The notes under the pieces: model-generated
The model's database searches: none
What the model was told of the DNA's origin: nothing
Seen by the model: the letters and a program-made list of their open reading frames with translations, nothing else
Position numbers and translations under genes: made by a program
Source of the DNA: a virus
Lineage: Duplodnaviria; Heunggongvirae; Uroviricota; Caudoviricetes
Virus record (IMG/VR): IMGVR_UViG_3300037743_000091
Direction: 5' to 3' (one strand)
Length of the DNA stretch: 64,000 bases
Shown here: positions 1-64,000 of the stretch, piece by piece
How the letters are laid out: each line of letters begins with the position of its first letter
Position numbering within the stretch: position 1 is the stretch's first letter

Positions 1-13
1 CACGACGGGGGTA

Positions 14-1126
14 TTACTTCGGCTGGACGAACGGCGTCGAGCCCTCGGGGACCACATACACAGTCCCCTTCTTGTACGCCTCGATCTGACGAAGGCGGAT
101 CAGCTCTTCTGTCAGGGAGTCGGAAATGATCTCGTTCGCCTCGGCCTCGGCCTCCGCGTTCTTGATCAACTGCTCGTTCTGTACCTGCTTCGCGGCAGCG
201 TCAGCACGGGCAGCCTCCTCCTGCTGCTGCTTCTCCTCGACCTGGGACAGGGACGCCTCCACCTTCTCGGTGAAGTCCACGTCCTTGACCGTCGCCACGG
301 TAACGGCCACGCCGACGTCTTCCAGCACGTCGTTCACTTCTTCGGCGATCCGACCCCCGGCCTCGACGCTACCCGCGCCCCGGAACTCCGTAGTGGTGTA
401 CTCGGAGGGGAGGGAACGAGCGGCCTTCTGAATGGCGGGGTAAATCACCTGACGTGTGAACCGTTCCTGACTGCGGTACTTGCTGTACAGGGTCTTGAGG
501 TCCACCGTCTGGGTGCAGAACTCCGGATCTTCAACAACGCAGAGGTTGTACGTCACGTCGAGGTCGTACCAGACCTGCGCACCCGACTCCGCGCCGGACT
601 TCACCGACGTAGCGATCCGGGCGCCCGTGATCTCTCCCTTCTCGAATGTGGCTTCTGCGTCGTCCGGCTCGGACAGAGAGACATCCCGGGTGAACAGGTC
701 CCACTTGTGAACCCGATCCCAAGGCGCTTTAGTACCGAAGCCCTGCGTCATGTCGTCCTTGATGACCTCGCCACCGATACGGGTAATGATGACACCCTGC
801 CCGGCGCTCTGGGAGTAGATCATGGAGAACCCGGTGAAGAGCAGGGCACCCAGGGTGAAGACCCCCGTAATGACCTGAGCGACGCGCCGCGCGTTTCTCG
901 CGTCCGCCCACTCCTCGTACTTCTTCGAGGGGTTTCCGTAACGGTCCTGGGGGTTCTCCGGCTCCTCTCCCGGCTTGATGGCCCGGGAGATCGCCAGGCC
1001 GATCAAGGCGAGGACCGCCAAGACGATCGCCGTAATGAACATAGGTGTCCCTTCGTTGCTGGTACCTGGTAAGCCACCAGGCCACGGGTCACGAGCAAAG
1101 CTGTTCGTGAACCATGGTCCGGCCAC
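14..1126 (-). CDS. SPFH/band-7 (stomatin/prohibitin/HflC-like) membrane protein. GTG start at 1126 is coupled to the upstream stop; an alternative ATG start at 1042 lies just before the TM helix.
   Basis: N-terminal TM helix (FITAIVLAVLALIGLAI), SPFH-like core and C-terminal Ala/Glu/Gln-rich coiled coil. 370 aa ORF ending near window start. Confidence 0.6.
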   Translation of the reverse strand: MAGPWFTNSFARDPWPGGLPGTSNEGTPMFITAIVLAVLALIGLAISRAIKPGEEPENPQDRYGNPSKKYEEWADARNARRVAQVITGVFTLGALLFTGFSMIYSQSAGQGVIITRIGGEVIKDDMTQGFGTKAPWDRVHKWDLFTRDVSLSEPDDAEATFEKGEITGARIATSVKSGAESGAQVWYDLDVTYNLCVVEDPEFCTQTVDLKTLYSKYRSQERFTRQVIYPAIQKAARSLPSEYTTTEFRGAGSVEAGGRIAEEVNDVLEDVGVAVTVATVKDVDFTEKVEASLSQVEEKQQQEEAARADAAAKQVQNEQLIKNAEAEAEANEIISDSLTEELIRLRQIEAYKKGTVYVVPEGSTPFVQPK

Positions 1127-1473
1127 TAACTCACAGGGTCAGGGTGGCCGACGACAGAGGGGAATTCCGACAGGAACGGAATCCGCCATCCAACTGTCCG
1201 GATCTGGTACGAGTTCCCCGTCTCCAGATCCGAGTAGATATCCGCTGAGTCGAACTGGCCGCGCCACAGGATGTCTCGTACGGCCAGGGTTCCGCACTCC
1301 TGGGTGTAGATGCGCATGTCGCTACCGCTGTTGCCATTCCGTGTACGGTCCTTCTCCGTCACGGTGCAGGTACGCACATCTTCGCTTGCGTAGGCGGAAG
1401 CGACGCTCAGCGCGACGATCCCGACGACAAAGCAGACCGCGATCCCCATAACCCACTTCGGCAAATACTCCAC
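1126..1473 (-). CDS. Small secreted/lipoprotein-like protein
   Basis: GTG start 6 nt after GGAGGG. Signal-peptide-like N-terminus MGIAVCFVVGIVALSVASAYA. Stop overlaps the SPFH start (TAGTG). Confidence 0.5.
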   Translation of the reverse strand: MEYLPKWVMGIAVCFVVGIVALSVASAYASEDVRTCTVTEKDRTRNGNSGSDMRIYTQECGTLAVRDILWRGQFDSADIYSDLETGNSYQIRTVGWRIPFLSEFPSVVGHPDPVS

Positions 1474-1627
1474 GTAATTCCCTCCGGTATTCGTTACTTC
1501 TTGGGGTTGGGCTTCGGCTTGGAAGCTGGATCACCTTTTCTTTTCCCGCATCCGATGTTCCGGCACAGAAGGTAGGACTTGCCTTTTCCAGCCGGAACTC
1601 GGACATAGTTGTGTTTGAGGCACACCA

Positions 1628-1777
1628 TCAGGCGGTAACCTCAATCGGAACCGTGCGAGAGATGATCTCTTCCTGAGTCAGGAGTGCCTGAGCCGAGGTG
1701 ACCAGACCCATGTCTTGCATCTGGTCCACATCGGCGCACGCCTGGTTCGCCTCGGCACGCGAGATGATCATGTTCAT
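1628..1777 (-). CDS. Hypothetical small protein (49 aa)
   Basis: ATG overlaps the stop of the upstream gene (ATGA). Same operon as the two downstream genes. Confidence 0.35.
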   Translation of the reverse strand: MNMIISRAEANQACADVDQMQDMGLVTSAQALLTQEEIISRTVPIEVTA

Positions 1778-1962
1778 GAGCGCATCTTCTCCACTTTCGT
1801 ATCCACCTTGAGACGCATGTACTGCCCGTTGGCGAGGTGGAACGTGATGTTGTCCCCGATCTGTACCACGTGGGTGACCTGCTGCCGACCCCATACCGAC
1901 AGCACGGAATCGCCCTGGTTGACTCGGACAGCCTTCACGCGCTCGTACCCGTGCTCGCCCAT
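1774..1962 (-). CDS. Hypothetical protein (62 aa), first gene after a conserved promoter element
   Basis: ATG at 1962 with GGAGGAAG RBS. Conserved promoter element immediately upstream on the minus strand. Confidence 0.5.
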   Translation of the reverse strand: MGEHGYERVKAVRVNQGDSVLSVWGRQQVTHVVQIGDNITFHLANGQYMRLKVDTKVEKMRS

Positions 1963-1980
1963 GTGCTTCCTCCTTCGTTG

Positions 1981-2024
1981 TGCTGACGTTCGTAACATTA
2001 CCACAGCCCGTGGGAACCGGGCAA
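1981..2024 (-). promoter_or_regulatory. Conserved promoter/operator element (minus orientation): -35 TTGCCC, 18 bp spacer, -10 TAATGT, then TACGAACGTCAGCA
   Basis: Reverse complement of the plus-strand motif family. About 15 nt upstream of RBS+ATG of gene 1774..1962. Confidence 0.55.
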
Positions 2025-2047
2025 CCCGCCCAAGTTGCCGGGCTGAC

Positions 2048-2254
2048 TCAGCACCTGGACGGGGGTGTCTCGTTCTTGCCGACACCCTTCAAGACCTGCT
2101 TCTTCCGGTAGAGCGTCACGTCTTCATACTGACCGCACGCCCGACAAATCTTAATCGGCGCACCGCGCCGCTTTGTGAGATGGGAGTTGATCGGGGTCCC
2201 GTACTGTTTGGTATCACACCCGGGACACGGGTCGAGTTCGTGAATACCAGGCAT
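2048..2254 (-). CDS. Small zinc-ribbon protein (68 aa)
   Basis: ATG 2254 with AAGGAG RBS. CPGC ... CRAC four-Cys motif. Confidence 0.5.
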   Translation of the reverse strand: MPGIHELDPCPGCDTKQYGTPINSHLTKRRGAPIKICRACGQYEDVTLYRKKQVLKGVGKNETPPSRC

Positions 2255-2256
2255 GG

Positions 2257-2577
2257 CTACTCCTTGATCTGACGGACGTACTTGACCGGCCCCCGGTACC
2301 CGTTGGCGTGCAGGGCCGTGACGATTCCTCGGGTCCAGCCCTTCCCGCGCGGAGTCGGGGGACACTCCACAACGTCCCCCTCCTTCACCGGGAACCGACA
2401 ACCGTAGGTGAACTCGTTGGTTGTGCTGTGGCCAAAGTCGGCCAGGTGGGGCAGATCGAGCAGAACGGTAATCCGGTCATCATCCGGCCGCGTGCGTTCG
2501 TCCGCCTCTATGACGTCGAGGGCGCTCACGATCTGCGCGAAGCGCTCCTCGACGTTTTCTTCCATCTGCGTCGGCAT
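2257..2577 (-). CDS. Hypothetical protein (106 aa)
   Basis: ATG lies 1 nt after the sulfotransferase stop (tight coupling). Continuous coding potential. Confidence 0.5.
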   Translation of the reverse strand: MPTQMEENVEERFAQIVSALDVIEADERTRPDDDRITVLLDLPHLADFGHSTTNEFTYGCRFPVKEGDVVECPPTPRGKGWTRGIVTALHANGYRGPVKYVRQIKE

Positions 2578-2578
2578 C

Positions 2579-3193
2579 TTAGGTATATCCAAACCTTTCG
2601 GCTCGTGCTCGAATCAGTGCCCCGTCAGGGTGGTTATCGATGTCCTCCCGGGTTGGCCCGTTGGACCGGAGTGCGGGACTGTTGTGGTTGACCCGAGTAC
2701 CCAAGGCATCCATGACCTTGCGTACTTGTTGAAGTGGTGACGTTGAGTCAGTCAGGAATCCCACGGCGCGCTGAACCGTGAGTGCATCCGCTTCTACATG
2801 GAGGATGTAATCTCCCCGTATTTCCATTGGCTCGTCCCACAGAGCAGCCCAACGGATTGCGCGTCCGAGCCGGTCCGAGGGGATTGTGATGTCCGGGCGA
2901 TGGCGATGCACGAACGCCCCGTGTGGATGATCAAGCTGACCAAGGAACGGGCGTTCTGCTGCTGAACGGGCTACCTCGTAAGGATCGCGCACCATGCGCA
3001 ATACCCGAGTTTCCTTGGGAAGGCTCTCCAGAAAGGGAACGGCGTGCCACGCCGATTCCGGAACCCGCAGGGGCCCCGATGAGACTGGACTGAACTGGTT
3101 CTCGTGGCGGGTGCGGAAGCCCAGGTCCGTCAGGAGCCGGTGAGCCCACGTCGTTCCTGAGCGACCGCACCCAGAGATGAGGAACGGGGTCAC
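2579..3193 (-). CDS. Sulfotransferase-family protein (PAPS-dependent)
   Basis: N-terminal 5-prime-PSB-like P-loop ISGCGRSGTTW. GTG start overlaps the upstream stop (GTGA). 204 aa. Confidence 0.6.
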   Translation of the reverse strand: MTPFLISGCGRSGTTWAHRLLTDLGFRTRHENQFSPVSSGPLRVPESAWHAVPFLESLPKETRVLRMVRDPYEVARSAAERPFLGQLDHPHGAFVHRHRPDITIPSDRLGRAIRWAALWDEPMEIRGDYILHVEADALTVQRAVGFLTDSTSPLQQVRKVMDALGTRVNHNSPALRSNGPTREDIDNHPDGALIRARAERFGYT

Positions 3194-3369
3194 TGCCGCC
3201 GGTCCAGTTCCGCCTGAACCCGGGCGCGCTGCCTGAGCACTTCCGCGCGCTGGGTATCAGTGAGCTTGGTCCCGAGCACCCGGTTCAACTGCTTTCGCCA
3301 CCCGTCGAGAGTGGCGACCGTTGCTGTACTGAGGGTCGCGGTCTTGACCTTGTTGGTAGCGTCGTTCAT
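3190..3369 (-). CDS. Hypothetical small protein (59 aa), not in the ORF track
   Basis: ATGA overlap with the stop of 3366..3917 and GTGA overlap with the sulfotransferase start. Read manually. Confidence 0.4.
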   Translation of the reverse strand: MNDATNKVKTATLSTATVATLDGWRKQLNRVLGTKLTDTQRAEVLRQRARVQAELDRRQ

Positions 3370-3917
3370 CGTTCCTGGGTTCCCTTCATCTTGATCTTCT
3401 GGGCTTCGCCGATGGCCTGGTACACAGCGTCCAGGAGTTCCCGGAGTTCGTAGGTCTCCAGGACGTTTCGATCGGCAGTCTCCGTGCTCCTCATCGCCCG
3501 AATGGCCTCTTCTGGGGTGATCCCAAAGTCCTGGGGGTCCGGGACGAATTCCCGCACGTCTTCCTCACGGACCGCGAGAAGGCTTTCCGGCTGCTGTACG
3601 AAGGGAGCGAAGTAGAAGGTTCCGGTCAGCCCTTCGATCCACGTTCCCTTCACTTGACGCCCCTTAAGGAGGACACTTCCCCGCTCTCCAGGCTCACGTG
3701 CAGGGAGTTCCCGCGTACCCCCGACGAACTTCCAGCCTCCCGAGGTACAAGCAGTCGGGATGCCCCCGCCGGACATCGCGGGGAGTTCGAGGTGCGGTCC
3801 ACCGGAACGACAATCCCGGTGCTTTCCGGTCACCTGAACACCACTCTTGGTGAGAGTGATCGAGTCCCCATCCCGGACCTTCTTCGGGTCTGTAATGGTT
3901 ACCGTTCGTGCAGTCAT
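3366..3917 (-). CDS. Hypothetical protein (183 aa)
   Basis: ATG 3917 with GGAGGA RBS. ATGA overlap with the glycosyltransferase stop. Confidence 0.5.
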   Translation of the reverse strand: MTARTVTITDPKKVRDGDSITLTKSGVQVTGKHRDCRSGGPHLELPAMSGGGIPTACTSGGWKFVGGTRELPAREPGERGSVLLKGRQVKGTWIEGLTGTFYFAPFVQQPESLLAVREEDVREFVPDPQDFGITPEEAIRAMRSTETADRNVLETYELRELLDAVYQAIGEAQKIKMKGTQER

Positions 3918-4996
3918 GAGAGGTTCCTCCTTCGATTCACTGCGCGTTCCCACGCGTTGGCCCATTCTTCGGCTCGTGCCGAAATCGCCAAGGGACGGAC
4001 CTGGTTGATGAGTTCTGTGCGATAGTCGTTTCGGGCCTCACGCAAAGTACGCGTGACATCCACCTGCGCCTTCAAGTTCAGGTACCACTCCCGAGGATCG
4101 CTAGCCATACGCAATCCAGAAGTCTTACTCAACTCCCGGTTGGCGGGTGTCGGGGAGGCTACGACAAGAGCCCCCACGGCTCGGTACTCCAGGGCCTTTA
4201 GTGCGCTCTTGGCCTTGTTGAAGTGGTTGTCCACCAGGGGAACCATCGCTACGTCGGTGCCCTGGAGGGCTTCGTGGTACTCCTGGAGCGGTACCGGCCC
4301 GGACTCCGGTAGGAGTCGATCCTGTGGAATTCCCAGGGCCTCGGCAGCCCATTCATGATGTCCCACGATCTTGACGAACACGTCGGGATCTTCCGAGAGG
4401 ACGCGTTGAAGAGAGTCCCCTACCGCGCTCAGATCTCCGGCGTGACTCGCCTGAACACCGGACCAGCCCACGATCACGGCCCGTTCGTCCTCGGGACCAG
4501 TGTCAGGACTACCCGAAGCGAAAGCAGCGTCCGGGAGCCCGTTGACCAGCTTCTCGACGCGCCCGTGCTTCCCGTACCGCTGAGCCAGGGCATCGGTAGT
4601 AACGGTGACTAGATCAGCCTTCTTACACGCCTCGTCCAGGTGGGACCAGTGATGCGTCTGAGTCTTGTTCCAGTACACCCATGACCCGTTATCCCGTGGA
4701 ATAGCGTGCAGGGCGTCGTCCACGTCCACGACAACCGCAACGCCGTTCTTCTGGAATGCCCTTACCAACTCGACTTGAGTTGGAGAACCGACGCGCTGCA
4801 TCACAACGAGGTCCAATCCCTTCGGGTTGACTCCCCTGATCACAATGCCTCGGCTGCTCCTACCGATCTTGATAGATCCTGGCTTGTACTTCTCCACGGT
4901 CCACTCAGGACGAGCCTCTGCTACCACGACAGACGGCCAGATCAGACGAAAGTGACCGCAGGCCCCGACATCGTCGGGAAGAATCGCGACTCTCAC
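3914..4996 (-). CDS. Putative glycosyltransferase (GT-B-like)
   Basis: N-terminal MRVAILPDDVGACGHF Rossmann-like start typical of GT1/GT4. 360 aa. GTG start overlaps the upstream stop. Confidence 0.45.
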   Translation of the reverse strand: MRVAILPDDVGACGHFRLIWPSVVVAEARPEWTVEKYKPGSIKIGRSSRGIVIRGVNPKGLDLVVMQRVGSPTQVELVRAFQKNGVAVVVDVDDALHAIPRDNGSWVYWNKTQTHHWSHLDEACKKADLVTVTTDALAQRYGKHGRVEKLVNGLPDAAFASGSPDTGPEDERAVIVGWSGVQASHAGDLSAVGDSLQRVLSEDPDVFVKIVGHHEWAAEALGIPQDRLLPESGPVPLQEYHEALQGTDVAMVPLVDNHFNKAKSALKALEYRAVGALVVASPTPANRELSKTSGLRMASDPREWYLNLKAQVDVTRTLREARNDYRTELINQVRPLAISARAEEWANAWERAVNRRRNLS

Positions 4997-5226
4997 GAAC
5001 TCGCCACTCCCACCCAGATTCCGGCCAGGAGGAGAACGAGGCTAACGAAGAACAAAAAGAAACCCAGACTTCCTAGAGTTTCCGTGTTCTTGTTCATCCG
5101 GTTTCTTTCCTGGGCTGTCATTACCTCCCTGGCCCGAGGGTGAGGCCATCTCGCGGCTATTCCTGAAAAAGCACCGAAGATCAGAAATACCCCCGCCGTA
5201 GCCAACAGCCCTTCGTAAACTTCCAA
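4993..5226 (-). CDS. Small membrane protein (2 TM)
   Basis: TTG start 4 nt after AAGGGGG. Two hydrophobic helices. Coupled (GTGA) to the glycosyltransferase. Confidence 0.4.
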   Translation of the reverse strand: MEVYEGLLATAGVFLIFGAFSGIAARWPHPRAREVMTAQERNRMNKNTETLGSLGFFLFFVSLVLLLAGIWVGVASS

Positions 5227-5436
5227 ATCAAAACCCCCTTGAAGTCACGCTCATAAAGATGAGCACGAGTATGTAAGCGATGATCGCGACCACCTCCCAA
5301 CCCACCGGACCGTATCGGGACGGGCGGGAGGGGCGCCGTGTCACAGGAGACTCCAGTTAGTTCCTCGGGTGCCCCGATTCATGAAGCACCCGTAGCACTC
5401 GGCCAGTGTCACGCCTTCGACAGACCGGGCGCGCAG

Positions 5437-5490
5437 CCGCGCCGGTTCGCCGCACCCGCACAGTACTACTGAGTGGAGTGCGCCGAACCA
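5437..5490 (-). terminator. GC-rich hairpin (GGTTCGGCGCAC ... GTGCGGCGAACC) downstream of gene 5514..5882
   Basis: Imperfect inverted repeat in a 288 bp gene-free gap. Confidence 0.3.
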
Positions 5491-5513
5491 CAATGCGGCT
5501 ACATCGGCCTCGT

Positions 5514-5882
5514 TCACGTCGGGGCTCCGACCATCTGGAAGGTCTCCAGGTATCTGTCCGCCATCTGACGAACCCGGGCCGCACGCCCGTAGCTCGGATC
5601 GGTGCGCATCATGAATGCCAGGGATTCGGCAGCCTGGCGCAGGTCGAGAAAGGCGCGCGCCTCACGAATGCGGTCGAAGAACTGTTCCGCGTGACGCTGG
5701 ACTCTCTCGGGTACGAGACCCCAGCCGGGCTGCCACACGGACCGGAAGAACCGGTGCGTCAGGATGTCGCGCTTACCGCGCTCCGGGTTGGTGATGTACA
5801 GAGGGATCGCAGCAGCCCCGATATGGGGCAACTCCGGCCCCAGGATCAGCGGGTTAGCGTCTGCCAAGTCGATAGGACTCAC
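5514..5882 (-). CDS. Hypothetical protein (122 aa)
   Basis: GTG start with GAAGGAG RBS. GTGA overlap with the upstream stop. Confidence 0.5.
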   Translation of the reverse strand: MSPIDLADANPLILGPELPHIGAAAIPLYITNPERGKRDILTHRFFRSVWQPGWGLVPERVQRHAEQFFDRIREARAFLDLRQAAESLAFMMRTDPSYGRAARVRQMADRYLETFQMVGAPT

Positions 5883-6085
5883 GGGGGTACTCCTTCGTTT
5901 GCGTAGTCTTCAATCTTCTGAATCTGATGGGTGAGAAACGTTCCGTTCTTGATAGCCGAAAGCATCGGCTTAAACAAGGAGAGCTGTCTGTTTGTCTCGG
6001 CCCTCTTCACGGCGTTTCGTTCTATGTGCGCCTCCCAGGCTGCTCGGTACATGGGTCCATCGTTCGGACCGGGGGGAGTGCTCAC
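5879..6085 (-). CDS. Hypothetical protein (68 aa)
   Basis: Coupled to the downstream gene. Codon usage consistent with its neighbours. Confidence 0.45.
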   Translation of the reverse strand: MSTPPGPNDGPMYRAAWEAHIERNAVKRAETNRQLSLFKPMLSAIKNGTFLTHQIQKIEDYANEGVPP

Positions 6086-6095
6086 TGTATGTTTC

Positions 6096-6434
6096 TCAGT
6101 CTTCCTCTGGTTCTGCGATCTTTGAATAAATGATGAGGTAAGTGAGAATTGCTGAGGTCAGCGTCTCACCTGACTTCTCCGCGTTCTTCTTCGCGGATTC
6201 CCAGATATCGTCAGGGACGTAAAAGCGGTACATGGTGCTCGTATCCGAGCCCGGCGGCGCCTTCATGATCCCGATGCCTGGTTGAGATACGCGCTTTCCT
6301 CGCCGCCCGTAGGCAAGGAGGAAAGTACGTAGGCTGTTAGGCAGCGTCTCTCCTCGCTTTGTCGCCTGACGCTTGGACGCTTCGAGGATTTCTTTCGGAA
6401 CTCGGATGCTCCGTCCTTCTCCGGTGTGGGCCAT
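6096..6434 (-). CDS. Tandem ribbon-helix-helix (Arc/MetJ/CopG-like) DNA-binding protein
   Basis: Two internal repeats (IRVPKEILEASKRQATKRGETLPNSLRTFLL and YRFYVPDDIWESAKKNAEKSGETLTSAILTYL). ATG 6434 with GGGAGGAG RBS. Confidence 0.5.
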   Translation of the reverse strand: MAHTGEGRSIRVPKEILEASKRQATKRGETLPNSLRTFLLAYGRRGKRVSQPGIGIMKAPPGSDTSTMYRFYVPDDIWESAKKNAEKSGETLTSAILTYLIIYSKIAEPEED

Positions 6435-6473
6435 ACGGCTCCTCCCATGTGATGTTACAAACATACTATCACA

Positions 6474-8516
6474 TCAAGAGACGACGGTGGCAACGTCAGC
6501 GAGGCCCCACCGAGACCCCACGGATGCCTCGACTGCCAGCGGCACGTCCAGACGACACCCGAGACGTTCCAAGAGCTTGTGTGGATTGATCATTCGCTGC
6601 ATGGCCCGACCGATACAGCGCTGCCAATCGTCAATCGGAACCTCCACGACCAGCGAGTCATGCACCGTTCCGACGATCCGTACCCGTGGCACCGGGTTCC
6701 CGAACTGACCTCCGATGTCGGCGGCAGTGAGTTGCATGATGTCGGACGCGAACGACTGAACAGGGGAGTTGATCGCCTGACGTTCAGCCTGAGCGACCAG
6801 GTATTCGTCACCGCCCAGGGCATCCTCCAGGCGCCGCACTCGACCAACTGGGGAAGTCACGAACCCATCGCGACGAACTCGACGGCTCACGGCCATGTGC
6901 CACTGCTCCATACCCTCCCAACGCTCGAAGAAGGCGTTTCGCATCGCTACGGCCTGCTCCAGGGTGAGGAGCACGCCGTACGAGGACTCCGCGTAGTTCA
7001 CGAAACCGAAAGCCTCTTGGCCGTAGAGGAAGCCGAAGTTCGCGGCCTTCGCTTGCTGACGCTCTAGCGCCGTGACTTCTTCCGGAGATTTCCCGGTGAC
7101 TTCGGCTGCCATCAACCGGTGAAGGTCGTCCCCGTGTTGATACGCCTCGATCATCGGGGTACAGCGTGCGATAAACGCAGCAGCTCGAAGCTCAATCTGG
7201 GAATAGTCGATCTCCGCGATGTAGTACCCCGGCGTCGGAATGAACGCGGGTTTGAGAGCCTTCGTCACCTGTTGGAGATTCGGCTCAGAACTGGACAATC
7301 TTCCTGTACTAACCCGACCCACGTTGTACTTAGCGTGGATACGAGATTCCGGGCTGACCAGATCCATCCACGAGCGGAGGAATTCCTGCTGCTTTGATGC
7401 CTGTCGGAGGACGAGGAGCTTTGAGGCAATCTCCCGACCCTCCCGCTCCTGGCGCTTGAGAACCGTCTTGTTCCACTGGGGAATACCCTTCCTTGTCAGC
7501 GCGTCTACCCGGAGGTCTCCCTTCTCCACCGCCTGGGCCGTCCACGCGCGGAACCACTTCGAGGTAGGGGCGAAGGAGGGGTCACCAATTGAATTTTCAA
7601 CTTCATACCGCGCTACGAGGTCCGAGAATTCCTGCTCTTCTTCCTGGCTCAGGGATTCCAGCCGGTCGTGTACCCATTCTTGGTCTAGCCGGAGCCCCTG
7701 GACTTGAACGTTCGTCAGGTTCCGGAGCATGGGCATGACGCACTCGACGGTGAGGTTTCCGAGCCGGATTCCTTGGCTCGCGTCCGGGTCTTCGTCCGGG
7801 TCGAGTCCATCGGCTAGCCATAGGTCTCGTTGCTGTGCGAGGTACAGAATCCACGTCCAGTACGTGTCTCGTGCGGCGTAGAGTCCAAGCTGGATCAGCG
7901 GAGCACGCTCAGCCGCTCCCGGAGACGAGAGGTCGAAGTCGTCCCAGCGCTTCACGTTGAACCGGCGGGGTACGCACTCCTTGAGCTTCGTGCTGCTGTT
8001 CTCGTCCAGCAGGTGCTCCGCGACCATCGTGTCCCACGCCAGGAACGGGCTCAGGTCGATTCCCGTATGCGCCGCGATCCATCGCACGTCGAACGGCCCG
8101 TTATGCGCGATCAGCGGTGCCTCGGTCTCCTGCATCGCAATAGCGAATCGGCGCAGGATTTCGCGCCACTCCCCGAACCAGGGGCCTTTCTTGTGGCTCA
8201 GGGGAATGAGCCACGTGTGTGCGTTCATTTCTCCGCGCCGAGGCACCGTGAGCGATAGTAGGGCGACCCGAGCACCCGGGGCGAACTCGTTAAGCCCTGT
8301 GGTTTCGAGGTCGAAAGACACGTGACTAGCTGATCGGACCGATTCCAACGCGAGGTCGATCGTGTCATCGTCAGCCCAGCTAACGAGGGTGGCGTCAAAG
8401 CCGGGAAGTCCCGCCGCCTTGACTTCCCGCGCGTTATTCAGCAATTCCAGGGGTCGGATCATCCACTTCTCCACGTAGTAGAGGAGGAGGCCCCGAAGGA
8501 CCTCCTCCGCGTTCAC
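6474..8516 (-). CDS. DNA polymerase I (family A) with 3-prime-5-prime exonuclease domain
   Basis: Motif B (RQQAKAANFGFLYGQ) and motif C (VHDSLVVEV). Exo motifs in the N-terminal half. 680 aa. Confidence 0.9.
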   Translation of the reverse strand: MNAEEVLRGLLLYYVEKWMIRPLELLNNAREVKAAGLPGFDATLVSWADDDTIDLALESVRSASHVSFDLETTGLNEFAPGARVALLSLTVPRRGEMNAHTWLIPLSHKKGPWFGEWREILRRFAIAMQETEAPLIAHNGPFDVRWIAAHTGIDLSPFLAWDTMVAEHLLDENSSTKLKECVPRRFNVKRWDDFDLSSPGAAERAPLIQLGLYAARDTYWTWILYLAQQRDLWLADGLDPDEDPDASQGIRLGNLTVECVMPMLRNLTNVQVQGLRLDQEWVHDRLESLSQEEEQEFSDLVARYEVENSIGDPSFAPTSKWFRAWTAQAVEKGDLRVDALTRKGIPQWNKTVLKRQEREGREIASKLLVLRQASKQQEFLRSWMDLVSPESRIHAKYNVGRVSTGRLSSSEPNLQQVTKALKPAFIPTPGYYIAEIDYSQIELRAAAFIARCTPMIEAYQHGDDLHRLMAAEVTGKSPEEVTALERQQAKAANFGFLYGQEAFGFVNYAESSYGVLLTLEQAVAMRNAFFERWEGMEQWHMAVSRRVRRDGFVTSPVGRVRRLEDALGGDEYLVAQAERQAINSPVQSFASDIMQLTAADIGGQFGNPVPRVRIVGTVHDSLVVEVPIDDWQRCIGRAMQRMINPHKLLERLGCRLDVPLAVEASVGSRWGLADVATVVS

Positions 8517-8995
8517 CAGTTCTGATGCCAGTTAATACCCACTCGGCAATCGAGGCAGATACCGTGGCGAGCCCTATTTGTCATGCGCTCACGGAAGAAC
8601 ATGTTCGGGCATGAGCGGCACCGCCCGACCCACTTGTACATCTGCATCCCCTCCTCCTTGGTCACGACGACGGACGCCTCCCCACTCCCGCCCAACTCGC
8701 GGTGCTTGCGCTTCCACACGGAGTCATGCCCGTGCCTGCTCCCACCGACCAGGGCGTGAGCGACCTCATGCGTCATCGTGTCGAAGATCTGTTCCGGGGA
8801 CATGGTGAGCATTGCGCGCTGGCTGTAGGTGATCCGGTAGACGCGCCCGAACCACTCATGGGTACTTCCCAGACGGCGCACACCGGTGTGCCACCCGACG
8901 CTGACGTACTCCTCGCACCCCTGCTCGCGCAGCAACTCCCCCGTACGCTTGAACAGGTTGTCCACGGTAACGGGGGTCATGGTGGCGATCGTCAT
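8513..8995 (-). CDS. SprT-like zinc metallopeptidase
   Basis: HEXXH motif MTHEVAHAL plus C-terminal Cys-rich zinc ribbon. ATG with GGAGGACAC RBS directly after a promoter element. Confidence 0.6.
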   Translation of the reverse strand: MTIATMTPVTVDNLFKRTGELLREQGCEEYVSVGWHTGVRRLGSTHEWFGRVYRITYSQRAMLTMSPEQIFDTMTHEVAHALVGGSRHGHDSVWKRKHRELGGSGEASVVVTKEEGMQMYKWVGRCRSCPNMFFRERMTNRARHGICLDCRVGINWHQNW

Positions 8996-9014
8996 GTGTC
9001 CTCCAGGTTCGTTG

Positions 9015-9056
9015 TGCTGACGTACGTAACATTACCATACCCGAAGAGAGCCGCAA
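9015..9056 (-). promoter_or_regulatory. Conserved promoter/operator element (minus orientation): -35 TTGCGG, 16 bp spacer, -10 TAATGT, then TACGTACGTCAGCACAAC
   Basis: Same element family. 8 nt upstream of the RBS of the SprT-like gene. Confidence 0.55.
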
Positions 9057-9176
9057 TCCCGAGGGTGTGGGACTGCGGCTCTCCACGATGCAACAGAAGC
9101 GAACGAAAGGAGTTCTACGAGACGTGACGAGAGAAGTAACGGCTCACGGAGAGCTTAGCTCTCCCTGCTCCCCCTG

Positions 9177-10829
9177 TCACTTCCCCGCCTGATCTCCCCG
9201 GATGTAGGCGAGCAAGGCGGTCTCGATCGACTCGCGCGTCAGGTGCGCCTTGCGAATCACCTCGTCTACCGATCCGGGGACCTCCACATTCCAGAACGTC
9301 ACGGATGGTCCTTTCTGGCCAAGACGGTTCAACCTGTCCCGCGCCTGCACCACGTCATCGCGTCTTTCGGACAATGAGGTAAATACAGCGTGCGAGGCAG
9401 ACACAAGTTCGTTCACGGCCAACGAGAGGGTTCGCATCTGGGCTACCAGGATGATTCGCTGCTTCTCGTCTGATCCGAACCGCTTACGTAGGGCCTCCCG
9501 TTCCTTCGGTGGCGTGTCACCCGTAATCGTCATGACCTCGCTTTTCGGCTCGTAATAACGAAGTCGATCAGCAAGTGCCGCGACTTCCTGACGGAAGTGC
9601 GCGAATACGACCACTCGTCGCTGCCCGGCAAGGGTGTCCATGACCGTACTCGTTGCGGCGTCCACCTTCGAGGACCCGATGATCCGTGTTACCCCGTTGT
9701 CATCGGGCAGGTAACCGCTCGTGATCTGGCGTAGGCGCATCATCTGGGCGAGGCGGTTCGGTACGGAAGCGAACGTTCCGTCAGACATGACTGTGGCAAG
9801 TTGCCCCTTCATATCGTCATAGGCACGCTGTTCGGCTGGTGACAGATGCACGGGAACCGTGATGTCCATAACCGGTGGTAGGTCGAGTGCGTCAGCCTTT
9901 CGGACCACGATGGAGTTGGCTTCCATGACCTTTTGCATTTCCCCGAGGTTCTTGTACGCGATGACCTGACGACCCTGCCATCCTCCGAATACCCCATACC
10001 GATCCTGGAATGCCCCGAAGGACATGGGTTTACGTCCGCCCGGAAGTCGGGAATCTGGGCTGTAGAACGCCTCAGGTTCGAGGAATCGCCACTGCGCCCA
10101 GACGTCCATAGGTGAGTGAGGCATAACTGTTCCAGTGAGGATCAGACGCCGGGGACACAGCCTGCCGATCCGCGCGGCGGCGCGGGATACGTTCGAGGAG
10201 GCGGACTTGAGCCGGTGGCTCTCGTCCACGATCACTAGGTCAGGCTGAAAAATCTTGATCGCATCAACCACCTTGTCTGTACTCGTGCGTGAGGCCGAGA
10301 CCTGCCTCTTGTGGCTCAGGGAGTCCAACGAGACCACTTCCAGCACTAGTCCGGGGGCTGACTGCCAAGGACCCTCGTAGAAGTCCCCCCAGTGAGCCCT
10401 CCTGGCGCGTGAAGTACTGGAGACCGCCTCACCCGTACGTGTGACCCCCGCCCATGAGATCGCTCGCCGTAGCCCCTCTGACGGGTCGCTGGACGATGCC
10501 CGACGTCCCGCTAGGGCTTCGGCGCGCTGGAGCACGGTTCCCCCCAGCGCTTCGGCCCACACCGCGACCCCGTGGGAGGCGAACCCGGAGGTCTGTCCCA
10601 CCCAGGAATCCAGGGCAACTACGGGTGCGAGGACAAGAACCCGGATCGATCGTTCCGCCTTGAGCGCCAAGAGCGAGGCGTAGTCGATAGCGACAGCCGT
10701 CTTCCCCGTCCCCGGTTCGAGGAGCAGGGCACAGCGCCCTCGTGTCTCGATGATCCTACGTAGAGCTTGCTTCTGGTGTTCGAACCGGACCGGCCCGCGC
10801 GGCCGGTACTGAATCCGCTTTTCTGTCAT
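9177..10829 (-). CDS. SNF2/DEAD-box-like helicase
   Basis: Walker A (PGTGKTAV) and DExH (VIVDESHRLK). 550 aa. Confidence 0.8.
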   Translation of the reverse strand: MTEKRIQYRPRGPVRFEHQKQALRRIIETRGRCALLLEPGTGKTAVAIDYASLLALKAERSIRVLVLAPVVALDSWVGQTSGFASHGVAVWAEALGGTVLQRAEALAGRRASSSDPSEGLRRAISWAGVTRTGEAVSSTSRARRAHWGDFYEGPWQSAPGLVLEVVSLDSLSHKRQVSASRTSTDKVVDAIKIFQPDLVIVDESHRLKSASSNVSRAAARIGRLCPRRLILTGTVMPHSPMDVWAQWRFLEPEAFYSPDSRLPGGRKPMSFGAFQDRYGVFGGWQGRQVIAYKNLGEMQKVMEANSIVVRKADALDLPPVMDITVPVHLSPAEQRAYDDMKGQLATVMSDGTFASVPNRLAQMMRLRQITSGYLPDDNGVTRIIGSSKVDAATSTVMDTLAGQRRVVVFAHFRQEVAALADRLRYYEPKSEVMTITGDTPPKEREALRKRFGSDEKQRIILVAQMRTLSLAVNELVSASHAVFTSLSERRDDVVQARDRLNRLGQKGPSVTFWNVEVPGSVDEVIRKAHLTRESIETALLAYIRGDQAGK

Positions 10830-10861
10830 GTTACATTCCTCCCATCACGCTATGTGTGACT

Positions 10862-10956
10862 TTTGTGAAACCCCAGGTCAGACCGGGTGCGCCGGATCGA
10901 TTATTTGTTTCCAACCACCCGGACCCCCTATAGGTACAGGTGGTTGGAAACAAATA
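10862..10956. repeat. Conserved hairpin element, copy 1: TTGTGAAACCCCAGG ... TTATTTGTTTCCAACCACC, loop containing CCTATAGG, then GGTGGTTGGAAACAAATAA
   Basis: Near-perfect 19 bp inverted repeat. The whole element recurs at 14830..14936, co-oriented with the transcript on each side of the divergent module. Confidence 0.5.
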
Positions 10957-10984
10957 AAAGAATCAGTGTCCGGTTCGACCCGGT

Positions 10985-13282
10985 TTATACCCATGGTGGG
11001 GCGTCGCTCCCGCCCGTGGAGTCCTCCCGGTTGAAGAGCGCCTCTAGAACATCCGATCCGGGTAGGGACTCCGGAGGTGTGTAGTCGGGGTCGAGGGAGA
11101 ACACGTGCGGAGCCCCTCGGGCCTTGAGCACTTCATCTCGTAGCTCTCCGGTGGCAAGCATCCGATCTCGGGCGTCCGTGATCTTGCGACGCCCGACTCC
11201 GGCCTGCCGTCCGGCTTCGCTCTGGATCGCAGCGGCAACCAACTCGTTCGTACGGAGAGGTTCGTCTACCTGGGCCAGAACTTCGCGTACGGCGTCCTCG
11301 GCTGCCGCTTCGGTTCCGGTGTCGATAACAATCGCCCCGTTCGCATCCGTACCGACTGAGGTGTTCACCGTGTCGGCCTTGTCCCCCAAGGTGAGCTTGT
11401 GGGTTAGCTCGTCGTGGATGACCTGGAACTTGTCCAGGTTCGCCGAACGTCCCCGAGCACGGATGTACCGGGCGGCTGTCGGATCGTCCGGGTCATCCGT
11501 GGATAGGTACACGATGTCGTCCGGCCAGTCCTCCAGTGCCGAGGAACCGCGAGCGCGGTTTCCGGACCAGCCGGAGTGTGCGGTCACGATGAGTTCTTTC
11601 ACTCCGGCATCCTCGCGAGACCAGCGAAGTAGTTCGTCCAGCCACTTTCGGGTCTCCCCGGCGGAGTTCTGGTCTTCCCCATCGAACGAGGCCCCGAACG
11701 TGTCCAGGATCAGCACTTCGCACGAACGCTCACGTAGCTTTTCAGCTAGCAACGCACGTCCTCGACGAGAGGCCAGTAGGTTCTTACGCCCGCGTAGGTT
11801 GAAAGGCTTGACTCGACGCATGAGTCCCACATCTCCATCGGAGATTCCAGCGAACCATTCGGCGATTTGTTTCGGCTCCATCTCGAAGTTCAGGAAACCC
11901 ACGGTAGCCTCCGCTTCGATGGGCTTTACGGCTCTGTCACCCATGAGCGGGGAGCCGTCCACGAGGCTTTTCGCTAGGTTGAGTACAAACGTACTCTTAC
12001 CCGTCTTGCGTTGCGCGGTAACCATTAGTACACCTCCTCCCGTCATGATTCCTTCGATACGTTGATCTACGTCTTGGGCATTTTCTAGGGCATCGGCGAA
12101 ATCCTCGAAATCATCGTCGATAATCGCTTTTAGGTCTTCATCGGATACGCCATCTCGATACCTTTCGCGAGCCTCTTCACGCACCCGCATTCGCAAGATT
12201 TCTTGCTCAATCAGGCGTTCAAAGGTCTTGCGGCTCCACCCTCCGACAACCTCGCTATCGGAATCGTTCTCTTCGGAGTCCTCTTCATCCGAGGATGACG
12301 GGGAGGATTCTTTTCCACCGTCCCCGATTTCAGGTGGTGGCAAATAATCGGATTGAGCATCGTCCCCGGTAGGGCGCTCGTACCCGTGATCCTTCTCGAT
12401 CTGGCGCACGAATTCCCGCGCCCGGTTCACGACGTCCTCCCCGACCATCTCGGCCAGCGTTGGCCAACCCTGAACCGGCTTACCGTTCTGGATCTTGCGG
12501 ACGGTGGACTCCACGACCTCGCTCGCGCGGTCCTCGCGGTCGTGGGTGAGGTCGCGAATCGCATCGATGATGGGTTCGACGTACGGGTGCCAGACCGAGG
12601 ACACGCGGCGCTTGTCACCGTATCCCTCGGCCAGGAGCGCTCCCGCCAGGGCTAGGTGTGCATCGTGGCGCGAGCCCTCTCCGGGCCACTCGATCACCAG
12701 CAGGGAGACCAAGGCCATGAGGCCGCATCGCGCGCGGAGTTGATCTCCGGGGATCACGCCAGGCGTGACGTCTTCCCCGCCCCACGGTTGCCCGTCGTCC
12801 CAGACGTATCGTTCCCCGTTCGGGTGAATAGACGCGGGGATGGCCGTTTGGTGCCCATCGCTACGAATCTCGACCAGGACGTCCTTGCCCTTACCGAACC
12901 GGTTCTTGTCCGGGTGCTTCCATACGATGCGCCCCGTGCCGAGGTCCGAGCATTGGTACCACCAGTGCGAGCGAGGAGACCCGACGCGCCCCGAGACGAC
13001 CTCGGTCGTTCCCGCGAGGAAGAAGCGCTCAGCTAGGAGGGTGGCCCGGGGCCAGTCGATATCCACGTCTACGAGGTGCCCTGAGCGTGCCCCGAGGATG
13101 ACCCCGACGTTGCCCGTGTGATCCTCGAAGGTCTCGCGCACCTCGGTCTCATCCGTGTAGGTGAGAGTTCCCCAGTCTCCGGCAGGCTTCTTGCTGCGCT
13201 CCTGGAGGGGTAGAGGCGTGTACCCACGGCGGTAGGCGGTTACGGCGTGCGTCAGGGCTTGGGTTCCGATAGGCTCGCTCAC
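10985..13282 (-). CDS. Bifunctional primase-polymerase (PrimPol N-terminus) fused to a P-loop helicase/ATPase
   Basis: N-terminal Prim-Pol signature (LPLQERSKKPAGDW ... VGVILGARSGHLVDVDID). Central Walker A (RKTGKSTFVLNLA). 765 aa. Confidence 0.8.
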   Translation of the reverse strand: MSEPIGTQALTHAVTAYRRGYTPLPLQERSKKPAGDWGTLTYTDETEVRETFEDHTGNVGVILGARSGHLVDVDIDWPRATLLAERFFLAGTTEVVSGRVGSPRSHWWYQCSDLGTGRIVWKHPDKNRFGKGKDVLVEIRSDGHQTAIPASIHPNGERYVWDDGQPWGGEDVTPGVIPGDQLRARCGLMALVSLLVIEWPGEGSRHDAHLALAGALLAEGYGDKRRVSSVWHPYVEPIIDAIRDLTHDREDRASEVVESTVRKIQNGKPVQGWPTLAEMVGEDVVNRAREFVRQIEKDHGYERPTGDDAQSDYLPPPEIGDGGKESSPSSSDEEDSEENDSDSEVVGGWSRKTFERLIEQEILRMRVREEARERYRDGVSDEDLKAIIDDDFEDFADALENAQDVDQRIEGIMTGGGVLMVTAQRKTGKSTFVLNLAKSLVDGSPLMGDRAVKPIEAEATVGFLNFEMEPKQIAEWFAGISDGDVGLMRRVKPFNLRGRKNLLASRRGRALLAEKLRERSCEVLILDTFGASFDGEDQNSAGETRKWLDELLRWSREDAGVKELIVTAHSGWSGNRARGSSALEDWPDDIVYLSTDDPDDPTAARYIRARGRSANLDKFQVIHDELTHKLTLGDKADTVNTSVGTDANGAIVIDTGTEAAAEDAVREVLAQVDEPLRTNELVAAAIQSEAGRQAGVGRRKITDARDRMLATGELRDEVLKARGAPHVFSLDPDYTPPESLPGSDVLEALFNREDSTGGSDAPPWV

Positions 13283-13419
13283 GCGTCGATGACTCCTTGT
13301 GTGTTGTCGCTAGTCGAGAGGTCTTCGTCAAAAACTCTCTCGACGGGTTCCATCAGGTTGGTACCTGACGAAGGGCCGTTCGGTTCGTCCGGACGGCCCT
13401 TCGTTGTGTCCTGAGTCAT
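13279..13419 (-). CDS. Small acidic protein (46 aa), first gene of the minus-strand operon
   Basis: ATG 13419 with GGGGAGAGAG RBS. GTGA overlap with the primase start. Confidence 0.4.
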   Translation of the reverse strand: MTQDTTKGRPDEPNGPSSGTNLMEPVERVFDEDLSTSDNTQGVIDA

Positions 13420-13439
13420 GCTCTCTCCCCTCGCTCCGT

Positions 13440-13500
13440 ACCGGGTCGATCCGAGCAGGTACATGATACATTGGTACACATCACACCAGGTCACCAGGAC
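13440..13500. promoter_or_regulatory. AT-richer divergent promoter region between the minus and plus operons
   Basis: Local GC drop (GTACATGATACATTGGTACACATCACACC). TG-TATCAT extended -10-like box on the minus strand. Confidence 0.3.
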
Positions 13501-13586
13501 TCCGGGAGGGTCCGGCACCGTGGCGTGACGCAACGCTACCGCACAGGTAGGACACCGTGCGCGGCGACCTCAACCCGGATCGATTT

Positions 13587-13622
13587 GATTTCGAACCAGT
13601 GCCTCGTAGGTGGTTCGAAATC
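13587..13622 (+). repeat. TTTCGAACCA hairpin, copy 1: GATTTCGAACCA, 12 nt loop containing CGTAGG, then TGGTTCGAAATC
   Basis: Perfect 12 bp inverted repeat in the leader of the Cas4-like gene. Related copies at 15223..15276 and 39454..39480. Confidence 0.45.
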
Positions 13623-13641
13623 AGCGATGGAAGGAACTCCT

Positions 13642-14802
13642 ATGGATAAGCAAGCTGCCCCGGCGACCCCCGACGAGGTGCTGTGGATCTCGCCGTCGCG
13701 CCTGAACACGTGGCGCAAGTGCCCCAAGGCGTACGAGTACAGCTACCTACGCGGCCTGACCGTCGCGCAGGCGGGGGCGCAGGTGGACCGCGAGTTGGGT
13801 TCGTGGTGGCACGCGGTGCGTGGTGCCGACTCGATCGCACGAGCACAGCGTCAGGACGATGAGCCCTTGTACGTCCCCCCGACACTCTCCACAGGTGACC
13901 TCGGCCCAGAACTACCCGTGACTCTCCAGACGAACGCCACGGCCGTCCTGGCAGCGTCTGAGAGCTTCTGGCGCACCCTGAGCACGGACGACCGGGACGC
14001 CTGGGTTCAGCGCACCGGGCGGGGGCTTCCGGAGCACCTGGCGGAGATGGACGAGAGATGGCGTGACGTGTGGGACGAAGCTTCGACCGGCGAGAAACTG
14101 CTCGCGGTCGAGTACCCGTTCGCTGTCCGGATCGGGACCACCGGGTACGGCCTGCGTGGTCGCGTGGACGAGATCTACTACGACGCGGAGCGGGATCTGA
14201 CCGTGGTGCGCGATCACAAGTCGAATCGGGACATTCCGCCCAGTGAGTCACTGGAGGACATGCTGGACGCACAGTTGCACCTGTACGCGTGGGCCGTGAG
14301 TCAAGCACTCGTGAAGGTGGACGCCGTGGCCTTCGACCGGGCTCGTTCGAAGCCCGCCGCGACCCCTACCCTCACCAAGTCCGGAAGCCTGTCGAAGTCG
14401 GTCACGGACTACGACGCGCTGGCCTACCTCGCGTTCACGGACGCCCCGGTCCCCTACCCGGGGCTCAAGAAGGACGGGTCCGGCGCGGGTGAGTACACGC
14501 GTGATGAAGACGTACTCGCGAAGCTGCGTACCCCCTCGGAGCGGGACAAGTGGAACCGGCGCACGCTCGATCCCGTGAACCGGCGCATGGTGCGCGGGCA
14601 CATGCGAGAGCTGTTGGCCTCAGCCGTGGACATGCGTCAGGCGCAGGAGCGCTACGCGCGCTCGACGGATGAGGGGATAGGGAACGCTCGCAACCTGTCG
14701 CGGTACTCGTGCAAGGGCTGTGACTTCCTGAGCCTGTGCCTCGACGAGCTGCGTACGGGGCTGATCCTGGAGCCGGACGAGTACGGGCTGCGGGTTCGGT
14801 AG
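13642..14802 (+). CDS. Cas4/RecB-family PD-(D/E)XK exonuclease with Fe-S Cys cluster
   Basis: N-terminal Cys (RKCPKAY), C-terminal C-x2-C-x5-C (YSCKGCDFLSLC) and D ... EIYYD ... DHK nuclease motifs. ATG with GGAAGGAA RBS. Confidence 0.75.
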   Translation: MDKQAAPATPDEVLWISPSRLNTWRKCPKAYEYSYLRGLTVAQAGAQVDRELGSWWHAVRGADSIARAQRQDDEPLYVPPTLSTGDLGPELPVTLQTNATAVLAASESFWRTLSTDDRDAWVQRTGRGLPEHLAEMDERWRDVWDEASTGEKLLAVEYPFAVRIGTTGYGLRGRVDEIYYDAERDLTVVRDHKSNRDIPPSESLEDMLDAQLHLYAWAVSQALVKVDAVAFDRARSKPAATPTLTKSGSLSKSVTDYDALAYLAFTDAPVPYPGLKKDGSGAGEYTRDEDVLAKLRTPSERDKWNRRTLDPVNRRMVRGHMRELLASAVDMRQAQERYARSTDEGIGNARNLSRYSCKGCDFLSLCLDELRTGLILEPDEYGLRVR

Positions 14803-14829
14803 ATCCTGTGAAAATCGGACATATCTCCT

Positions 14830-14936
14830 CCTGATTTTTTATTTCATTCCACCTCCCTCTACCTATAGGGAATCGGGGGTGGTTGGAAACAAATAATCGA
14901 GAATCAGGACCCCGTCTGACCTGGGGTTTCACACAA
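14830..14936. repeat. Conserved hairpin element, copy 2: TTATTTCATTCCACCTCCC, CCTATAGGG loop, GGTGGTTGGAAACAAATAA, then GTCTGACCTGGGGTTTCACA
   Basis: Matches copy 1 in the same orientation relative to transcription, immediately after the Cas4-like gene. Confidence 0.5.
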
Positions 14937-14967
14937 TCTACAAAATCTGTCATGGGAGGAACGTAAC

Positions 14968-15219
14968 ATGCCACTCCGCGTGCGGATCGACTACCCGGGG
15001 AGCACCCGGTATCCGTGGCGTCCTTGGCGGCTCGGCTGGGACCGGTACGGGAGTCGCGCCCTGTTCCTCGGGCTGCCCCGCTTCCGGTGCCTCGCGATCG
15101 TGTACCGCGAGTGCAGGGAGCCGTGTTGTCCATGCGAGTACCTGGAGCCCTACGGCTGCTCGGACTGCTACAACACGGGACACCTACATCTGTACGAACC
15201 GAAGCGGCCCCGGATTTGA
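14968..15219 (+). CDS. Cys-rich small protein (83 aa)
   Basis: ATG with GGGAGGAA RBS. 9 Cys including CCPCEY and CSDCYNTGH. Confidence 0.45.
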   Translation: MPLRVRIDYPGSTRYPWRPWRLGWDRYGSRALFLGLPRFRCLAIVYRECREPCCPCEYLEPYGCSDCYNTGHLHLYEPKRPRI

Positions 15220-15222
15220 TTG

Positions 15223-15276
15223 ATTATTTCGAACCAGTTAGGATGCGCCGTAGGCGCTCCACTGGTTCGAAATAAT
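15223..15276 (+). repeat. TTTCGAACCA hairpin, copy 2: ATTATTTCGAACCAGT, 23 nt loop containing CGTAGG, then ACTGGTTCGAAATAAT
   Basis: Perfect 16 bp inverted repeat directly after the stop of 14968..15219. Confidence 0.45.
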
Positions 15277-15387
15277 AATCAGCGAACCGGAGACCAACTC
15301 ATCTAGCTAGCTCCCCGGTACTCCGCTATACGGGTACCGGGTTAGTTATTCCCCCCGTTTGATATCAGATGGTCTCGGATCTTGTGG

Positions 15388-15409
15388 TAAGGTTACGAAC
15401 GTCAACAAC
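15388..15409 (+). promoter_or_regulatory. Degenerate copy of the promoter core (TAAGGTTACGAACGTCAACAAC)
   Basis: Two substitutions relative to TAATGTTACGAACGTCAGCAC. Upstream of the Sak4-like gene. Confidence 0.3.
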
Positions 15410-15446
15410 ACAGGTCATGGCGACGCCAGACCGGGGAGAGGCAACT

Positions 15447-16283
15447 ATGCAGATTGCTGGGCTTGACATGTTCGACGTCGGGGACGTCGGTGCGGACTAC
15501 GGGAGGTTCCTCCTCCACGGTCCTCAGGGATCGGGCAAGAGCTTCCTGGCCGCGACGATGGCCGAGGTCGGCCCCACGCTGTACGTGGACATGAGGGGTG
15601 AGCGCGGGACGCGGTCGTTCATCGGTACCCCGTACGCGAAGAACATCAAGGTGATCCGACCCAAGTCGATCCAACAGCTTGACTCGCTGTTCTACGCGCT
15701 GGACAAGGGCGATCAGGGGTTCAAGGCGGTGGTTCTGGACTCCCTCACGGCGGTGCAGAAGCTCACCATGCGCTTCCTGCTCGGGCACTCGGAGACGGCG
15801 GTTCGTGAGATCAGCCAAGGGGTTGCCCCGGCCGATCAACGTACCTGGGGCCAGGCGCTCGACATCATGAGCGATGTCCCCACGTTCTGGTACAGCCTCG
15901 CCGACGCGGAGCGTCCCAACCCCATGCACGTCATCCTCACAGCGCAGACCAAGGTCACGGAGGACGAGGTCAATCAGGTCACTTCCCGTGTTCCGGATGT
16001 TCAGCGCGGAGCGCAGTCGATTACGCTAGCCACTCCGGATTACATCCTGTACACAGATACAGAACTCGACTACGACAACCTGAACGATGAGGGTGACCCG
16101 GCTACCCGCCACATCGCCCGATTCGGAAACGATCGGGATTACCGAATCAAGGCACGAGTTCCGGCGCACCTCCACGGGAAGATTCCCCCGGTGCTCGGAC
16201 GCAAGGGACCGATGTCCCTGGTGACCCTGGGGCGCGCCCTCGGCCTGGGTGGTATCCCCGCCAAGCCTGCCGCCAAGAAGTAA
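15447..16283 (+). CDS. RecA-like AAA ATPase (Sak4/AAA_24-like recombination protein)
   Basis: Walker A (HGPQGSGKSF) and Walker B (VVLDSLT). Followed by a DUF669-like gene as in Sak4 modules. ATG with GGGGAGAGG RBS. Confidence 0.7.
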   Translation: MQIAGLDMFDVGDVGADYGRFLLHGPQGSGKSFLAATMAEVGPTLYVDMRGERGTRSFIGTPYAKNIKVIRPKSIQQLDSLFYALDKGDQGFKAVVLDSLTAVQKLTMRFLLGHSETAVREISQGVAPADQRTWGQALDIMSDVPTFWYSLADAERPNPMHVILTAQTKVTEDEVNQVTSRVPDVQRGAQSITLATPDYILYTDTELDYDNLNDEGDPATRHIARFGNDRDYRIKARVPAHLHGKIPPVLGRKGPMSLVTLGRALGLGGIPAKPAAKK

Positions 16284-16312
16284 CCAACAACAGCACAGAG
16301 AAACGAGCATCG

Positions 16313-16918
16313 ATGTACACACTGGATCTCACCGGGTACAAGGAGACGCTGTCTGCAACGGTTCCGGATGGCCGGTACCTCGTGCAGGTGGACGACTACG
16401 AACTCACCAAGACGAAGTCCACCCAAAAGGACATGTTCAACGTCTGGCTCCGGATCGTCGAGGGCGAGTACGCGGGGGAAGTCGTTATCGACCGCCTTAC
16501 CGTGACGGACAAGGCGCTGTTCCGGATCGTCGGGTTCCTCAACGGCCTAGGCATCCCGACTCCGAAGAAGCGCCTGGCCCTCGACCCAAACAAGTGGACG
16601 GGTCGCAAGGTGTGGGTGGACCTGGAGATCGGGGAGCCTTACCGAGGCCGTCCGGGCAAGTCCGAGGTTCGTGGGTACGTGCGCTACGTTCCCGGCGAGG
16701 CGGCTCCTCAAGCCGCGCCGGGTGACGTTCCTGGTACCGTGGAACGTCAGTCCACGCGGGACGAGCTGGACGAGTTCGCTACTGCTCAGGGTGTCGTGAC
16801 GGATACCCCGGCAGAGGCCGATACTCCGGCGACAGCCTCACCTTCGATCGCTGAGGCGGTCGAAGCGAAGGTCTCCGATTCGGAGACGATCAACCTCTCG
16901 GATATCGAGGGGCTGTAA
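16313..16918 (+). CDS. DUF669-like protein (putative ssDNA-binding partner of Sak4)
   Basis: Position after Sak4. Acidic disordered C-terminal tail typical of phage SSB-like proteins. 201 aa. Confidence 0.45.
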   Translation: MYTLDLTGYKETLSATVPDGRYLVQVDDYELTKTKSTQKDMFNVWLRIVEGEYAGEVVIDRLTVTDKALFRIVGFLNGLGIPTPKKRLALDPNKWTGRKVWVDLEIGEPYRGRPGKSEVRGYVRYVPGEAAPQAAPGDVPGTVERQSTRDELDEFATAQGVVTDTPAEADTPATASPSIAEAVEAKVSDSETINLSDIEGL

Positions 16919-17081
16919 CCTAAGACCCCTGGCGGGGAGTAGAGCGCGGTTGTGCTGACACTCAACTCCCTTCGGGTAGCTCCTCCCCGTCAGGTCCAGG
17001 ACCAGCGTCTCACCGTGGCAGGTAACCTGGTCCCCGACGCCCGCCGTGTGTTCTTCCATCCGCGCGGCGGGCGTCGTTCTC

Positions 17082-17153
17082 GCTGGTCTGGCTGATCGGT
17101 TAGGTGCTCGCCTGCAAAGCGAGATCAAGCGGGTTCGAGTCCCGCCACCAGTT
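17082..17153 (+). tRNA. tRNA-Cys(GCA), tentative; D-arm atypical
   Basis: T-arm GCGGG-TTCGAGT-CCCGC. Anticodon arm CTCGC-CTGCAAA-GCGAG. Acceptor 6/7 paired. Confidence 0.4.
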
Positions 17154-17154
17154 C

Positions 17155-17226
17155 GGCCCGTTCGTCCAGCGGTCAGGATTCCGGACCTTCACTCCGGCGA
17201 CAGGGGTTCGACTCCCCTACGGGCTA
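17155..17226 (+). tRNA. tRNA-Glu(TTC), with C at position 33
   Basis: Acceptor GGCCCGT/ACGGGCT. D-arm GTCC..GGAT. Anticodon arm CCGGA-CCTTCAC-TCCGG. T-arm AGGGG-TTCGACT-CCCCT. Confidence 0.5.
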
Positions 17227-17227
17227 C

Positions 17228-17299
17228 GCGGTATTGGTCTAGTGGTTAAGGCACCAGGCTTCCACCCTGGAGACCCGGGTTCGATTCCCGGATACCGCT
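17228..17299 (+). tRNA. tRNA-Gly(TCC)
   Basis: Acceptor GCGGTAT/ATACCGC. Anticodon arm CCAGG-CTTCCAC-CCTGG. T-arm CCGGG-TTCGATT-CCCGG. Confidence 0.75.
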
Positions 17300-17300
17300 C

Positions 17301-17373
17301 GTCGCGTTCGTCTAGTTGGCCAGGACGCCGGTCCCTCACTCCGGAAACACGGGTTCGAATCCCGTACGCGGTA
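17301..17373 (+). tRNA. tRNA-like gene with an atypical, apparently 9-nt anticodon loop; identity unresolved
   Basis: Acceptor GTCGCGT/ACGCGGT. D-arm GTCT..AGGA. T-arm ACGGG-TTCGAAT-CCCGT. Anticodon region GCCGG-TCCCTCACT-CCGG. Confidence 0.4.
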
Positions 17374-17383
17374 CTGTCGAGAA

Positions 17384-17704
17384 ATGGCGCAACCTGAAAC
17401 CCTCCTGGTTAACAAGATCCGGGCCGCAGTCAAGAAGAAGTACCCTGACTCCGTCAGCTTCAAGGTTCACGGAGGCCCCTATCAAACTGGGGGAGTTCCT
17501 GACCTCCTGGTCTTCCTCAACGGCAAGGTGGCCGGATTCGAGGTGAAGAAACAGAAGCTTGGGGAGTCGGAGGAACATGCGCGGGAGCGCGCGACCCTTC
17601 GTCAACGCCTCCGGATTGACGCCTTCCGCAAAGCCGGGTGCCGCGCGGAGGTCGTGCTCTCCGTAGGCGAGGTGCTAACCGTCCTCGCGGACCTGGATAC
17701 GTAA
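17384..17704 (+). CDS. VRR-NUC domain nuclease
   Basis: GVPDLLVF ... GFEVK core of the VRR-NUC (PD-(D/E)XK) fold. 106 aa. Confidence 0.7.
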   Translation: MAQPETLLVNKIRAAVKKKYPDSVSFKVHGGPYQTGGVPDLLVFLNGKVAGFEVKKQKLGESEEHARERATLRQRLRIDAFRKAGCRAEVVLSVGEVLTVLADLDT

Positions 17705-17725
17705 CCATCCTGTTATCTCCCTGGG

Positions 17726-17769
17726 TTGCTAACTCCTGTGACTTCGTGTAATGTTACATATGTCAGCAC
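17726..17769 (+). promoter_or_regulatory. Conserved promoter/operator element: -35 TTGCTA, 17 bp spacer, -10 TAATGT, then TACATATGTCAGCAC
   Basis: Canonical spacing. 25 nt upstream of GGAGG + ATG 17795. Confidence 0.6.
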
Positions 17770-17794
17770 GGAACACCGAACCACGGAGGTCACC

Positions 17795-18046
17795 ATGAAC
17801 AGCACCCGCGAGGAACTGACCCAGGGCGTCAAGTCGTTCAGCGACAAGCTCCTGAACGACCTGCGGAACTCCGCGCACATGGACCGAGCGAACCTGGTCG
17901 AGAACATCACGGGCTACACGATCCCGGAGCGCTCGGAGAAGATCATGCACGTGGACACGATCATCTCCGTGATCGAGGAGGAGCAGGCGCGGCGTAGCGG
18001 ACTCGCTTCTTCGGGGGAGATCCTGGCAGCGTTCGGCGCGAACTGA
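17795..18046 (+). CDS. Hypothetical protein (83 aa)
   Basis: ATG after ACGGAGG RBS. Promoter-proximal. Confidence 0.5.
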   Translation: MNSTREELTQGVKSFSDKLLNDLRNSAHMDRANLVENITGYTIPERSEKIMHVDTIISVIEEEQARRSGLASSGEILAAFGAN

Positions 18047-18131
18047 CTCGCCCGGTGACGGCCCGCTTCTGCGGGACGTTGCCGAGTGGGTTAGCCCGCT
18101 ACGTCAGCACAACTACCGAAAGGAACCCACC

Positions 18132-19202
18132 ATGGTTCACGAAATCACTGACACGGACGCCATGTTTAGCGTCCGCGAAATGCCGTGGCATCGTCTCGGA
18201 ACGGTCCTCACGGACTACCCGACGCGCGAGGAGGCGCAGAAGATCGCCCACGACTGGGAGCCCGTGACGGCCCCGGTGTTCCGCCGCGTGGTCGGCGTCC
18301 ATACCCACGGGAACGAGTGCTACAGCGACTTCGGCTCCGGCGACCTGGAGTGTGAGCAGGCGGAGGGTCCGTTCTCCCGCTTCGAGGAGATCGAGGGACA
18401 GCAGGAGGTCGTCCGCTCGGACAACGGCCACCACATCGGCGTCACGAACGACACCCTCGGGATCGTCACGAACGATGAGATGTACGACATTGCGGAGGCT
18501 GTCCAGGGGCTCAGCGGGGACGTGATGTACGAGACCGGCGGTACCCTTCGCGGAGGCCGTCAGGTGTGGCTCCTCCTGCGCCTCGCGGAGCCCCTGGAGA
18601 TCAAGGGCGATCCTCGCGGCGCGACGATGCAGTACTTCGCCCTCCAGAACAACCACGACGGCGGGGGTTCGTTCCGGGGTCAGGCGATCAACACGAGGAT
18701 CGTGTGCGCGAACACGTCCCGCATGGCCGACATGGACGCCCGCGCCCACGAGACGGAGATCGTCTTCCGGCACACGAAGAACGTGGCGGAGCGCGTCGAG
18801 GAGGCGAAGCAGGCACTGGCCATGTGGCGTACCTCGATCAACGAGTGGCAGCTCTTCAACGAGCACCTGATCTCGTGCAAGATCACGCGGGAGCAGCGGG
18901 AGGAGTTTGTGGAGCGGTTCTTTCCGATACCGCCCACGGGTGTTTCCAAGCGCATGATGACCAACATCGAGAACGACCGGGGGAACCTGCGGGAGATCTT
19001 CGCAGGGGTCACCAGCGAGGGGATCGAGAACACGGCCTACGGCCTGGTTCAGGGTGCAGTGGAGTTCTCCCAGCACTACCGCGCGACCCGGGGCAAGAGT
19101 GACATGGCGCGCAACGAGAACCGTTTCCGCCGGTCCGTCCTGGACAAGGACAAGCTGGTCCGGGGCGCGGCGAAGCTGGCCAAGGAGATCGCCCTCGTGT
19201 GA
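18132..19202 (+). CDS. DUF932 (phage/plasmid-related) protein
   Basis: YFALQNNHDGGGSFRGQAINTRIVCANT block matches the DUF932 R.VC.N signature. 356 aa. GAAAGGAA RBS. Confidence 0.5.
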   Translation: MVHEITDTDAMFSVREMPWHRLGTVLTDYPTREEAQKIAHDWEPVTAPVFRRVVGVHTHGNECYSDFGSGDLECEQAEGPFSRFEEIEGQQEVVRSDNGHHIGVTNDTLGIVTNDEMYDIAEAVQGLSGDVMYETGGTLRGGRQVWLLLRLAEPLEIKGDPRGATMQYFALQNNHDGGGSFRGQAINTRIVCANTSRMADMDARAHETEIVFRHTKNVAERVEEAKQALAMWRTSINEWQLFNEHLISCKITREQREEFVERFFPIPPTGVSKRMMTNIENDRGNLREIFAGVTSEGIENTAYGLVQGAVEFSQHYRATRGKSDMARNENRFRRSVLDKDKLVRGAAKLAKEIALV

Positions 19203-19215
19203 TCCCCTGACCGTA

Positions 19216-19243
19216 GGACGGGCGGCCTTCGGGCCGCCCGTCC
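19216..19243 (+). terminator. I-shaped GC hairpin terminator (GGACGGGCGGCC-TTCG-GGCCGCCCGTCC)
   Basis: Perfect 12 bp stem immediately after the stop of 18132..19202, followed by TTCC. Confidence 0.5.
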
Positions 19244-19269
19244 TTCCGTGCAGTAGAAAGGATGGATAG

Positions 19270-19482
19270 ATGGCGCAGCGTAAGACGACCTTCGAGATGT
19301 GCGATAACCCGGAGTGCGGCAACGAGTACGAGGTCTTCAAGAGCGAACCCCTTCCGGGTTTTGTGATCACACGCGGTAGCTGGGACAACGGCGCGGGTGG
19401 GGGACCGATCCCTCAGACCTACGCGTGCTCCGTGGAATGCTTGCCCGCTGCCGTACTTTGCCGGATCGGGGAGGAGGGATGA
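19270..19482 (+). CDS. Zinc-finger protein (70 aa)
   Basis: CDNPECG ... CSVEC Cys4. AAAGGATGG RBS. Confidence 0.5.
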   Translation: MAQRKTTFEMCDNPECGNEYEVFKSEPLPGFVITRGSWDNGAGGGPIPQTYACSVECLPAAVLCRIGEEG

Positions 19483-19796
19483 GCGAGGAGTACGAGCCTC
19501 ACACTGAGGAGGAAGTACGCCAGAGCGCCGCTGACACACTCCGGCACGCCCGTCTCGATACCAAGGGGATCATCTGGGGTAAGAGGAGCAAGGATGATCG
19601 CCGGTCGGCGTGGCGCACCCTGGAGTCAGCTTCCCTGTCGGCGGCCTCCATGTGTGCCCAGTGGACGGCAGCGGGAGATCCGTTCGCCATGCACCAGGCG
19701 GTCAAGTGGGCTCGTGTGTTCGTCCTCCTGGACGATCGCCGTAAGCGCATGTTCAGGATGCACCGGGATCGTTTATTCGGGAGGTTTCTTAAATGA
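19479..19796 (+). CDS. Hypothetical protein (105 aa)
   Basis: ATGA overlap. GGGAGGAGGG RBS. Confidence 0.5.
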   Translation: MSEEYEPHTEEEVRQSAADTLRHARLDTKGIIWGKRSKDDRRSAWRTLESASLSAASMCAQWTAAGDPFAMHQAVKWARVFVLLDDRRKRMFRMHRDRLFGRFLK

Positions 19797-20167
19797 GGTA
19801 CCTCGGACCTCTTCCGTTCCCTGTGAGGACTCTTGGGGACGTGTGGGATCTTTCGGTACCGATTCCTCCACGCCGCCACCTCCGGACCTTGGGAGATTTC
19901 TGGGACCTGCCGGACGTGGTTATCCGTGTCCTGGAGATGCGGGAGAGGGAACAGGAGGAAGAGGACATGGACGAGGACGACGAGTGGACCGAGGAGGACG
20001 ACGCGGAGGAGGGATGGAGGCAGTACAGGTACGCGAAGAATCAGGTACTCGCTGCTCGGAAGATCCTCGACGACCTCGAACGAGCCCTGGAAGACGCGGT
20101 ACGTCTTCGTGAGTTCCGTCAGGAATTCAGGCGCATTACTAATAGCTCCCACTTCTACCGGGGGTGA
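19793..20167 (+). CDS. Hypothetical acidic protein (124 aa)
   Basis: TAAATG overlap. GGAGG RBS. Glu/Asp-rich central stretch. Confidence 0.45.
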   Translation: MRYLGPLPFPVRTLGDVWDLSVPIPPRRHLRTLGDFWDLPDVVIRVLEMREREQEEEDMDEDDEWTEEDDAEEGWRQYRYAKNQVLAARKILDDLERALEDAVRLREFRQEFRRITNSSHFYRG

Positions 20168-20190
20168 CATAACAGGGTTACAGTGCAGGC

Positions 20191-21099
20191 ATGGCCGAAG
20201 AATCGTTCTACCTGTTGGAACACAAGAATCCACACCTCGATCAGTACGGGGAGGAACGTCGATACGACCAAACACCGTCAGGCACTATCGTCATTCACAC
20301 GGCGGAGAACGTCGCGGATCAACTCGGGGGAGACCTCGGGGCGGAGAACGTAGCGGCCTATGTCGTGAGGCGGACGAACCACGGTTCTTATCACCGGCTC
20401 GTCGATGCTGATTCCATTATTAAGATGGCGCCTTTCGGGTACGAAACGTGGCATTGCCGTAATACCAATCCGTGGTCCATCGGTATTTCCATGGCGGTCA
20501 TGGCTGACGACTGGGATAAGTACTCGGACGATTACGTGATGCGAGTTCTCCGCAATGCGGCTCGTGCGGCAGCGGAAGCAGTTCGGGACCTTAAGAAGTA
20601 TTGGAAGGTCACAGTCCCCCTCGAACACATCACGGGATCTCAGGCGCTTGCCAAGCGCCCGGGATTCACTGGACACGGAGAGACGGACCCGACTCGACGG
20701 CACGACCCCGGCTCCGGGTTCCCGTGGGCTCGTTTCCTGAATCTGGTTCGCGAGGAACTGGGAGACGACCCGATCGAAGCGGAACCGGTCAACAACCCGA
20801 TCACTCCCGCCAAGCCCAAGCCCGCCCCGAAACCGAAGGGAACCGAATACCGCATGAACCGTCTCGACTTGCGTACCGCGCACCGTACAAAGATCTATAA
20901 CGACGATATGAAGAAGTGGCAAGGGCTGCTGCTCGCCCACGGTTACGGTCCGCGCGGTCTCGTGGAGACCACTGGACGGCCGGATGGGATCGGCGGTGCC
21001 TATACGCGGCGTGCGACGCTGGCCTTCCAGAAGAAGGCGGGTATCGAGGAGGACGCCGTGGTCGGCCCTATCACCTGGAAGAAGGCCCTGGAGGGGTAA
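20191..21099 (+). CDS. Endolysin: N-acetylmuramoyl-L-alanine amidase (amidase_2/PGRP-like) with C-terminal peptidoglycan-binding domain
   Basis: IVIHTAE ... GHGETDPTRRHDPGSGFPW amidase_2 motifs. C-terminal PG_binding_1 repeat (WQGLLLAHGY ... DGIGGAYTRRATLAFQKKAGIEEDAVVGPITWKKAL). Confidence 0.75.
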   Translation: MAEESFYLLEHKNPHLDQYGEERRYDQTPSGTIVIHTAENVADQLGGDLGAENVAAYVVRRTNHGSYHRLVDADSIIKMAPFGYETWHCRNTNPWSIGISMAVMADDWDKYSDDYVMRVLRNAARAAAEAVRDLKKYWKVTVPLEHITGSQALAKRPGFTGHGETDPTRRHDPGSGFPWARFLNLVREELGDDPIEAEPVNNPITPAKPKPAPKPKGTEYRMNRLDLRTAHRTKIYNDDMKKWQGLLLAHGYGPRGLVETTGRPDGIGGAYTRRATLAFQKKAGIEEDAVVGPITWKKALEG

Positions 21100-21314
21100 T
21101 GGCGGGACGTAATTCAACGATCCAGGATTCTTACGGAGAATCCCGGAAGAAGTTCGAGGCGTCACTGGAGTTCGGGACTCACGACTTCGTCGGCCAGTTG
21201 GCCTACGCTCGTGACCCTGCCCGTGTTCTGTACGATCGTCAGCAGGCGATGCGTCGCTCTACCATCGAGCGGGGACGTAAGAAAATCCCCATGAGAGGAC
21301 AGAACATTGAGTGA
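21099..21314 (+). CDS. Hypothetical protein (71 aa) within the lysis cassette
   Basis: TAATG overlap with the endolysin stop. GGAGGGG RBS. Confidence 0.4.
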   Translation: MAGRNSTIQDSYGESRKKFEASLEFGTHDFVGQLAYARDPARVLYDRQQAMRRSTIERGRKKIPMRGQNIE

Positions 21315-21585
21315 CTTCGTTCGATCTGCGATCCGTACGGGTGTCCCGTACATCGTCGGTGCCCTGCTCTCTTGGCTCACGGCGCGGGGGATCGATATTC
21401 CTCCGGAGGGTGAGGCGGGGCTGATCGCGTTCTTGACCGCGTTGTTCGGCGCGGTTTACTACTTGACGGTTCGGGCCCTGGAGAGTCGTTGGCCTAAGCT
21501 CGGGGTTCTTCTCGGGTCGGCTACGGCTCCGGAATACCGGGGACCGGACTCCAAGGGGGTTACCTCGAAGGAGACGCAGGACTGA
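21307..21585 (+). CDS. Holin-like membrane protein (TTG start)
   Basis: Two hydrophobic helices (VPYIVGALLSWL; LIAFLTALFGAVYYL). Directly downstream of the endolysin. GAGAGGA RBS. Confidence 0.45.
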   Translation: MSDFVRSAIRTGVPYIVGALLSWLTARGIDIPPEGEAGLIAFLTALFGAVYYLTVRALESRWPKLGVLLGSATAPEYRGPDSKGVTSKETQD

Positions 21586-21652
21586 CCCCGGCGGCTGCCG
21601 GTCCGTTATCCCACTGTTATACGGATCGGTAGTCGCCCTCTCTTGGATGTGG

Positions 21653-21673
21653 TAATGTTACGAACGTCAGCAC
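21653..21673 (+). promoter_or_regulatory. Conserved promoter core (TAATGTTACGAACGTCAGCAC), divergent -35
   Basis: Same -10/+1 block as the family. 30 nt upstream of the HicA-like gene. Confidence 0.5.
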
Positions 21674-21703
21674 AACGTACGGTACGACATCCCGGAGGGC
21701 ACA

Positions 21704-21904
21704 GTGAACAGGGAACTACGAGAACTCCTTGCGGAACTGGATAAGCAGGGGTTCAAGTACAAGGTGACCAAGAAGGGTCACGTCATGATCAAGACGGCCG
21801 ATAATAAGCCGGTGACCACGTTCTCCGGTACCCCGAGCGATATTCGTTCGTGGAAGAACAGTATAAGCCGTTTGAAGCGGGCCGGTTTCGAGGATGAGGG
21901 TTGA
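21704..21904 (+). CDS. hicA: HicA-like toxin (mRNA interferase family)
   Basis: 66 aa. LRELLAELDKQGFKYKVTKKGHVMIKT ... SDIRSWKNSISRLKRAGF follows the HicA/YcfA pattern (helix-GW-KGSH-h-h, then a C-terminal basic helix). GTG start after GGAGGG. Confidence 0.55.
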   Translation: MNRELRELLAELDKQGFKYKVTKKGHVMIKTADNKPVTTFSGTPSDIRSWKNSISRLKRAGFEDEG

Positions 21905-21915
21905 AAGGAATAAAG

Positions 21916-22176
21916 ATGGAAGAGACCCGGGAGCAGTTCAACGTCACCCTTACTCTCAGTGGTGAGTTGAGTGACCGGGAGGTGGGGAGGCTGATTGACG
22001 GTCTGGTGGGCATGTCTCCCGCCATCGCACATGAGGGCGAGATCGTCGTCACCGTGACCGCAATCAATCACTCCGAGGCTCTGGTTAAGGCCGGAATAGA
22101 AGCGAAGAGATTCATGGGGGACATCGTTCAGGCCGTCATCCTCACTACCGAAGAATTCGATAAGGACAACGAGTAG
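21916..22176 (+). CDS. Possible HicB-like antitoxin (UPF0150-like)
   Basis: 86 aa acidic protein immediately downstream of hicA-like gene (toxin-first order). Weak resemblance only. Confidence 0.3.
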   Translation: MEETREQFNVTLTLSGELSDREVGRLIDGLVGMSPAIAHEGEIVVTVTAINHSEALVKAGIEAKRFMGDIVQAVILTTEEFDKDNE

Positions 22177-22198
22177 GTATCGACCGAGGGAGTAACCC

Positions 22199-22534
22199 AT
22201 GATGACCGATCGCAAGAAGACAATGAGGTGGAGTGTGGTGCTCGGCGCATCACTGCTCATCTTTACCGGTGGGTGGTTCACCGGGCACAGCACTGCACGC
22301 GTCGAGAAGGTCGTCATTGAGCCCTCGGAAGCGTGCTTGGCCTCCTCGCAGTACGGGCGCGTTTACGTAGCCCGTGAGCGGCAGGAGAACCTGATCCTCC
22401 TTAATCAGGAAGAGCACAGCGACGAGAAGGTCCGTGAGTTGTTGCAGGCCAACGCGGAACGTAAGCAGAAGGCATCCGTTCTCTGGCGCTCATTCGAGGA
22501 TCAGTGCCAGGTCGATCTCCAGGAGGGGTCATGA
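22199..22534 (+). CDS. Membrane-anchored protein (N-terminal TM)
   Basis: WSVVLGASLLIFTGGWF helix. GGAG RBS. Confidence 0.45.
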   Translation: MMTDRKKTMRWSVVLGASLLIFTGGWFTGHSTARVEKVVIEPSEACLASSQYGRVYVARERQENLILLNQEEHSDEKVRELLQANAERKQKASVLWRSFEDQCQVDLQEGS

Positions 22535-22827
22535 CTCGCGTATTCAGTGATGCCGTCCTCGCAAAGTCTCGTAGTTACCTGGCCAATGGGCACGTTCATC
22601 GTGATGCCGAAGCGGAAAACATGTGGTGGGTTCAGGGTGCGGACCTCATGAACAGTCGCCCGTACCGGGTTCAGGTAGTCATGGATGGGGATCTGATCCT
22701 CACCCGAACCTGTACGTGCGAGCACGGGAAGAACGCGGGAGGGTCGGCCACGTGTTCGCACGTTGCGGCTGCTCTCATTCGTAAACAGCAGATCGACAAA
22801 GAAGGGGGTACAGCAGATGACGAGTAA
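22531..22827 (+). CDS. SWIM zinc-finger protein
   Basis: C-x-C-x11-C-x-H (RTCTCEHGKNAGGSATCSH). GGAGGGG RBS. ATGA overlap. Confidence 0.5.
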   Translation: MTRVFSDAVLAKSRSYLANGHVHRDAEAENMWWVQGADLMNSRPYRVQVVMDGDLILTRTCTCEHGKNAGGSATCSHVAAALIRKQQIDKEGGTADDE

Positions 22828-23029
22828 TAAGGGCGAAGATGAGGAGTTGCTGACTCCGGCGGAAGTGGCTCACCTGTTCCGTGTGGACGTCAAGACGGTT
22901 GCGCGATGGGCGCAGATCGGCAGAATCCCTCGCGATCAGGTGATCATCACCCTGGGCGGGCACCGCCGGTACAAGGCCCGGTTCATCCGGTCTCTGCTGC
23001 TGAGCGAGGGAGAGAATGACGCAGGATGA
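22817..23029 (+). CDS. Helix-turn-helix DNA-binding protein (excisionase/MerR-like HTH_17)
   Basis: LTPAEVAHLFRVDVKTVARWAQIGRIP motif. Confidence 0.55.
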   Translation: MTSNKGEDEELLTPAEVAHLFRVDVKTVARWAQIGRIPRDQVIITLGGHRRYKARFIRSLLLSEGENDAG

Positions 23030-23198
23030 TGTGTTGTTCCTGGTCCTGCTGATTGCGGGTTGCTTGCTCGTGGTCGGGTGCGGGATCGAACTGCTGTTGT
23101 GGATGCTCAGGGTGTCGATGCGCATGGGCGGGGGCGTGTGGCTGTGGGGCGCGACGTGCGTCGGTGCGGTCGTGTTCATGAACCATCTTGCGTGGTAA
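23016..23198 (+). CDS. Small membrane protein (60 aa)
   Basis: GAGGGAGAG RBS. Two hydrophobic segments. Confidence 0.4.
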   Translation: MTQDDVLFLVLLIAGCLLVVGCGIELLLWMLRVSMRMGGGVWLWGATCVGAVVFMNHLAW

Positions 23199-23265
23199 CT
23201 CAGGGCGTTATCTAACCGTGATGGAAGATCAGACGGATTAGGTAGCGCCCTGAGTTGTTGTGATG

Positions 23266-23286
23266 TAGTGTTACGTACGTCAGCAC
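23266..23286 (+). promoter_or_regulatory. Promoter core variant (TAGTGTTACGTACGTCAGCAC)
   Basis: Single substitution in the -10. 24 nt upstream of AAGGAG + ATG 23311. Confidence 0.45.
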
Positions 23287-23310
23287 AACGAATCACCGAA
23301 GGAGTAGATC

Positions 23311-23961
23311 ATGCAGATCTCCAAGATGAACATCGGCACCATGTACCTGGTCAACGAGCGTCGGGACTGGAAGACCTGGGGTTACGACAACAAGGCGTAC
23401 ATCCTCATGAGCCTGGAGCCGTTCGAGGAGCAGAAGCTGCGATGGTCCTCGCGTTACACCTATGCCACCGTGACCATCAACGGGACCAACTACTCTTACG
23501 GCGGTCGGCCGTGGTTGGCGACCACAGTCAGCGGCTCGAAGCTCTACCTGATGCAGCACGTTGACCCGGACACTCGGGAGCCGGTCCTGAACGAGCAGAA
23601 CGGCAAGCCGTTCCTGTCGCTCATCTCGACTCGGAGTGTGCGCGGCGAGTGGGCCGTGGCCAAGGCGGAGCAGGAGGGGGCAGTCAAGGAAAAGCAGGAG
23701 CGCAGTGACCGGGAGCGGGTAGCCTCTCAGAACCGTTGGAACCGCGCCGAGGGTATCGCGATCCGCCTCCGTTCCCTGCTCGGGCTGAACTCGAACGCCT
23801 ACCAGGTGAACACGGCCGATGTCGGACACGGGTACTCCGGGGGAGGTCCGCGCGCCATCAAGATCAGCATGAACGAGGCCGAGAAGCTGGCCGACATGCT
23901 GGGCGAAGCTCACCAGGAGATCGAAGACCTCAAGGCGGAGTTGCGCGACCTTCGCGGCTAA
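23311..23961 (+). CDS. Hypothetical protein (216 aa) with C-terminal coiled coil
   Basis: Promoter-proximal with strong RBS. Followed by a terminator hairpin. Confidence 0.55.
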   Translation: MQISKMNIGTMYLVNERRDWKTWGYDNKAYILMSLEPFEEQKLRWSSRYTYATVTINGTNYSYGGRPWLATTVSGSKLYLMQHVDPDTREPVLNEQNGKPFLSLISTRSVRGEWAVAKAEQEGAVKEKQERSDRERVASQNRWNRAEGIAIRLRSLLGLNSNAYQVNTADVGHGYSGGGPRAIKISMNEAEKLADMLGEAHQEIEDLKAELRDLRG

Positions 23962-23971
23962 CCTGTTCTCT

Positions 23972-24014
23972 CACACTGGGGCGATAACCCGTTTGTGGTT
24001 ATCGCCCCAGTGTG
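23972..24014 (+). terminator. Hairpin terminator (CACACTGGGGCGATAACC-CGTTTGT-GGTTATCGCCCCAGTGTG) overlapping the next promoter
   Basis: Perfect 18 bp stem directly after stop 23961. Its 3-prime arm abuts TAATGT of the next promoter copy. Confidence 0.5.
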
Positions 24015-24015
24015 C

Positions 24016-24036
24016 TAATGTTACGTACGTCAGCAC
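24016..24036 (+). promoter_or_regulatory. Conserved promoter core (TAATGTTACGTACGTCAGCAC)
   Basis: 22 nt upstream of AAAGGAAG + ATG 24059. Confidence 0.5.
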
Positions 24037-24058
24037 CTCACCGAACGAAAGGAAGATC

Positions 24059-24337
24059 ATGGGTCTCTTGAACGGTCTCTTCGGACTCAGCGAGCCGACC
24101 CCGGAAGAGCGGCGCAAGGCGCGGAACGACAAGCGCGAGACGCGCCGGATCGTGGGTGAGCGTGACACGGGCGAGATCGCGGACGCCACGGCGGCCGGTT
24201 CCCTGTCGATCGACGTCGAGCGTGACGGTTCCGGCGTGACGAGCAAGGCATACAACCGGCGCGGGAACTCGTGGCCCGGTCAGCGGATCTCCGAGACCCC
24301 GGCGGAAGAGCCCAAGAAGGGCAGCCTGGGCTGGTGA
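24059..24337 (+). CDS. Hypothetical protein (92 aa)
   Basis: Promoter-proximal. Basic N-terminal region. Confidence 0.5.
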   Translation: MGLLNGLFGLSEPTPEERRKARNDKRETRRIVGERDTGEIADATAAGSLSIDVERDGSGVTSKAYNRRGNSWPGQRISETPAEEPKKGSLGW

Positions 24338-24483
24338 CCGACCCGGACGACAAGCTTCTTGCTGCCCTCTCCGAGAAGGACACGTGCGTTCACTGCACGT
24401 GGGAGGTCACCAACTTCACGGAGTACGTGGAGCACCTGGCCAAGGAGCACCCGGAGCACGGGAATCCCAAGACATACGGCTGA
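24334..24483 (+). CDS. C2H2-type zinc-finger miniprotein (49 aa)
   Basis: C-x2-C-x12-H-x5-H (CVHCTWEVTNFTEYVEHLAKEH). GTGA overlap. Confidence 0.4.
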   Translation: MTDPDDKLLAALSEKDTCVHCTWEVTNFTEYVEHLAKEHPEHGNPKTYG

Positions 24484-24538
24484 ACCACACCGGAGGGGCG
24501 CATATTGCGCCCCTCCGGGCTACATGGAAGAGAGCACG

Positions 24539-25471
24539 ATGAATTCACCTACCTTGGTGATCACCAGGGGTCTGCCCGGAGCGGGAAAGGCCACGTTTGC
24601 CCGGCGCTGGGTGGACGAAGATCTGGAGAAGCGCATACGGGTTAACTACCGTGATCTTTACACGTCGATGTATGGACGGAGTAGGCCCCCTCGGGAACCT
24701 CAGAAGAACAGCGTCCGGAAGGCCCAGCACGCACAAGTTCAGGCGCTCCTGCTGAGTGGCATAAGCGTCGTTGTGGATGACGAGAACCTGGTTCTTCGGG
24801 ACGCTCGTGCTTTTGCTGACCTTGCCCTGCGTACCGGGGCTGAGTTTCAGGTGAGGGACTTTACGGATGTCTCCCTGTCGGAGTGCATTCAGCGTGACGC
24901 CGGGCGCGTGTTTTCGGTAGGGGAGCAGACGATTCGGGACCTGTACCGGCGGTACAAGTTCCCTCTGCCGAAGGTGGAGCCGACACCGCGTCGAGCCGGT
25001 GAGCGCCCGGCGTGGTACAAGCCGCATGACACCTCCGCAATCCCGACCGTCATCGTGGATCTGGACGGCACCCTGGCTCGCAACATCACGAATCGGGAGA
25101 TGTGGGGCCCCAGGTTCGAGGAGCGCGTTTACGAAGACGAGGTGAACCAGTCTGTTCTTCGGTTCATTACTGGATGGCTCATGCAGGGGTATGAACTGAT
25201 CTTCATGTCGGGGCGTGCGGAGATCTCTCGCGCTGAGACGATGCGCTGGCTCTTCGATAAGGCGGGCATCCGTGAGGATGAATACGAGCTGTTCATGCGT
25301 CGAAACGGGGATGGTCGGCACGACTATGAGGTCAAGGCCGACCTGTTCGAGGAGCACGTTCGCCCCTACTACGCGAACGTGGCCCTGGCGATCGACGATC
25401 GGAATCAGGTCGTGGATCTCTGGCGCGGGATTGGCCTGGAGTGCTGGCAGGTTCGCGACGGAGACTTCTAG
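24539..25471 (+). CDS. pnk: Polynucleotide 5-prime-kinase/3-prime-phosphatase (T4 Pnk-like)
   Basis: N-terminal P-loop kinase (TRGLPGAGKATFARRW). C-terminal HAD phosphatase motif I (VIVDLDGTLA). GGAAGAGAG RBS. Confidence 0.7.
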   Translation: MNSPTLVITRGLPGAGKATFARRWVDEDLEKRIRVNYRDLYTSMYGRSRPPREPQKNSVRKAQHAQVQALLLSGISVVVDDENLVLRDARAFADLALRTGAEFQVRDFTDVSLSECIQRDAGRVFSVGEQTIRDLYRRYKFPLPKVEPTPRRAGERPAWYKPHDTSAIPTVIVDLDGTLARNITNREMWGPRFEERVYEDEVNQSVLRFITGWLMQGYELIFMSGRAEISRAETMRWLFDKAGIREDEYELFMRRNGDGRHDYEVKADLFEEHVRPYYANVALAIDDRNQVVDLWRGIGLECWQVRDGDF

Positions 25472-25479
25472 GAGGAGTC

Positions 25480-25884
25480 ATGACGAATGACTGGCGCGTT
25501 GGCTACCGGAAGGCGGTGGCTGACTTCTTGAAGACCCAAGGGCTGTTCGTTACTAAGGACGCATACCGGAGCTACTGGACCGACGAGGACACAGAAGATT
25601 ACGACACCAGTAACACCGTGTACGGATGGGCGGATCATGAGCATACTCAGGGAGTTCCTTGGAGGACTCCTCCGGTTCCCGGGTGCCCCGTCGTGTCAGT
25701 GAGGTTCGAGACGATGAGGGAGCGCAGCCTGTCGCAGTTCACGGACACGTTCCACAGCAACGAGATGCGTGCAGGCGTCGAGGTCCGGGCCTCGTGCGCC
25801 TGTGGTGGGTACACGGATAAGTGGTTGCGCTGGGACGGGGCGGTCTCGGAGATCCTTCCCGAGTTGTTGAAGGGAGGTGAATAA
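25480..25884 (+). CDS. Hypothetical protein (134 aa)
   Basis: GGAGGAG RBS. Cys pair CACGG. Confidence 0.5.
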   Translation: MTNDWRVGYRKAVADFLKTQGLFVTKDAYRSYWTDEDTEDYDTSNTVYGWADHEHTQGVPWRTPPVPGCPVVSVRFETMRERSLSQFTDTFHSNEMRAGVEVRASCACGGYTDKWLRWDGAVSEILPELLKGGE

Positions 25885-25885
25885 C

Positions 25886-26068
25886 GTGGTGGAGCCGAAT
25901 ATCCGGAAGACGAATCAGGAATTCAAAAAGGGGCATTACTGGCTGGCCTGGACGATTCAGGGTCCGGAGGGGCTGATCCGGGGCATGGCTACCTCGGAGG
26001 GCCAGGCCAAGAAGGATGCCGCGAAGGAACTTAAAAGGGCCGTTAAGGCAGCCGAGAAAAGGACCTGA
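25886..26068 (+). CDS. Hypothetical basic protein (60 aa)
   Basis: GTG 9 nt after GGGAGG. Lys-rich C-terminus. Confidence 0.4.
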   Translation: MVEPNIRKTNQEFKKGHYWLAWTIQGPEGLIRGMATSEGQAKKDAAKELKRAVKAAEKRT

Positions 26069-26141
26069 CGCTCTCGCCGATTCAGGAGCTTAGGAGTTCC
26101 TGGGTGGGCGTGTACGCCAGATACCTTAGATGGAGAAGGAA

Positions 26142-26690
26142 ATGATTGAGTTTGAGATCGGGGATCGTGTTCGCCGCGTAGCTCTCATCACCGGAGGCAT
26201 GAAGGTAGGGCACGAGGGGACGGTTATGCATACCCGAAAGGGGGAGGGCGACGGAGCCGACCAGTATGTCATGCTGGACAACTCACCTAATCACTGGTGG
26301 TTGTCGAGCGGCTTCGAGAAGGTCGCTTCCCTCTCCTGGGATGACCTGGAGGTCGGCGGGCGCGCTCGTATCCGCGTGAACGAGACTGGCGAGGAGTTCG
26401 AGGGGGAGATTCTCCCTGACTCCACGACGTACCCGGAGCACAACGGTCCGCGCATCCTGGGGGTGAGTGTCCTGCTGTTCAAGACCTTCCCGGACCGGTG
26501 GACTCTCCTGGAGGTCACAGCACCGGAGCCGAAGTTGCCAACTGCTTTCGGTTCTCTCATCCGGTACGAAGACGATGGGTCGTACTGGATTCTCAACGCG
26601 CGTGACCACTGGTACAGCGACCACGGGCACGACCACTTTTCACCGTTCATGCGCCCCGGCTGGACTCTCGTTCGTGACGGGATCGAGTGA
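26142..26690 (+). CDS. Hypothetical protein (182 aa)
   Basis: GGAGAAGGA RBS. Confidence 0.5.
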   Translation: MIEFEIGDRVRRVALITGGMKVGHEGTVMHTRKGEGDGADQYVMLDNSPNHWWLSSGFEKVASLSWDDLEVGGRARIRVNETGEEFEGEILPDSTTYPEHNGPRILGVSVLLFKTFPDRWTLLEVTAPEPKLPTAFGSLIRYEDDGSYWILNARDHWYSDHGHDHFSPFMRPGWTLVRDGIE

Positions 26691-26896
26691 TGGGCTGGAT
26701 TCACGGTAAAAGCTCGGTTCACCGTTGCCCTCCGCTTCCGGTTCTGTGGTGGCCCCAGACTGGACGCATGGTGACGTGCGCGGAATGCGGCACCAGATAT
26801 GTCGTTCAGGGAAGCCGTTGGGTGTGGCAGGGGGTTCCGCCTAAGCCCTCGAACCGGATAGCCGAGGAGATCGCGGAGGACCGTTATGACGCCTGA
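26687..26896 (+). CDS. Zinc-ribbon protein (69 aa)
   Basis: CPP ... CAECGTRY. GTGA/TGATG overlap. Confidence 0.4.
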   Translation: MMGWIHGKSSVHRCPPLPVLWWPQTGRMVTCAECGTRYVVQGSRWVWQGVPPKPSNRIAEEIAEDRYDA

Positions 26897-27176
26897 ACCC
26901 CGGAGGTACCGCAAGAAGCCTCTGTCTGTGATCGCCATGCAGTGGTCCGAAGAGGCCGTATTTAATGATTTGGTTCTGTTCGCTAACTACCTTATTCGGG
27001 TAGATAGCGCAGGCCCGATTCGCTATTTCGTGTATGACCGGCTGCACGATACCTGGGTCGAATTCAAGCGTGGGGATTGGATCGTCCAGGGGGTGAAGGG
27101 GGAGTTCTATCCGGTTGAAGAAGTTGTCTTCGCAGAAACGTACGAGCAAGTGGGATTCGACCCCGAGGAGTGGTAA
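26886..27176 (+). CDS. Hypothetical protein (96 aa)
   Basis: GGAGGA RBS. Confidence 0.45.
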   Translation: MTPEPRRYRKKPLSVIAMQWSEEAVFNDLVLFANYLIRVDSAGPIRYFVYDRLHDTWVEFKRGDWIVQGVKGEFYPVEEVVFAETYEQVGFDPEEW

Positions 27177-27180
27177 GCGC

Positions 27181-27453
27181 ATGAATGATTCGGAAAATCT
27201 GGTAACCCGTCCGATGCGTCGAGCACTGGACTTCCTGTATCCCCGGCCGGACGGTAGCGAGTATGAGGGCTGGGAGGTTACCAACGTGCGAGAAGTACTG
27301 CGTGCTGCACTCGCAGAGGAGCGGGACTTTCTGATAGCTCGCCTGCACTCGGAGGAGTGTCCGTACGATTCCATGATTTGTGAGTGTGACATGGACTGGT
27401 ATAGCTCACACGTGGACACCGTAATCACGCACATCCTCGGGAGTTCGGAGTGA
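27181..27453 (+). CDS. Hypothetical protein (90 aa)
   Basis: GAGGAG RBS. Cys cluster CPYDSMICECD. Confidence 0.45.
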   Translation: MNDSENLVTRPMRRALDFLYPRPDGSEYEGWEVTNVREVLRAALAEERDFLIARLHSEECPYDSMICECDMDWYSSHVDTVITHILGSSE

Positions 27454-27725
27454 GACTCAAGCTCGACCACAGGCCGACTCTTTTCATGCGTTCCCCGCTG
27501 TGCGGGACGTGCTGGGTCGATCTGGAGTACGACGCAGATGGTATGACGTGCCCGAACTGCGGTACCTACTGGGATCATGAGGACGCCGAGGACGGGGCTG
27601 AGGGGAAACTTCCAGAGGACTGGGACGACCTCCCCGGGCTTCCGATCGACGAAGACCAGGCGCGCACGATCGCACTGGAGCAGGAGCGGGAGACGTTCGC
27701 CGCGTGGAAGAGGCGTCGGGAATGA
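27450..27725 (+). CDS. Zinc-ribbon protein (91 aa)
   Basis: CGTC ... CPNCG. GTG after GGGAG. Acidic C-terminus. Confidence 0.45.
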   Translation: MRLKLDHRPTLFMRSPLCGTCWVDLEYDADGMTCPNCGTYWDHEDAEDGAEGKLPEDWDDLPGLPIDEDQARTIALEQERETFAAWKRRRE

Positions 27726-27730
27726 TGTGC

Positions 27731-27750
27731 TAATGTTACGTACGTCAGCA
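27731..27750 (+). promoter_or_regulatory. Conserved promoter core (TAATGTTACGTACGTCAGCAC) directly after a stop codon
   Basis: 22 nt upstream of GAAGGGG + ATG 27773. Confidence 0.5.
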
Positions 27751-27772
27751 CGTCCGATCGGAAGGGGTCAAG

Positions 27773-27952
27773 ATGAACAGCAGGAGATGGGTCACTGCCG
27801 GAGTCGGCCTCGCGCTGGGATACGTAGTCGTGTCCTGCGCGTTCGCCGGGCTCTGGTGGCCGCTGGGCGCCCTGGTTGCCCTGTGGGTTGCCGCGTTCGC
27901 CTGGACGAACACGAGCACGCGGGCAGTCTGGAGGCGTAACACAGGTGACTAA
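27773..27952 (+). CDS. Small membrane protein (59 aa), not in the ORF track
   Basis: Read manually: MNSRRWVTAGVGLALGYVVVSCAFAGLWWPLGALVALWVAAFAW ... Two TM helices. Promoter + RBS. Confidence 0.45.
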   Translation: MNSRRWVTAGVGLALGYVVVSCAFAGLWWPLGALVALWVAAFAWTNTSTRAVWRRNTGD

Positions 27953-27959
27953 GGGACCG

Positions 27960-28109
27960 ATGCTGCGCGGGGAATGTCCCGCGTGTGGAAGGTTCATGCC
28001 TCTCCGGAAAAACGGGAAGCTGATCATGCATTTGCCCCGGGAACTGATCAACACACCATCCGCTCCGCGTTACCAGTGCCCGGGATCGTCGAAGCCACCG
28101 AAGAAGTGA
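27960..28109 (+). CDS. Zinc-ribbon miniprotein (49 aa)
   Basis: CPACGRF ... CPGSS. AAGGGA RBS. Confidence 0.4.
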   Translation: MLRGECPACGRFMPLRKNGKLIMHLPRELINTPSAPRYQCPGSSKPPKK

Positions 28110-28148
28110 AGAGGTAGACGCCTCATTACAGGTGGGGCGTCTACCTAA

Positions 28149-28373
28149 ATGGATGAAGTTCACGAATGGAACAGGAGGGGTCCGGTGACTAGCTGGCTCC
28201 GTGGCTTCTGGTGTTGGCTTACTTCGCATGACTGGGTGGAGGTCTCCTCACCGGTGAGAGGGGGGACTCACCTGCACGTCGTGGGTGGGTGCGGTAGGTG
28301 CGGCCTTCGTCGAGAAGACACGGTGACCAACGAGGAATGGATACACGGATATCCACGAAGGGAGTGGGGATGA
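28149..28373 (+). CDS. Hypothetical protein (74 aa)
   Basis: ORF with Trp-rich N-terminus and CGRCG. Confidence 0.4.
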   Translation: MDEVHEWNRRGPVTSWLRGFWCWLTSHDWVEVSSPVRGGTHLHVVGGCGRCGLRREDTVTNEEWIHGYPRREWG

Positions 28374-28753
28374 GTAGCTTCGGCGAGGACGTGACTGACG
28401 CCATGGCGGAGGAGATGGCCCGGAAGTACTGGGGTAAGCACTGGTCTGACCTTCCCGAACCTCAGCGTGAGCCCGAGAAGAGGCGCATGGCGTCCTTCCT
28501 CCGGTTCGCTGCCCCGATGCTCGAACAGTGGGCTACGGAACTCCTGGAGAGGGAGCGCACGGGTCACACGGCGACTGCCCAGGAGCGCGACGGGTGGAAG
28601 CACCGCGCCGAAGTGGCGGAGGAAGCCCTGGCGGAGGTACAGGCCCTCGTGAATGACGGTGTACGCCATCTCCGGGGAACGACGATGGAGGGGGACATGG
28701 TGGCCGACTTCATTCCCGTGACCTCCTTGAAGAGGGCATTGGTGGCGCGATGA
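28370..28753 (+). CDS. Hypothetical protein (127 aa)
   Basis: GAAGGGAGTGGGG RBS. ATGA overlap. Confidence 0.5.
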   Translation: MSSFGEDVTDAMAEEMARKYWGKHWSDLPEPQREPEKRRMASFLRFAAPMLEQWATELLERERTGHTATAQERDGWKHRAEVAEEALAEVQALVNDGVRHLRGTTMEGDMVADFIPVTSLKRALVAR

Positions 28754-29025
28754 GCGGGTATCTGGACGACCCCACGGCCGTAGCGAAGGAGGCCCTTCGC
28801 GAGTTCGTGGGAGACGGTGAGGGTGCCGACGAGTGGGTACTCATGGCGCATGACGCTCAGGTGCGGGCGCAGGCGTTCGAAGAGGCCGCAGAGGCGTTTG
28901 ACCTCGATGTCGCCTCGGTTGCGTTCACTGCATCGGACGGTTACCAGAGTGTTGGGGTCTACACCAACGAGGAGGCGAAAGTCATCGTGAAGGCTTGGCT
29001 GAGGGAGAGGAAGGGGCCCGGGTGA
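28750..29025 (+). CDS. Hypothetical acidic protein (91 aa)
   Basis: ATGA overlap. Confidence 0.5.
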   Translation: MSGYLDDPTAVAKEALREFVGDGEGADEWVLMAHDAQVRAQAFEEAAEAFDLDVASVAFTASDGYQSVGVYTNEEAKVIVKAWLRERKGPG

Positions 29026-29312
29026 AGACTTGCACCTATCGCATTCCCTTCGGGGCCGCGTACTTCACGTGCGGGGGAGATCACACGACGGAACAGCACA
29101 ACGCCCACGTCAATGCCGCATACGTAGACGGCCTGCGGTTCGCCGCTGACATCGTGCATAAGGAGGCGCGTTGGCAGATGGAGCGGTCCATGCGGAGTAT
29201 GCAGAGGGTCGGGAAGGCGTTGGCCCTGGGTATCTCAGAGCGCATGACCGTGACGGAGAACGCCATCCGGGCTGTGATCGAGACCGTGAGTCCGAGGAAG
29301 GATGACACGTGA
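29022..29312 (+). CDS. Hypothetical protein (96 aa)
   Basis: GTGA overlap. GGAGAGGAAGGGG RBS. Confidence 0.45.
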   Translation: MKTCTYRIPFGAAYFTCGGDHTTEQHNAHVNAAYVDGLRFAADIVHKEARWQMERSMRSMQRVGKALALGISERMTVTENAIRAVIETVSPRKDDT

Positions 29313-29704
29313 GTGAGGTAGGCAAGACTCCGGTTGAGCAGGCGGGGCGGGCCGTAGCTGCTCACGCCCTGGAGACCTGGGGACTCGGCGTCCCTGTGTA
29401 TCTCTGTAAGGACGACGAGAACAATCCTCGTGGGGATTGGGACCACCCCACGACTGCCGCGCATGAAGTGGCTCAGGCAGCCGTCCTGGCCGCTGTCTCC
29501 GACCTGGAAGGCTTGGCACGGGTGTTGCTGGAGCACGCGGCAGAGATCTGGTCTTTGGGTGATGTCGAGTGTTCGTGCCGAAAGTTTGAGTCTCGAATTG
29601 ACTGGGAGTACGGGGAGACCTCAGCTCATCGTAGCCGGAACCTCGACGCCCACAGGGAGCACGTAGCCCGGGAGATCTTCTATTACCTGACAGGTAGGAG
29701 CTGA
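29309..29704 (+). CDS. Hypothetical protein (131 aa)
   Basis: GTG after GAAGGATGA. Confidence 0.5.
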   Translation: MSEVGKTPVEQAGRAVAAHALETWGLGVPVYLCKDDENNPRGDWDHPTTAAHEVAQAAVLAAVSDLEGLARVLLEHAAEIWSLGDVECSCRKFESRIDWEYGETSAHRSRNLDAHREHVAREIFYYLTGRS

Positions 29705-29723
29705 AATTAATCCTCAAGAGGCG

Positions 29724-29882
29724 ATGCACCAGGTAGCAGATGAACTTGCACGCCTTCGTGAAATGGCCGATGGGTTCCGCGCTCAAATGATAGAGAACGG
29801 GTGGAGTAAGGAGTTCTCTCAGGAAGTCTCGGCTCATCTCCTCAAGGAAATGATTTTGAAATCATTTGACAGAGGGAAATGA
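29724..29882 (+). CDS. Small protein (52 aa) in a locally AT-richer segment, not in the ORF track
   Basis: Read manually: MHQVADELARLREMADGFRAQMIENGWSKEFSQEVSAHLLKEMILKSFDRGK. AAGAGG RBS. Confidence 0.35.
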   Translation: MHQVADELARLREMADGFRAQMIENGWSKEFSQEVSAHLLKEMILKSFDRGK

Positions 29883-29896
29883 AGGGAGGAGTGGCT

Positions 29897-30079
29897 ATGA
29901 ATAGCGACGCAGATACGGAATACGCAAGGGCCCTTCAAGCGTGGATTTCAGCTAATAAGCGATTGTCCGATGCGCGTAAGCGACAGGCTGCACGGAACTT
30001 GCGTGCGTTGGCCGCTTTCACTGAGTCCGTGGCAGGCGCAATCGAAGGAGTCGATAATGCAGAGCTTTCTCCACGCTGA
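29897..30079 (+). CDS. Hypothetical protein (60 aa)
   Basis: GAAGGGAGGAG RBS. Alternative ATG 29879 overlaps the upstream stop. Confidence 0.4.
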   Translation: MNSDADTEYARALQAWISANKRLSDARKRQAARNLRALAAFTESVAGAIEGVDNAELSPR

Positions 30080-30479
30080 GGCGTCGGTGCGTAAGTTCGG
30101 TGGATCAGTGGCCGACTACCTTCCCATTCATGAGTTCATCGACGAGAGCAAGAAGTGGGTCGGGGACGTACGGCATCGGGCTATGCGTCATCACACGGCA
30201 GGTCCGTGGATGGCGCAGGAGAAGTTCGGGGTCGCGATCGAGATTCACAACGAGGACGGAACGCCGATCCTCAACAAGCACGGCAGACCCAAGCGGGTAA
30301 TCGTGCGGGACATCGCAGAGAACCACATCGTGGAAGACCTCGGTTGGATTCCCTCTCCGGCGGATTGGCTCTCCTGCATGGAGTGCAAAACGTGGATGGG
30401 CGGGAAGAGAAATAAGGTCATGAGCCGGGCGGGCGTTGCCCGGAAGTTCGCGGAATCGCAGAAGGAGAACAACGCATGA
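30057..30479 (+). CDS. Hypothetical protein (140 aa)
   Basis: AAGGAG RBS. Confidence 0.5.
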   Translation: MQSFLHAEASVRKFGGSVADYLPIHEFIDESKKWVGDVRHRAMRHHTAGPWMAQEKFGVAIEIHNEDGTPILNKHGRPKRVIVRDIAENHIVEDLGWIPSPADWLSCMECKTWMGGKRNKVMSRAGVARKFAESQKENNA

Positions 30480-30976
30480 ACGAGCAGCGCAGCATCTCGG
30501 GTCGTCCGATCACGGGAAACGTCGAGCACTACACGAGCCCTCGCGGTCCCCAGGGAACGGCTGAGGAGTTCCTGGCGGAGGTGGATCAAGCCTTCGCCAC
30601 GGTTCCCGGTCTCCTGCGGATTCGGTGGCACCAGTACACGCCGTACTTCAACGACGGAGAGCCCTGTGTCTTCGAGATCCACGGCGTCTACTTCGAGCTT
30701 GAGTGGACTACGGGCGACGAGTACGGGGACTACGAGGATGGCTTCGTGGATGAGTGGGACCTCTACACCCGGGACTATTCGCAACCCGGTAAGAGCCAAC
30801 CCGTGTACAAGGTGGACGGACGCGACACGGAGGCCGAGTACACGGCGGTCAAGGCAGCAATGACGGGCCTGGCCTCTGGTCGGTACCACGACGTGGTGCA
30901 GGAGGCGTTCGGCGACCCGGCGAAGGTGACAGCCTCTCGTGACGGTTTCGACGTGGAGTTCTACGAGCACGACTAA
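30476..30976 (+). CDS. Hypothetical protein (166 aa)
   Basis: ATGA overlap. Confidence 0.5.
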   Translation: MNEQRSISGRPITGNVEHYTSPRGPQGTAEEFLAEVDQAFATVPGLLRIRWHQYTPYFNDGEPCVFEIHGVYFELEWTTGDEYGDYEDGFVDEWDLYTRDYSQPGKSQPVYKVDGRDTEAEYTAVKAAMTGLASGRYHDVVQEAFGDPAKVTASRDGFDVEFYEHD

Positions 30977-30991
30977 GGGAGGAGGTGCCCC

Positions 30992-31567
30992 GTGATGTGG
31001 AAACAGGTACTCGTGTGCGTGGTTTTCGCCGTGACCGTTCCGTCTCCGGAACCGTCATCCGTACCCACGGAAACACCGGTTCCTGAGCCGAGCGTGACAT
31101 CTCCGGCACCCGTGACACCTAGCGTGACCCCTGATCCGGACCCCACACCGACTCTCACGGAGGTACCCGAACCTAGCCCGACAGCACCCAGTTCTCCTCC
31201 GGTTCCGGAACCCGTGCCTCGTGTGACGCCAACCACGGAACCGACTTCGGACCCGTCGCCTACAGGGCGGGTATCCGAGTCTCCGAACCCGGCCCCCTCG
31301 GAACCCGTGACGGTAGGGAGGAAACCTTCGGCATCTCCCGAGCCCACTGTTACAGGGGGCTCACCGACGAAGGTCGAGGAAGTGTGTTCCTCCCCTTCCC
31401 CGGAGTGCTTTACAGGATCAGAGATTACTTCGGGTTACTCCGAGTTCGTGGGGGAAGTCCTGGAATTCCTTCTGGGAGTTACGTTGGCCGGGGGCCTCGT
31501 ATGGCTTTGGTACCGGAAAAACCGTACGGCTGTATACAACTGGCTCCGTGAACCTAAGCACTCATAA
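30992..31567 (+). CDS. Pro/Thr/Ser/Glu-rich membrane-anchored protein (signal peptide + C-terminal TM)
   Basis: N-terminal hydrophobic leader. About 130 aa low-complexity PEPS/PTPT repeats. C-terminal TM (LEFLLGVTLAGGLVWLWY) followed by RKNR. GGAGGAGG RBS. Confidence 0.5.
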   Translation: MMWKQVLVCVVFAVTVPSPEPSSVPTETPVPEPSVTSPAPVTPSVTPDPDPTPTLTEVPEPSPTAPSSPPVPEPVPRVTPTTEPTSDPSPTGRVSESPNPAPSEPVTVGRKPSASPEPTVTGGSPTKVEEVCSSPSPECFTGSEITSGYSEFVGEVLEFLLGVTLAGGLVWLWYRKNRTAVYNWLREPKHS

Positions 31568-31576
31568 GGAGGGTGA

Positions 31577-32485
31577 ATGAATCAGGAGCGTAAGAATGTC
31601 TCTATCGGGGACGAGGAGATCGCTCGACGGAACGAGATCCTTCGTACAAGAGCGGGCTCCGAAGTATTCGGAATGGCCCTTCCTGGTACAAGCGATCAGG
31701 ACGAGATGGGTGTCTACGTCGAGACGCAGGAACAGCTTCTTGGGCTGGCCCCGTCCTCGGAGCACTACACCTTCCGTACTCAGCCGGAAGGTATGCGCTC
31801 AGGGCCGGGAGATACTGATCTGACCCTGTACTCGTTGCGTAAGTACATGCGCCTCGCGTGTGCCGGGAATCCTACGGTCCTGACGCCGTTGTTCGTGGAG
31901 CCCCAGCACGTCCTTTCTGGGACGGTGGTCGGGGGTGCTCTGCGGAACCTCGCGCCGTTCATCGTTTCCCGGCGGGCTGGGTGGCGGTTTCTCGGGTACC
32001 TGGAGAGTCAGCGTGAGCGCATGGTCGGCGGCGGTCGGCAGAGCCGAGTCCCCAAGCGTCCGGAGTTGATCGAGAAGCACGGGTATGACACCAAGTACGC
32101 CAGTCACGCCTTGCGTCTCGGACTCCAGGGAATCCAGTTGGTGTCCAGAGGCTACCTGCCGCTGCCCATGGATGAAGAGTTCTTGGAAACGTGCATGGAG
32201 GTTAAGCGCGGGGAGGTGGATTTCACCGAAGCATTGAGACGCGTGGATGTAGCACGTGAACGACTGCGGGAATGCATAGAAAACGGCACATCCCCTCTCC
32301 CGCCACAACCCAACATGCAGTACATCAATGCGTGGATGGTTCAGGCACATAAGGAGCATTGGCGGGTCGAAAGAATGGCTCGGTACATGAAGGCAGACTC
32401 CACATATCAGTCAATCCTCTTTCGTGAAGCCGCTGCGACGACTCGACTAGACCGGGACGAAACATTCAGTCTCGGTCCCCAGTAA
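31577..32485 (+). CDS. Pol-beta-superfamily nucleotidyltransferase
   Basis: GS-x9-D-x-D signature (RAGSEVFGMALPGTSDQDEMGVYVE). 302 aa. Confidence 0.55.
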   Translation: MNQERKNVSIGDEEIARRNEILRTRAGSEVFGMALPGTSDQDEMGVYVETQEQLLGLAPSSEHYTFRTQPEGMRSGPGDTDLTLYSLRKYMRLACAGNPTVLTPLFVEPQHVLSGTVVGGALRNLAPFIVSRRAGWRFLGYLESQRERMVGGGRQSRVPKRPELIEKHGYDTKYASHALRLGLQGIQLVSRGYLPLPMDEEFLETCMEVKRGEVDFTEALRRVDVARERLRECIENGTSPLPPQPNMQYINAWMVQAHKEHWRVERMARYMKADSTYQSILFREAAATTRLDRDETFSLGPQ

Positions 32486-32499
32486 TCAAGGAGAACAAG

Positions 32500-32988
32500 A
32501 TGGAAGAGATCAAGATCGGAGACCGGGTCGCGGCTGCCGTGAAGCACCGCAACTCCTCCGCTCTGCGTAAGGGCACTGTGGAGAAGATCCATCCGAGGAC
32601 CCAGGCAAGCCCCCTCCGGTTCACGATCCGGGAGGATAACGGCCTCTGTACGGTCGTTGCGGCTTCACGAACGGTCGCTATCGAGCGCGATCGTCACCAC
32701 ACGATGGATGAGCTGTACTACTACAGGGGGTTGTACAACGCGTACGCAACGCAGGCGTGGCTGGCCTCTGGCTTCGAGGTCGTGAAGTCGTGGCTGCACG
32801 ATGACGGGACGATGTTCGACAACATGTTCATCGTGACCGCCCATCTCTTCACGGGACAGGTGTCCAACCACTACCTGTCGGACCTGTGGGACCTGTTCGA
32901 CGTACCGGAGGTTGAGAAGGCACCGCCGTGGGATGGGCACGACCCGAAGATCGCGGCACGGCGACTCCGGGATGGACTGAACCGGTGA
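32500..32988 (+). CDS. Hypothetical protein (162 aa)
   Basis: CAAGGAG RBS. Confidence 0.5.
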   Translation: MEEIKIGDRVAAAVKHRNSSALRKGTVEKIHPRTQASPLRFTIREDNGLCTVVAASRTVAIERDRHHTMDELYYYRGLYNAYATQAWLASGFEVVKSWLHDDGTMFDNMFIVTAHLFTGQVSNHYLSDLWDLFDVPEVEKAPPWDGHDPKIAARRLRDGLNR

Positions 32989-33185
32989 GCGTGGCTCAGC
33001 CTGTAGGGCCGTGCGCCGCTGATGGGTGCGGCGCACGGTTCGAGCCGGGCGATTACTGGGTTTATCACTCCAGGTTGAATGCCTACGTGCATTCGATCTG
33101 CTCAACTACTCGGACCGTTAAGGGCGAGGACATTCAGGGACACACAATTACCTGCGGACAGATTCCTGAGGAGAACGAAGAATGA
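32985..33185 (+). CDS. Cys/His-rich small protein (66 aa)
   Basis: GTGA overlap. CAADGCGARF ... HSIC. Confidence 0.4.
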   Translation: MSVAQPVGPCAADGCGARFEPGDYWVYHSRLNAYVHSICSTTRTVKGEDIQGHTITCGQIPEENEE

Positions 33186-34798
33186 GAACGTGGAAGAACC
33201 TGTCGAACGCGGCTGAACCGCGTGAGGGGGATCGCGTCACCCTTGAGCAGGGGGATAGGCTCGCCCGATTCGTCGTGGACCACATCGATCCGAACGGGTT
33301 TCTGTGGGACGGTCAGGATGAGATGCAGAGCGCGGCGTATGAAGTGCTTCCCCGACTCCCTATGGAGAAGGACGGATTCCTGATCGTTCACGACCCTTAC
33401 GCCTGGGGCGTGATGCAGATTGAGCGCCTGGAGTCTGAGGTGAAGCCTGGCACGATCGGGGTCGCGACCGTGCGAGGTGTCAAGAACGTGCGGGTAGTGC
33501 GCACATATCATGACACGGTGCCCTGGTTTAGTCCGTCCTCGCGTATTGAAAAGAGCCGGTGGTATGCCGAGGAATCGGTTACCGATTTCGTCCCCGACGA
33601 CGCCGAGGCGCTGCGGCGGGAGGTCGGTCTCCTGACCCACAAGCTGGACAAGTTGCAGCAGGCGCACGACATCATCGCGAAGGATCGTGACGCGCACCTC
33701 CAGGCCGTGGCGCGTGTGGCCGAGGAGAGGAACGAGGCCCGGCGCGAGGCCAAGCGGCTCGGCAAGGCGTTCGACGACCTGACCGAGCAGTGGCGTGCCC
33801 AGAACGCCGCGATCAACGACGCCGGGCAGTACCTGATCCCGGTCGATCGGGCGAGTGAAGGTCTCGCAGGCGATGCCCGGGCGCTGCGGGCTGAGGTCGA
33901 GCGCCTGACCGCCGTGCTGGCGGAAAAGGAGCAGGCGCTCGACGGCGTCTATGGCCGCCTGGACCGGATGCAGCAACGCGCCGAACAGGCAGAGGCCGAG
34001 ACCGAGCGCGTGGGCCGCCGTTACGCGGAGCAGGCGCAGAAGTTCGAGAGCCTCGACGCGCTCGTCAACGGTCAGCAGATCAAGATCCAGACCCTGGAGA
34101 ACATCCGCGACGCTCTCCGCGAGGAAATCAAGGCTCTGCGCGCCACCCGCACGCTGCCGACGCGGGAGCGGCGGGAGCAGGTGGTGGACCTGCTGATCGC
34201 GTTCAGCAACGACCGCGCGGACGAGTGGGACACGGCGGACAAGATCATTGCCCTCTTCGAGCAGGACGGCGCGTCCTCGGGGGACCTTCTCCCCGTAGTA
34301 GAGAATCTGGTCCGAGAGTGTCAGCAGAAGAACGCCGACTGCGAGCGTTACGCACAGGCTCTTTCCGAGGCGGAAAGAGAGCGCAACGTGCTCCGCCGTG
34401 AGCGTGACGAGATGCGTCAGGAGCGGGACTCAGCGGAGCGGGCTGCCAACGCGGCCGAGGCCCGTACCCGTATCGCTGAGCGAGAGGTTGACCGCCTCCG
34501 CAAGAAGGTTCTTCCCAAGGATCTGACCGCGTGCGCGTGTCACACTCACGCACAGGACGCCGGAGCTGGATTCACGGAGTACACCGTGGAGTACGAGCCC
34601 GCGTGTCCGATTCACTCGACGCATGTCTACAACCCGCGCACGGGCCAGTGGAGAAGCCTGCCCGATCAGGTGGCCCTTGCCAAGGCCATCGGAGACGGTC
34701 AGCGTGAGGTTCCCGGTAGCGGTACTTTCTTGAAGGAGATCAAGCCGGAGTACGCCGCGAACCGTGTTATTCACCTGCTTAAGATGTGGGGCCTCTGA
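33182..34798 (+). CDS. Large coiled-coil protein with C-terminal Cys/His cluster
   Basis: 538 aa. About 300 aa of heptad-like Ala/Glu/Arg/Leu-rich sequence, then CACHTH ... PACPIHSTH. ATGA overlap. GAGGAGAACGAAGA RBS. Confidence 0.55.
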   Translation: MRTWKNLSNAAEPREGDRVTLEQGDRLARFVVDHIDPNGFLWDGQDEMQSAAYEVLPRLPMEKDGFLIVHDPYAWGVMQIERLESEVKPGTIGVATVRGVKNVRVVRTYHDTVPWFSPSSRIEKSRWYAEESVTDFVPDDAEALRREVGLLTHKLDKLQQAHDIIAKDRDAHLQAVARVAEERNEARREAKRLGKAFDDLTEQWRAQNAAINDAGQYLIPVDRASEGLAGDARALRAEVERLTAVLAEKEQALDGVYGRLDRMQQRAEQAEAETERVGRRYAEQAQKFESLDALVNGQQIKIQTLENIRDALREEIKALRATRTLPTRERREQVVDLLIAFSNDRADEWDTADKIIALFEQDGASSGDLLPVVENLVRECQQKNADCERYAQALSEAERERNVLRRERDEMRQERDSAERAANAAEARTRIAEREVDRLRKKVLPKDLTACACHTHAQDAGAGFTEYTVEYEPACPIHSTHVYNPRTGQWRSLPDQVALAKAIGDGQREVPGSGTFLKEIKPEYAANRVIHLLKMWGL

Positions 34799-35049
34799 TG
34801 GACCAGGATAAGAACCTGGTCGGGTACAACGTCGAATACCGTTATGAAGACCTGGTATTTACACGAACTGAGACCAGGGAGTATCACGTAGGGTTCGTGA
34901 TCTATATTTCGAACCTGGACAAGTGGCGCGCCAAGTTTCGGGATGACCCTCATGAAGCGCCATCAACGGTGTTCGACTCCGTGGACGAGGCTCGCTCTTA
35001 CCTGATTCAGCGATACGAACAGACGGTATTCGGAAAGAAGGTTGAGTAA
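34798..35049 (+). CDS. Hypothetical protein (83 aa)
   Basis: TGATG overlap. Confidence 0.45.
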   Translation: MDQDKNLVGYNVEYRYEDLVFTRTETREYHVGFVIYISNLDKWRAKFRDDPHEAPSTVFDSVDEARSYLIQRYEQTVFGKKVE

Positions 35050-35262
35050 ATGGAACAGGACCACTACCTGATGCGCTACTTCGACACGTCGAGGCGCACT
35101 CAGAACACGAACATCCGGGACGTAGCACGCAAGTTCGAGGAACTGGTCGCGTTCCTGAACGACTTCCTGCCGGAGGGCTCAGAAAAGTCCTTCGCCATGC
35201 GACAAGTTCTCCTCGCCAAGGACGCCGGGTGCCGCTCCGCTCTCGATCTCCCGGAGGGATGA
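35050..35262 (+). CDS. Hypothetical protein (70 aa)
   Basis: AAGAAGG RBS. Confidence 0.45.
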   Translation: MEQDHYLMRYFDTSRRTQNTNIRDVARKFEELVAFLNDFLPEGSEKSFAMRQVLLAKDAGCRSALDLPEG

Positions 35263-35420
35263 CCATGGGGCTGTTCGATAAGAAGCCTGTTCCTGAGTCC
35301 GACGATCCTGAGCGACCCCCGAAGGGTCCGGCTAGCGTGAGCCGCAAAAGGGAGGATCAGGACAAGGAGACCCCGGAGGTTCGGATCACTACGACGTACG
35401 AAATCTGGGGTACCCGATGA
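35259..35420 (+). CDS. Hypothetical protein (53 aa)
   Basis: ATGA overlap. CCGGAGGG RBS. Confidence 0.35.
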   Translation: MTMGLFDKKPVPESDDPERPPKGPASVSRKREDQDKETPEVRITTTYEIWGTR

Positions 35421-35435
35421 TGAGGGAGAAGTGAC

Positions 35436-35657
35436 ATGTGTGGTGACTGCTTCAACGGAGGACAGTGTGCCCAGTGTCGGAGTGATTCCGACACGGTCGT
35501 CACGACGCGGGAGGCCCTGGGTGGTGCGCTCAGGGACGCGGTGTCGTATATGGACTACGACCTCTACAAGTCCCTGGAAACCCCGGAAAACGGCGAAGAG
35601 GGAATGACGTTCGCTGAGGTGCTGGACCGCTTCGTGAAGAACCTGGAGGATCAGTGA
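35436..35657 (+). CDS. Cys-rich small protein (73 aa)
   Basis: MCGDCFNGGQCAQC. GGGAGAAG RBS. Confidence 0.4.
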   Translation: MCGDCFNGGQCAQCRSDSDTVVTTREALGGALRDAVSYMDYDLYKSLETPENGEEGMTFAEVLDRFVKNLEDQ

Positions 35658-36265
35658 TCCCGGAGGGTATGGAGCCCGAGGGCCGGTACACGAAAAAGCG
35701 CAAGGATTGCCCGTACCCGGAACGCCTGCACTCTCCGGATCAGGACTCCACGGAGTACGAGGTCAGTAGATGGATCGCTGCTACGGTCGGAATGCTCCGT
35801 CCGGATCTCGTGGTGGAGACCGGAACGGCCTTCGGGCAGACGGCCGAACTCATTGGGGAGATGCTGGGGGAGACCCCGCATGGCTTGTTGATGACGTTCG
35901 AGACCGATCCGGCGCGCGTGAAGATCGCACGGGAGCGCGTTATGGAGATGCGCGTTGAGGTTCACCAGGAGTCGAGCCTGGACGGTCTGCGTGCGTTGGC
36001 GCACCTCGTAGAGATCGGGCAGCGCCCGAAGGTGGGGTTCGCCTGGCTGGACTCCCTGTTCGAGCTTCGAGCGAAGGAGCTGCGTATCGTGACCCCGATG
36101 CTTTCGCCGGGAGCCTTCGTGGGGATTCACGACTGCGGGGAACCCGGACACACGAAATACAACCCGTTTTCCCGGCAGATCGCGACGGAGGCCGAACGCC
36201 TCAAGTACAACCGGATCAGTGCCCCGACGCCACGTGGTGTGACGCTGCTCCAGAAGAGATGGTGA
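35654..36265 (+). CDS. Class I SAM-dependent methyltransferase
   Basis: Motif I VVETGTAFGQTA. GTGA overlap. 203 aa. Confidence 0.6.
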   Translation: MIPEGMEPEGRYTKKRKDCPYPERLHSPDQDSTEYEVSRWIAATVGMLRPDLVVETGTAFGQTAELIGEMLGETPHGLLMTFETDPARVKIARERVMEMRVEVHQESSLDGLRALAHLVEIGQRPKVGFAWLDSLFELRAKELRIVTPMLSPGAFVGIHDCGEPGHTKYNPFSRQIATEAERLKYNRISAPTPRGVTLLQKRW

Positions 36266-36274
36266 TTACATTAA

Positions 36275-36781
36275 ATGCCCCCACCGGCTCCAGAGTGGGA
36301 GAGGTTCTGGCCCAAGGTAAACCTTCTAGCTAAGGATGGTTGCTGGGAATGGGTAGCCGGGAAGTCTGGCAGTGGATACGGACGATTTAACGCCGGAAGC
36401 ACTACTACTGGAAATAACCGATCTGTCCAGGCGCATAGAAGATCATATGAGTGGTTCGTTGGAGATATCCCGAATGGACTTGACTTAGATCACTTGTGCC
36501 GTAATCGAGCGTGTGTTAATCCTGATCATCTTGAACCGGTTACCCGGTCCGAGAATGTCCGAAGAGGACTCGTCCCAGGCTTGTTGCGGGAAGTTCAGAG
36601 ACGTAACTCTCAGGCAATTACACATTGCCCACAAGGACATGAGTACAACAAAGACAACTGTCGGGTAGGCGCAGCCGGAGCAAGGCACTGTAGGAAGTGC
36701 CAGGCGCAGCGGGCGAGAGAACATAGGAAGACGAAGAAGTACAAGGACTGGTACACCGCATGGAAGGGGCGTAAAGGATGA
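36275..36781 (+). CDS. HNH endonuclease (HNH_3/homing-type) in a low-GC segment
   Basis: DGCWEW ... GYGR ... AHR ... DHLCRNRACVNPDHLEPVT ... EN. Local GC clearly lower than flanks. Confidence 0.7.
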   Translation: MPPPAPEWERFWPKVNLLAKDGCWEWVAGKSGSGYGRFNAGSTTTGNNRSVQAHRRSYEWFVGDIPNGLDLDHLCRNRACVNPDHLEPVTRSENVRRGLVPGLLREVQRRNSQAITHCPQGHEYNKDNCRVGAAGARHCRKCQAQRAREHRKTKKYKDWYTAWKGRKG

Positions 36782-37422
36782 AATGTAGCGTAATTATTCC
36801 CACTATTCGTGGAAGGGAAAAGCTACTGGATCGGGCGCTGTCCTCAGTGAAGGCTCAGGACTTTACCGATTTTGAAGTCCTCGTAGAAATGGATGACCGA
36901 GGGGACGGTCCTGCGGTAGTTCGTAATCGGGCAGCAAACAGGGCTACCGGGGACTTTCTGGCGCTACTCGATGATGACGACGAGTTCAAGCCGGGACACC
37001 TAACCAAGTGCATTCGTCACGCCGAGGAGACCGGGGCGGACATCGTGTACCCCTGGTTCGATCTCATGCGCGGGAAAGTCCTCCGCAACGACACAAAGGT
37101 TCTCCTCCAACAGGACGGGAACGGGGGGAAGGTGGACGCCTTCGAGAAGCCGTTTAGTGTCAATGCCCTGCGCAAGAACAACTACATCCCTGTCACGACC
37201 GTGATCCGTACCGACAAGTTCTTGGAGGTGGGCGGGTTTCCGACCCCGGGGACCGACGCGTGGCCTCACAAGGACTGTGAGGACTGGGGGCTGTGGCTGC
37301 GCATGGTTGAGGACGGAGCCACGTTCTCGCACCTGCCAGAGCGGACGTGGACCTGGTGGTGGCACGGGCGGAACACCTCGGGACGTCCTGACAACGCCCG
37401 TAAGATCTACGGCCAGGCGTGA
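36778..37422 (+). CDS. Family 2 glycosyltransferase (GT-A fold)
   Basis: CSVIIPTIRGRE ... DFEVLVEMDD ... DFLALLDDDDEF (DXD motif). 214 aa. Confidence 0.7.
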   Translation: MKCSVIIPTIRGREKLLDRALSSVKAQDFTDFEVLVEMDDRGDGPAVVRNRAANRATGDFLALLDDDDEFKPGHLTKCIRHAEETGADIVYPWFDLMRGKVLRNDTKVLLQQDGNGGKVDAFEKPFSVNALRKNNYIPVTTVIRTDKFLEVGGFPTPGTDAWPHKDCEDWGLWLRMVEDGATFSHLPERTWTWWWHGRNTSGRPDNARKIYGQA

Positions 37423-37427
37423 ACTCT

Positions 37428-37457
37428 GGGCCCGACTCCCCTTGTGGGAGTCGGGCC
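37428..37457 (+). terminator. Hairpin terminator (GGGCCCGACTCCC-CTTGT-GGGAGTCGGGCC)
   Basis: 12-13 bp stem immediately after stop 37422. Adjacent to the next promoter copy. Confidence 0.5.
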
Positions 37458-37471
37458 TCGTCCACATGTGG

Positions 37472-37491
37472 TAATGTTACGAACGTCAGCA
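37472..37491 (+). promoter_or_regulatory. Conserved promoter core (TAATGTTACGAACGTCAGCAC)
   Basis: 23 nt upstream of GGGAGGAGGGG + ATG 37515. Confidence 0.5.
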
Positions 37492-37514
37492 CGTCCACAG
37501 AGGGAGGAGGGGAC

Positions 37515-37835
37515 ATGGAGGAAGAGAAAGAGACCGTGGACCTCATGGAACTGAGGTACATGCGAGAACTTCCGGGAGTCCTGGCGGGCTCCCTGGTATC
37601 CGTGGTTATTGGGCTCATCCTGGCTGTCTGGGCTGGCCTCGTCTACCGGATCACGGACGGCAGGTGGGATGACCTGCTGCTCGGCCTGCTCGGTATGGCC
37701 ATGGCGTCATTCGGAGCCAAGACCTTCGGAAGTAACCTCGGTAGCTCGGTGCGTGAACTCAGTGCATGGCTGGGTGTCATCCACACGAACACGCGCTCGA
37801 AGAAGGACCCGGAGGACTTTCCCCATGAGGGCTAA
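37515..37835 (+). CDS. Membrane protein (106 aa, 2 TM)
   Basis: Hydrophobic helices LAGSLVSVVIGLILAVWAGLV and LLLGLLGMAMASFGA. Confidence 0.5.
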   Translation: MEEEKETVDLMELRYMRELPGVLAGSLVSVVIGLILAVWAGLVYRITDGRWDDLLLGLLGMAMASFGAKTFGSNLGSSVRELSAWLGVIHTNTRSKKDPEDFPHEG

Positions 37836-38001
37836 CTGGGGTATCCGCCCGGAGCCGGACCCCAAGGACGGGACCTGCGGCAAGCCGCTCAAGCGAGCAC
37901 GCTTCGTAGGCCGCCCGGTGGAGAAGCCCACCGATGTGGCCCAGGGCTCCTATGAGCAGGAGTACTGCCCCAAGCCTCGCGGTCATTGGGGTGAGTGCTA
38001 G
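37825..38001 (+). CDS. Small Cys-containing protein (58 aa)
   Basis: ATG overlapping the upstream stop region. CGKP ... CPKP. Confidence 0.35.
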   Translation: MRANWGIRPEPDPKDGTCGKPLKRARFVGRPVEKPTDVAQGSYEQEYCPKPRGHWGEC

Positions 38002-38025
38002 CGCTACTAGTCATGGGGAGAGGTC

Positions 38026-38325
38026 ATGACGTCGAACTTGGACGATGACGCGACAGTCACGGCGCTCAATGCGCGGTTGGCTCGTGTCACGGCCAGGCAT
38101 GAGGAAGCCATCGTCATTCGGAACAGGTTGGCTCGGTTTACCGAAGGACGAATCTGGACGGATCGCTACCCGGGCCAGGATGTCTACTACGTGACGATGG
38201 ATCAGCGAGCGGCGGCCGACCTGGCGCGGCTCCTTACGGAGAAGCAGAAGAAAACGGCCCGAGAGGCGTTCAAGACCGTTCTCTTCGCTATCACCCGGAA
38301 TTATCACAGACCGAAAGAAAGATGA
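38026..38325 (+). CDS. Hypothetical protein (99 aa)
   Basis: GGGGAGAGG RBS. Confidence 0.45.
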   Translation: MTSNLDDDATVTALNARLARVTARHEEAIVIRNRLARFTEGRIWTDRYPGQDVYYVTMDQRAAADLARLLTEKQKKTAREAFKTVLFAITRNYHRPKER

Positions 38326-38335
38326 CGTGATCAGT

Positions 38336-39241
38336 ATGTCAGACAGCACTGAGCAGTACGCATGGAAGAACGTCAGCCCGGTTCTCTACACGGACGGGGT
38401 GGACATCTTCGCGGCGGACATGACGCCGGAGGTCGCTTCGGAACTCCTCGGGCACAACCCCAAGAACCGCACGATCTCGGCGAAGAACACCGGGCGCATC
38501 ATGCGTCAGGTCGAGAAGGGCGAGTGGAAGTTTAACGGGGACGCTATCCGTATCACTGCGGACGGAAAGCTCATCGACGGGCAGCACCGGGCCCTGGCCT
38601 GTATCAACGCGAACACGTCGATTCGGGTTCTCGTGGTGCATGGGGTTCCGGCCGAGGTTCAGGACACCATTGACACGGGACGCCCCCGCACCCTGGCCGA
38701 CATCCTCGCCATCCGTGGGTACACGAACACCAACGCTCTGTCCGTGGTCCTGCGGGGGATCTACACGCGGGAGAACGCTGCACTGGAGCGCTGCTTCGAG
38801 ATGGCCGGGCCCGTGGCCCGTCTCCGGTGGACGAACGCGGAACTCCTGGCCTTCCTGAACAAGAACGAGGAGCGCGTTCTCGATTTGGTCAAGGTCTCCA
38901 CCTCCCGTTCGGACAAGATCCCGTACATGCCCCGGAGTGTCACGGCCGTCCTGACCGAGGAGTTCGAGGACGCCTCGTACATGGACGCTGACGAGTTCTG
39001 GCACCGGCTCACGACCGGAATCGCTGACAGCGCGGATGAGGCGTGTTTTGTCCTTCGTAGGACGCTCCAGCGTGAGGCCGACAAGCACGACCGCGAGGGC
39101 CGCTCGAACGTGTGGGTGGCTGCCCTGACGATCAAGGCATGGAACGCCTACCTCCAGGGCAGGCCGGTCAATCACCTCCGCATGATCCGTGGTGGAAGCC
39201 AGCCCGAGGCATTCCCCAGCGTCCTGACTCGGGCGGAATAA
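38336..39241 (+). CDS. ParB-like nuclease domain protein
   Basis: ParB N-terminal box (GHNPKNRTISAKNTGRI ... ITADGKLIDGQHRALACI). 302 aa. Confidence 0.65.
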   Translation: MSDSTEQYAWKNVSPVLYTDGVDIFAADMTPEVASELLGHNPKNRTISAKNTGRIMRQVEKGEWKFNGDAIRITADGKLIDGQHRALACINANTSIRVLVVHGVPAEVQDTIDTGRPRTLADILAIRGYTNTNALSVVLRGIYTRENAALERCFEMAGPVARLRWTNAELLAFLNKNEERVLDLVKVSTSRSDKIPYMPRSVTAVLTEEFEDASYMDADEFWHRLTTGIADSADEACFVLRRTLQREADKHDREGRSNVWVAALTIKAWNAYLQGRPVNHLRMIRGGSQPEAFPSVLTRAE

Positions 39242-39261
39242 ATCCGCGTCGAGATTTGTTA

Positions 39262-39364
39262 GCCGCTAGGCGGTGCGCGGAGCGCGGCGGCGATTTGCGG
39301 CGGAGCGACCCCTAGGGAGCGGAAGACGTAAATCGCCAGAGTGCGCCGGGTGACGCCTAGCGGC
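39262..39364. repeat. Roughly 100 bp nested imperfect palindrome centred on CCCTAGGG
   Basis: Outer arms GCCGCTAGGCGG / CGCCTAGCGGC. Inner arms GGCGATTTGC / GTAAATCGCC. Non-coding, immediately after the ParB-like gene. Confidence 0.4.
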
Positions 39365-39453
39365 TGCGAACCGGGAGGTCTCTCCCAAAATAGGGCTATA
39401 GCAGTAGATGTAACCCCGCGTTCAGCCCAAACTTTCCGCACGGTTTACCGTCG

Positions 39454-39480
39454 TTATTTCTAACCGCTGGTTTGAAATAA
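39454..39480 (+). repeat. TTTCGAACCA-family hairpin, copy 3 (TTATTTCTAACC-GCT-GGTTTGAAATAA)
   Basis: Imperfect inverted repeat related to 13587 and 15223 copies. AT-rich surroundings. Confidence 0.3.
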
Positions 39481-39529
39481 TTAACGCGGAATATTCCTTT
39501 ACCAACACTTGAAAGAGGTTCAGACCACG

Positions 39530-39661
39530 ATGCGCGACTCCTCCACGATCAAACTGGGTAGCGTGACCCGGAAGTGCCGCACCTGGGGATGTGACGAGTT
39601 CGCTCTCAACGAGAAGGACAAGTGCGCTGACTGCTATCTGAACCGGGAAGACAACAGATGA
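39530..39661 (+). CDS. Zinc-ribbon miniprotein (43 aa), not in the ORF track
   Basis: Read manually: MRDSSTIKLGSVTRKCRTWGCDEFALNEKDKCADCYLNREDNR. AAAGAGG RBS. ATGA overlap with the next gene. Confidence 0.35.
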   Translation: MRDSSTIKLGSVTRKCRTWGCDEFALNEKDKCADCYLNREDNR

Positions 39662-39921
39662 GCGATGACGTGAAGTTCCGGAACGTTACTGTGGACGACA
39701 AGGGGCGTTGCACCCTCGGGAAGGGGGCGGCGGGCCTGTACCGGGCCACGATCCACCCTGAGGGGCGGATCGTCCTGGAACCGGCGAAGGTGTACACGGA
39801 GGCGGAGGTGGCCGTCCTGCGGAACCCGGAGGTGTCCGAAGCCCTGGAACGCGGGTTCTCGGACACTCCTCCCGGGATGCTCCGCGATCCGCAGACACCG
39901 ACCCTCGAAGGTATCGACTGA
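39658..39921 (+). CDS. AbrB/SpoVT/MazE-like swapped-hairpin DNA-binding protein
   Basis: N-terminal KFRNVTVDDKGRCTLGK motif. 87 aa. Confidence 0.45.
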   Translation: MSDDVKFRNVTVDDKGRCTLGKGAAGLYRATIHPEGRIVLEPAKVYTEAEVAVLRNPEVSEALERGFSDTPPGMLRDPQTPTLEGID

Positions 39922-40044
39922 CCTCGTGTCGGTCACCGGTGCTACGGTGCTGACAGGAGCCCTCGGGTTCCAGGAGAGGCGCAACCCGCCATCGCGAAAC
40001 TCAACAGGTTTCCGGTGGCGGGTTGTTGTCGTCCCGGCCCGGTG

Positions 40045-40088
40045 TTGCTAAGTCCCCTGGATTCGTGTAATGTTACGAACGTCAGCAC
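40045..40088 (+). promoter_or_regulatory. Conserved promoter/operator element: -35 TTGCTA, 17 bp spacer, -10 TAATGT, then TACGAACGTCAGCAC
   Basis: Canonical copy. 28 nt upstream of GAAGGAG + ATG 40117. Confidence 0.6.
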
Positions 40089-40116
40089 AACAGAGCACGA
40101 TCCGAAGGAGCACACC

Positions 40117-40890
40117 ATGACCCGCACGAAGCGCCCGGCCGATTACAACGTCAAGAACATTTGGGAGGACTGCGGCAAGTGCGGCGGTTCTGGTTCGGTG
40201 GACTGGGGTATCGATGTTGCCGGTTCGGTGACGCTGGTGAAGCAGGGGAAGGTCGTCGGCCACCGAACGGTCGAGAAGGTGTGCTTCACCTGCCACGGAG
40301 CGCGCGGCAAGAGGGTCTCTCAGGGGCAGCTTGACCGGCGCGAGTACAACCGTAAGCTCCGGGAGCGTAAGGCGGCCGAGAAGGCAGCCGCCAAGGCCGC
40401 TGAGGTTGCCGCGAAGGAGGCCGCGAAGCTCTCGGAGTTCGAGGAGTGGAAGACCGACAACGCGGACGTGGTGACGTTCCTGGAGGGACTGACCTTCGTG
40501 GGTGAGCCGGGAACGTTCCTGTTCGACATGGTGGACACCTACAGGTACAACCGGGCGCTCTCGGAGCGGCAGACGGAGGCTGTGCGTCGGATCGCGGTTC
40601 AGCGGGCCGAGGAGCGCAAGAACTCCTCCCCGGTGATCGAGGGTCGTATCGTCATCACGGGCACGGTAATCCGGGTCAAGGAGCAGTTCAACTACTACGG
40701 CAGCGTGATCAAGATGCTGGTCAAGGACGACCGGGGATTCCGCGTGTGGGGCACGATGCCCAAGGCCATCATGGGCGAACAGTGCGAGGGAAAGAACGTC
40801 ACCTTCACGGCGAAGGTGACCGCCAAGGAGGGCGACGAGACCTTCGGCTTCTACAGCCGCCCGACCAAGGCTTCGCTGGTCGAGGCGTGA
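40117..40890 (+). CDS. Hypothetical protein with N-terminal zinc ribbon and central coiled coil (257 aa)
   Basis: CGKCGGSG ... CFTCHGARG. Ala/Lys/Glu-rich helix. Promoter and terminator flank it. Confidence 0.55.
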   Translation: MTRTKRPADYNVKNIWEDCGKCGGSGSVDWGIDVAGSVTLVKQGKVVGHRTVEKVCFTCHGARGKRVSQGQLDRREYNRKLRERKAAEKAAAKAAEVAAKEAAKLSEFEEWKTDNADVVTFLEGLTFVGEPGTFLFDMVDTYRYNRALSERQTEAVRRIAVQRAEERKNSSPVIEGRIVITGTVIRVKEQFNYYGSVIKMLVKDDRGFRVWGTMPKAIMGEQCEGKNVTFTAKVTAKEGDETFGFYSRPTKASLVEA

Positions 40891-40896
40891 TCATCC

Positions 40897-40920
40897 GGGA
40901 GGGGCCTTGCGGCCCCTCCC
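40897..40920 (+). terminator. Hairpin terminator (GGGAGGGGCC-TTGC-GGCCCCTCCC)
   Basis: Perfect 10 bp GC stem 7 nt after the stop, followed by TCTACTT. Confidence 0.5.
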
Positions 40921-40939
40921 TCTACTTGAGGAGAAGCGA

Positions 40940-41329
40940 ATGAACCTGATCTGCAAGCTCTTCGGACACAAGTGGGGTCCGGTCTACTCCGGTAATACCG
41001 CTATTCACCAGGTTCCGCATCGGTATGACTGCGTGCGGTGTGGAGCGTTTGGGTCGAATGTGTTCATCGTGCGCCGGGGGTCTGTTGAGGATGCCTACGA
41101 GCGGGAGGACCCGCCGTCTGGTGATCCGATGACGTGGATTGAGCACCTTCGCGGAATTCCCTGGTGGGAAGCCGGTATTCCGCCCCGTAACCATCAGTGC
41201 TGGGCTCAGACTCGTGGATTTATCAGACTGAATCTCACGCAGCGTTGCGCGTGCGGGGCCATTCGGATGCCTCGGCATCACCTGGACAGTGTGGGTTGGA
41301 GTAACCGCAATTCCCGTACCGACAGCTAA
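40940..41329 (+). CDS. Hypothetical Cys/His-containing protein (129 aa)
   Basis: GAGGAGAAG RBS. N-terminal LICKLFGHKW then CVRCG. Confidence 0.5.
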   Translation: MNLICKLFGHKWGPVYSGNTAIHQVPHRYDCVRCGAFGSNVFIVRRGSVEDAYEREDPPSGDPMTWIEHLRGIPWWEAGIPPRNHQCWAQTRGFIRLNLTQRCACGAIRMPRHHLDSVGWSNRNSRTDS

Positions 41330-41347
41330 GAGCCGAGGGAGAACACC

Positions 41348-41596
41348 GTGAAGCTCAAGAGGGGCATGAAGGTGCGCGTCACCGAGGCGTACAAAGTGAG
41401 AACCGGAAACCCCTTCTCCGGGGGTTTCCGGGCGGAGGCCGGGATGGTGGGCGTCATTGAGCACGTGTCGGAGGATTACGGAGACCCCGATTTCGAGGTG
41501 ACCGACTACCCGTACGCCGTGGAGTTTCCTGGCGGAGATTACGAGATCTTCGCACCTGACGAGATCGAAGCCGTGAACGACAGCGAGGAGAAGTAG
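41348..41596 (+). CDS. Hypothetical acidic protein (82 aa)
   Basis: GTG after GAGGGAG. Confidence 0.45.
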   Translation: MKLKRGMKVRVTEAYKVRTGNPFSGGFRAEAGMVGVIEHVSEDYGDPDFEVTDYPYAVEFPGGDYEIFAPDEIEAVNDSEEK

Positions 41597-41599
41597 GAC

Positions 41600-41941
41600 A
41601 TGGATAAGGAGCAGTACGAGCAGTACACGGAGTGGGTGAGCAAACTGGAGGAGCCCGTGAAGTTCATCTTCGCGAAAGACTTCATCAAGCCCGCCGGAAC
41701 TCTGCTGATGCACGGGTACACGAGCGCCCGGGAGGACATGAAGGTCTGGTTTGATCCGGACCTCGGACTGGGACTCCAGATGAACCAGGGAGCATTCGAC
41801 TGGCGTATCTCGTGGCCCACAGATCGGCTCTACCCGAGCAAGCGCGCCTACCCGGAACGCACCGACCTGACGTTCGCCATGCTCATGGCGGAGCGGCACG
41901 AGTACCCGATCAGATTCACGAACCCCACCGATTGGGAGTAA
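41600..41941 (+). CDS. Hypothetical protein (113 aa)
   Basis: GAGGAGAAG RBS. Confidence 0.5.
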   Translation: MDKEQYEQYTEWVSKLEEPVKFIFAKDFIKPAGTLLMHGYTSAREDMKVWFDPDLGLGLQMNQGAFDWRISWPTDRLYPSKRAYPERTDLTFAMLMAERHEYPIRFTNPTDWE

Positions 41942-41959
41942 GTCTCTTATCCCCCTGGG

Positions 41960-42004
41960 TTGTTGGACTGGCCCGACATGGTGTAATGTTACGTACGTCA
42001 GCAC
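41960..42004 (+). promoter_or_regulatory. Conserved promoter/operator element: -35 TTGTTG, 18 bp spacer, -10 TAATGT, then TACGTACGTCAGCAC
   Basis: 19 nt upstream of CAGGAGG + ATG 42024. Confidence 0.6.
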
Positions 42005-42023
42005 AACAACCCAGGAGGTCACC

Positions 42024-42695
42024 ATGAACGGCAAGCAGGAGCGGGACGCTCAGATGGACATCCTCGCGATGGGCTCGCGTTGCACCCGATGCGGTGTCTT
42101 CGCGGACGAGAAGTGCCAGACCCCCAAGGGCCGCGAGACCTACCCGCACAAGGCCCGAATCGACCGGGCCGTGAAGCAGTACATCGCGGCCCGAGACGCG
42201 AAGACGGTTGCCGAGGCCCCGAAGGAGCAGCCCACGGTGACCAAGTACGAGGTCGAGTGCCAGGAGGACTGCAACGACGGCACGATGCACGAGGCCACCT
42301 ACAGCCACGACACGTACGGCAAGAAGGTGTACGTCGCCGTGTGCAACGGGTACGAGGACACGTACACGGAGGACGTGGTGTGGCCCGTCGAGGTACCCGA
42401 GGAGACGGCAGAGGCACTGGGTCTCGATCTGCGTCAGGTTCCCGAAGTGCAGGACGCGAAGACCGAACTGGTGACCATCAAGCTCCCGGACGGCTCCGAG
42501 CAGTCCCGGCGAATCGAGGTGAGCGACTTCACGGGCGTGGGGGAGTTCCTGTCCGAGGTGGTTGGGACCAGCTATCGGAGCCTCAATCAGGAGTACGCCG
42601 GGCGCAAGGATGACGGTACTCGGAAGTGGCTCCTGCGCGACCACCGGGGCGACACTCACGCCACGATCTACAAGAAGAGGGGAATCCAGGAATGA
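42024..42695 (+). CDS. Hypothetical protein with N-terminal zinc ribbon (223 aa)
   Basis: CTRCGVF ... EKCQTP. Promoter-proximal. Confidence 0.55.
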   Translation: MNGKQERDAQMDILAMGSRCTRCGVFADEKCQTPKGRETYPHKARIDRAVKQYIAARDAKTVAEAPKEQPTVTKYEVECQEDCNDGTMHEATYSHDTYGKKVYVAVCNGYEDTYTEDVVWPVEVPEETAEALGLDLRQVPEVQDAKTELVTIKLPDGSEQSRRIEVSDFTGVGEFLSEVVGTSYRSLNQEYAGRKDDGTRKWLLRDHRGDTHATIYKKRGIQE

Positions 42696-42868
42696 GCGGG
42701 TATTCCAATCTGGATACGGAAACGCTGCGCAAGATTCAGCGGATCGCGGCTCAGGCCTTCGTTCTGTTCGACGAGGAGGACCGGACCGAGGCCGCCGAGA
42801 ATGCCAAGGAGGTCTTCCAGGACATCAACGAAGAATTGGCCTCCCGGAAGGGTGCAGACGATGACTGA
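42692..42868 (+). CDS. Hypothetical acidic protein (58 aa)
   Basis: ATGA overlap. Confidence 0.4.
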   Translation: MSGYSNLDTETLRKIQRIAAQAFVLFDEEDRTEAAENAKEVFQDINEELASRKGADDD

Positions 42869-42966
42869 GGGCAAGCATCTCAGACGTCACTCCAAGGATT
42901 GCGGGTGCTCAAAATGCCTCGAAGAGGTTCGCCTGGAGGCCGAGGAGACCGCGAGGGAAGGGCGTC

Positions 42967-43203
42967 GTGGTTCGTAAAGGAGCGCGGTACATCCACTCGA
43001 CCCCGGAGGACATCGAACGACGTCGTAGACGTGTACGGGGCATGGCGAAGGCCGGACTGGTGGATCACGAGATAGCAGGGGAATTGGGTGTCTCGGAACG
43101 CACGATCCTCCGGGATCGCAAGGCGGCGAACATCCCGACCGGATATGACCCGTTCATGCGGATGCCTCGCCTCAAGAGCAAAGACGGGCGCCGGGCCAGT
43201 TGA
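42967..43203 (+). CDS. Small HTH DNA-binding protein (sigma-region-4/LuxR-like helix)
   Basis: GLVDHEIAGELGVSERTILRDRKAAN. A 38 aa Zn-binding ORF (42865..42981) overlaps its start. Confidence 0.45.
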   Translation: MVRKGARYIHSTPEDIERRRRRVRGMAKAGLVDHEIAGELGVSERTILRDRKAANIPTGYDPFMRMPRLKSKDGRRAS

Positions 43204-43232
43204 GCCGGTGACGTCCTTACCGAATAGAAGGA

Positions 43233-43712
43233 ATGATGAAACAGCTCGAATACAAGTACGCGGGCCCGGACCCGATCGGGGACACGCGAACCTGGGAGAC
43301 TCGGCGGGATACGCCGGACGCTCCGGCGAACTGGAGTGGAGTCCTGGTCGGTCGCCGTATCGTCCAGATCGCCAAGGCGCGGAAGCACCTCGTGAGCCTT
43401 GTGCTTGACGACGGGACCAGTCTGGACCTGGAGCCGGTCCGGGCGTGCTGTGTGGATTACGAGGTGAGCGAGATCGCTACCGAGCCGTTCGACGGCGTGA
43501 TCATGCGTGTCTTGACCATGGTCAACGACAAGGACGGCCTGGAGTCCAACACGAGGGATAACCCCCGTATCTTCCGTCTGTTCGTGTATGGCCAGGACGG
43601 GACTCAGGCGCAGATTGCGCGCTTCGATGGCTCGGACGGTACGGGGTACTACGGCACGGGCTTCAACGTCACGGTACGCCGTGTGGTTCAGGGGCAGGGG
43701 AAGAGCGCATGA
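43233..43712 (+). CDS. Hypothetical protein (159 aa)
   Basis: AGAAGGAA RBS. Confidence 0.5.
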   Translation: MMKQLEYKYAGPDPIGDTRTWETRRDTPDAPANWSGVLVGRRIVQIAKARKHLVSLVLDDGTSLDLEPVRACCVDYEVSEIATEPFDGVIMRVLTMVNDKDGLESNTRDNPRIFRLFVYGQDGTQAQIARFDGSDGTGYYGTGFNVTVRRVVQGQGKSA

Positions 43713-44149
43713 GCGACGTAGGTTCCCCGCTGGCTGAGCTGGACGCACTCGCTCCGTACCTGTGCATCGCTGTGGAGGGTAAGGAGACCCGTGACGGCCG
43801 TCTTCTCCTTCCTGGGGTCGTTAACTGGCAGTACGGGCACTCTCTGCCCCTCCGCGTTCTCCCTGTGGGTTCCCCGCCGGAACACGGGCACGCGGGTGCG
43901 CGGCTCGTGGGGAGCGTCGTGGTCAGCCGCACGCACAGCTTCGGGGCTGTCAGTGACGTCATGGCTTACCTGTACCTCAAGCCGGAGGATATGCCGGAAG
44001 GTCAGATCGCCCTCGGGATCGACCTGGACGAACTCGGCTTCGTGATGCGTGAGGGAACCCTGACCGTGACCCACGCCCGGCTGCGCGCCGTGACGATCCT
44101 GCCGGGAAGCGCGGGAGTGTGGCCCGAAGTGGTTTACGACCGGATCTGA
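43709..44149 (+). CDS. Hypothetical protein (146 aa)
   Basis: ATGA overlap. Confidence 0.5.
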   Translation: MSDVGSPLAELDALAPYLCIAVEGKETRDGRLLLPGVVNWQYGHSLPLRVLPVGSPPEHGHAGARLVGSVVVSRTHSFGAVSDVMAYLYLKPEDMPEGQIALGIDLDELGFVMREGTLTVTHARLRAVTILPGSAGVWPEVVYDRI

Positions 44150-44167
44150 TTTGACGAGGAGAAGAGC

Positions 44168-44581
44168 ATGACAACCAAGGAAACGGTTATCGACGCTGAG
44201 AGCGTCGCGAAGTTGTTCGGTGAGTGCGTTGCCAAGCGCGGGCGTGACTACACGCACCCGAGGACGCGATGCGTTTACTTCGAGTACGACGGCACTCCCT
44301 CGTGCGCTGTGGGATGGATGCTGAACCGGGTGGAAGTCACAGCCCAGACGTTCGAGGACATGGGTTCGATCCCGGGCAAGTACCAGATCGGCGGGGGTGT
44401 GGTGGACCCGAACGATGCCCGCTTCGAACTTCTGTGGGAGCACCTGGAGATGCACACGCAGCTCCGGTTCACCGAACACGCCGTTCAGACCATCGCCCTC
44501 ATTCAGTCTGAACAGGACGGTATGACGCCCTACGGGGAGATCCTGGACATGGTGAAGGATGAGCGGGAGGACGCCTCATGA
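44168..44581 (+). CDS. Hypothetical protein (137 aa)
   Basis: GAGGAGAAGAG RBS. Confidence 0.5.
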   Translation: MTTKETVIDAESVAKLFGECVAKRGRDYTHPRTRCVYFEYDGTPSCAVGWMLNRVEVTAQTFEDMGSIPGKYQIGGGVVDPNDARFELLWEHLEMHTQLRFTEHAVQTIALIQSEQDGMTPYGEILDMVKDEREDAS

Positions 44582-44802
44582 AGGGTGTCACGAGCTACGA
44601 GGACATCCCGCTCCACCTTCACGGTAAGGAGTGGGTCCGCGTCTACGTGAGCCCTGAGGGAGCTATCTGCCTTGAACCGGTGTCTCGTACGCCGATTGGC
44701 ACCACTCAGCGGGGCGATTACATGCCGCTGCACCCGGATAAGGCCGAGGAATTGATTAAGGCACTCAAGCGTGCATTGCGTCGCTCGAAACGGGGGAACT
44801 GA
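44578..44802 (+). CDS. Hypothetical protein (74 aa)
   Basis: ATGA overlap. Confidence 0.45.
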   Translation: MKGVTSYEDIPLHLHGKEWVRVYVSPEGAICLEPVSRTPIGTTQRGDYMPLHPDKAEELIKALKRALRRSKRGN

Positions 44803-44969
44803 TGGAAACGAAATGCCGACCCTGTAAGGGTTACGGCTTGGTGGGTCGGAACTACGCAACCAAAGGAGGAAATACCGCTATCTCTCCTGATAAGTGCAAG
44901 GCGTGCAAGGGGACGGGGTTAGTGGAATTCCCGGGAAGTAGTAACAACACAGGAAAGGAGAAGAAGTAA
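44802..44969 (+). CDS. DnaJ-type zinc-finger miniprotein (55 aa), not in the ORF track
   Basis: Read manually: two CxxCxGxG repeats (CRPCKGYG, CKACKGTG). TGATG and TAATG overlaps with neighbours. Confidence 0.45.
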   Translation: METKCRPCKGYGLVGRNYATKGGNTAISPDKCKACKGTGLVEFPGSSNNTGKEKK

Positions 44970-45223
44970 TGCTAGTCGATCTGGAGGAGATGGACAACTA
45001 TGTCGGTAGTCAGCCCACACCGAGTCCTCAGCACCTTGAGGACGGGTGCATGGAGTGCCGTTCGCTCGTGGCGCTCAGAACCCTCGTGGAGTTCGCCCAG
45101 GGGGTCGAGAGGCTGACTCAGGAAGCGTTCAAGGAGGCCCAGGAGTACAAGTCCCCCGAGGAGGACGCCACGGTGGACGCCGCAGATCTGCGGTCGATCC
45201 TGCGGGTCCTGACAGGAGGCTGA
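44969..45223 (+). CDS. Hypothetical protein (84 aa)
   Basis: Coupled start. Cys pair CMEC. Confidence 0.45.
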   Translation: MLVDLEEMDNYVGSQPTPSPQHLEDGCMECRSLVALRTLVEFAQGVERLTQEAFKEAQEYKSPEEDATVDAADLRSILRVLTGG

Positions 45224-45226
45224 GAC

Positions 45227-45436
45227 GTGGCCACAGTCGCACATGGGCGGCTCGGGAGTATCCACACGGAATCAGATATCTGTGCCCATACGGGGCGCAC
45301 TCTGGCTATCGCGCTGGACGAGGCGGCCCAGTGTGCGGGGGTTCCTATGACGGTCCTCGAACGCACGAACATGGTGTCAAATCTGAAAGGCGGCAACGCG
45401 GCCCCGTTCAAGGGGATTGGCTTCGCCGCCAAGTGA
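45227..45436 (+). CDS. Hypothetical protein (69 aa)
   Basis: GTG after AGGAGG. Confidence 0.4.
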   Translation: MATVAHGRLGSIHTESDICAHTGRTLAIALDEAAQCAGVPMTVLERTNMVSNLKGGNAAPFKGIGFAAK

Positions 45437-45526
45437 TCTGACGCGCTCCATACCCTCACGGCCGGTAAGTCGTGGGGATTGGAGTACGGCGGACCTGACC
45501 GTACGAACACAAGGAGATGAGTACCG

Positions 45527-45934
45527 ATGATCCAGATGTCTCAGCGTGGCCTTGATCTGCTGACCGCTGCCCTGGAGTCCGGAGAGTACGAGCAGGGACG
45601 CGGGAGGCTGCACTACCTGGAGGACGGCAAGGAGAAGTTCTGCTGCCTCGGCGTTCTCTGCCGGGTAGCTCTCAAGGATGGCGCGGAGGTGTCCGAGGAG
45701 TCCGCGCCCTACGGTGCAGTGGAGATCTACAAGTACGACACCCGGTCCACGATGCCTCCCCGGTCCGTCCTGGACCACTTCCAGATCACGGAGGGGGCGT
45801 CCGACGAAGAGGCACGGGCGAATGACGTCTTCGAGCTTCTGACGCTGGTCGCCTGGAACGACACCACCGAGTCCGATCACAAGAACTTCGTCGAGATCGC
45901 GCAGGAACTCCGTGCGCGCGTCGTGGTCGTCTGA
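45527..45934 (+). CDS. CCLGVLC-motif protein, paralog A (135 aa)
   Basis: AAGGAGATG RBS. Shares SQRGLDL-TAALESGEY, CCLGVLC and WND ... HK.F.EIA.ELR with the next gene. Confidence 0.5.
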   Translation: MIQMSQRGLDLLTAALESGEYEQGRGRLHYLEDGKEKFCCLGVLCRVALKDGAEVSEESAPYGAVEIYKYDTRSTMPPRSVLDHFQITEGASDEEARANDVFELLTLVAWNDTTESDHKNFVEIAQELRARVVVV

Positions 45935-46014
45935 CACGCTCCATACCCTCATGGCTCACGTCATGGGGGTTGGAGTGTGGCAGATCGGCTGCTACCTCAC
46001 CGATGGAGGAAAAA

Positions 46015-46457
46015 TGGGAATCAGGATGTCCAAGCGCGGTCTGGACCTGTGGACCGAGGCGCTGGAGAGTGGTAAGTACCCCCAGGGTGAAGGGTGGCTG
46101 TGCCAGATCAGCGGGGAGGACGAGGGGAAGGCCGAGTGGTGCTGTCTTGGCGTTCTCTGTGACGTCGCGATCAAGGACGGTCTCCAGCTCGAACAGGAGA
46201 CTGGGCGGTGTCACGATGAGTGTGGCGACGACGCTCATTCTCCGGTGGTCAAGTTCGCCGGATACGACGCGACCTTGCCTCCCGAAGTTCGCGACCACTT
46301 CGACTTCGAGCAGGTCGTAGAAGGTTTCGGTGGGGCACACGAGTACATCAGCATCCACAAGCTGATCAAGTGGAACGACTCCAGCCTCTCCCACGAGCAC
46401 AAGACCTTCCCGGAGATCGCCGCGAAGCTCCGCGAATTCGTGGAAGTCATCGACTGA
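46015..46457 (+). CDS. CCLGVLC-motif protein, paralog B (147 aa)
   Basis: GGAGGAAAA RBS. Tandem duplicate of 45527..45934, including the conserved leader GACRCGCTCCATACCCTCA. Confidence 0.5.
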
Positions 46458-46513
46458 CCCACGCCGGACTCAAGTACGCGTCCCCCACCAATAAGAAAGG
46501 AAAAATCCCACCC

Positions 46514-46630
46514 GTGGAATGCATCGGCTGGCTCCTGGTCATCTTCTGCGCCTACGTTCTCGCGCAGGATGACATTTCCGCATTTCTTGCCCGTAGGCGA
46601 GCTGACAAGAATCGCCGTCGCAACTCCTGA
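46514..46630 (+). CDS. Possible TM micropeptide (38 aa)
   Basis: GTG 8 nt after AAGAAAGGAAAAA. VECIGWLLVIFCAYVLA helix. Confidence 0.3.
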   Translation: MECIGWLLVIFCAYVLAQDDISAFLARRRADKNRRRNS

Positions 46631-46647
46631 AAGGACCGGCAGCACGC

Positions 46648-46794
46648 ATGGATTCACTCCTGGAAACTCTGGGCCTCATCGCTATGATTCTGGCCGCTCC
46701 CGTCGCCATTCTTCTGCTCCACCACGGAGGTGACCTGCTCGACGCGATCGCTACCCGTATCCGGGGGAACAGGAAGGACAACTCCGATGACTAA
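46648..46794 (+). CDS. Small membrane protein (48 aa), not in the ORF track
   Basis: Read manually: MDSLLETLGLIAMILAAPVAILLLHHGG ... Confidence 0.35.
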   Translation: MDSLLETLGLIAMILAAPVAILLLHHGGDLLDAIATRIRGNRKDNSDD

Positions 46795-47065
46795 GTGGGA
46801 CCCGGCGCTCACCCCTGCACAGCGGGCCAAGCTCGATCAGCACGTCACCTACCTGCGCGAGATCGGCCAGGAAGAAGCCAAGAAACGGGCTCAGAGCGCT
46901 CTGGACGATCTCGCACGCAGCGATGATCTCGGGGCTCTCGTGGGCTGGCTTGTAGCCATCGAAGAGGCGTTCCACGCCCCGGCTACCTGGTCGTGGGAGG
47001 ACGAGGGAGGCCACTGGCACGCCACCGTGACTCTCGAACGTCTCACCCCCGACTCAAGTACGTGA
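46787..47065 (+). CDS. Hypothetical protein (92 aa)
   Basis: ATG overlapping the upstream gene end. Confidence 0.45.
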   Translation: MTKWDPALTPAQRAKLDQHVTYLREIGQEEAKKRAQSALDDLARSDDLGALVGWLVAIEEAFHAPATWSWEDEGGHWHATVTLERLTPDSST

Positions 47066-47075
47066 AGGAGATCGG

Positions 47076-47306
47076 ATGATCTCAGATCGAAGCGAACTCA
47101 GTAAGGGGCGGGCGTGGTCGGCGGCGCTCCTGGCCTCCCTTGGATCAGCTTTCGGATGCTTCGAACTGGCTCAGGTGGAGGCACAGGAGTCCAGCTCCTT
47201 CCCGACCGCCTGGGCGATCATGACAGTGGTCTGGGCCCTGTCCGCCATCGCGTCATCCCTGAACGCCGGAGCGGCTTTCCGCGCTCATATCAAGAGCAAG
47301 CGCTGA
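47076..47306 (+). CDS. Membrane protein (76 aa)
   Basis: GAAGGAG RBS. Two hydrophobic helices. Confidence 0.45.
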   Translation: MISDRSELSKGRAWSAALLASLGSAFGCFELAQVEAQESSSFPTAWAIMTVVWALSAIASSLNAGAAFRAHIKSKR

Positions 47307-47308
47307 CT

Positions 47309-47512
47309 CACGTGCATCACGACCCCCAGGGTATCGAGACGGCTATCGCCAAGGCCCTGTTTCACGACCGCACGCATCCGTTACCGGAATTTCAGGAATG
47401 CGCGTGCGTGTGCCCGGAGTGTTTCACCACGCAGGAGACCGAGAGTAGAACGGACTGCATCTGTCCGGAATGTCCGTGCCATGAGTACGACGTTCCTCTC
47501 CATCCCACCTGA
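47309..47512 (+). CDS. Possible Cys-rich miniprotein (GTG start uncertain)
   Basis: CACVCPEC ... CICPECPCHEY. Confidence 0.3.
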   Translation, partial: HVHHDPQGIETAIAKALFHDRTHPLPEFQECACVCPECFTTQETESRTDCICPECPCHEYDVPLHPT

Positions 47513-47639
47513 CAATCCCTGATACATACGTACCACGCGATACCCCGTCACGCATCACGCGTCGGCGGGGTATTCGTGTACTCCCATCTGCCCCTGTACC
47601 CTCACCGTAGGACCCATCGGAACGTGTTACATAGGAGAC

Positions 47640-48068
47640 ATGAATATGGAGGGTCAGGAAGTAGTTCCAGAGGGAATGTCCCAAGATGGGCGGTGTACGG
47701 CGACCAGCAGAAAGACCGGTGATCGGTGCGGCGCGATGGCTATTGCGGGGGGCCGCGTATGCCGTTATCACGGGGGAGGAGCGCCCCAGATCAAGCGTAA
47801 GGCGCAGCTCCGACTTCTTGAATTGATCGAACCCGCGATTGCCACACTGGCGCGGGAAATGGCTACGGCGGAAAAGTCGGCCGACCGGCAACGCGCGGCG
47901 AACTCGATCCTCGACCGCGCGGGTATGCCCCGTACCCAGGTGGTGGACGCGGGTGTGGCGAAGGATCTGCTCATGGCCCGTATTACGTCGATGCGTAAGC
48001 GGGGCCTCGCCTCGAACCTGTCCGAGGACCACAAGGTCATTGAGCAGAAGAGCGGGGATGACGAATGA
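47640..48068 (+). CDS. Zinc-ribbon DNA-binding protein; possible small terminase subunit
   Basis: RCTATSRKTGDRCGAMAIAGGRVCRYHGGGAPQ motif plus helical basic C-terminal half. 142 aa, size and position compatible with TerS. Confidence 0.4.
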   Translation: MNMEGQEVVPEGMSQDGRCTATSRKTGDRCGAMAIAGGRVCRYHGGGAPQIKRKAQLRLLELIEPAIATLAREMATAEKSADRQRAANSILDRAGMPRTQVVDAGVAKDLLMARITSMRKRGLASNLSEDHKVIEQKSGDDE

Positions 48069-48220
48069 GTACAGCATTCATTGCCTGGTGTGACCTGTGT
48101 GAGGAAACCGGCCCGACGTTGAAGCGCAAGGCGGGTGGAGCCGTCCTCGAAGATCAGGACGAGTGGACTCGTTGGCTGATTGACCACGAGTACCACGGAT
48201 TGGAGTTGAGGCACGAGTGA
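48065..48220 (+). CDS. Small Cys-containing protein (51 aa), not in the ORF track
   Basis: ATGA and GTGA overlaps with both neighbours. WCDLCEE. Confidence 0.35.
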   Translation: MSTAFIAWCDLCEETGPTLKRKAGGAVLEDQDEWTRWLIDHEYHGLELRHE

Positions 48221-48693
48221 CGCCTACGCGAATCAAGACTCAAGCATCAGTTCAGGTATCCGAGCTATGGAAGTGTGGGTGCCCCACTCTCCCGGGTGCT
48301 CCGGTGGCGGCCTTCGAAGCGGAAATGGACCTGACGCTCCGGGGGAACCTGAGCCCAGATGCAACCCAGTTCATTAACTACTCAGTTGACTGCACGCTCG
48401 ACGGTCAGCAAGCACGGGATCTCTTGCCTCCGTACGCGGCAGTAGAAGCGTGGATTCCGGGACTCGCCTCGATTACTTGTGAAGGGTACGAGGACGAGGA
48501 CGAGGGCCCCACTAAGTACGGGTATCTACTGTTGCCCCGAGTTGATCACGGGGCGCTGACGTTCGACGGGAACAAGTGCAAGCACCTCGTCTCGCGGCTC
48601 TCCCCGGTCCCGTGGAATACCCACCTGTTCATGACGATGACCCCGTATGAATGGGAGACTCCGGATCTGAACTTTGATTATTCTCGGAGTTGA
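48217..48693 (+). CDS. Hypothetical protein (158 aa)
   Basis: GTGA overlap. Confidence 0.45.
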   Translation: MTPTRIKTQASVQVSELWKCGCPTLPGAPVAAFEAEMDLTLRGNLSPDATQFINYSVDCTLDGQQARDLLPPYAAVEAWIPGLASITCEGYEDEDEGPTKYGYLLLPRVDHGALTFDGNKCKHLVSRLSPVPWNTHLFMTMTPYEWETPDLNFDYSRS

Positions 48694-48842
48694 GATCGAC
48701 CCGACTCAATACTTCGACCATTCTCCTAGGCTCATGTGGCTCACGGAGGATCAGTATTGGACCTGGGTTTGCATGGTCTGCGAATCCGCGTGGCCTTGGT
48801 TCTGTGTAGAAATGCCCGAATACGAAGGAGAAGATTACGACG

Positions 48843-49235
48843 ATGACGAGTAAGGCGATTGTGACGCACGGTCAGGCATCCGGGGAGGGGCCGGGAATGC
48901 TGATCGTTCAGACCGGCGTTCGCGCAGATCGGGTCACCCTGGAGTCCTACGACGGTGACACCTCGAAGGTTCACCTGAATCATGGGGCTGTCCTGGACCT
49001 GATCCTGGCGCTTACCGGCGCTCTCGCGTACCGACCAACTCAGGTGGTCGATATCGCGGCCCCGGAGGGTTACGAGGTCGAGGAAGTGTCCGAGGCCAAG
49101 ACGGAGGCGACCGACCTTCTGCACCGTGAGGAAGGGGCCGACTACCTCACCCTCGGGAACGATATCGTCGAGAGCCTTATCGCCATGGGATGGCGTCCCA
49201 CGTTTTCCGAGGAAGGAAACAAGAATGACAAGTGA
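48843..49235 (+). CDS. Hypothetical acidic protein (130 aa)
   Basis: GAAGGAGAAG RBS. Confidence 0.45.
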   Translation: MTSKAIVTHGQASGEGPGMLIVQTGVRADRVTLESYDGDTSKVHLNHGAVLDLILALTGALAYRPTQVVDIAAPEGYEVEEVSEAKTEATDLLHREEGADYLTLGNDIVESLIAMGWRPTFSEEGNKNDK

Positions 49236-49881
49236 GACCCCTGCCCCGCGCCGGACTGAATACGTGCGCCTCGCTGAACTCAAGGTGAATCCCCGGAATC
49301 CCAAGAGTCACAACCTGGAGGAGATCGACGCCTCCGTAAAGCGGTTCGGGACCATCGACCCCATCGTCCGGGACGACCGAACCGGGTACATCATCTCTGG
49401 GCACGGGCGGCGCGAGACGTTGACCCAGATGTTCAAGCGAGGAGAAGATGCGCCGGACGGGGTGCTCGTGAACGAGTCCGGGGAGTGGATGGTCCCGGTA
49501 GGCGTGGGCTGGGCGAGCCGAACGGATGCCGAAGCCACGGCAGCTCTTATCGCCCTGAACAGGACGACGGAACTGGGAGGCTGGGTGGATGACTCGCTTC
49601 TTGATGCCCTGGATTCGCTCGACGACTACTCGGGTGTGGGTTTCACGGAAGAAGACATTGAGGCGCTTCGCGTACTCACTGATCGCGTCAACGAGGATGG
49701 CGGGGAGCGCGACCTGGACGCACTCGCTGAGGAATACGGAGCCGACGACGAGGAGAACCAAGCCAACGACGCCCTTCGCAAGGTGACGCTGAATCTCCCG
49801 CGCGTTCTGGCCGAGCAAGTGGAGGAGGCGTTGGCCGACCAGGACCACGCGGAGGTAGTGGCCCAGTGGCTCCGCCCGTAA
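49229..49881 (+). CDS. ParB-like nuclease-domain protein adjacent to DpdA (DpdB-like candidate)
   Basis: ParB N-terminal box (LKVNPRNPKSHNLEEIDASVKRFGTIDPIVRDDRTGYIISGHGRRETL). Acidic C-terminus. Immediately upstream of the TGT-like gene. Confidence 0.55.
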
Positions 49882-49920
49882 GTGATGGAGGACCCCGTCA
49901 AGTCACAGCGTTAGGAAGAC

Positions 49921-51192
49921 ATGACTCACAAGCGACCCTCTCTCTCCCCAGAGGATCGACGCCCAGATGGCCCGAGACAGGTGGTCGCCGTGAGTAAGTC
50001 GAGTAACGCGGACCCGAAGGTGTTCGCCTCGCCCCTGAACACTCCGAATGACGTCGTGACGCTCGACGAGCCCACGGACATCCTGTGCAGCTACCACTAC
50101 TTCTCGGACGTGGATATGGCGCAGGTTCACGGTTGGGGGACGCGCATCATCGGGGACTCCGGGGCGTTCTCGGCGGAGACCTCCGGCAAGCCGATCGATC
50201 GTGAAAAGTTTCACGAGTGGGCAGCTAAGTGGGGTGACTCCCTGTGGTGGGTAGCGTCTCTCGACGTGATCGGAGACGCCTCAGCAACTCGCCGGAATTG
50301 GGAAGCTGCCCAAGCAGACGGCCTGAACCTCGTACCGTCGATCCACTACGGCGCGACAGTTAGCGACCTGGATTGGTACGTGGAGCAGGGCGTGGACTTC
50401 CTGGGCCTCGGGGGAATGGTCGCGTACTCCTCGGAGAAGGCGCGCCTGATGCGCTGGCTTATTCCCCTCTTCCGGCACGTTCGTGATCACGCCCCGCACG
50501 TCCGGTTCCATGGCTGGGGGATCAGTCACCCTGAGTTGCTGGACAAGCTGCCCTTCTACTCCACGGACTCCTCCGGGTTCTCCTCTGCATTCAGGTTCGC
50601 TACCTTGCGTCTGTGGGACGTGGACAAGGCACGCTTCTACACGGTGGACCTGGACGGGAAGGAACCGGCGAAGTACGCCCGACTTCTGCGTGAGCACTAC
50701 GGGATTCACTGGAAGAAGATCGCCGTATCTACTCCGGAAGTGCGCCGCGATCTCGGGCGCGTTGCCGTGAAGGCCGTTCAGCATTATGGACGGTGGCTTC
50801 GTTCTCGTCAGCAGGTGACGGCTCCACAGTCGCTCGTGGATCGGCCGGGCGCTCCGCGCCCGGCCGTCGTAATGGCGTTCCCTGGAACTGCGCAGAATCT
50901 AGCTGTGCAGCCTCCCGACGAGGGTCCGTGGCAGGTGAGAAGTGCTATGGGTAGATCTAACTCTCAGGCTGTCCACCCAGAGGGAACGGGTAGTTTGCCA
51001 CGTTCTGGAGAAGATGGGCCCATGCAAGTTGCTGCCGTGGGTCGAGATACCAAGGTCTCTTTTGTGATCGACGGACCCCGAAAAGAAGGCCCTCACGCGG
51101 TAACCGCATTTGGTGTGGGGCAAGATGCAAAGGTGCTCATTCCTCCTCCGGATGAACACTGGCCGAAAACTAACTCAGGAGAAAATCAATGA
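49921..51192 (+). CDS. dpdA: tRNA-guanine-transglycosylase-like DNA 7-deazaguanine transferase (DpdA-like)
   Basis: 423 aa TGT-fold candidate (ILCSYHYF, GDSGAFS, DFLGLGGM). Directly followed by queC/queD/queE/folE. Confidence 0.55.
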   Translation: MTHKRPSLSPEDRRPDGPRQVVAVSKSSNADPKVFASPLNTPNDVVTLDEPTDILCSYHYFSDVDMAQVHGWGTRIIGDSGAFSAETSGKPIDREKFHEWAAKWGDSLWWVASLDVIGDASATRRNWEAAQADGLNLVPSIHYGATVSDLDWYVEQGVDFLGLGGMVAYSSEKARLMRWLIPLFRHVRDHAPHVRFHGWGISHPELLDKLPFYSTDSSGFSSAFRFATLRLWDVDKARFYTVDLDGKEPAKYARLLREHYGIHWKKIAVSTPEVRRDLGRVAVKAVQHYGRWLRSRQQVTAPQSLVDRPGAPRPAVVMAFPGTAQNLAVQPPDEGPWQVRSAMGRSNSQAVHPEGTGSLPRSGEDGPMQVAAVGRDTKVSFVIDGPRKEGPHAVTAFGVGQDAKVLIPPPDEHWPKTNSGENQ

Positions 51193-51878
51193 CCAATCAC
51201 CTCGTTGTTCTGTCCGGCGGAATGGACTCGACCGTTGCTCTCGCTACGGCGTTGCGGGATATGGAATTGGGGGACACCGTTCAGGCGGTTTCCTTCTCGT
51301 ACGGCCAGCGGCACAAGAAGGAATTGGCTGCCGCTCGGGCGGTGGTGGATTACTACACAGGCATTCCGTACCGCGTGATCTCGCTCGACGGGCTCATGTC
51401 CGGATCTGCGCTTCTGTACGAAAGCAACGTTCCGCAGGGGCACTACGCGGAAGAGAACATGAAGGCCACTGTGGTTCAGGGCCGTAACCTCTTGTTCGCC
51501 TCGGCTGCTGTTGCCGCGACCGGCTCTGACGGGGACGCGAAGGTGTGGCTGGGCGTTCACGCAGGTGATCACCCGATCTACCCGGACTGCCGACCGGAGT
51601 TCTGGAACCGTCTCCGGGGGCTGGTGTTCGACGCCTACGGGGTCACCCTGTACACGCCGTTCCTCGGCATTTCCAAGGCTGACGTCGCTAAGCGAGGAGC
51701 CGCGCTGAACGCCCCTCTCGGGCTCACCTGGTCGTGCTACGAGGGTGGCGAGATCCACTGCGGTAAGTGCGGGACGTGCGTCGAGCGCGCCGAGGCGTTC
51801 CACCTCGCCGGAGTTCCTGACCCGACGCCGTACGCGGATGCCGACTTCTGGCGGGAGGCTGTGAAGATCGTTGTCTGA
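51189..51878 (+). CDS. queC: 7-cyano-7-deazaguanine synthase
   Basis: PP-loop VVLSGGMDST. Zn-binding CYEGGEIHCGKCGTC at the C-terminus. ATGA overlap with dpdA-like stop. Confidence 0.85.
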   Translation: MTNHLVVLSGGMDSTVALATALRDMELGDTVQAVSFSYGQRHKKELAAARAVVDYYTGIPYRVISLDGLMSGSALLYESNVPQGHYAEENMKATVVQGRNLLFASAAVAATGSDGDAKVWLGVHAGDHPIYPDCRPEFWNRLRGLVFDAYGVTLYTPFLGISKADVAKRGAALNAPLGLTWSCYEGGEIHCGKCGTCVERAEAFHLAGVPDPTPYADADFWREAVKIVV

Positions 51879-52278
51879 TCCGACGATCGTCATAGGGTGC
51901 GGTGCCGCGAAGCTGGACCACGCGGCACCCGCCCGTGACCTGTACATCGGACAGCAATTCCGTATGGCGCGTCGAGTCGTTGAATATCGAGGATATGACT
52001 GGCTCATTCTGTCTGGGAGACATGGGCTTCTATATCCCGAGGAAATAATTCGCCCTTATGACTACTTCCTGGGTGATTCAGTTCCTCGAAGGAAACTACT
52101 AACGAGGCTACTTACTCTCCAACGGAGTAAATGGCCTAAGGGCCAGATTGAATCCTGGTGTGCTCGCAGGTATACCCAAGCCATGAAAGAAGCCCGAATG
52201 CCCGTGGTGTCTGCGCCCCTTGACGGATTGGGAGTCGGGGAGTGTTACACATGGCTCTACGAAAGGATGTTTGTATGA
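51871..52278 (+). CDS. Hypothetical protein within the queuosine-precursor cluster (TTG start uncertain)
   Basis: 135 aa. N-terminal IVIGCGAAK strand-like segment. Coupled to queD (ATGA). Confidence 0.4.
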   Translation: MSDPTIVIGCGAAKLDHAAPARDLYIGQQFRMARRVVEYRGYDWLILSGRHGLLYPEEIIRPYDYFLGDSVPRRKLLTRLLTLQRSKWPKGQIESWCARRYTQAMKEARMPVVSAPLDGLGVGECYTWLYERMFV

Positions 52279-52730
52279 CGCGCTCAGTCACCGTGAGGCA
52301 CAACTTCGAGACCGGGCATCGCCTCCCTCACCTGGAGGGCAAGTGCCAGTCCCTCCACGGGCATTCGTGGTGGGTAGAGGTCACGGTTCAGGCCCCGGGT
52401 GATCCGGGGATCGTGGTCGAGTTCGGCCCGTTCAAGAAGGCGATCCGCTCGTGGATCGATGACCACCTTGACCACGGGCTCATGCTCGGGCTGAACGATC
52501 CCCTACTTAAGACGCTCGCCGCGCACGGGAAGGTGTTCGCGTTCAGTGAGCATTACGGCGGCTGGCCGACCGTGGAGAACGTCGCCGGACTCCTGGCGGA
52601 GATCTCTCAGGACGCTCTCCGAACGTTCACCCGTGCGCATGATGCGCGTGTGGAGCGCGTGCGGGTGAGTGAGACCTCAGTGAACGCCGCTGAGTGGATC
52701 AACGACGCACCAAAGACGTGGGAGCGCTAA
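52275..52730 (+). CDS. queD: 6-carboxy-5,6,7,8-tetrahydropterin synthase
   Basis: HNFETGHRL ... CQSLHGHSW (Cys-x3-His-Gly-His). Confidence 0.85.
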   Translation: MTRSVTVRHNFETGHRLPHLEGKCQSLHGHSWWVEVTVQAPGDPGIVVEFGPFKKAIRSWIDDHLDHGLMLGLNDPLLKTLAAHGKVFAFSEHYGGWPTVENVAGLLAEISQDALRTFTRAHDARVERVRVSETSVNAAEWINDAPKTWER

Positions 52731-53401
52731 TGCATCTGAATATTTCAGAACATTTCTCCGGAACCATTCAAGGGGAGGGACGCTACGCCGGGCACCTTGC
52801 GTCCTTCCTGCGCGTGGCCGGATGCAACCTGACGTGCTCGTGGTGCGACAGTGCGTACACCTGGGATTGGGGCAAGTACGACCACGCCCAGGAAGTGCGG
52901 CAGATGGAGATCGAGGAGGTCTCCGACGTCGTGCGCCGGATGAAGGGGCGCATTGTCGTTACGGGAGGCGAGCCTCTTCTCCAGTCCGCAGGTCTCGGGT
53001 ACGTACTGAGCCGGTTTGCTGATACGCGTCTGTTCGATCTGGAGACGAACGGAACGCGACCTCTCGGGGCCACGCTGGGAATGTGGGCGTCAATCACGTG
53101 TTCACCGAAGGTCATTCCATCGGCCGATCAGGGAAACCTCGCCCGGCGCATTCACGCGGACATGATCAACTACGCGGACTTCAAGTTCGTGATCCGGGAC
53201 GGTGCCGACCTCGACGCTACGGACGCGTTTATCGAGGAACATGGGATTTCGCCCTCTCGGGTATGGCTCATGCCCGAGGGAACGAACGCTCAGACCATTA
53301 CCGACCGAACTCCGGCCGTGGCGAATGCCGCTGTGGACCGGGGTATGAACTTCTCCTCACGGCTGCACGTGTACGCCTGGGGCGACGAGAGGGGGCACTG
53401 A
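52730..53401 (+). CDS. queE: 7-carboxy-7-deazaguanine synthase (radical SAM)
   Basis: CNLTCSWCDS radical-SAM cysteine triad. TAATG overlap. Confidence 0.85.
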   Translation: MHLNISEHFSGTIQGEGRYAGHLASFLRVAGCNLTCSWCDSAYTWDWGKYDHAQEVRQMEIEEVSDVVRRMKGRIVVTGGEPLLQSAGLGYVLSRFADTRLFDLETNGTRPLGATLGMWASITCSPKVIPSADQGNLARRIHADMINYADFKFVIRDGADLDATDAFIEEHGISPSRVWLMPEGTNAQTITDRTPAVANAAVDRGMNFSSRLHVYAWGDERGH

Positions 53402-53949
53402 TGTCCGTCAATCAATACGCCGTAGCCCAGGCGGTACGGGATCTTCTGCACGCAGTAGGGATCGATCCGGACGACTCCCCGCACACCTCGGATACCCCGA
53501 ATCGGGTAGCGCGTTTCTGGGCAGAATTCATGGACTACGACCCGGGGACCGTGGCTACGACCTTCCCCGTGGAGCAGGTAGACCAAATGGTGGTCGTCTC
53601 CGGGATCGATACGTGGAGCATGTGCGCTCACCACCTCCTGCCATTCTCAGCACGGGTCACCATCGGGTATATCGCAGATGACCAGGTACTCGGGCTGTCC
53701 AAGTTCGCGCGCATCGCGCACGCGGAAGCGCACCAACCCAATACGCAGGAGGGGCTGGTCGCCAGGATCGCTGACACGGTTACCGAGGTGACGGGGACGA
53801 AGGACGTTGCGGTCAAGGCCACGGGAATGCACCTGTGCATGGCTATGCGCGGGATCAAGACCCCGGCGGAAATGACCACCTCGGTAACTCGTGGAGCATT
53901 CCGGGATCAGCCGGAAACTCGGGCCGAATGGCTTTCTCTGACACGATGA
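53401..53949 (+). CDS. folE: GTP cyclohydrolase I
   Basis: SMCAHHLLPF (CEHH-type zinc motif) and ... GLSKFARI ...; TGATG overlap with queE. Confidence 0.8.
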   Translation: MSVNQYAVAQAVRDLLHAVGIDPDDSPHTSDTPNRVARFWAEFMDYDPGTVATTFPVEQVDQMVVVSGIDTWSMCAHHLLPFSARVTIGYIADDQVLGLSKFARIAHAEAHQPNTQEGLVARIADTVTEVTGTKDVAVKATGMHLCMAMRGIKTPAEMTTSVTRGAFRDQPETRAEWLSLTR

Positions 53950-53953
53950 GTCC

Positions 53954-55564
53954 GTGATGGACGAATACACCGATGCGGAACTTGCCGAACTGGTAGCGGG
54001 GCTGAGTCCGGAAGAGATCGAAGAGCTGATCGATGATCTTCCGGACCCAGCCGCGCGCGCCTTGCTGAATATCCTTCCGGCATCGCGGGAAGACCTCCCG
54101 GCAACGGCCTTGGCGCAGGCACTCGAACTCGACGACGGATACCGCGTCCGCGCGCACCTGGAGTACCTGTCCGACCGCCTCGCCAAGGCCGTTGAGGACG
54201 TGGAGAACGGCGAGAGCCGAAACCTCGTAATCTCCATGCCTCCGCGTATGGGGAAGTCCACCCTGGCGTCTCAGTACCTCCAGGTGTGGCTCTTGCGTCA
54301 ACATCCGGAGTGGAAGATCGGTATGGTCTCCCACGACTCCTCCTTGGCCGTCACCTGGGGTCGTGCGGTGCGCCGGTTCGCTGAGAACAGGCCGGAACTA
54401 GGTATCCGAATCGCGCCGGACGCCGGGGCCGCGCAGGAGTGGGAAACCAAGGAACACGGTGGCATCCTTGCGCGCTCCGTAGGTGGGTCGATTACCGGGC
54501 GTGGGTTCAAGGTGCTCCTGATCGACGATCCGGTCAAGGACTTCGTGACGGCCCACTCCGAGGTCTTCCGAAAAAATCTGTGGGACTGGTGGCTGTCCAC
54601 GGCATTGACCCGCCTCGAACCCCCGTCGTTGACGATCGTGATCGGTACGCGCTGGCACGAGGATGATTTCATTGGGCGTCTTCTGTCGGACGACTACGAG
54701 GGCGACCCGAACGAGTGGGAAGTCATTTCCTTCCCCGCGCTGGCCGATGAGGAATCCGATGTCCTAGGGCGTGAACTCGACGAACCCCTGATCTCTCCCC
54801 TGATCGAGGAGACCCCGGAAGAAGCGGTTCAGCGCTGGGAGAAGATTCAAAAGGACGTCGGCTCTTACACGTGGTCCGCTCTTTATCAGCAAAAGCCCTC
54901 AGCACCTAAGGGGGCAATCTTCAATGTGGGTTGGTGGCGTTACTGGACCACGAACCCGAAGAAGGTTTCCGATGACGGTCGAGTGGTGTTGTTCGATCCG
55001 GACGACCACGCCGGTACCTGGGTGGAATCTTGGGACTGCGCGTTCAAGGACACCAAGGCGTCTGACTACGTGGTGGGTCAACGGTGGGTACGTCGAGAGG
55101 CGCAGATCTTCCTAGCTCAACAGGTGCGGGGACGCTGGTCGTTCACCAAGACCCTCCCCCAGATGGAAGCGTTCTCCGCGCCGTGGGTGGTCGCGCGATT
55201 GGTCGAGGACAAGGCGAACGGCACGGCGATTCTGGACACCATGCGCCGGAGGTTGACGGGCCTTATCCCGATTAATCCTCGGGAGAGCAAGGAGGCACGC
55301 GCTCGTGCTATCTCTCCCCTCGTCGAGGCGGGTAACGTCTACATTCCCCACCCGAGCGAACCAGGCTGTGAATGGGTCACGGACCTGATCAATGAGACGA
55401 GGAACTTTCCCACAGGTGCGCACGATGACCAGGTGGACGCACTCAGTCAGGCATTGTTCCGTCTGCGCCTCGTCGAAGTCACCCGTAAGACGCGATCTCC
55501 AAACGCCATGGGTCAACGTGTTCCTCAACGGGCTACGAGTGGATCACTACGCCGGACTCGGTGA
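53954..55564 (+). CDS. Terminase large subunit
   Basis: Walker A-like PPRMGKST, Walker B LLIDDPVKD, C-terminal RNaseH-like nuclease region. 536 aa. Confidence 0.85.
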   Translation: MMDEYTDAELAELVAGLSPEEIEELIDDLPDPAARALLNILPASREDLPATALAQALELDDGYRVRAHLEYLSDRLAKAVEDVENGESRNLVISMPPRMGKSTLASQYLQVWLLRQHPEWKIGMVSHDSSLAVTWGRAVRRFAENRPELGIRIAPDAGAAQEWETKEHGGILARSVGGSITGRGFKVLLIDDPVKDFVTAHSEVFRKNLWDWWLSTALTRLEPPSLTIVIGTRWHEDDFIGRLLSDDYEGDPNEWEVISFPALADEESDVLGRELDEPLISPLIEETPEEAVQRWEKIQKDVGSYTWSALYQQKPSAPKGAIFNVGWWRYWTTNPKKVSDDGRVVLFDPDDHAGTWVESWDCAFKDTKASDYVVGQRWVRREAQIFLAQQVRGRWSFTKTLPQMEAFSAPWVVARLVEDKANGTAILDTMRRRLTGLIPINPRESKEARARAISPLVEAGNVYIPHPSEPGCEWVTDLINETRNFPTGAHDDQVDALSQALFRLRLVEVTRKTRSPNAMGQRVPQRATSGSLRRTR

Positions 55565-55585
55565 GGGCGTGACACTATCAACCCT

Positions 55586-55987
55586 ATGACCTTGGAAACC
55601 ATCTTCTGGATTGCCGCAGATATGGCCCTGCTACTCGGAGGGTCGTTGCGCCTGGTTCGGCTCGCCATCATGGATGACCTCGGCAGACGTGCCCTCCTTC
55701 CCCTGGAGGAGCGTCTTCGAGACAGGTTGCCCGAGGAACGTCAGTGGATCGCGGACGGATTCACGTGCCCGTTCTGTATTGGGTTCTGGATCGGGGCGGT
55801 GTTGCTCGGTACGTATTGGTTCGCAGGTTACGTTTCCCCGGAATGGATGATGGTCCCGTGGCGTCTGATCATGGGTTCGCTGGCCCTGAATTACGTGGTG
55901 GGACACCTGGTCGCGACTCTTGACATCTACGATGGGGACGAGGAAGAAGAATTAGTTGTTATCGATAATGACGAGGAGCCGCGTTGA
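55586..55987 (+). CDS. Membrane protein (CPFCIGFW motif)
   Basis: Three hydrophobic helices. Sits between terminase and portal. Confidence 0.5.
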   Translation: MTLETIFWIAADMALLLGGSLRLVRLAIMDDLGRRALLPLEERLRDRLPEERQWIADGFTCPFCIGFWIGAVLLGTYWFAGYVSPEWMMVPWRLIMGSLALNYVVGHLVATLDIYDGDEEEELVVIDNDEEPR

Positions 55988-57645
55988 TGGTCACCAAGAC
56001 TCCCACTCGAACTACGAAGGGTCTCGTACCGACCGCTGACCCGGAGGCTCGTCGCCTTGCGCGCAAGGCGCTGGTCGCCGCTTCGGCGCGCTTGCGTACC
56101 ACGCGACTCAACCGGCGTGAACTCATTGCCGCCTACGGCAGTGACGAGTGGCAATCCGAGGCGTGGGATGTCTACGACCTGGTAGGGGAGATGCGCTACC
56201 TGGCCGACACGTTGGCTGCCCGGGAGTCACAGGCTCGCCTGTATATCGGGCGCGTCACGGAACAGGACGAGTTCGGAGAACCTGTTCCGATTGATGAAGA
56301 CGATCCGGCGAATGTTCTTGACCTTCTCGGGTCGGAATCCGAGATCCAAGAAATGTTGGAGATCTACGGGGTAAACCAGTTCGTCACGGGTGACGGATGG
56401 ATGGTCGGAGTGCCGAAGCATTTCCTGGACCCGACCGCCGAAGCTCCTATCGCGGAACCGGAGATGTTCCTGGATCCGATCGGGTTGGAGCCTCTGGCGG
56501 AACCCTCGATCGAAGACCTCAAGTGGCGTTTCCTGTCCGTGGACGAGATCTCCTTCACCGATGGCGGGATCGCTTTGGAGTGGGAGTGCGAAGCGGCTCA
56601 CGGCGGAACAATTCACGTGGATAAGGAGCAGGTGTATGCCTTCCGCGTGTGGCACCCGCATCCGCGCCGTCAGCGCGAGGCCAACAGTCCGGTTCGCGCG
56701 GCCCTCCCCGTCCTTCGGGAACTCGTGGGCCTGACCATGCACGTTTCCGCGCAGATCGACTCTCGTCTTGCTGGCGCTGGAATCCTCTTCCTGCTCCAGA
56801 ACGCCGCTTCTGACGTTGCCGGACCGAACGGTGAAGATATGCCGTTTGATGAGGCGCTAGTAGACGCGATGGTCACTCCGATCAAGGACCGCGCCGCAGC
56901 CGGGGCTGTGGCTCCGCTGGTGTCGATCATTCCGGATGACGGGACCGATCGGGCGGCCTCTGACTACGTCCACCTCCAGACCTTTTCCCAGGTGCTTGAC
57001 CCCGAGGCGCGGAACCTACGCCGGGAGTCGATCGAACGGGCAGCATGGCAACTCGACGCCCCGCCGGAACTCCTTCTTGGTACCGGCGGCATGAATCACT
57101 GGGGCGCGTGGCTGGTCAAGGAAGACACGATTACCACGCACGTGAACCCGCCGGTCGAGCGGTTTGTTAACGCCCTGACTCAGCAATTCCTGTGGCCTGT
57201 CTTGGAAGCTCAGGGCAAGACTCCGGAAGAGGCTCGTGAATTCGTCGTGTGGTACTCCACGCGTCACCTCGTTACCCGACCGAACCGGACGGCTGACGCT
57301 CTGGACGTGTTCAAGGAAGGGCAGATCGATGGCGCGGCTCTGCGTCGTGAGTCTGGGTTCAACGAGTCGGACGCCCCGGATGACGGTGATAATGACGCGG
57401 CCGTGGACATGGTGTTGGCCCTCGTGTCGGGTTCACCGCAACTCGCAGTGAATCCCGGCTTGCCCGAACTCCTTCGGCAGATCCGTGAAATTCTCGACGG
57501 TCAAGAAGGTCCCGAACCCGAGACTGAACCCATCTCCGAACCGGAACCGGTGCAGGTCGAAGAGGGACCGGAAGATGAAAGTGAGAACAACGACATTCCC
57601 GAAACTATCGACCAGGAGACTGCCATGCCCGGAGCTGACGCGTGA
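55987..57645 (+). CDS. Portal protein
   Basis: 553 aa, position after TerL, acidic C-terminal tail. TGATG overlap. Confidence 0.8.
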   Translation: MVTKTPTRTTKGLVPTADPEARRLARKALVAASARLRTTRLNRRELIAAYGSDEWQSEAWDVYDLVGEMRYLADTLAARESQARLYIGRVTEQDEFGEPVPIDEDDPANVLDLLGSESEIQEMLEIYGVNQFVTGDGWMVGVPKHFLDPTAEAPIAEPEMFLDPIGLEPLAEPSIEDLKWRFLSVDEISFTDGGIALEWECEAAHGGTIHVDKEQVYAFRVWHPHPRRQREANSPVRAALPVLRELVGLTMHVSAQIDSRLAGAGILFLLQNAASDVAGPNGEDMPFDEALVDAMVTPIKDRAAAGAVAPLVSIIPDDGTDRAASDYVHLQTFSQVLDPEARNLRRESIERAAWQLDAPPELLLGTGGMNHWGAWLVKEDTITTHVNPPVERFVNALTQQFLWPVLEAQGKTPEEAREFVVWYSTRHLVTRPNRTADALDVFKEGQIDGAALRRESGFNESDAPDDGDNDAAVDMVLALVSGSPQLAVNPGLPELLRQIREILDGQEGPEPETEPISEPEPVQVEEGPEDESENNDIPETIDQETAMPGADA

Positions 57646-58091
57646 CCCCCACGGTACCCACCACCTCGGTTTCCACGTGTCCCGCGTGCGGGGCGTGGTC
57701 TCTTCCCGCTCTCGCTGAGCGCTCCGCGCTGCTGGCGGTGTGTGATGTGCTGGTGACCAAGGCACTGGAGGTTACGGGGAAGCGACTCGTAAGAGTCACG
57801 CGTTCTCGTCATGCTCAGCTTGCCGGGCGTCCGTGGCATATGGCGCATACGGTGTGGCGCGCGGACGCGAATCTCATCGACAAGGCCCTTTCCGGGGCTT
57901 GGGATGTACTGCCCGCCATGCTCGGGAATCACCGTACCGAAGCCCTCGGATTGTCACCGGAACAGGTGACGAAGACTCTGGACGAGTACGTGCGAGCATT
58001 GATTCAGTACCGTACTGCGCACGACTTGCGATCCTTGCGCGCGTGGTTGGTATCTCGGTTGAATCTGACCTTTCCTGGAGATCCGGAGTAA
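57642..58091 (+). CDS. Hypothetical protein (149 aa)
   Basis: GTGA overlap with the portal stop. CPACG near the N-terminus. Confidence 0.45.
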   Translation: MTPTVPTTSVSTCPACGAWSLPALAERSALLAVCDVLVTKALEVTGKRLVRVTRSRHAQLAGRPWHMAHTVWRADANLIDKALSGAWDVLPAMLGNHRTEALGLSPEQVTKTLDEYVRALIQYRTAHDLRSLRAWLVSRLNLTFPGDPE

Positions 58092-58094
58092 CCC

Positions 58095-59060
58095 GTGACC
58101 CTTAAGAATCCCACCCAGGATGAATCCCTCGAAATGATGGACGACATCGAGGAAACCATCATTGGACCGGCAGTAAATCGGGCAGTTCGTACCGTACTGA
58201 CGACGTTGGTTGACTCAGCAATCGCTGCTCTTCGTGCAGCTCCCTCACCGGAGTCAATTGTTGCGGCTGCTGAACCCTGGCCTCTTACTGCTGCCCAAGT
58301 CGCGGGATGGTGGGAAGACGAGGTCTCGATGGAAGTCCGATCCGCCATCGAGGAAGCATGGAGGTCCGCTTACGTCGGGCGGTCCACTGCTCCCCCGTCA
58401 TCGATCGCGCTGGACGCCCTCGTACTGTTCGTCACCCAGGTTATTGATCGTCTGGTACACGGACTTACTCCCCCCCTGCCTGATAACGCGATGGATCTTG
58501 TACGGGTATCGATCGTCTCCGGTACGGCTCTTGGATGGAGTACGAATCAAGTGGCCGAAGACATCGCTGCTCGGTTGGATTGGGATGTCCCAGATCGTTA
58601 CTGGCAACGCCAGCACCAGGAAGCTACTGAGCAACTGGACGCCCTACTGGATACGTACGGTCCCCCGGGAACTCCCGCTCGTGAGGCTGCTCGCACTGGG
58701 GGAGACCCCACCGTGACAGCCTGGCAGAATCAACGCGCGTCAGCACGAATCGAACTGGACCGTACTGAGTCGTTCTGGCGAATGCGTGCGACGCGGATTG
58801 CCCGTACGGAGTCCACCTCCGCGTACAACTCAGGTGCGCTAGCGGCTCTGGCGGACGAGGGGGTAACGAATAAGCGTTGGGTGGCCACCCGGGACTCTCG
58901 CACTCGCCCTACACACATCCGTGCTGACGGGCAGGTGCGTCCCCTGGTCGAGCCCTTCGACGTAGGAGGTCGCTCTCTCCAGATACCCGGCGACCCGTCC
59001 GGACCAGCTAGAGAAATAATCAACTGCCGATGCACAATGATCGCTGACGATGTCGATTGA
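58095..59060 (+). CDS. MuF-like minor capsid/head morphogenesis protein
   Basis: C-terminal VRPLVEPFDVGG ... INCRCTM signature. 321 aa. GTG after GGAG. Confidence 0.75.
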   Translation: MTLKNPTQDESLEMMDDIEETIIGPAVNRAVRTVLTTLVDSAIAALRAAPSPESIVAAAEPWPLTAAQVAGWWEDEVSMEVRSAIEEAWRSAYVGRSTAPPSSIALDALVLFVTQVIDRLVHGLTPPLPDNAMDLVRVSIVSGTALGWSTNQVAEDIAARLDWDVPDRYWQRQHQEATEQLDALLDTYGPPGTPAREAARTGGDPTVTAWQNQRASARIELDRTESFWRMRATRIARTESTSAYNSGALAALADEGVTNKRWVATRDSRTRPTHIRADGQVRPLVEPFDVGGRSLQIPGDPSGPAREIINCRCTMIADDVD

Positions 59061-59173
59061 TGAAGTCGCTGCGATACCCCGTGAAAAACTCAAACACAGC
59101 AACTACACTCAGGTACGCACCGATCACCTCGGGCACCCGGCCCCGCCCCGAGTCACTGCGGGACGGGGCTTTA

Positions 59174-59246
59174 TTCCTCGGTAGCTCAACAGGTAGAGCA
59201 CTGCCCTGTTAAGGCATTGGTTGTAGGTTCGAGTCCTGCTCGGGGA
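59174..59246 (+). tRNA. tRNA-Asn(GTT)
   Basis: Acceptor TCCTCGG/TCGGGGA. D-arm GCTC..GAGC. Anticodon loop CTGTTAA. T-arm GTAGG-TTCGAGT-CCTGC. Confidence 0.75.
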
Positions 59247-59249
59247 GCT

Positions 59250-59336
59250 TGGTAAGGCCAGCCGATGGGCGGCGGCAACTGTCTTGAAAACAGTCTGCGG
59301 GTGATACCGCGTGTGGGTTCGACTCCCACCCTTACC
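59250..59336 (+). tRNA. tRNA-Ser(TGA) with long variable arm
   Basis: Acceptor GGTAAGG/CCTTACC. Anticodon arm ACTGT-CTTGAAA-ACAGT. 19 nt variable arm. T-arm GTGGG-TTCGACT-CCCAC. Confidence 0.7.
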
Positions 59337-59340
59337 GCTC

Positions 59341-59421
59341 TGCTGTTCACGCGACTGGTGTCGCACGCGGACTGTAAATCCGTTGCCCTTGGGCGTGCCA
59401 GGTTCGATCCCTGGGAGCAGC
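59341..59421 (+). tRNA. tRNA-Tyr(GTA) with long variable arm
   Basis: Acceptor GCTGTTC/GAGCAGC. D-arm GCGA..TCGC. Anticodon loop CTGTAAA. T-arm CCAGG-TTCGATC-CCTGG. Confidence 0.7.
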
Positions 59422-59425
59422 ACCG

Positions 59426-59500
59426 AGCACCTATGGGGAAGTCAGGAGTTCCCGTCTCCCTGTCAAGGAGAAGATCGCCGGTTCAAATCCGGTTAGGTGC
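59426..59500 (+). tRNA. tRNA-Asp(GTC)
   Basis: Acceptor GCACCTA/TAGGTGC. Anticodon arm TCTCC-CTGTCAA-GGAGA. T-arm GCCGG-TTCAAAT-CCGGT. Confidence 0.7.
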
Positions 59501-59508
59501 GCTTTTCA

Positions 59509-59580
59509 TTCCGCATTCGTCCAACGGGCAGGACCCCGGATTTTGGTTCCGGAAATCTAGGTTCGAATCCTAGATGCGGA
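59509..59580 (+). tRNA. tRNA-Gln(TTG)
   Basis: Acceptor TCCGCAT/ATGCGGA. D-arm GTCC..GGAC. Anticodon arm CCGGA-TTTTGGT-TCCGG. T-arm CTAGG-TTCGAAT-CCTAG. Confidence 0.75.
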
Positions 59581-59667
59581 ACTGTTATTGCCCATTTCGG
59601 TTACCCTGGCCCTAGTTGTGATACGTGGCTGGCGATCGGGCCGCACGGGACCTCCAAGGAGGAAACC

Positions 59668-61608
59668 GTGACGATCAAGATTCGGAACGTGAAGCAAGCC
59701 GCTGCCCTTGTGGCCAGCGGATCGGATGAATGCCCGCCGTGTGCGCTGGCCGAAGAGTACGACCGGAACGCACTCGTTGCCGCTGGTCTGGCCGACATGG
59801 AGAAGGACGGGCGAACCCTCGCTCAGTGGTCGGGGCCTATCGGATACGAGAACCGCCGTACCGGTGACGGGCGGATGATCGAAGGTGGCGCGCTCGTATG
59901 GGACACTCCGATCCCGCTCATGTGGGCCCCGGAGAACATGGGCGCTCACCAGGGCGCCCAGGTGGTTGGGCGTATTACGGAGATCACCCGGGACGGGGAG
60001 GCCCTGATCGCGAGCGGGGACTTCGACCTCGGTTCCGAGGTAGGGCGTGAGGCATATCGCCACGTGGCCGAGGGGCTGACGCCGGGTGTGTCGATGGACC
60101 TGGACGAAATCTCTTTCGAAATCCGTATCGATGGGGAGCGCTACGACGAAGCGCGTCGCGAGGCCCAAGAGATGGAGGCCGCATGGGAAAACGGCGAGGA
60201 CATGCCGGAACCCCCGGAGCCGGATAGGGATTCAGAGGGTAACGTCGTCGTGCTCAAGATGAGCGTGGACGACGAAATGATGGTTACCACTTCGGCCCGT
60301 ATTCGCGGTGCGACGATGGTTTCTGTTCCGGCATTCCGGGAAGCGCTGATCACGCTGGAGGAAGAGGCGGCCGAAGGGGGAAGCCTTCTTTCTCTGGTCG
60401 CTTCCGTTACCGGAGCGACTGACCTTCCTGTAGCTCCGCGAGAGCACCAGTGGGAGGGGCAGGCCGCGCTGGATCGCGTGTTCGACTTCTACACGGACGA
60501 CGAGGGGAACGTGGATGTTCAGGGCGTCTCTCGTGCGTTCCTGTGGCGGGACAACGATGCGGACTCCACTCTTCGCGGTTCGTACTCCCTCGGATTCGCG
60601 GACATCATCGATGGCGTCCTGCGCATCATTCCGCGCGGGGTTGCGGCGACCGCCGGAGGCCGGGGCGTAGACGCTACCGACATTCCCGAGGACGCCAAGC
60701 GTCGTCTTCGTACACGGGTCTGTGCGCTCTACGATCGAGTTCGTCGGGAGTTCGATACCTGGCCCGCGTGCCCGTTCGATCAGGGCAGCAACGCCGGAGG
60801 TACTACGGCGCTCACTGCTAGCGCTTCGGTGAAGGAACGCGAACTGGCCGCACCCGCTCTCCCGCCGCGTGCCTGGTTCGGCAAGCCGGACCTCCCGGAT
60901 GTGACGCCTCTGACGATCTCGAACACTGGTCGGGTATTCGGACACATTGCCTCGTGGGGTACCTGTCACACGAGCTATCCGGGACGCTGCGTTACGCCTC
61001 CGGAATCGGTCAGCAACTACGCGTACTTCCACACGGGAGCCCTCCTTCTGGAGGACGGGGACGAGATCGCTGTCGGTCACCTGACCGTCGATACCGGTCA
61101 CGCGAATCCGGACATGCGTGCGACTGCCGCATTGGAGCACTACGACAACACGGGAACAACCGTGGCGTACGTGCGTGCCGGGGAGGATGGGTTCGGCATC
61201 TGGGTTTCGGGAACGCTCAACCCGACCGCCACGGAAGAGCAGGTCCGGACGTTGCGAGCTTCGCCGATGTCGGGTGACTGGCGTCGGATCGCGCATAACC
61301 TCGAACTCGTGGGCGTCCTCGGAGTCAACGTCCCCGGATTCCCGATCCCGCGTACACAAGCCGTGGTTGCCTCGGGTGCGATGCAGTCTCTCGTGGCCGC
61401 TGGCATGATCCCGCCGCGCGAGGTGATCCGTCCCGGTCTTCCGGGCGCTCTTTCGATGGACGATCTGCGTTACCTCAAGCACCTGGCGAACGCGGAACGC
61501 GATCGGCAGAAGCGTGAGGCCCCGGCGTCAGAGGACAAGCTGGAGCAGGCCGCCGCGTGGGCGAAGCGGGTCGAGGTACTGGCCTTTGCTAACGCCCTGT
61601 CCAAGTAA
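59668..61608 (+). CDS. Capsid maturation (prohead) protease of the HK97/S78 family fused to a large C-terminal domain
   Basis: GTG after AAGGAGGAAAC. N-terminal block IPLMWAPENMGAHQGAQVVGRI ... GDFDLGSEVGREAYRHVAEGLTPGVSMDL resembles the S78 protease. 646 aa. Position after MuF. Confidence 0.5.
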   Translation: MTIKIRNVKQAAALVASGSDECPPCALAEEYDRNALVAAGLADMEKDGRTLAQWSGPIGYENRRTGDGRMIEGGALVWDTPIPLMWAPENMGAHQGAQVVGRITEITRDGEALIASGDFDLGSEVGREAYRHVAEGLTPGVSMDLDEISFEIRIDGERYDEARREAQEMEAAWENGEDMPEPPEPDRDSEGNVVVLKMSVDDEMMVTTSARIRGATMVSVPAFREALITLEEEAAEGGSLLSLVASVTGATDLPVAPREHQWEGQAALDRVFDFYTDDEGNVDVQGVSRAFLWRDNDADSTLRGSYSLGFADIIDGVLRIIPRGVAATAGGRGVDATDIPEDAKRRLRTRVCALYDRVRREFDTWPACPFDQGSNAGGTTALTASASVKERELAAPALPPRAWFGKPDLPDVTPLTISNTGRVFGHIASWGTCHTSYPGRCVTPPESVSNYAYFHTGALLLEDGDEIAVGHLTVDTGHANPDMRATAALEHYDNTGTTVAYVRAGEDGFGIWVSGTLNPTATEEQVRTLRASPMSGDWRRIAHNLELVGVLGVNVPGFPIPRTQAVVASGAMQSLVAAGMIPPREVIRPGLPGALSMDDLRYLKHLANAERDRQKREAPASEDKLEQAAAWAKRVEVLAFANALSK

Positions 61609-61645
61609 CCTGAGAAGTACCGGTCACTCTCCAGGAGGAAATCAC

Positions 61646-61801
61646 ATGTGCGCATGTAACAGGAAGTCCAAGCCGCTCCAGGCCCGTCAGACCTCGACGG
61701 CCCAGGCTGGCGCTACTGCGAACCCGGCTCGTGTCCAGGTTCAGAAGGCCCGACCGACGTCTCAGCCCCGAGGAGCAAGCCCCGCCCCGCTCAAGAGCTG
61801 A
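61646..61801 (+). CDS. Small basic protein (51 aa)
   Basis: CAGGAGGAAATCAC RBS. Confidence 0.35.
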   Translation: MCACNRKSKPLQARQTSTAQAGATANPARVQVQKARPTSQPRGASPAPLKS

Positions 61802-61892
61802 TTTGTCCGGTTTATGCCCGTCTTCCCTGTATGGGTAGGCGGGCATCGCCGTGTTCGTTACACAATCTTCACAAATTAGTTAGTCCCCTGGG

Positions 61893-61936
61893 TTGCTAAC
61901 TGGGTGGTCTCCGTGTAATGTTACGTATGTCAGCAC
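61893..61936 (+). promoter_or_regulatory. Conserved promoter/operator element: -35 TTGCTA, 17 bp spacer, -10 TAATGT, then TACGTATGTCAGCAC
   Basis: 26 nt upstream of CCGGAGGA + ATG 61963. Confidence 0.6.
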
Positions 61937-61962
61937 AGAGGAACACAAACCCGGAGGACAGC

Positions 61963-62343
61963 ATGAACGTCACCACCAACGGCACCACGGTTCACAACGG
62001 ATGGATCGGTTTCGGTGAGTCCGGTGTCTACTGCGGATCTTCCAAGCGGTCTAACTACAGGATCACGCAGTACCGTGCCACGAACGCTCCGGTCAACTGC
62101 AAGCGCTGCCTGGGGATCCGCGAAGAGCGCCCCGCCGCTCCAGTCGTCGAGAAGACCATCACGACCATCGCCGCGACTGACCTTACCGAGGGCATGATGG
62201 TCATGGTCAAGGGAAACGCTCGCCGGGTCGTCGCGATCAGCAACCACATCAACGGTGAGGCACTGCTCGTCCGGGTTCGCATCGGGGCTCAGACCAAGAG
62301 GTTCCCGGTTCGCAAGAGCGCGAACGTCAAGGTTCAGAACTGA
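61963..62343 (+). CDS. Hypothetical protein (126 aa), own promoter and terminator
   Basis: CGSS ... CKRC pair. Bracketed by a promoter copy and a GC hairpin. Confidence 0.55.
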   Translation: MNVTTNGTTVHNGWIGFGESGVYCGSSKRSNYRITQYRATNAPVNCKRCLGIREERPAAPVVEKTITTIAATDLTEGMMVMVKGNARRVVAISNHINGEALLVRVRIGAQTKRFPVRKSANVKVQN

Positions 62344-62346
62344 GAC

Positions 62347-62375
62347 GGAGGGGCGCGGCCTCCGGGCCGCCCTCC
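62347..62375 (+). terminator. Hairpin terminator (GGAGGGGCGCGGCC-TCC-GGGCCGCCCTCC) followed by TTCTTCC
   Basis: GC stem 4 nt after stop. T-rich tail. Confidence 0.55.
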
Positions 62376-62407
62376 TTCTTCCGTTACAAACTCGTGATCT
62401 CCCCAGG

Positions 62408-62451
62408 TTGCTAAGTCCCCTGGACTACTGTAATGTTACGTATGTCAGCAC
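62408..62451 (+). promoter_or_regulatory. Conserved promoter/operator element: -35 TTGCTA, 17 bp spacer, -10 TAATGT, then TACGTATGTCAGCAC
   Basis: 28 nt upstream of GAAGGAG + ATG 62480. Confidence 0.6.
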
Positions 62452-62479
62452 AACAGAGGTACTACCGAAGGAGCTTCCG

Positions 62480-62965
62480 ATGAACGCCACTCTGATCGCG
62501 AACCGCCGTCCGGGCCGAACGGCCACCATGATCCACATCGAGGGCGTTGGGTGCGCCGCACTGGCGCAGGCGAAGTACACCCGGACCCTCGGGGACGAGC
62601 GCGAGCTGAGCGAGGCCCTTCGGAACGCCATCGCCCTCGCGACCGCGTTCAAGCAGATGAGCGTGTGCCGCAAGTGCCGCGCGACGGCGCGCCAGATCCT
62701 CGCGGTTGCCGCTAAGCGTGCGGCTTCTCAGCCGGTCGTTCAGGTTGAGGTGAAGACGGTCCCCCTCGTGATCGAGATGGCGAACACGGTCCGGTATGCA
62801 TCGGTTCACCACAAGGGTTGCCGCTCCATGAAGGACCCCATGGATCTCGGACGTGCTGTCTCTGCCACGGAGGTCCCGGGGCTGATCATGGAGGTCACGG
62901 GATGGGATGAGTACACCATGGACGACGTGACCTTCTGCCCGTGCGCGAAGACCCGACTCCAGTAG
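62480..62965 (+). CDS. Hypothetical protein (161 aa), own promoter and terminator
   Basis: Cys-containing (CRKCRATARQ, CPCAK). Promoter-proximal. Confidence 0.55.
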   Translation: MNATLIANRRPGRTATMIHIEGVGCAALAQAKYTRTLGDERELSEALRNAIALATAFKQMSVCRKCRATARQILAVAAKRAASQPVVQVEVKTVPLVIEMANTVRYASVHHKGCRSMKDPMDLGRAVSATEVPGLIMEVTGWDEYTMDDVTFCPCAKTRLQ

Positions 62966-62972
62966 TCGAATG

Positions 62973-62998
62973 AGAGCGGCCCCTTGGGGCCGCTCTCA
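62973..62998 (+). terminator. Hairpin terminator (GAGAGCGGCCCC-TTG-GGGCCGCTCTC)
   Basis: Perfect 11-12 bp stem 8 nt after the stop. Confidence 0.55.
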
Positions 62999-63035
62999 CC
63001 GGAGTTCCGTTCGAGCATGGAGAGGAGGGGAAGAC

Positions 63036-63194
63036 ATGAGCAACTACAGCAAGGGAACCGTGATCCAGGTGGCCCCGAAGGGTGGCGGTCCGTTCGTCGA
63101 GCACGGGGTTAGCAAGGACAACGGCAAGTCCGTCCTGACAACAACGGGCGAGGTGATCATCAAGAACGCCGTTCTGATGCAGGAAAAGAAGTGA
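63036..63194 (+). CDS. Small protein (52 aa)
   Basis: GAGGAGGGGAAG RBS. Confidence 0.4.
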   Translation: MSNYSKGTVIQVAPKGGGPFVEHGVSKDNGKSVLTTTGEVIIKNAVLMQEKK

Positions 63195-63253
63195 GCACCG
63201 GGGGAGGCCCGGAATCGGGTCTCCCCTCCCACTACCCGGAATTGGAGAAAGCA

Positions 63254-63523
63254 ATGAGCATGACCCACGCAGGAATGCGGCACGCGACGAAGACCCGGTC
63301 CCTCAAGGAGGGTGAGCAGGTGTTCACCCTGGCGTACTACTACGGCACCGCACACATTGAGACGGTCGAGATCGTCGCGCATACCCGCTCTGCCGTTGCG
63401 CGCCAGTACGCCAGGCGTAACCGCATGTACCTGGGGCGCAAGCGGATGACGGGACGGGGATGCTGGTTCAAGGTGACCGAGCGTAAGACGGGGCTCCCTG
63501 GTGGTTGGGTCTGGGTCTCGTGA
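63254..63523 (+). CDS. Hypothetical basic protein (89 aa)
   Basis: GGAGAAAG RBS. Arg/Lys-rich C-terminal half. Confidence 0.45.
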   Translation: MSMTHAGMRHATKTRSLKEGEQVFTLAYYYGTAHIETVEIVAHTRSAVARQYARRNRMYLGRKRMTGRGCWFKVTERKTGLPGGWVWVS

Positions 63524-63547
63524 CCCAAAATTAATTGATCCCCTGGG

Positions 63548-63591
63548 TTGCAGCCTGGCCCCGGATAGGGTAATGTTACGTATGTCAGCAC
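63548..63591 (+). promoter_or_regulatory. Conserved promoter/operator element: -35 TTGCAG, 17 bp spacer, -10 TAATGT, then TACGTATGTCAGCAC
   Basis: 27 nt upstream of CCGGAGGAA + ATG 63619. Confidence 0.6.
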
Positions 63592-63618
63592 AACAGGAAC
63601 GAACATCCCGGAGGAATC

Positions 63619-64000
63619 ATGGCTATCAAGGTCAACGGCACCGTTACCCTCGGCCCGAAGACGGCCCGCGTGACCTTTCGCGTGACGGAGATCAGCAGCC
63701 CGCGTCCGATCCCGGGAGGTACGGAATCCCACCAGTTCGTCACCCTCGTTGACGTGCAGGACAGGACTACGTGGCGAGTCACGGTCAAGGAGAACGCCGC
63801 GCGTATCAACTGGAACGTTCGCCGGTTCCGGGTCATGACCGAGGCCGACCACATGCGCGAGATCCGCGAGGAGCAGGCGCGTGTGGCGCAGGAGTTCCCC
63901 TACCTCACCCGAGTCCGCGTGAACGGGCGCCTCGGAGTCGTGCAGGGGGCGTCCAAGTGGATCGACCGCCTGAACGTGAGGTACGAGGATGGCGGGGAGG
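63619..64000 (+). CDS. Hypothetical protein, 3-prime-truncated by the window end
   Basis: Promoter + RBS. ORF continues to the last base. Confidence 0.5.
   Translation, partial: MAIKVNGTVTLGPKTARVTFRVTEISSPRPIPGGTESHQFVTLVDVQDRTTWRVTVKENAARINWNVRRFRVMTEADHMREIREEQARVAQEFPYLTRVRVNGRLGVVQGASKWIDRLNVRYEDGGE

Follow-up and report, generated by a model that had tools for sequence, protein, structure and literature searches.

We found that two inverted, hairpin-forming elements in a tailed-phage genome (Caudoviricetes) belong to a family of palindromes that accompanies the gene for a primase-helicase. Four members of this family (P1 to P4) occur in the window, that is, in the whole 64,000-nt stretch of DNA analyzed. 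We consider it an evenly balanced possibility that P1 to P4 are origin or initiator-binding palindromes, with P3 as a duplicated second site. The comparative evidence points to a site that would function at the level of DNA and be linked to the primase-helicase gene, an option absent from the first-pass annotation.

Two inverted repeat units in a divergent module

The relevant features are as follows.

9177-10829, minus strand: SNF2 helicase gene, next after the left element
10824-10966, minus strand: left repeat unit, consisting of palindrome, block B, Shine-Dalgarno sequence (10836-10843) and SNF2 ATG (10827-10829)
10864-10883, minus strand: left copy of block B, GTCTGACCTGGGGTTTCACA, the same sequence as in the right element
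10901-10957: P1, near-perfect palindrome, arms TTATTTGTTTCCAACCACC / GGTGGTTGGAAACAAATAA, centre CCTATAGG
10985-13282, minus strand: gene for a 765-aa protein with PrimPol (AEP) domain, AAA_25 helicase (Pfam PF09250, PF13481) and predicted C-terminal winged helix, the proposed cognate initiator
11093-11314, minus strand: coding region of the predicted winged-helix domain, residues ~657-730 (structure prediction)
13455-13485: putative divergent promoter core with overlapping -10 boxes, TGATACATT (plus strand) and CAATGT (minus strand), flanked by GGTACA repeats
13585-13623: P2, short palindrome TTGATTTCGAACCA...TGGTTCGAAATCA, centre CGTAGG, just 5′ of the PDDEXK ribosome-binding site (RBS) and ATG (13643)
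13643-14802, plus strand: PD-(D/E)XK (PDDEXK; Cas4/RecB-like) exonuclease gene, first of the rightward arm, called as 386 aa
14831-14973, plus strand: right repeat unit, consisting of palindrome, block B, Shine-Dalgarno sequence (14954-14961) and ATG of the 83-aa ORF (14968-14970)
14839-14896: P3, imperfect palindrome copy, centre CCTATAGG, flanked by the PDDEXK nuclease gene and the 83-aa ORF
14914-14933, plus strand: right copy of block B
14968-15219, plus strand: 83-aa ORF, next after the right element
15216-15283: P4, 30-pair palindrome, half-site TTATTTCGAACCAGT / ACTGGTTCGAAATAA, centre CCGTAGG, between the 83-aa ORF and a Sak4-like gene

An inverted-repeat search confirmed that the two elements are inverted relative to each other. 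As had been proposed, the divergent transcription unit has one element behind the first large gene of either arm. The four sequence blocks described as shared are present in both elements, as judged by sequence counts against chance. For example, GGTGGTTGGAAACAAATAA occurs at 10939-10957 (+), 10901-10919 (-) and 14878-14896 (+), with a chance expectation of 0.01, while GTCTGACCTGGGGTTTCACA occurs at 10864-10883 (-) and 14914-14933 (+), with an expectation of 0.02. The sequence CCTATAGG is found only twice in the 64-kb window, once at each hairpin tip (P1 and P3).

The match between the elements is real, but its earlier size of about 100 bp was too small. By BLAST, 10824-10966 and 14831-14973 form an inverted repeat of ~143 nt (144 columns, 78% identity), with no third full-length copy in the 64-kb window. 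Because the repeat spans the Shine-Dalgarno sequence GGGAGGAA and the next gene's ATG on both sides, each element is an entire intergenic spacer. Block B is similar to the -35 region (CCCCTGGGTTGCTAA) of a promoter that this phage has in 13 copies, and it is kept in the relatives L007 and L008.

P1 starts 28 nt beyond the PrimPol-helicase stop codon, and the inverted-repeat search gave it 25-nt arms that are 92% complementary, with 7 nt between them. The stem of P3 can be extended by pairing CTGATT (14832-14837) with AATCAG (14902-14907). P2 and P4 are shorter nearby palindromes with the half-site of P1 and P3. This half-site, ATTTCSAACCA, occurs nine times in the window, where 1.1 occurrences are expected, and seven of the nine belong to the four palindromes, in a 4.4-kb stretch around the proposed initiator gene. 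The P1 to P4 family is restricted to the replication module. The palindrome arms are A/T-rich within a 61% G+C genome and their centre is TATA, although the window has more A/T-rich sites elsewhere. There is a GC-skew minimum at ~12-13 kb, but it corresponds to the switch in transcription direction and so is not independent evidence for an origin.

The C-terminal 75 residues of the PrimPol-helicase are predicted to form a winged helix (pLDDT > 90 across helix-helix-helix-helix-strand-strand). Its closest structural neighbors are DNA-binding winged helices, namely those of MarR, Fur, histone H1 and forkhead proteins. The E-values of these matches are weak (1e-2 to 6e-4), which counts against the origin reading. 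A distant homologue gives weak MarR/GntR hints.

Conservation in full-length relatives

The elements are conserved in related phages, so the similarity is not limited to this phage. A palindrome of 50-65 nt occurs 2-30 nt after the primase-helicase stop codon in every full-length relative (L007-L014 and L142-L144). This position holds in the eleven full-length relatives with contigs that extend beyond the stop codon, of which L142 breaks off inside the palindrome. Their primase-helicases are 75% (L007), 73% (L008), 55% (L142) and ~41% (L009-L014, L143 and L144) identical to that of the window. A second palindrome lies upstream, beside the PDDEXK start, in all but two of them. One exception, L011, has no visible second copy because its contig is too short for that region, and in the other, L142, the contig ends leave just the inner half of each palindrome visible. 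P2 occupies the position where relatives hold their full-length second palindrome.

The arm sequences are wholly different between lineages (TTATTTGTTTCCAACCACC, CTCTTCTCATCAC and GTTCTTCGTTCATCAC). Within a genome, the two copies are similar to each other; the arms are lineage-specific and co-vary, and the centre is usually (Y)CTATAG(R). This positional conservation despite sequence turnover supports the origin reading. The element AATGTATCATGT of the divergent promoter core is also kept in all relatives; the assignment of 13455-13485 as a divergent promoter derives from its agreement with the consensus.

The relatives also bear on the earlier suggestion that the elements are the ends of a module acquired or inverted as a unit. 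Such a mobile or invertible cassette would flip by recombination, or would have arrived as one piece, like a MITE or an invertible element. The copies are indeed inverted, 143 nt long and 78% identical. Moreover, P3 is located where relatives have three extra small genes, which implies that a rearrangement happened there. The L142 contig breaks precisely at both palindrome centres, but assemblers break contigs at inverted repeats. Against a cassette, the genes have an identical order and orientation in all ten of the related contigs that include flanking genes. What lies between the repeats depends on the lineage: the primase only, or the primase and the nuclease. We saw no target-site duplication and no further copies elsewhere in the window, and gene annotation and Pfam identified no recombinase or transposase in the module. 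We therefore regard a mobile cassette as highly improbable.

DNA symmetry and RNA structure

A further explanation is that the elements are RNA stem-loops between the genes of two early operons. They could be terminators or attenuators that lack U-tracts and work with antitermination, or RNase III processing or mRNA-stability sites, and block B and the RBS would then be a restart promoter and leader for the next gene. We consider this explanation rather unlikely, though it has several points in its favor. All of P1 to P4 lie in spacers directly 5′ of an RBS, with flanks co-oriented with transcription; such a location also suits operators, and it counts against the origin reading. Both proposed hairpins exist, but they are not equal. 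The left one (P1) is near-perfect, with ~27 pairs and -38.7 kcal/mol, and its 142-nt transcript forms a much more stable fold than shuffled sequence does (z = -4.5). By contrast, the right one (P3) has 18 pairs, is imperfect (-19.6 kcal/mol) and is a poor hairpin (z = -1.6). Stems of at least 20 bp generally suit RNase III; P1 and P4 fit this ~20-bp type, and P2 and P3 are marginal.

No U-tract follows the palindrome in any copy, whether in the window or in relatives, and the 3′ flank is A-rich or purine-rich. A scan with a terminator consensus did not flag P1 or P3. However, other presumed terminators of this phage, G+C-rich hairpins that precede the 13-copy promoter in cassettes elsewhere in the window, also lack U-tracts. 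A sequence like the promoter of this phage family comes directly after the post-primase palindrome in the ~41% group. This layout is that of the window's hairpin-promoter cassettes, and thus allows a reading as a terminator-promoter cassette. In terms of placement, P1 and P3 come after genes as expected of terminators, but P2 and the relatives' second copy are in the PDDEXK 5′ leader, not after the PDDEXK gene. A search of positions 10500-15600 against Rfam 15 matched no family apart from a chance hit to mir-341 at 13352-13420 (E = 0.28; 22 bits versus a 90-bit threshold).

Other observations also argue against RNA. Sense and antisense strands fold equally well (24 versus 16 G-U pairs). Across 16 aligned palindromes, paired cells make up 89.8% of the alignment, compared to 42-61% when the partner is slid. 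Compensatory changes affect 11 of 16 pairs, and none of the 13 pairs of the main helix varies on one side only. The changes are nearly all from one Watson-Crick pair to another, with G-U intermediates nearly absent among 47 compensatory cells. This maintenance of symmetry through double changes supports the origin reading. In addition, the self-complementary TATA centre is common to lineages whose stems share nothing, which is not expected of an RNA loop. A possible fifth palindrome (P5), with a spacer of 2 nt, is unable to fold. In sum, the proposed roles as terminator, attenuator, antitermination or processing site received no specific support.

P5 is situated far away from the replication genes, in an intergenic region of 290 nt. 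This location would be consistent with yet another explanation, in which the palindromes are operators for a separate phage-encoded regulator that binds the half-site TTATTTC(N)AACCA and switches the replication module on or off. In line with this idea, P1 to P4 and the possible P5 together give 8-10 half-sites in the window, as inverted pairs upstream of four or five genes. Moreover, the second palindrome of L007 and L008 lies within a 99-nt symmetric array with GGTACA/TGTACC repeats, which also flank the divergent promoter. Nonetheless, the PrimPol-helicase gene is the only constant neighbor of the palindrome across very different contexts, and gene annotation and Pfam identified no separate regulator gene in the module. 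The half-site spacing is also not constant, ranging from 2 to ~22 nt; this variability is unusual for a simple dimeric binder and counts against the origin reading as well. Overall, we find a separate regulator quite unlikely.

Iterons and palindromes in distant homologues

The distant homologues come from metagenomic loci and from elements integrated in many Actinomycetota, and are 35-46% identical over the helicase half. The PrimPol and AAA_25 combination was confirmed for two of the three distant metagenomic loci examined. At the 3′ end of the initiator gene, distant homologues have arrays of 8-11-nt direct iterons in 3-6 copies. These arrays partly overlap the gene's 3′ end, an arrangement that argues against RNA-level function, and run into a palindrome of the same iteron centred on YCTATAGR or CTTATAGG. 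A palindrome is present at this location in roughly half of the distant loci. With a strict count of TATA-centred palindromes, 35 of 119 usable loci have one at the gene end. This corresponds to 35 in 81.9 kb around the gene end, compared with 2 in the other 688.7 kb of these loci, a ~150-fold enrichment at the primase-helicase gene 3′ end. In the cultured relative Microbacterium phage Rasputia, the primase/polymerase/helicase gene is followed directly by a non-coding region of 420 nt, which is rich in repeats and has a long hairpin. Direct iteron arrays are absent from the window lineage and the 41% lineage, which have palindromes only, and this absence counts against the origin reading.

A candidate origin and its proposed initiator

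Under the origin reading, P1 and P3 would be double-stranded DNA palindromes rather than primarily RNA signals, and would be cognate binding sites, of origin type, for the phage's own PrimPol-helicase. Besides the conserved position and the double changes, this reading draws on the restriction of CCTATAGG to the two hairpin tips, the clustering of the half-site, the predicted winged helix, the iteron arrays and TATA-centred palindromes of distant homologues, the Rasputia region and the precedents described below. The C-terminal winged helix of the 765-aa protein might recognize the palindrome arms, and the helicase might assemble there. Melting, or extrusion as a cruciform, could then affect the A/T-rich bases of the arms together with the conserved TATA centre, after which the PrimPol domain could prime.

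P1, with its conserved position directly 3′ of the initiator gene, would be the ancestral site. The second copy would be a lineage-variable auxiliary site, which relatives have beside the PDDEXK start, within the region of the divergent promoter, and which in this phage was presumably reduced to P2. P3 would be a fresh full-length copy, made when the whole junction of P1 and SNF2 (palindrome, block B and RBS) was duplicated into the junction between PDDEXK and the 83-aa ORF. The second site may cooperate with P1, by analogy to crr and ori in phage P4, and may also serve as an operator for neighboring genes.

A broader version of this proposal is doubtful as a whole. It holds that the TATA-centred palindrome is a widely conserved, previously unrecognized mark of the origins used by PrimPol-AAA_25-winged-helix initiators in phages and integrative elements of Actinomycetota. 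The phage lineages would have a two-site system, in which two inverted palindromes around the initiator gene are brought together or extruded as cruciforms. PrimPol would start symmetrically at the conserved CTATAG centre, giving the same primer outward on both strands, and the palindromes would double as gates for early operons.

Comparison with known systems

The SaPI Rep and SCCmec Cch2 proteins use a C-terminal domain to bind iteron origins, which lie directly downstream of the genes encoding them (PMC7581432, citing Ubeda et al. 2007). They resemble the module in the window in having an initiator helicase fused or adjacent to a primase, a C-terminal dsDNA-binding domain (here predicted) and a short-repeat origin (here a candidate) directly downstream of the gene with lineage-specific specificity. 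Their helicases are of the SF3/D5 type or DUF927, unlike the AAA_25 helicase here, and their origins consist of direct iterons flanking an A/T-rich stretch. By contrast, the window lineage has one long TATA-centred palindrome, a second copy 3.9 kb away and no direct iteron array.

At the 3′ end of its gene, RepAM of pMEA300, a DUF3631 protein (PMC3218068), binds identical 8-bp repeats capable of forming a hairpin; regulation of the downstream gene by this site has also been suggested, a further likeness (PMC2440964). Both cases involve an actinomycete mobile element with stable-hairpin repeats at the initiator gene's 3′ end. However, RepAM is not homologous to the initiator in the window, as DUF3631 matched none of the proteins examined. 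RepAM elements are also proposed to use rolling-circle replication with a nick site in the loop, whereas the proposed initiator here is a primase-helicase.

The alpha protein of phage P4 is a primase-helicase-winged-helix polypeptide, and crr cooperates with ori. The module here is similar in its single polypeptide, whose winged helix is predicted, and in its two cis sites several kb apart, with the same motif in both orientations and one site next to the initiator gene. P4 alpha differs in having another primase, an SF3 helicase and octamer iterons rather than long palindromes.

In phage T7, five related RNase III sites lie between early genes. These sites and lambda nutL/nutR resemble the elements studied here as paired or multiple hairpins after or between the first early genes, co-oriented with transcription. 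They are strand-specific RNA signals, without perfect DNA symmetry or a link to an initiator gene, whereas the symmetry here is of the Watson-Crick kind, shows no strand preference and is linked to the primase-helicase gene.

The paired elements and the palindrome family

A replication and recombination module surrounds both hairpin elements in this phage DNA, which has a G+C content of about 61%. In addition to the features listed here, its leftward arm contains a SprT-like gene and a DNA polymerase A gene, and its rightward arm encodes a Sak4-like ATPase and a DUF669 SSB-like protein. P1 and P3 are the cores of the two elements.

Genes and palindromes of the replication module
9177-10829, minus strand: SNF2 helicase
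10901-10957: P1, left element, an almost perfect palindrome
10985-13282, minus strand: PrimPol and AAA_25 helicase (PrimPol-helicase), 765 aa
13328-13471, minus strand (leftward): leader ORF, 46 aa, whose stop codon overlaps the primase start
13585-13623: P2, directly 5′ of the ribosome-binding site of the PD-(D/E)XK gene
13643-14802, rightward: PD-(D/E)XK (Cas4/RecB-like) exonuclease
14839-14896: P3, right element, with an internal loop and a bulge
14968-15219, rightward: Cys-rich ORF, 83 aa
15216-15283: P4, 5′ of the Sak4-like gene

The first-pass annotation had described two matching elements of about 100 bp that share four blocks and lie in inverted orientation. Their pairing and orientation are confirmed, and all four blocks were found. 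The match is real, but it is longer than was proposed, running from 10824 to 10966 and from 14831 to 14973 with 78% agreement over 144 columns. A 19-mer and a 20-mer are each exactly common to both elements (chance expectation 0.01-0.02), and the sequence CCTATAGG is limited to the two hairpin tips in the 64 kb searched. On both sides the repeat takes in the Shine-Dalgarno sequence and ATG of the downstream gene, so each element is an entire intergenic spacer.

The half-site ATTTCSAACCA, allowing at most one mismatch, occurs nine times where 1.1 occurrences are expected, and seven of the nine lie inside the four palindromes, which span 4.4 kb. All four centres are of a TAGG type, with TATAGG in P1 and P3 and CGTAGG in P2 and P4. 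Direct iterons beyond the palindromes were not found in the window or in the lineages whose PrimPol-helicase is about 41% identical (the 41% group). The flanks of P3 and P4 are among the top twelve 30-mers for A/T-richness, although they are not unique in this ranking.

Another palindromic sequence, CCCGGTACTCCGCTATACGGGTACCGGG followed by TTAGTTATTC, lies at 15314-15341 between P4 and the Sak4-like start codon. It is terminator-like by scan, and includes the GGTAC motif of the repeats in the divergent promoter. At 39455-39486 we noticed the arrangement TTATTTCTAACC-GC-TGGTTTGAAATAA, with the half-site as in P2 and P4. Its half-sites are just 2 nt apart, so no hairpin can fold there. The site, located in an A/T-rich intergenic region of 290 nt and followed by a small ORF about 45 nt downstream, may be a fifth member of the family, distant from the replication module.

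Conservation in related elements

No similar sequences were found in INPHARED by megablast or distant blastn, and a protein-pattern scan of IMG/VR gave no match. Four IMG/VR matches to the 19-mer were dismissed as chance, being in contigs of 32-35% G+C. A protein database search gave homologues of the PrimPol-helicase with 75%, 73%, 55% and about 41% identity, and we fetched and compared their contigs. Two near-identical contigs (L005 and L006, one SNP each) were uninformative.

The elements are conserved in these relatives. Every homologue contig has a palindrome of 50-65 nt located 2-30 nt past the PrimPol-helicase stop codon; the L142 contig (55% identity) stops at its centre. A second copy lies 250-390 nt upstream of the PrimPol-helicase gene, adjoining the start codon of the PD-(D/E)XK gene, in all but two contigs: L011 is too short for that region, and L142 shows half of the copy. 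The arms are wholly different between lineages (TTATTTGTTTCCAACCACC in the window group, CTCTTCTCATCAC in L142 and GTTCTTCGTTCATCAC in the 41% group), whereas both copies within one genome resemble each other and the centre stays (C)CTATAGG, CTTATAGG or TTAC/TTAG.

The contig L142 is a 2546-nt sequence from Logan SRR26081735. Its ends coincide exactly with the midpoints of the palindromes on either side of the gene (TATAGAGAGTGTGTGGTGATGAG... and ...CTCATCACTGCACACCCTTATATAA), which is probably an assembly break at an inverted repeat. In this lineage, too, the PrimPol-helicase gene is bracketed by palindromes.

Beside the PD-(D/E)XK start, the window lineage has a site that has shrunk to P2, and a full-length P3 is found after that gene instead. 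The relatives L007 (75% identity; positions 3712-4567) and L008 (73%; 4500-5313) have three extra small genes of 92, 84 and 91-105 aa between the PD-(D/E)XK gene and a Cys-rich 80-aa gene. These genes are absent from the window phage, where the P3 element occupies the corresponding junction (14803-14967), and their fourth small gene is homologous to the 83-aa ORF. P1 is more similar to P3 (78%) than to its own L008 orthologue (69%), which argues that P3 arose by duplication of, or gene conversion from, the junction of P1 and the SNF2 gene.

The suggestion that the module was inverted or acquired as a unit, as a mobile or invertible cassette flanked by the repeats, is poorly supported. All relatives show the same single orientation, the module has no recombinase, and the repeats have no copies elsewhere in the window.

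Promoter-like sequences

The sequence TAATGTTACGTACGTCAGCAC occurs thirteen times in the window, where none would be expected by chance. Two copies are on the minus strand (1980-2000 and 9014-9034) and the others are on the plus strand (17749, 21653, 23266, 24016, 27731, 37472, 40068, 41984, 61916, 62431 and 63571), always in gene direction. About 17 nt upstream of the copies is (CCCC)TGGGTTGCTAA or a G+C-rich hairpin, and GGAGG with a start codon follows after 25-35 nt. The motif is also present in the distant relatives L012 and L014, and looks like a sigma-70-type promoter of the phage family with a conserved initial transcribed region. None of its copies lies between 9034 and 17749, the region of the replication module.

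A 20-nt stretch, block B (GTCTGACCTGGGGTTTCACA; 10864-10883, minus strand, and 14914-14933, plus strand), is identical in both elements though the neighbouring sequence diverges, and is kept after P1 in L007 and L008. It resembles the −35 box and upstream part (CCCCTGGGTTGCTAA) of the repeated promoter and is possibly an internal promoter. However, there is no acceptable −10 box 16-18 nt after it, and a consensus scan detected no sigma-70 promoter within the elements. We also considered CCTATAGGG as a T7-like or N4-like promoter and rejected it, because the window has no ORF of sufficient length to encode a single-subunit RNA polymerase and the same centre is present in small integrated elements.

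At the divergent promoter core (13455-13485), the candidate −10 boxes TGATACATT (plus strand) and CAATGT (minus strand) overlap on opposite strands, with GGTACA/TGTACC repeats on both sides. Within the core, AATGTATCATGT persists in every relative, even at 41% primase identity. The 46-aa leader ORF on the minus strand contains a G+C-rich hairpin, GAAGGGCCG...CGGCCCTTC, at 13368-13404. Both hairpin and ORF are kept in L007, L008, L009, L010, L142, L143 and L144, i.e., in every full-length relative for which the region was read, and could serve the primase as a leader-peptide or attenuator device. The sole Rfam match, a meaningless one to mir-341, falls in this hairpin region.

Symmetry of the palindromes

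In an alignment of 16 palindromes, 89.8% of cells are paired, compared with 42-61% when the partners are slid, and compensatory double changes occur in 11 of the 16 pairs. Together, these observations indicate that the symmetry is selected. Changes in the stem are almost exclusively from one Watson-Crick pair to another, and no pair of the main helix exhibits one-sided variation.

The first-pass annotation is right on pairing, orientation and conservation, but the RNA mechanisms that it favoured, such as terminators, gain no backing from the evidence. In favour of an RNA-level role, all palindromes are located just 5′ of a ribosome-binding site, and in the 41% group the post-primase palindrome adjoins a promoter-like motif. 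Moreover, other hairpins of the phage, those ahead of the repeated sigma-70-like promoter, likewise lack U-tracts. On the other hand, no copy in any relative has a U-tract after the palindrome, no palindrome matches an Rfam family, and G-U versus A-C pairs reveal no strand bias, since sense and antisense strands fold equally (24 versus 16 G-U pairs). The data fit the prediction for a double-stranded DNA palindrome, with no positive sign of RNA-specific constraint. An RNA-level function in termination, attenuation or RNase III cleavage is nevertheless a reasonable alternative, at perhaps a quarter of the weight.

Distant homologues and the link to the proposed initiator

Scans of metagenomes and genomes revealed more than 100 loci with more distant relatives of the helicase half. 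A genome scan using the PrimPol alignment found no relatives, and a rescan using the distant ORFs did. Pfam confirmed PrimPol and AAA_25 in two of three ORFs tested. Many loci are integrated in genomes of Actinomycetota, with hosts including Arthrobacter, Knoellia, Rhodococcus, Mycobacterium, Microbacterium, Demequina and Actinomyces.

At the 3′ end of the helicase gene, these loci have arrays of three to six direct iterons of 8-11 nt (e.g., AACCCCGTCC, CACCTCTCC, ACCCGTTC and GAGTCGTTCC) that lead into a palindrome built of the same iteron, with YCTATAGR or CTTATAGG at its centre. Lineage-specific iterons with a YCTATAGR-centred palindrome occur in L015, L016, L020, L024, L042, L055, L082, L085 and L090-L140. 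GC3 drops across the iteron region, and in some loci the ORF ends just before the iterons, directly after a conserved winged-helix-like C-terminus. Under a fixed counting rule, we counted 35 TATA-centred palindromes in 81.9 kb around the gene end versus two in 688.7 kb of other locus sequence, an enrichment of about 150-fold. The inner part of the 41%-group palindrome, CACCCCCTCCC-TATA-GGGGAGGGTG, is almost identical in form to the palindromes of the distant loci, giving a continuum from iteron palindromes to P1. In some G-rich arms (e.g., those of L024 and L055), there are runs that would be compatible with G-quadruplexes.

One cultured relative is Microbacterium phage Rasputia (MT639646.1; L145). 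Directly after its gene 92 (DNA primase/polymerase/helicase) is a 420-nt unannotated non-coding gap (5805-6225) that contains about six GAATTCTC(A/G)G repeats, which occur in both orientations, together with a hairpin at 6017-6113, whose 44-nt arms are T/C-rich (5′) and A/G-rich (3′). We regard this gap as a candidate origin.

What accompanies the palindrome throughout, across unrelated gene neighbourhoods, is the PrimPol-helicase gene. The C-terminal 75 residues of the window protein are predicted with high confidence to form a winged helix, which is matched structurally, at weak E-values, by MarR, Fur, histone H1 and forkhead domains; no NCBIfam family exists for the initiator. The constant partner gene, the lineage-specific arms, this candidate DNA-binding domain and the textbook iterons of distant members make up the pattern of an origin adjoining its initiator. 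The likeliest identity of the palindrome is therefore an origin-type site of the PrimPol-helicase initiator: P1 would be the origin or the place where the initiator binds, and P3, like P2 and P4, would be a further site. The predicted winged-helix domain would bind the palindrome, the TATA centre could melt or extrude as a cruciform and be the place of priming, and the sites might cooperate. That the palindromes are instead operators of a separate regulator seems to us a less likely possibility than the RNA-level role. They may serve both replication and transcription.

Comparison with known systems

To our knowledge, few actinobacteriophages and few actinomycete integrative elements, very few in all, have a replication origin that was established by experiment. 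If the proposed origin function is correct, origins and their cognate initiators could be found by a simple signature in a large group of mobile elements, most of them uncultured. In this signature, which lies at the 3′ end of a PrimPol-AAA_25 gene and often consists of iterons, a C-rich arm precedes a (Y)CTATAG(R) centre and a G-rich arm follows it. It would also provide a testable example of co-evolution between initiator and origin, and parts for actinomycete vectors. We consider this lead to be of moderate interest, because it extends to many uncultured elements of Actinomycetota.

The RepAM protein of pMEA300 binds hairpin-forming repeats that lie in the 3′ end of the gene encoding it (PMC2440964), and belongs to DUF3631 (PMC3218068). 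The origin logic is the same, but RepAM is an unrelated protein: homology was rejected because no protein tested here matches DUF3631. For SaPI Rep and SCCmec Cch2, origins adjacent to the initiator have been demonstrated (PMC7581432).

Phage P4 has a two-site layout, with ori and crr, and the layout that we propose for the window is comparable. If our reading is correct, the paired arrangement in the phages would allow a P4-like two-site mechanism, or a dual use in replication and transcription, to be tested directly.

Follow-up and report, generated by a model that had tools for sequence, protein, structure and literature searches.

Recurrent hairpins between early replication genes of an uncultured high-GC phage and its relatives

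Hairpins in the replication module of the window

The window analyzed here is a 64,000-nucleotide stretch of an uncultured tailed phage (Caudoviricetes; IMG/VR record IMGVR_UViG_3300037743_000091). Its replication module, with genes for a PrimPol-helicase, an SNF2 helicase, a Cas4-like exonuclease, a small Cys-rich protein and Sak4, contains a family of hairpins, every window member of which lies in a gap between called genes. An earlier note had described three copies with perfect arms; perfect pairing was found at sites 1 and 2 (13 and 16 bp), but site 3 carries one T·T mismatch and its arms are thus not perfect. Site 1 (13586–13623, plus strand) consists of two 13-nt arms of 100% complementarity (TGATTTCGAACCA/TGGTTCGAAATCA, at 13586–13598 and 13611–13623) around a 12-nt loop that includes CGTAGG (z = −3.8; covariance E = 4e-8). 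It ends 18 nt 5' of the exonuclease start at 13642, in the Cas4-like leader to which it had been assigned, and the Shine–Dalgarno (SD) sequence of that gene, GGAAGGAA, adjoins its base. Its 5' arm is overlapped by the block CCGGATCGATTTGATTTCG (13575–13593, plus strand), which is the same in the window and in the relatives L008 and L009 despite diverged surroundings. Site 2 (15216–15282, plus strand) is a nested hairpin with an AT-rich base and 16-nt outer arms, again of 100% complementarity (15223–15238 and 15261–15276; z = −9.1; covariance E = 6e-17). Its 22-nt loop holds an inner helix, GCGCC-GTA-GGCGC (15245–15257), and CGTAGG, confirming the occurrence of this motif in two of the loops. 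As had been noted, it follows the Cys-rich gene upstream of Sak4, beginning at the TGA stop (15217–15219) of ORF 14968–15219, and it includes a sigma-70-like match, TTGATT (15216–15221)-17 nt-TAGGAT (15239–15244), with G at −14. Sites 1 and 2, both strong hairpins, have the core TTTCGAACCAG in common. Site 3 (39454–39480, plus strand), correctly placed in the gap before gene 39530 (39242–39529), is a weak, AT-rich hairpin whose 12-nt arms (TTATTTCTAACC/GGTTTGAAATAA) enclose a 3-nt loop (covariance E = 6e-5); its RNA-fold z of −2.8 to −1.9 barely beats shuffled sequences, and its standing in the family is marginal.

Two further members, at 10897–10961 and ~14829–14905, had been overlooked. The first, site 0 (10897–10961, minus strand), is a long hairpin with arms TTATTTGTTTCCAACCACC and the gene-sense loop TGTACCTATAGGGGGTCCG (z = −6.8), and a covariance model made from the three-site family finds it at 10899–10960 with E = 5e-6. 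It lies 24 nt 3' of the PrimPol-helicase stop codon, outer pairing lengthens it to ~90 nt, and its arms contain a compensated G>C change (TTTCCAACC/GGTTGGAAA). The second, site 1b (~14829–14905, plus strand; z = −3.2), is a decayed inverted copy with an intact 3' arm (GGGTGGTTGGAAACAAATAATCGA), a mutated 5' arm and the loop TCTACCTATAGGGAATCG. Each is joined to a leader: that of site 0 (10827–10896, minus strand; GTCTGACCTGGGGTTTCACA ... GGGAGGAATGTAACATG) ends at the SNF2 helicase start codon, and that of site 1b (14906–14970, plus strand; GTCTGACCTGGGGTTTCACA ... GGGAGGAACGTAACATG) at the start of the Cys-rich ORF. The start-linked sequence GGGAGGAAYGTAACATG is common to both and occurs only there. 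Sites 0 and 1b are inverted copies of one ~135-nt cassette, which takes in the RBS and ATG context.

The elements are real, non-random and intergenic. The pattern TTTCNAACC-N0-30-GGTTNGAAA occurs four times, as against none in 100 shuffles, and TTTCGAACCAG with at most one mismatch occurs six times where 0.95 are expected, so that a chance origin of the family is excluded. Predicted pairs reach 24–27 in sites 0 and 2, 16–20 in site 1 and ~10 in site 3. Four of the five window copies lie within 4.4 kb around the PrimPol gene, not along the 50-kb rightward operon.

Position, pairing and orientation in related phages

The window hairpins are part of a wider set of stem-loops standing at fixed places between the early replication genes of uncultured high-GC phages. 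Nine related metagenomic phages (43–73% exonuclease identity) have long inverted repeats in the same intergenic slots; those filled in L001 and L008–L016 are post-primase, pre-exonuclease, post-SNF2, pre-Sak4 and pre-lysin, and the arm sequences differ. Arms are clade-specific and common to the copies of one genome. In relatives they reach 25–45 nt, many being 27–45 nt long and some forming perfect palindromes without a spacer. Spacers range upward from 0 overall; those of the window measure 3, 12 and 22 nt, those of the L008/L009 homologs ~31–33 nt. Each element lies 0–25 nt from a stop codon or 14–25 nt from a start codon: the post-primase copies begin 0–24 nt past the stop, in L008 and L009 as in the window, the site 2 type begins at a TGA stop, and in nine phages the hairpin base lies 14–25 nt before the exonuclease start, beside the SD sequence. 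Orthologs of 10897–10961 are present in L001, L008–L010 and L012–L015. When the 200 nt preceding the exonuclease gene were compared with control windows from each locus, 20 of 53 relatives had a hairpin there that ranked in the top 5%. Compensatory changes maintain the pairing: within one clade (12 hairpins), double changes affect 9 of 23 pairs. Across relatives, position and pairing are conserved and sequence is not.

Where loops are asymmetric, their orientation tracks transcription of the flanking gene in three independent comparisons: the leftward copy in L013 has the reverse complement of the rightward copy's loop, sites 0 and 1b have the same loop in the gene sense, and G(G/T)TAGGAT reads in the gene sense both at site 2 of the window and in the leftward copies of L008 and L009.

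Conservation of the individual stems, on which the earlier note had staked its reading, was found only in part. The 13-bp stem of site 1 is lost in the two closest relatives, where only CCGGATCGATTTGATTTCG and TGGTTSGAAAC remain; the hairpin type of site 2 is kept in both, although in a different slot (after the SNF2 helicase gene), and site 3 has a hairpin in one of three orthologous gaps. The 3'-arm motif TGGTTSGAAA is conserved better than its complement, and TAGGAT is kept in L008 and L009 though its pairing partner differs. No homolog of the Cys-rich ORF, which the cassette copies help to flank, was found in any relative.

Alternative origins and possible DNA-level roles

A tRNA-derived or tRNA-mimicking RNA element had been suggested earlier, and GGTTCGAAA does resemble the T-arm consensus over 8–9 nt. 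The nine tRNAs that ARAGORN finds all lie away from the hairpins, at 17082–17374 and 59175–59582; Rfam scans, by gathering threshold and by E-value, gave no tRNA match at 10500–15600 and no other family at the hairpins. In a T-arm (5-bp stem, 7-nt loop TTCRANN) the GGTTCGAAA string would form the 7-nt loop, and in sites 1–3 it lies within the stem instead. Neither the window nor L008 has a T-arm-like fold; only the L009 ortholog (~9822–9838, CCTGG-TTCGAAA-CCAGG) could fold as a 5-bp stem with a 7-nt loop, and other family members have unrelated arms, leaving the tRNA reading close to refuted and its probability minimal. It is also improbable, if less extremely so, that the hairpins are selfish palindromic cassettes with little function of their own, spread passively and duplicated with gene starts in modular recombination. 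This would fit the inverted ~135-nt cassette with its RBS and ATG context, the cassette-flanked Cys-rich ORF, the different slots of the site 2 type in the window and in L008/L009, and the decayed look of sites 1b and 3. A precedent exists in the PeSL elements of T4-like phages, in which a terminator stem-loop is followed by a sigma-70 early promoter (PMC2839356, PMC4122927). Both are short composite stem-loop cassettes that recur at gene boundaries and on the flanks of small, variable ORFs (here one orphan ORF), but the present elements have no U-tract and no consistent promoter, and host group and sequence are unrelated. Against passive spread, the post-primase and pre-exonuclease slots are retained, with pairing maintained, at 43–73% protein identity, which argues for selection, and no target-site duplications were seen. 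A host REP or MITE-like repeat was rejected, as the exact-arm pattern gave one unrelated match in 185,579 species genomes; its six matches in viral contigs were all to unrelated low-GC phages. Nor does an N4-type hairpin promoter fit the annotated genes of the window, which stops short of the virion module, or those called in relatives: none of these ORFs exceeds 765 aa and none belongs to an RNA polymerase family.

Two DNA-level roles carry more weight. The hairpins may possibly act as DNA, forming stem-loops or cruciforms that serve the phage PrimPol-helicase as a distributed set of origin, helicase-loading or priming sites; this we regard as a real but distinctly uncertain prospect. Replication of pRN1 requires a ~100-nt stem-loop downstream of its prim-pol/helicase gene orf904 (Berkner et al. 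2014, PMC4234260), and in pRN plasmids and some phages the structure is kept and the sequence is not (PMC4234260). Correspondingly, in all relatives that share this gene order, the Prim-Pol (PF09250) + AAA_25 gene is directly followed by a long stem-loop (−46 to −78 kcal/mol). The hairpin core is GC-rich, its centre (TATA) and the flanks AT-rich; such an arrangement favors cruciform extrusion. Such a role would also suit the wobble pairs without RNA-strand bias, the clade-specific arms common to one genome's copies, the short direct repeats within arms (L013 TTTGAGGTTTGAGGT; CATCATCAC; CACCACCACC) and the grouping of window copies around the primase gene and at the GC-skew minimum; loop orientation would equally be that of the lagging-strand template for forks leaving the divergent region. 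The arms might then co-evolve with the replication protein, with a CCCTATAGGG-centered palindrome as ancestral core throughout the large uncultured clade, and the stem-loop origin principle of pRN1 would extend to the DnaB-like PrimPol fusions of tailed phages. The structural likeness holds for 10897–10961 and its orthologs only, not for sites 1–3, none of which is the post-primase copy; in place of the SF3 helicase with winged helix of ORF904 there is an AAA_25/DnaB-like domain (Pfam, tblastn); and each genome has two to five copies, including pre-lysin sites and one at 39 kb. A DNA stem-loop leaves the tight start-codon spacing unaccounted for, and only ordinary hairpins follow the primase genes of Hendrix and Dulem virus 38, two more distantly related PrimPol phages. 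Less probable still, and in our view unlikely, is an operator role: a transcription factor specific to the phage would bind the inverted repeats, which might or might not embed a promoter, as proposed for the extended start-associated sequences (ESAS) of Cluster K mycobacteriophages. These imperfect 15–17-bp inverted repeats with variable spacers lie upstream of a subset of non-structural genes and have a subcluster-specific consensus (Pope et al. 2011, PMC3203893); for Adephagia, the current view is of SigA-like promoters with inverted repeats on either side, to which a regulator may bind (2024, PMC11373665). The present elements resemble them as imperfect, variably spaced, gene-oriented intergenic repeats just upstream of early, non-structural genes (site 1, with its 12-nt spacer, 18 nt before a start), kept by gene family, with a sub-lineage consensus and one better-conserved arm. 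The promoter match within site 2 and the TAGGAT retained in L008/L009 without the same pairing partner point the same way, as do the better-kept TGGTTSGAAA arm and the clade-specific arms. A sequence relation to ESAS is not shown, however; arms here are often far longer (up to 45 nt) and near-perfect, some copies follow stops rather than precede starts, and a SigA-like promoter occurs in one window copy only (site 2). The 13-bp start-associated SAS linked to ESAS, GGGATAGGAGCCC, is absent from the leaders read. Sigma-70-like matches occur in only 2 of 31 hairpins, against 0.6 expected (background 1.9% per window), spacing to the −35-like hexamer is 14–15 nt in L008 and L009, arms of 25–45 nt with spacers of 0–33 nt are ill-suited to a dimer on duplex DNA, and no HTH regulator was found beside the sites.

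A proposed role in early transcripts

The explanation we favor, tentatively and at a probability of about 0.4, is that the hairpins act as stem-loops in early transcripts, which they would punctuate through termination, attenuation, processing or stabilization. They would be copies of a lineage-specific intergenic cassette marking cistron boundaries in the early replication/recombination module of an uncultured, high-GC, actinophage-like phage. Transcribed within long leftward and rightward early operons, the inverted repeats would fold in the mRNA and serve as U-tract-less terminators or attenuators, as RNase III-type processing sites or as end protection, setting the amount of transcript and translation that reaches the next cistron. 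We infer both the action on RNA rather than DNA and the choice of the RNA step under control; likeness among the copies of a genome would similarly stem from cassette duplication rather than from a common binding factor. The pre-exonuclease copy in the divergent region is start-proximal with no same-strand gene upstream, which fits a leader element. RNase III hairpins of ~20–30 bp, with characteristic internal loops and proven cleavage, lie between the early genes of T7-like phages. They too are directional and intercistronic, resemble one another in any one genome and keep their position from relative to relative, but those described here are near-perfect palindromes without sense-strand wobble bias, and their cleavage is hypothetical. 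RNase III calls for roughly two turns of double-stranded RNA in a transcribed region; pairing here ranges from ~10 to 27 pairs, and transcription is deduced from gene order.

The earlier preference for an RNA hairpin over a dimeric operator fares unevenly: variable spacers, long arms and compensated pairing bear out the hairpin, but action as RNA is not borne out by wobble pairs, of which those usable only in sense RNA show no enrichment (71 vs 58, p = 0.29). Nor are sense folds systematically more stable than antisense folds. A terminator scan calls none of the family members. A U-tract is missing 3' of every copy, and on both strands the 5' flank is rich in T and the 3' flank in A, so that these are not canonical intrinsic (rho-independent) terminators. 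Against the transcript reading, the arms common within a phage and clade-specific suggest a co-evolving binding protein, and the exonuclease mRNA of distant relatives does not include the element, which is found there upstream of a sigma-70-like promoter. In many copies, arm length and perfection exceed what RNA functions usually need, an observation that counts against action as RNA. The clustering of window copies near PrimPol likewise counts against punctuation of transcripts.

The window alone is of modest practical value, in that five cis elements are defined and the tRNA idea is corrected. ESAS, the start-associated inverted repeats of actinophages, have been without an established function since 2011. 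This phage clade provides a second, independent example of start-associated inverted repeats: their arms are much longer, their positional orthology is clear even at deep divergence, and their link to a PrimPol-helicase gene is fixed. These features make it a clean comparative system in which action on mRNA (termination, processing or translation) can be set against action on DNA (origin or operator).

Hairpins and gene layout in the window

The window (GC ~61%) is a phage genome segment, and a nucleotide search with the region gave no match to known phages; the closest named phages, Microbacterium phages and Dulem virus 38, are distant (31–46% protein identity). Genes run leftward from 1 to 13282, including DNA polymerase (6474–8516), an SprT-like gene (8513–8995), SNF2 helicase (9177–10829) and the Prim-Pol + AAA_25 replication protein (10985–13282; here the primase gene). 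The rightward genes start with a PD-(D/E)XK/Cas4-like exonuclease (13642–14802), a Cys-rich ORF (14968–15219) and Sak4 (15369–16283), then pass through an SSB-like gene, DUF932 and endolysin on to terminase and portal. An extended −10-like box (TGnTACATT), ATGATACATT at 13470–13480, lies in the divergent region that separates the exonuclease gene from the primase operon; kept in all relatives examined (as TGTTACATT in relative L013), it is likely the early rightward promoter. Elsewhere, a homolog of DpdA-like queuine tRNA-ribosyltransferase (49921–51192) hints at 7-deazaguanine DNA modification.

Three hairpins with perfect arms had been described in the earlier note, a description that holds for two of them. 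Site 1 (13586–13623) has perfect 13-bp arms and a 12-nt loop (RNA fold z = −3.8), and site 2 (15223–15276) has perfect 16-bp arms and a 22-nt loop that itself folds into GCGCC-GTA-GGCGC (z = −9.1); both loops carry CGTAGG, as reported. The 12-nt arms of site 3 (39454–39480; 3-nt loop, RNA fold z = −2.8 to −1.9) are not perfect owing to one T·T mismatch, and site 3 is the marginal member of the three.

The family is genuine and has more members than first described. The paired pattern TTTCNAACC-N0-30-GGTTNGAAA occurs four times in the window versus none in shuffles; the loop motif CYRTAGG by itself is marginally enriched (31 versus 19.7 expected in the window, with 31 reached by 1 of 100 shuffles). 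The fourth pattern match, site 0 (10897–10961, minus strand), is a long hairpin 24 nt 3′ of the primase stop (z = −6.8) with a compensated change in its core, TTTCCAACC/GGTTGGAAA. A covariance model built from the reported family and its two homologs recovered 10899–10960 at E = 5e-6 and matched the post-primase hairpins of the relatives L008 and L009 weakly (E = 0.004–0.02); across the window it gave no match beyond these coordinates and the family used to build it. A hairpin just 3′ of the DNA polymerase stop (6288–6331, TACGCGCTTTCCTC/GAGGAAAGTACGTA, with CCGTAGG in its loop) was not recovered by the model.

The fifth copy, site 1b (~14829–14905, plus strand), is decayed. Sites 0 and 1b are inverted copies of one ~135-nt cassette consisting of the hairpin, GTCTGACCTGGGGTTTCACA and then GGGAGGAAYGTAACATG with the start codon, in which the 5′ arm is less conserved than the 3′ arm and leader. 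For the 83-aa Cys-rich ORF (14968–15219), none of the relatives retrieved has a homolog; the ORF lies between site 1b and site 2, preceded by the duplicated regulatory cassette and followed at its stop codon by site 2, and therefore resembles an inserted gene. A 9-bp palindromic box, GGTCWGACC, lies just 3′ of the hairpins at 10876–10884 and 14913–14921 (the second copy being CGTCTGACC), adjoins hairpins in L008, L009, L013, L019 and L001 as well, and is a candidate regulator site. In the intergenic gap at 34884–34917, a lone half-site, TTTCGAACC (34907–34915), stands beside a small hairpin (ATCACG-TAGGGTT-CGTGAT) and may be the relic of another copy.

Intergenic stem-loops in related phages

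Starting from exonuclease homologs, relatives were found on contigs that share the gene order: L008 and L009 (73 and 72% identity), L010, L011, L012, L013 and L001 (43–59%), and 54 metagenome loci. Long inverted repeats stand after the primase gene and before the exonuclease gene in all relatives that have the divergent arrangement, and some carry further ones downstream of SNF2 or ahead of Sak4 or the lysin gene. The family belongs to a class of intergenic stem-loops whose position is conserved in an uncultured phage lineage. In 20 of 53 loci, a hairpin within 200 nt 5′ of the exonuclease gene fell in the top 5% of that locus's control windows, and among 12 hairpins of one clade RNAalifold found double compensatory changes in 9 of 23 pairs. 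A search for the same element downstream of the Hendrix and Dulem virus 38 primase genes showed only ordinary hairpins.

The arms are clade-specific, and copies within one phage share them: TTTGTTTCCAACCACC-like in the window, L008 and L009, TTCATCAC-like in L001, L010, L011 and L014–L016, polypyrimidine in L012 and TTTCTAACTTTGAGGTTTGAGGT in L013. Their common shape has a 5′ arm that is T-rich then C-rich, a short A/T loop often centred on CCCTATAGGG, and a 3′ arm that is G-rich then A-rich. With close variants, CCCTATAGGG occurs 29 times in ~700 kb of loci, nearly always as a hairpin centre; a literature search for it in phage papers returned nothing relevant. Three independent comparisons show asymmetric loops oriented with the gene beside them: within the L013 pair, between sites 0 and 1b, and, for the site 2 type, between the window and L008/L009. 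The distant relatives L020 (5880–5990) and L029 (1290–1400) have perfect 32-bp palindromes with CCCTATAGGG at the centre; after these comes a TTGAAA-N17-TAGACT promoter, which overlaps a second perfect palindrome, TAGACTCGCTAGCGAGTCTA.

The three reported sites are conserved in part. At the place orthologous to site 1, L008 and L009 retain two blocks, CCGGATCGATTTGATTTCG and TGGTTSGAAAC, without the 13-bp stem; both also have a giant hairpin with 36–43-nt arms 5′ of the exonuclease gene. Site 2 has no ortholog before Sak4, but the entire nested hairpin has a clear homolog in both phages on the other strand, directly after the SNF2 stop codon. This homolog combines the outer arms TTTCGAACCA/TGGTTCGAAA with an inner GC helix and carries G(G/T)TAGGAT in the sense of the gene. 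In the gap orthologous to that of site 3, L070 has a hairpin (z = −4.6) whose arms differ, but L068 and L069 have none. Nearby, in the gap after gene 38327–39241, lies a conserved structured element (~39258–39375; outer helix TTAGCCGCTAGGCGG/CGCCTAGCGGCTG) in which an invariant 27-nt loop, GCGGAGCGACCSCTAGGGAGCGRMAGA, is closed by an inner stem that shows covariation in four phages; the element has no Rfam match. A separate family with GGGCG(A/T)TA(A/T)C arms (window 23197–23256 and 23969–24017; L008 20080–20145 and 20847–20894), kept in this 73% relative, is probably the first hairpin family of the earlier note.

Action of the hairpins as RNA or DNA

Placement at cistron boundaries, oriented with the gene, counts for action as RNA, as does a hairpin base 14–25 nt 5′ of the exonuclease start in nine phages. 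Against a purely RNA role, there was no sense-strand excess of G·U-compatible mismatches (71 versus 58, p = 0.29) and no systematic sense-strand advantage in folding energy; the arms are very long, near-perfect and clade-specific, the centre and flanks are AT-rich, copies cluster around the primase gene, and in distant relatives the hairpin lies 5′ of the TTGAAA-N17-TAGACT promoter. A DNA stem-loop linked to the PrimPol is a tentative alternative: the post-primase copy agrees with how the pRN1 origin stem-loop is described, which likewise lies 3′ of a prim-pol replication gene, although the pRN1 system has a different helicase domain. It is unlikely that the hairpins are inverted-repeat operators or promoters; a sigma-70-like match (TTGATT-17-TAGGAT) does lie inside site 2, but such matches occur in just 2 of 31 hairpins scanned, without enrichment. 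A passive cassette is less probable again.

The earlier suggestion of a tRNA-derived or tRNA-mimicking element is very improbable: ARAGORN and Rfam, which detect real tRNAs elsewhere, give no hit at the hairpins, and the T-arm-like string sits in the stem, not in a 7-nt loop. The L009 ortholog of site 1 (~9822–9838) can fold into a T-arm-like CCTGG-TTCGAAA-CCAGG (5-bp stem, 7-nt loop), a fold not conserved in the window or L008. The window has two tRNA clusters, at 17082–17374 and 59175–59582 (four and five genes). Other readings were dropped: a T7-like promoter (CTATAGGGAG in the loops) because the annotated window genes and the called genes of the relatives include no RNA polymerase and the motif turns up just twice in the 64 kb, ECF-sigma recognition (GAAC … CGTA) because the spacing varies from 8 to 14 nt, and a canonical terminator because the U-tract is missing, as it is after every member of the class across the relatives. 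Exact matches to the hairpin pattern in viral contigs (six, all in unrelated low-GC phages, several beside tRNA genes) were taken as chance, and the one match in bacterial genomes was unrelated.

The nearest described elements are the extended start-associated sequences (ESAS) of Cluster K mycobacteriophages, subcluster-specific inverted repeats with a variable spacer 5′ of early genes, whose function is unproven and which have lately been read as a promoter and possible operator. The layout is shared, whereas the window-type elements are without the start-associated sequence (SAS) and mostly without a promoter. Promoter/stem-loop (PeSL) cassettes of T4-like phages and the RNase III sites of T7 are functional analogies only. 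The reading we favour, with a probability of about 0.4, is that hairpins at cistron boundaries would punctuate the early transcripts of these phages.
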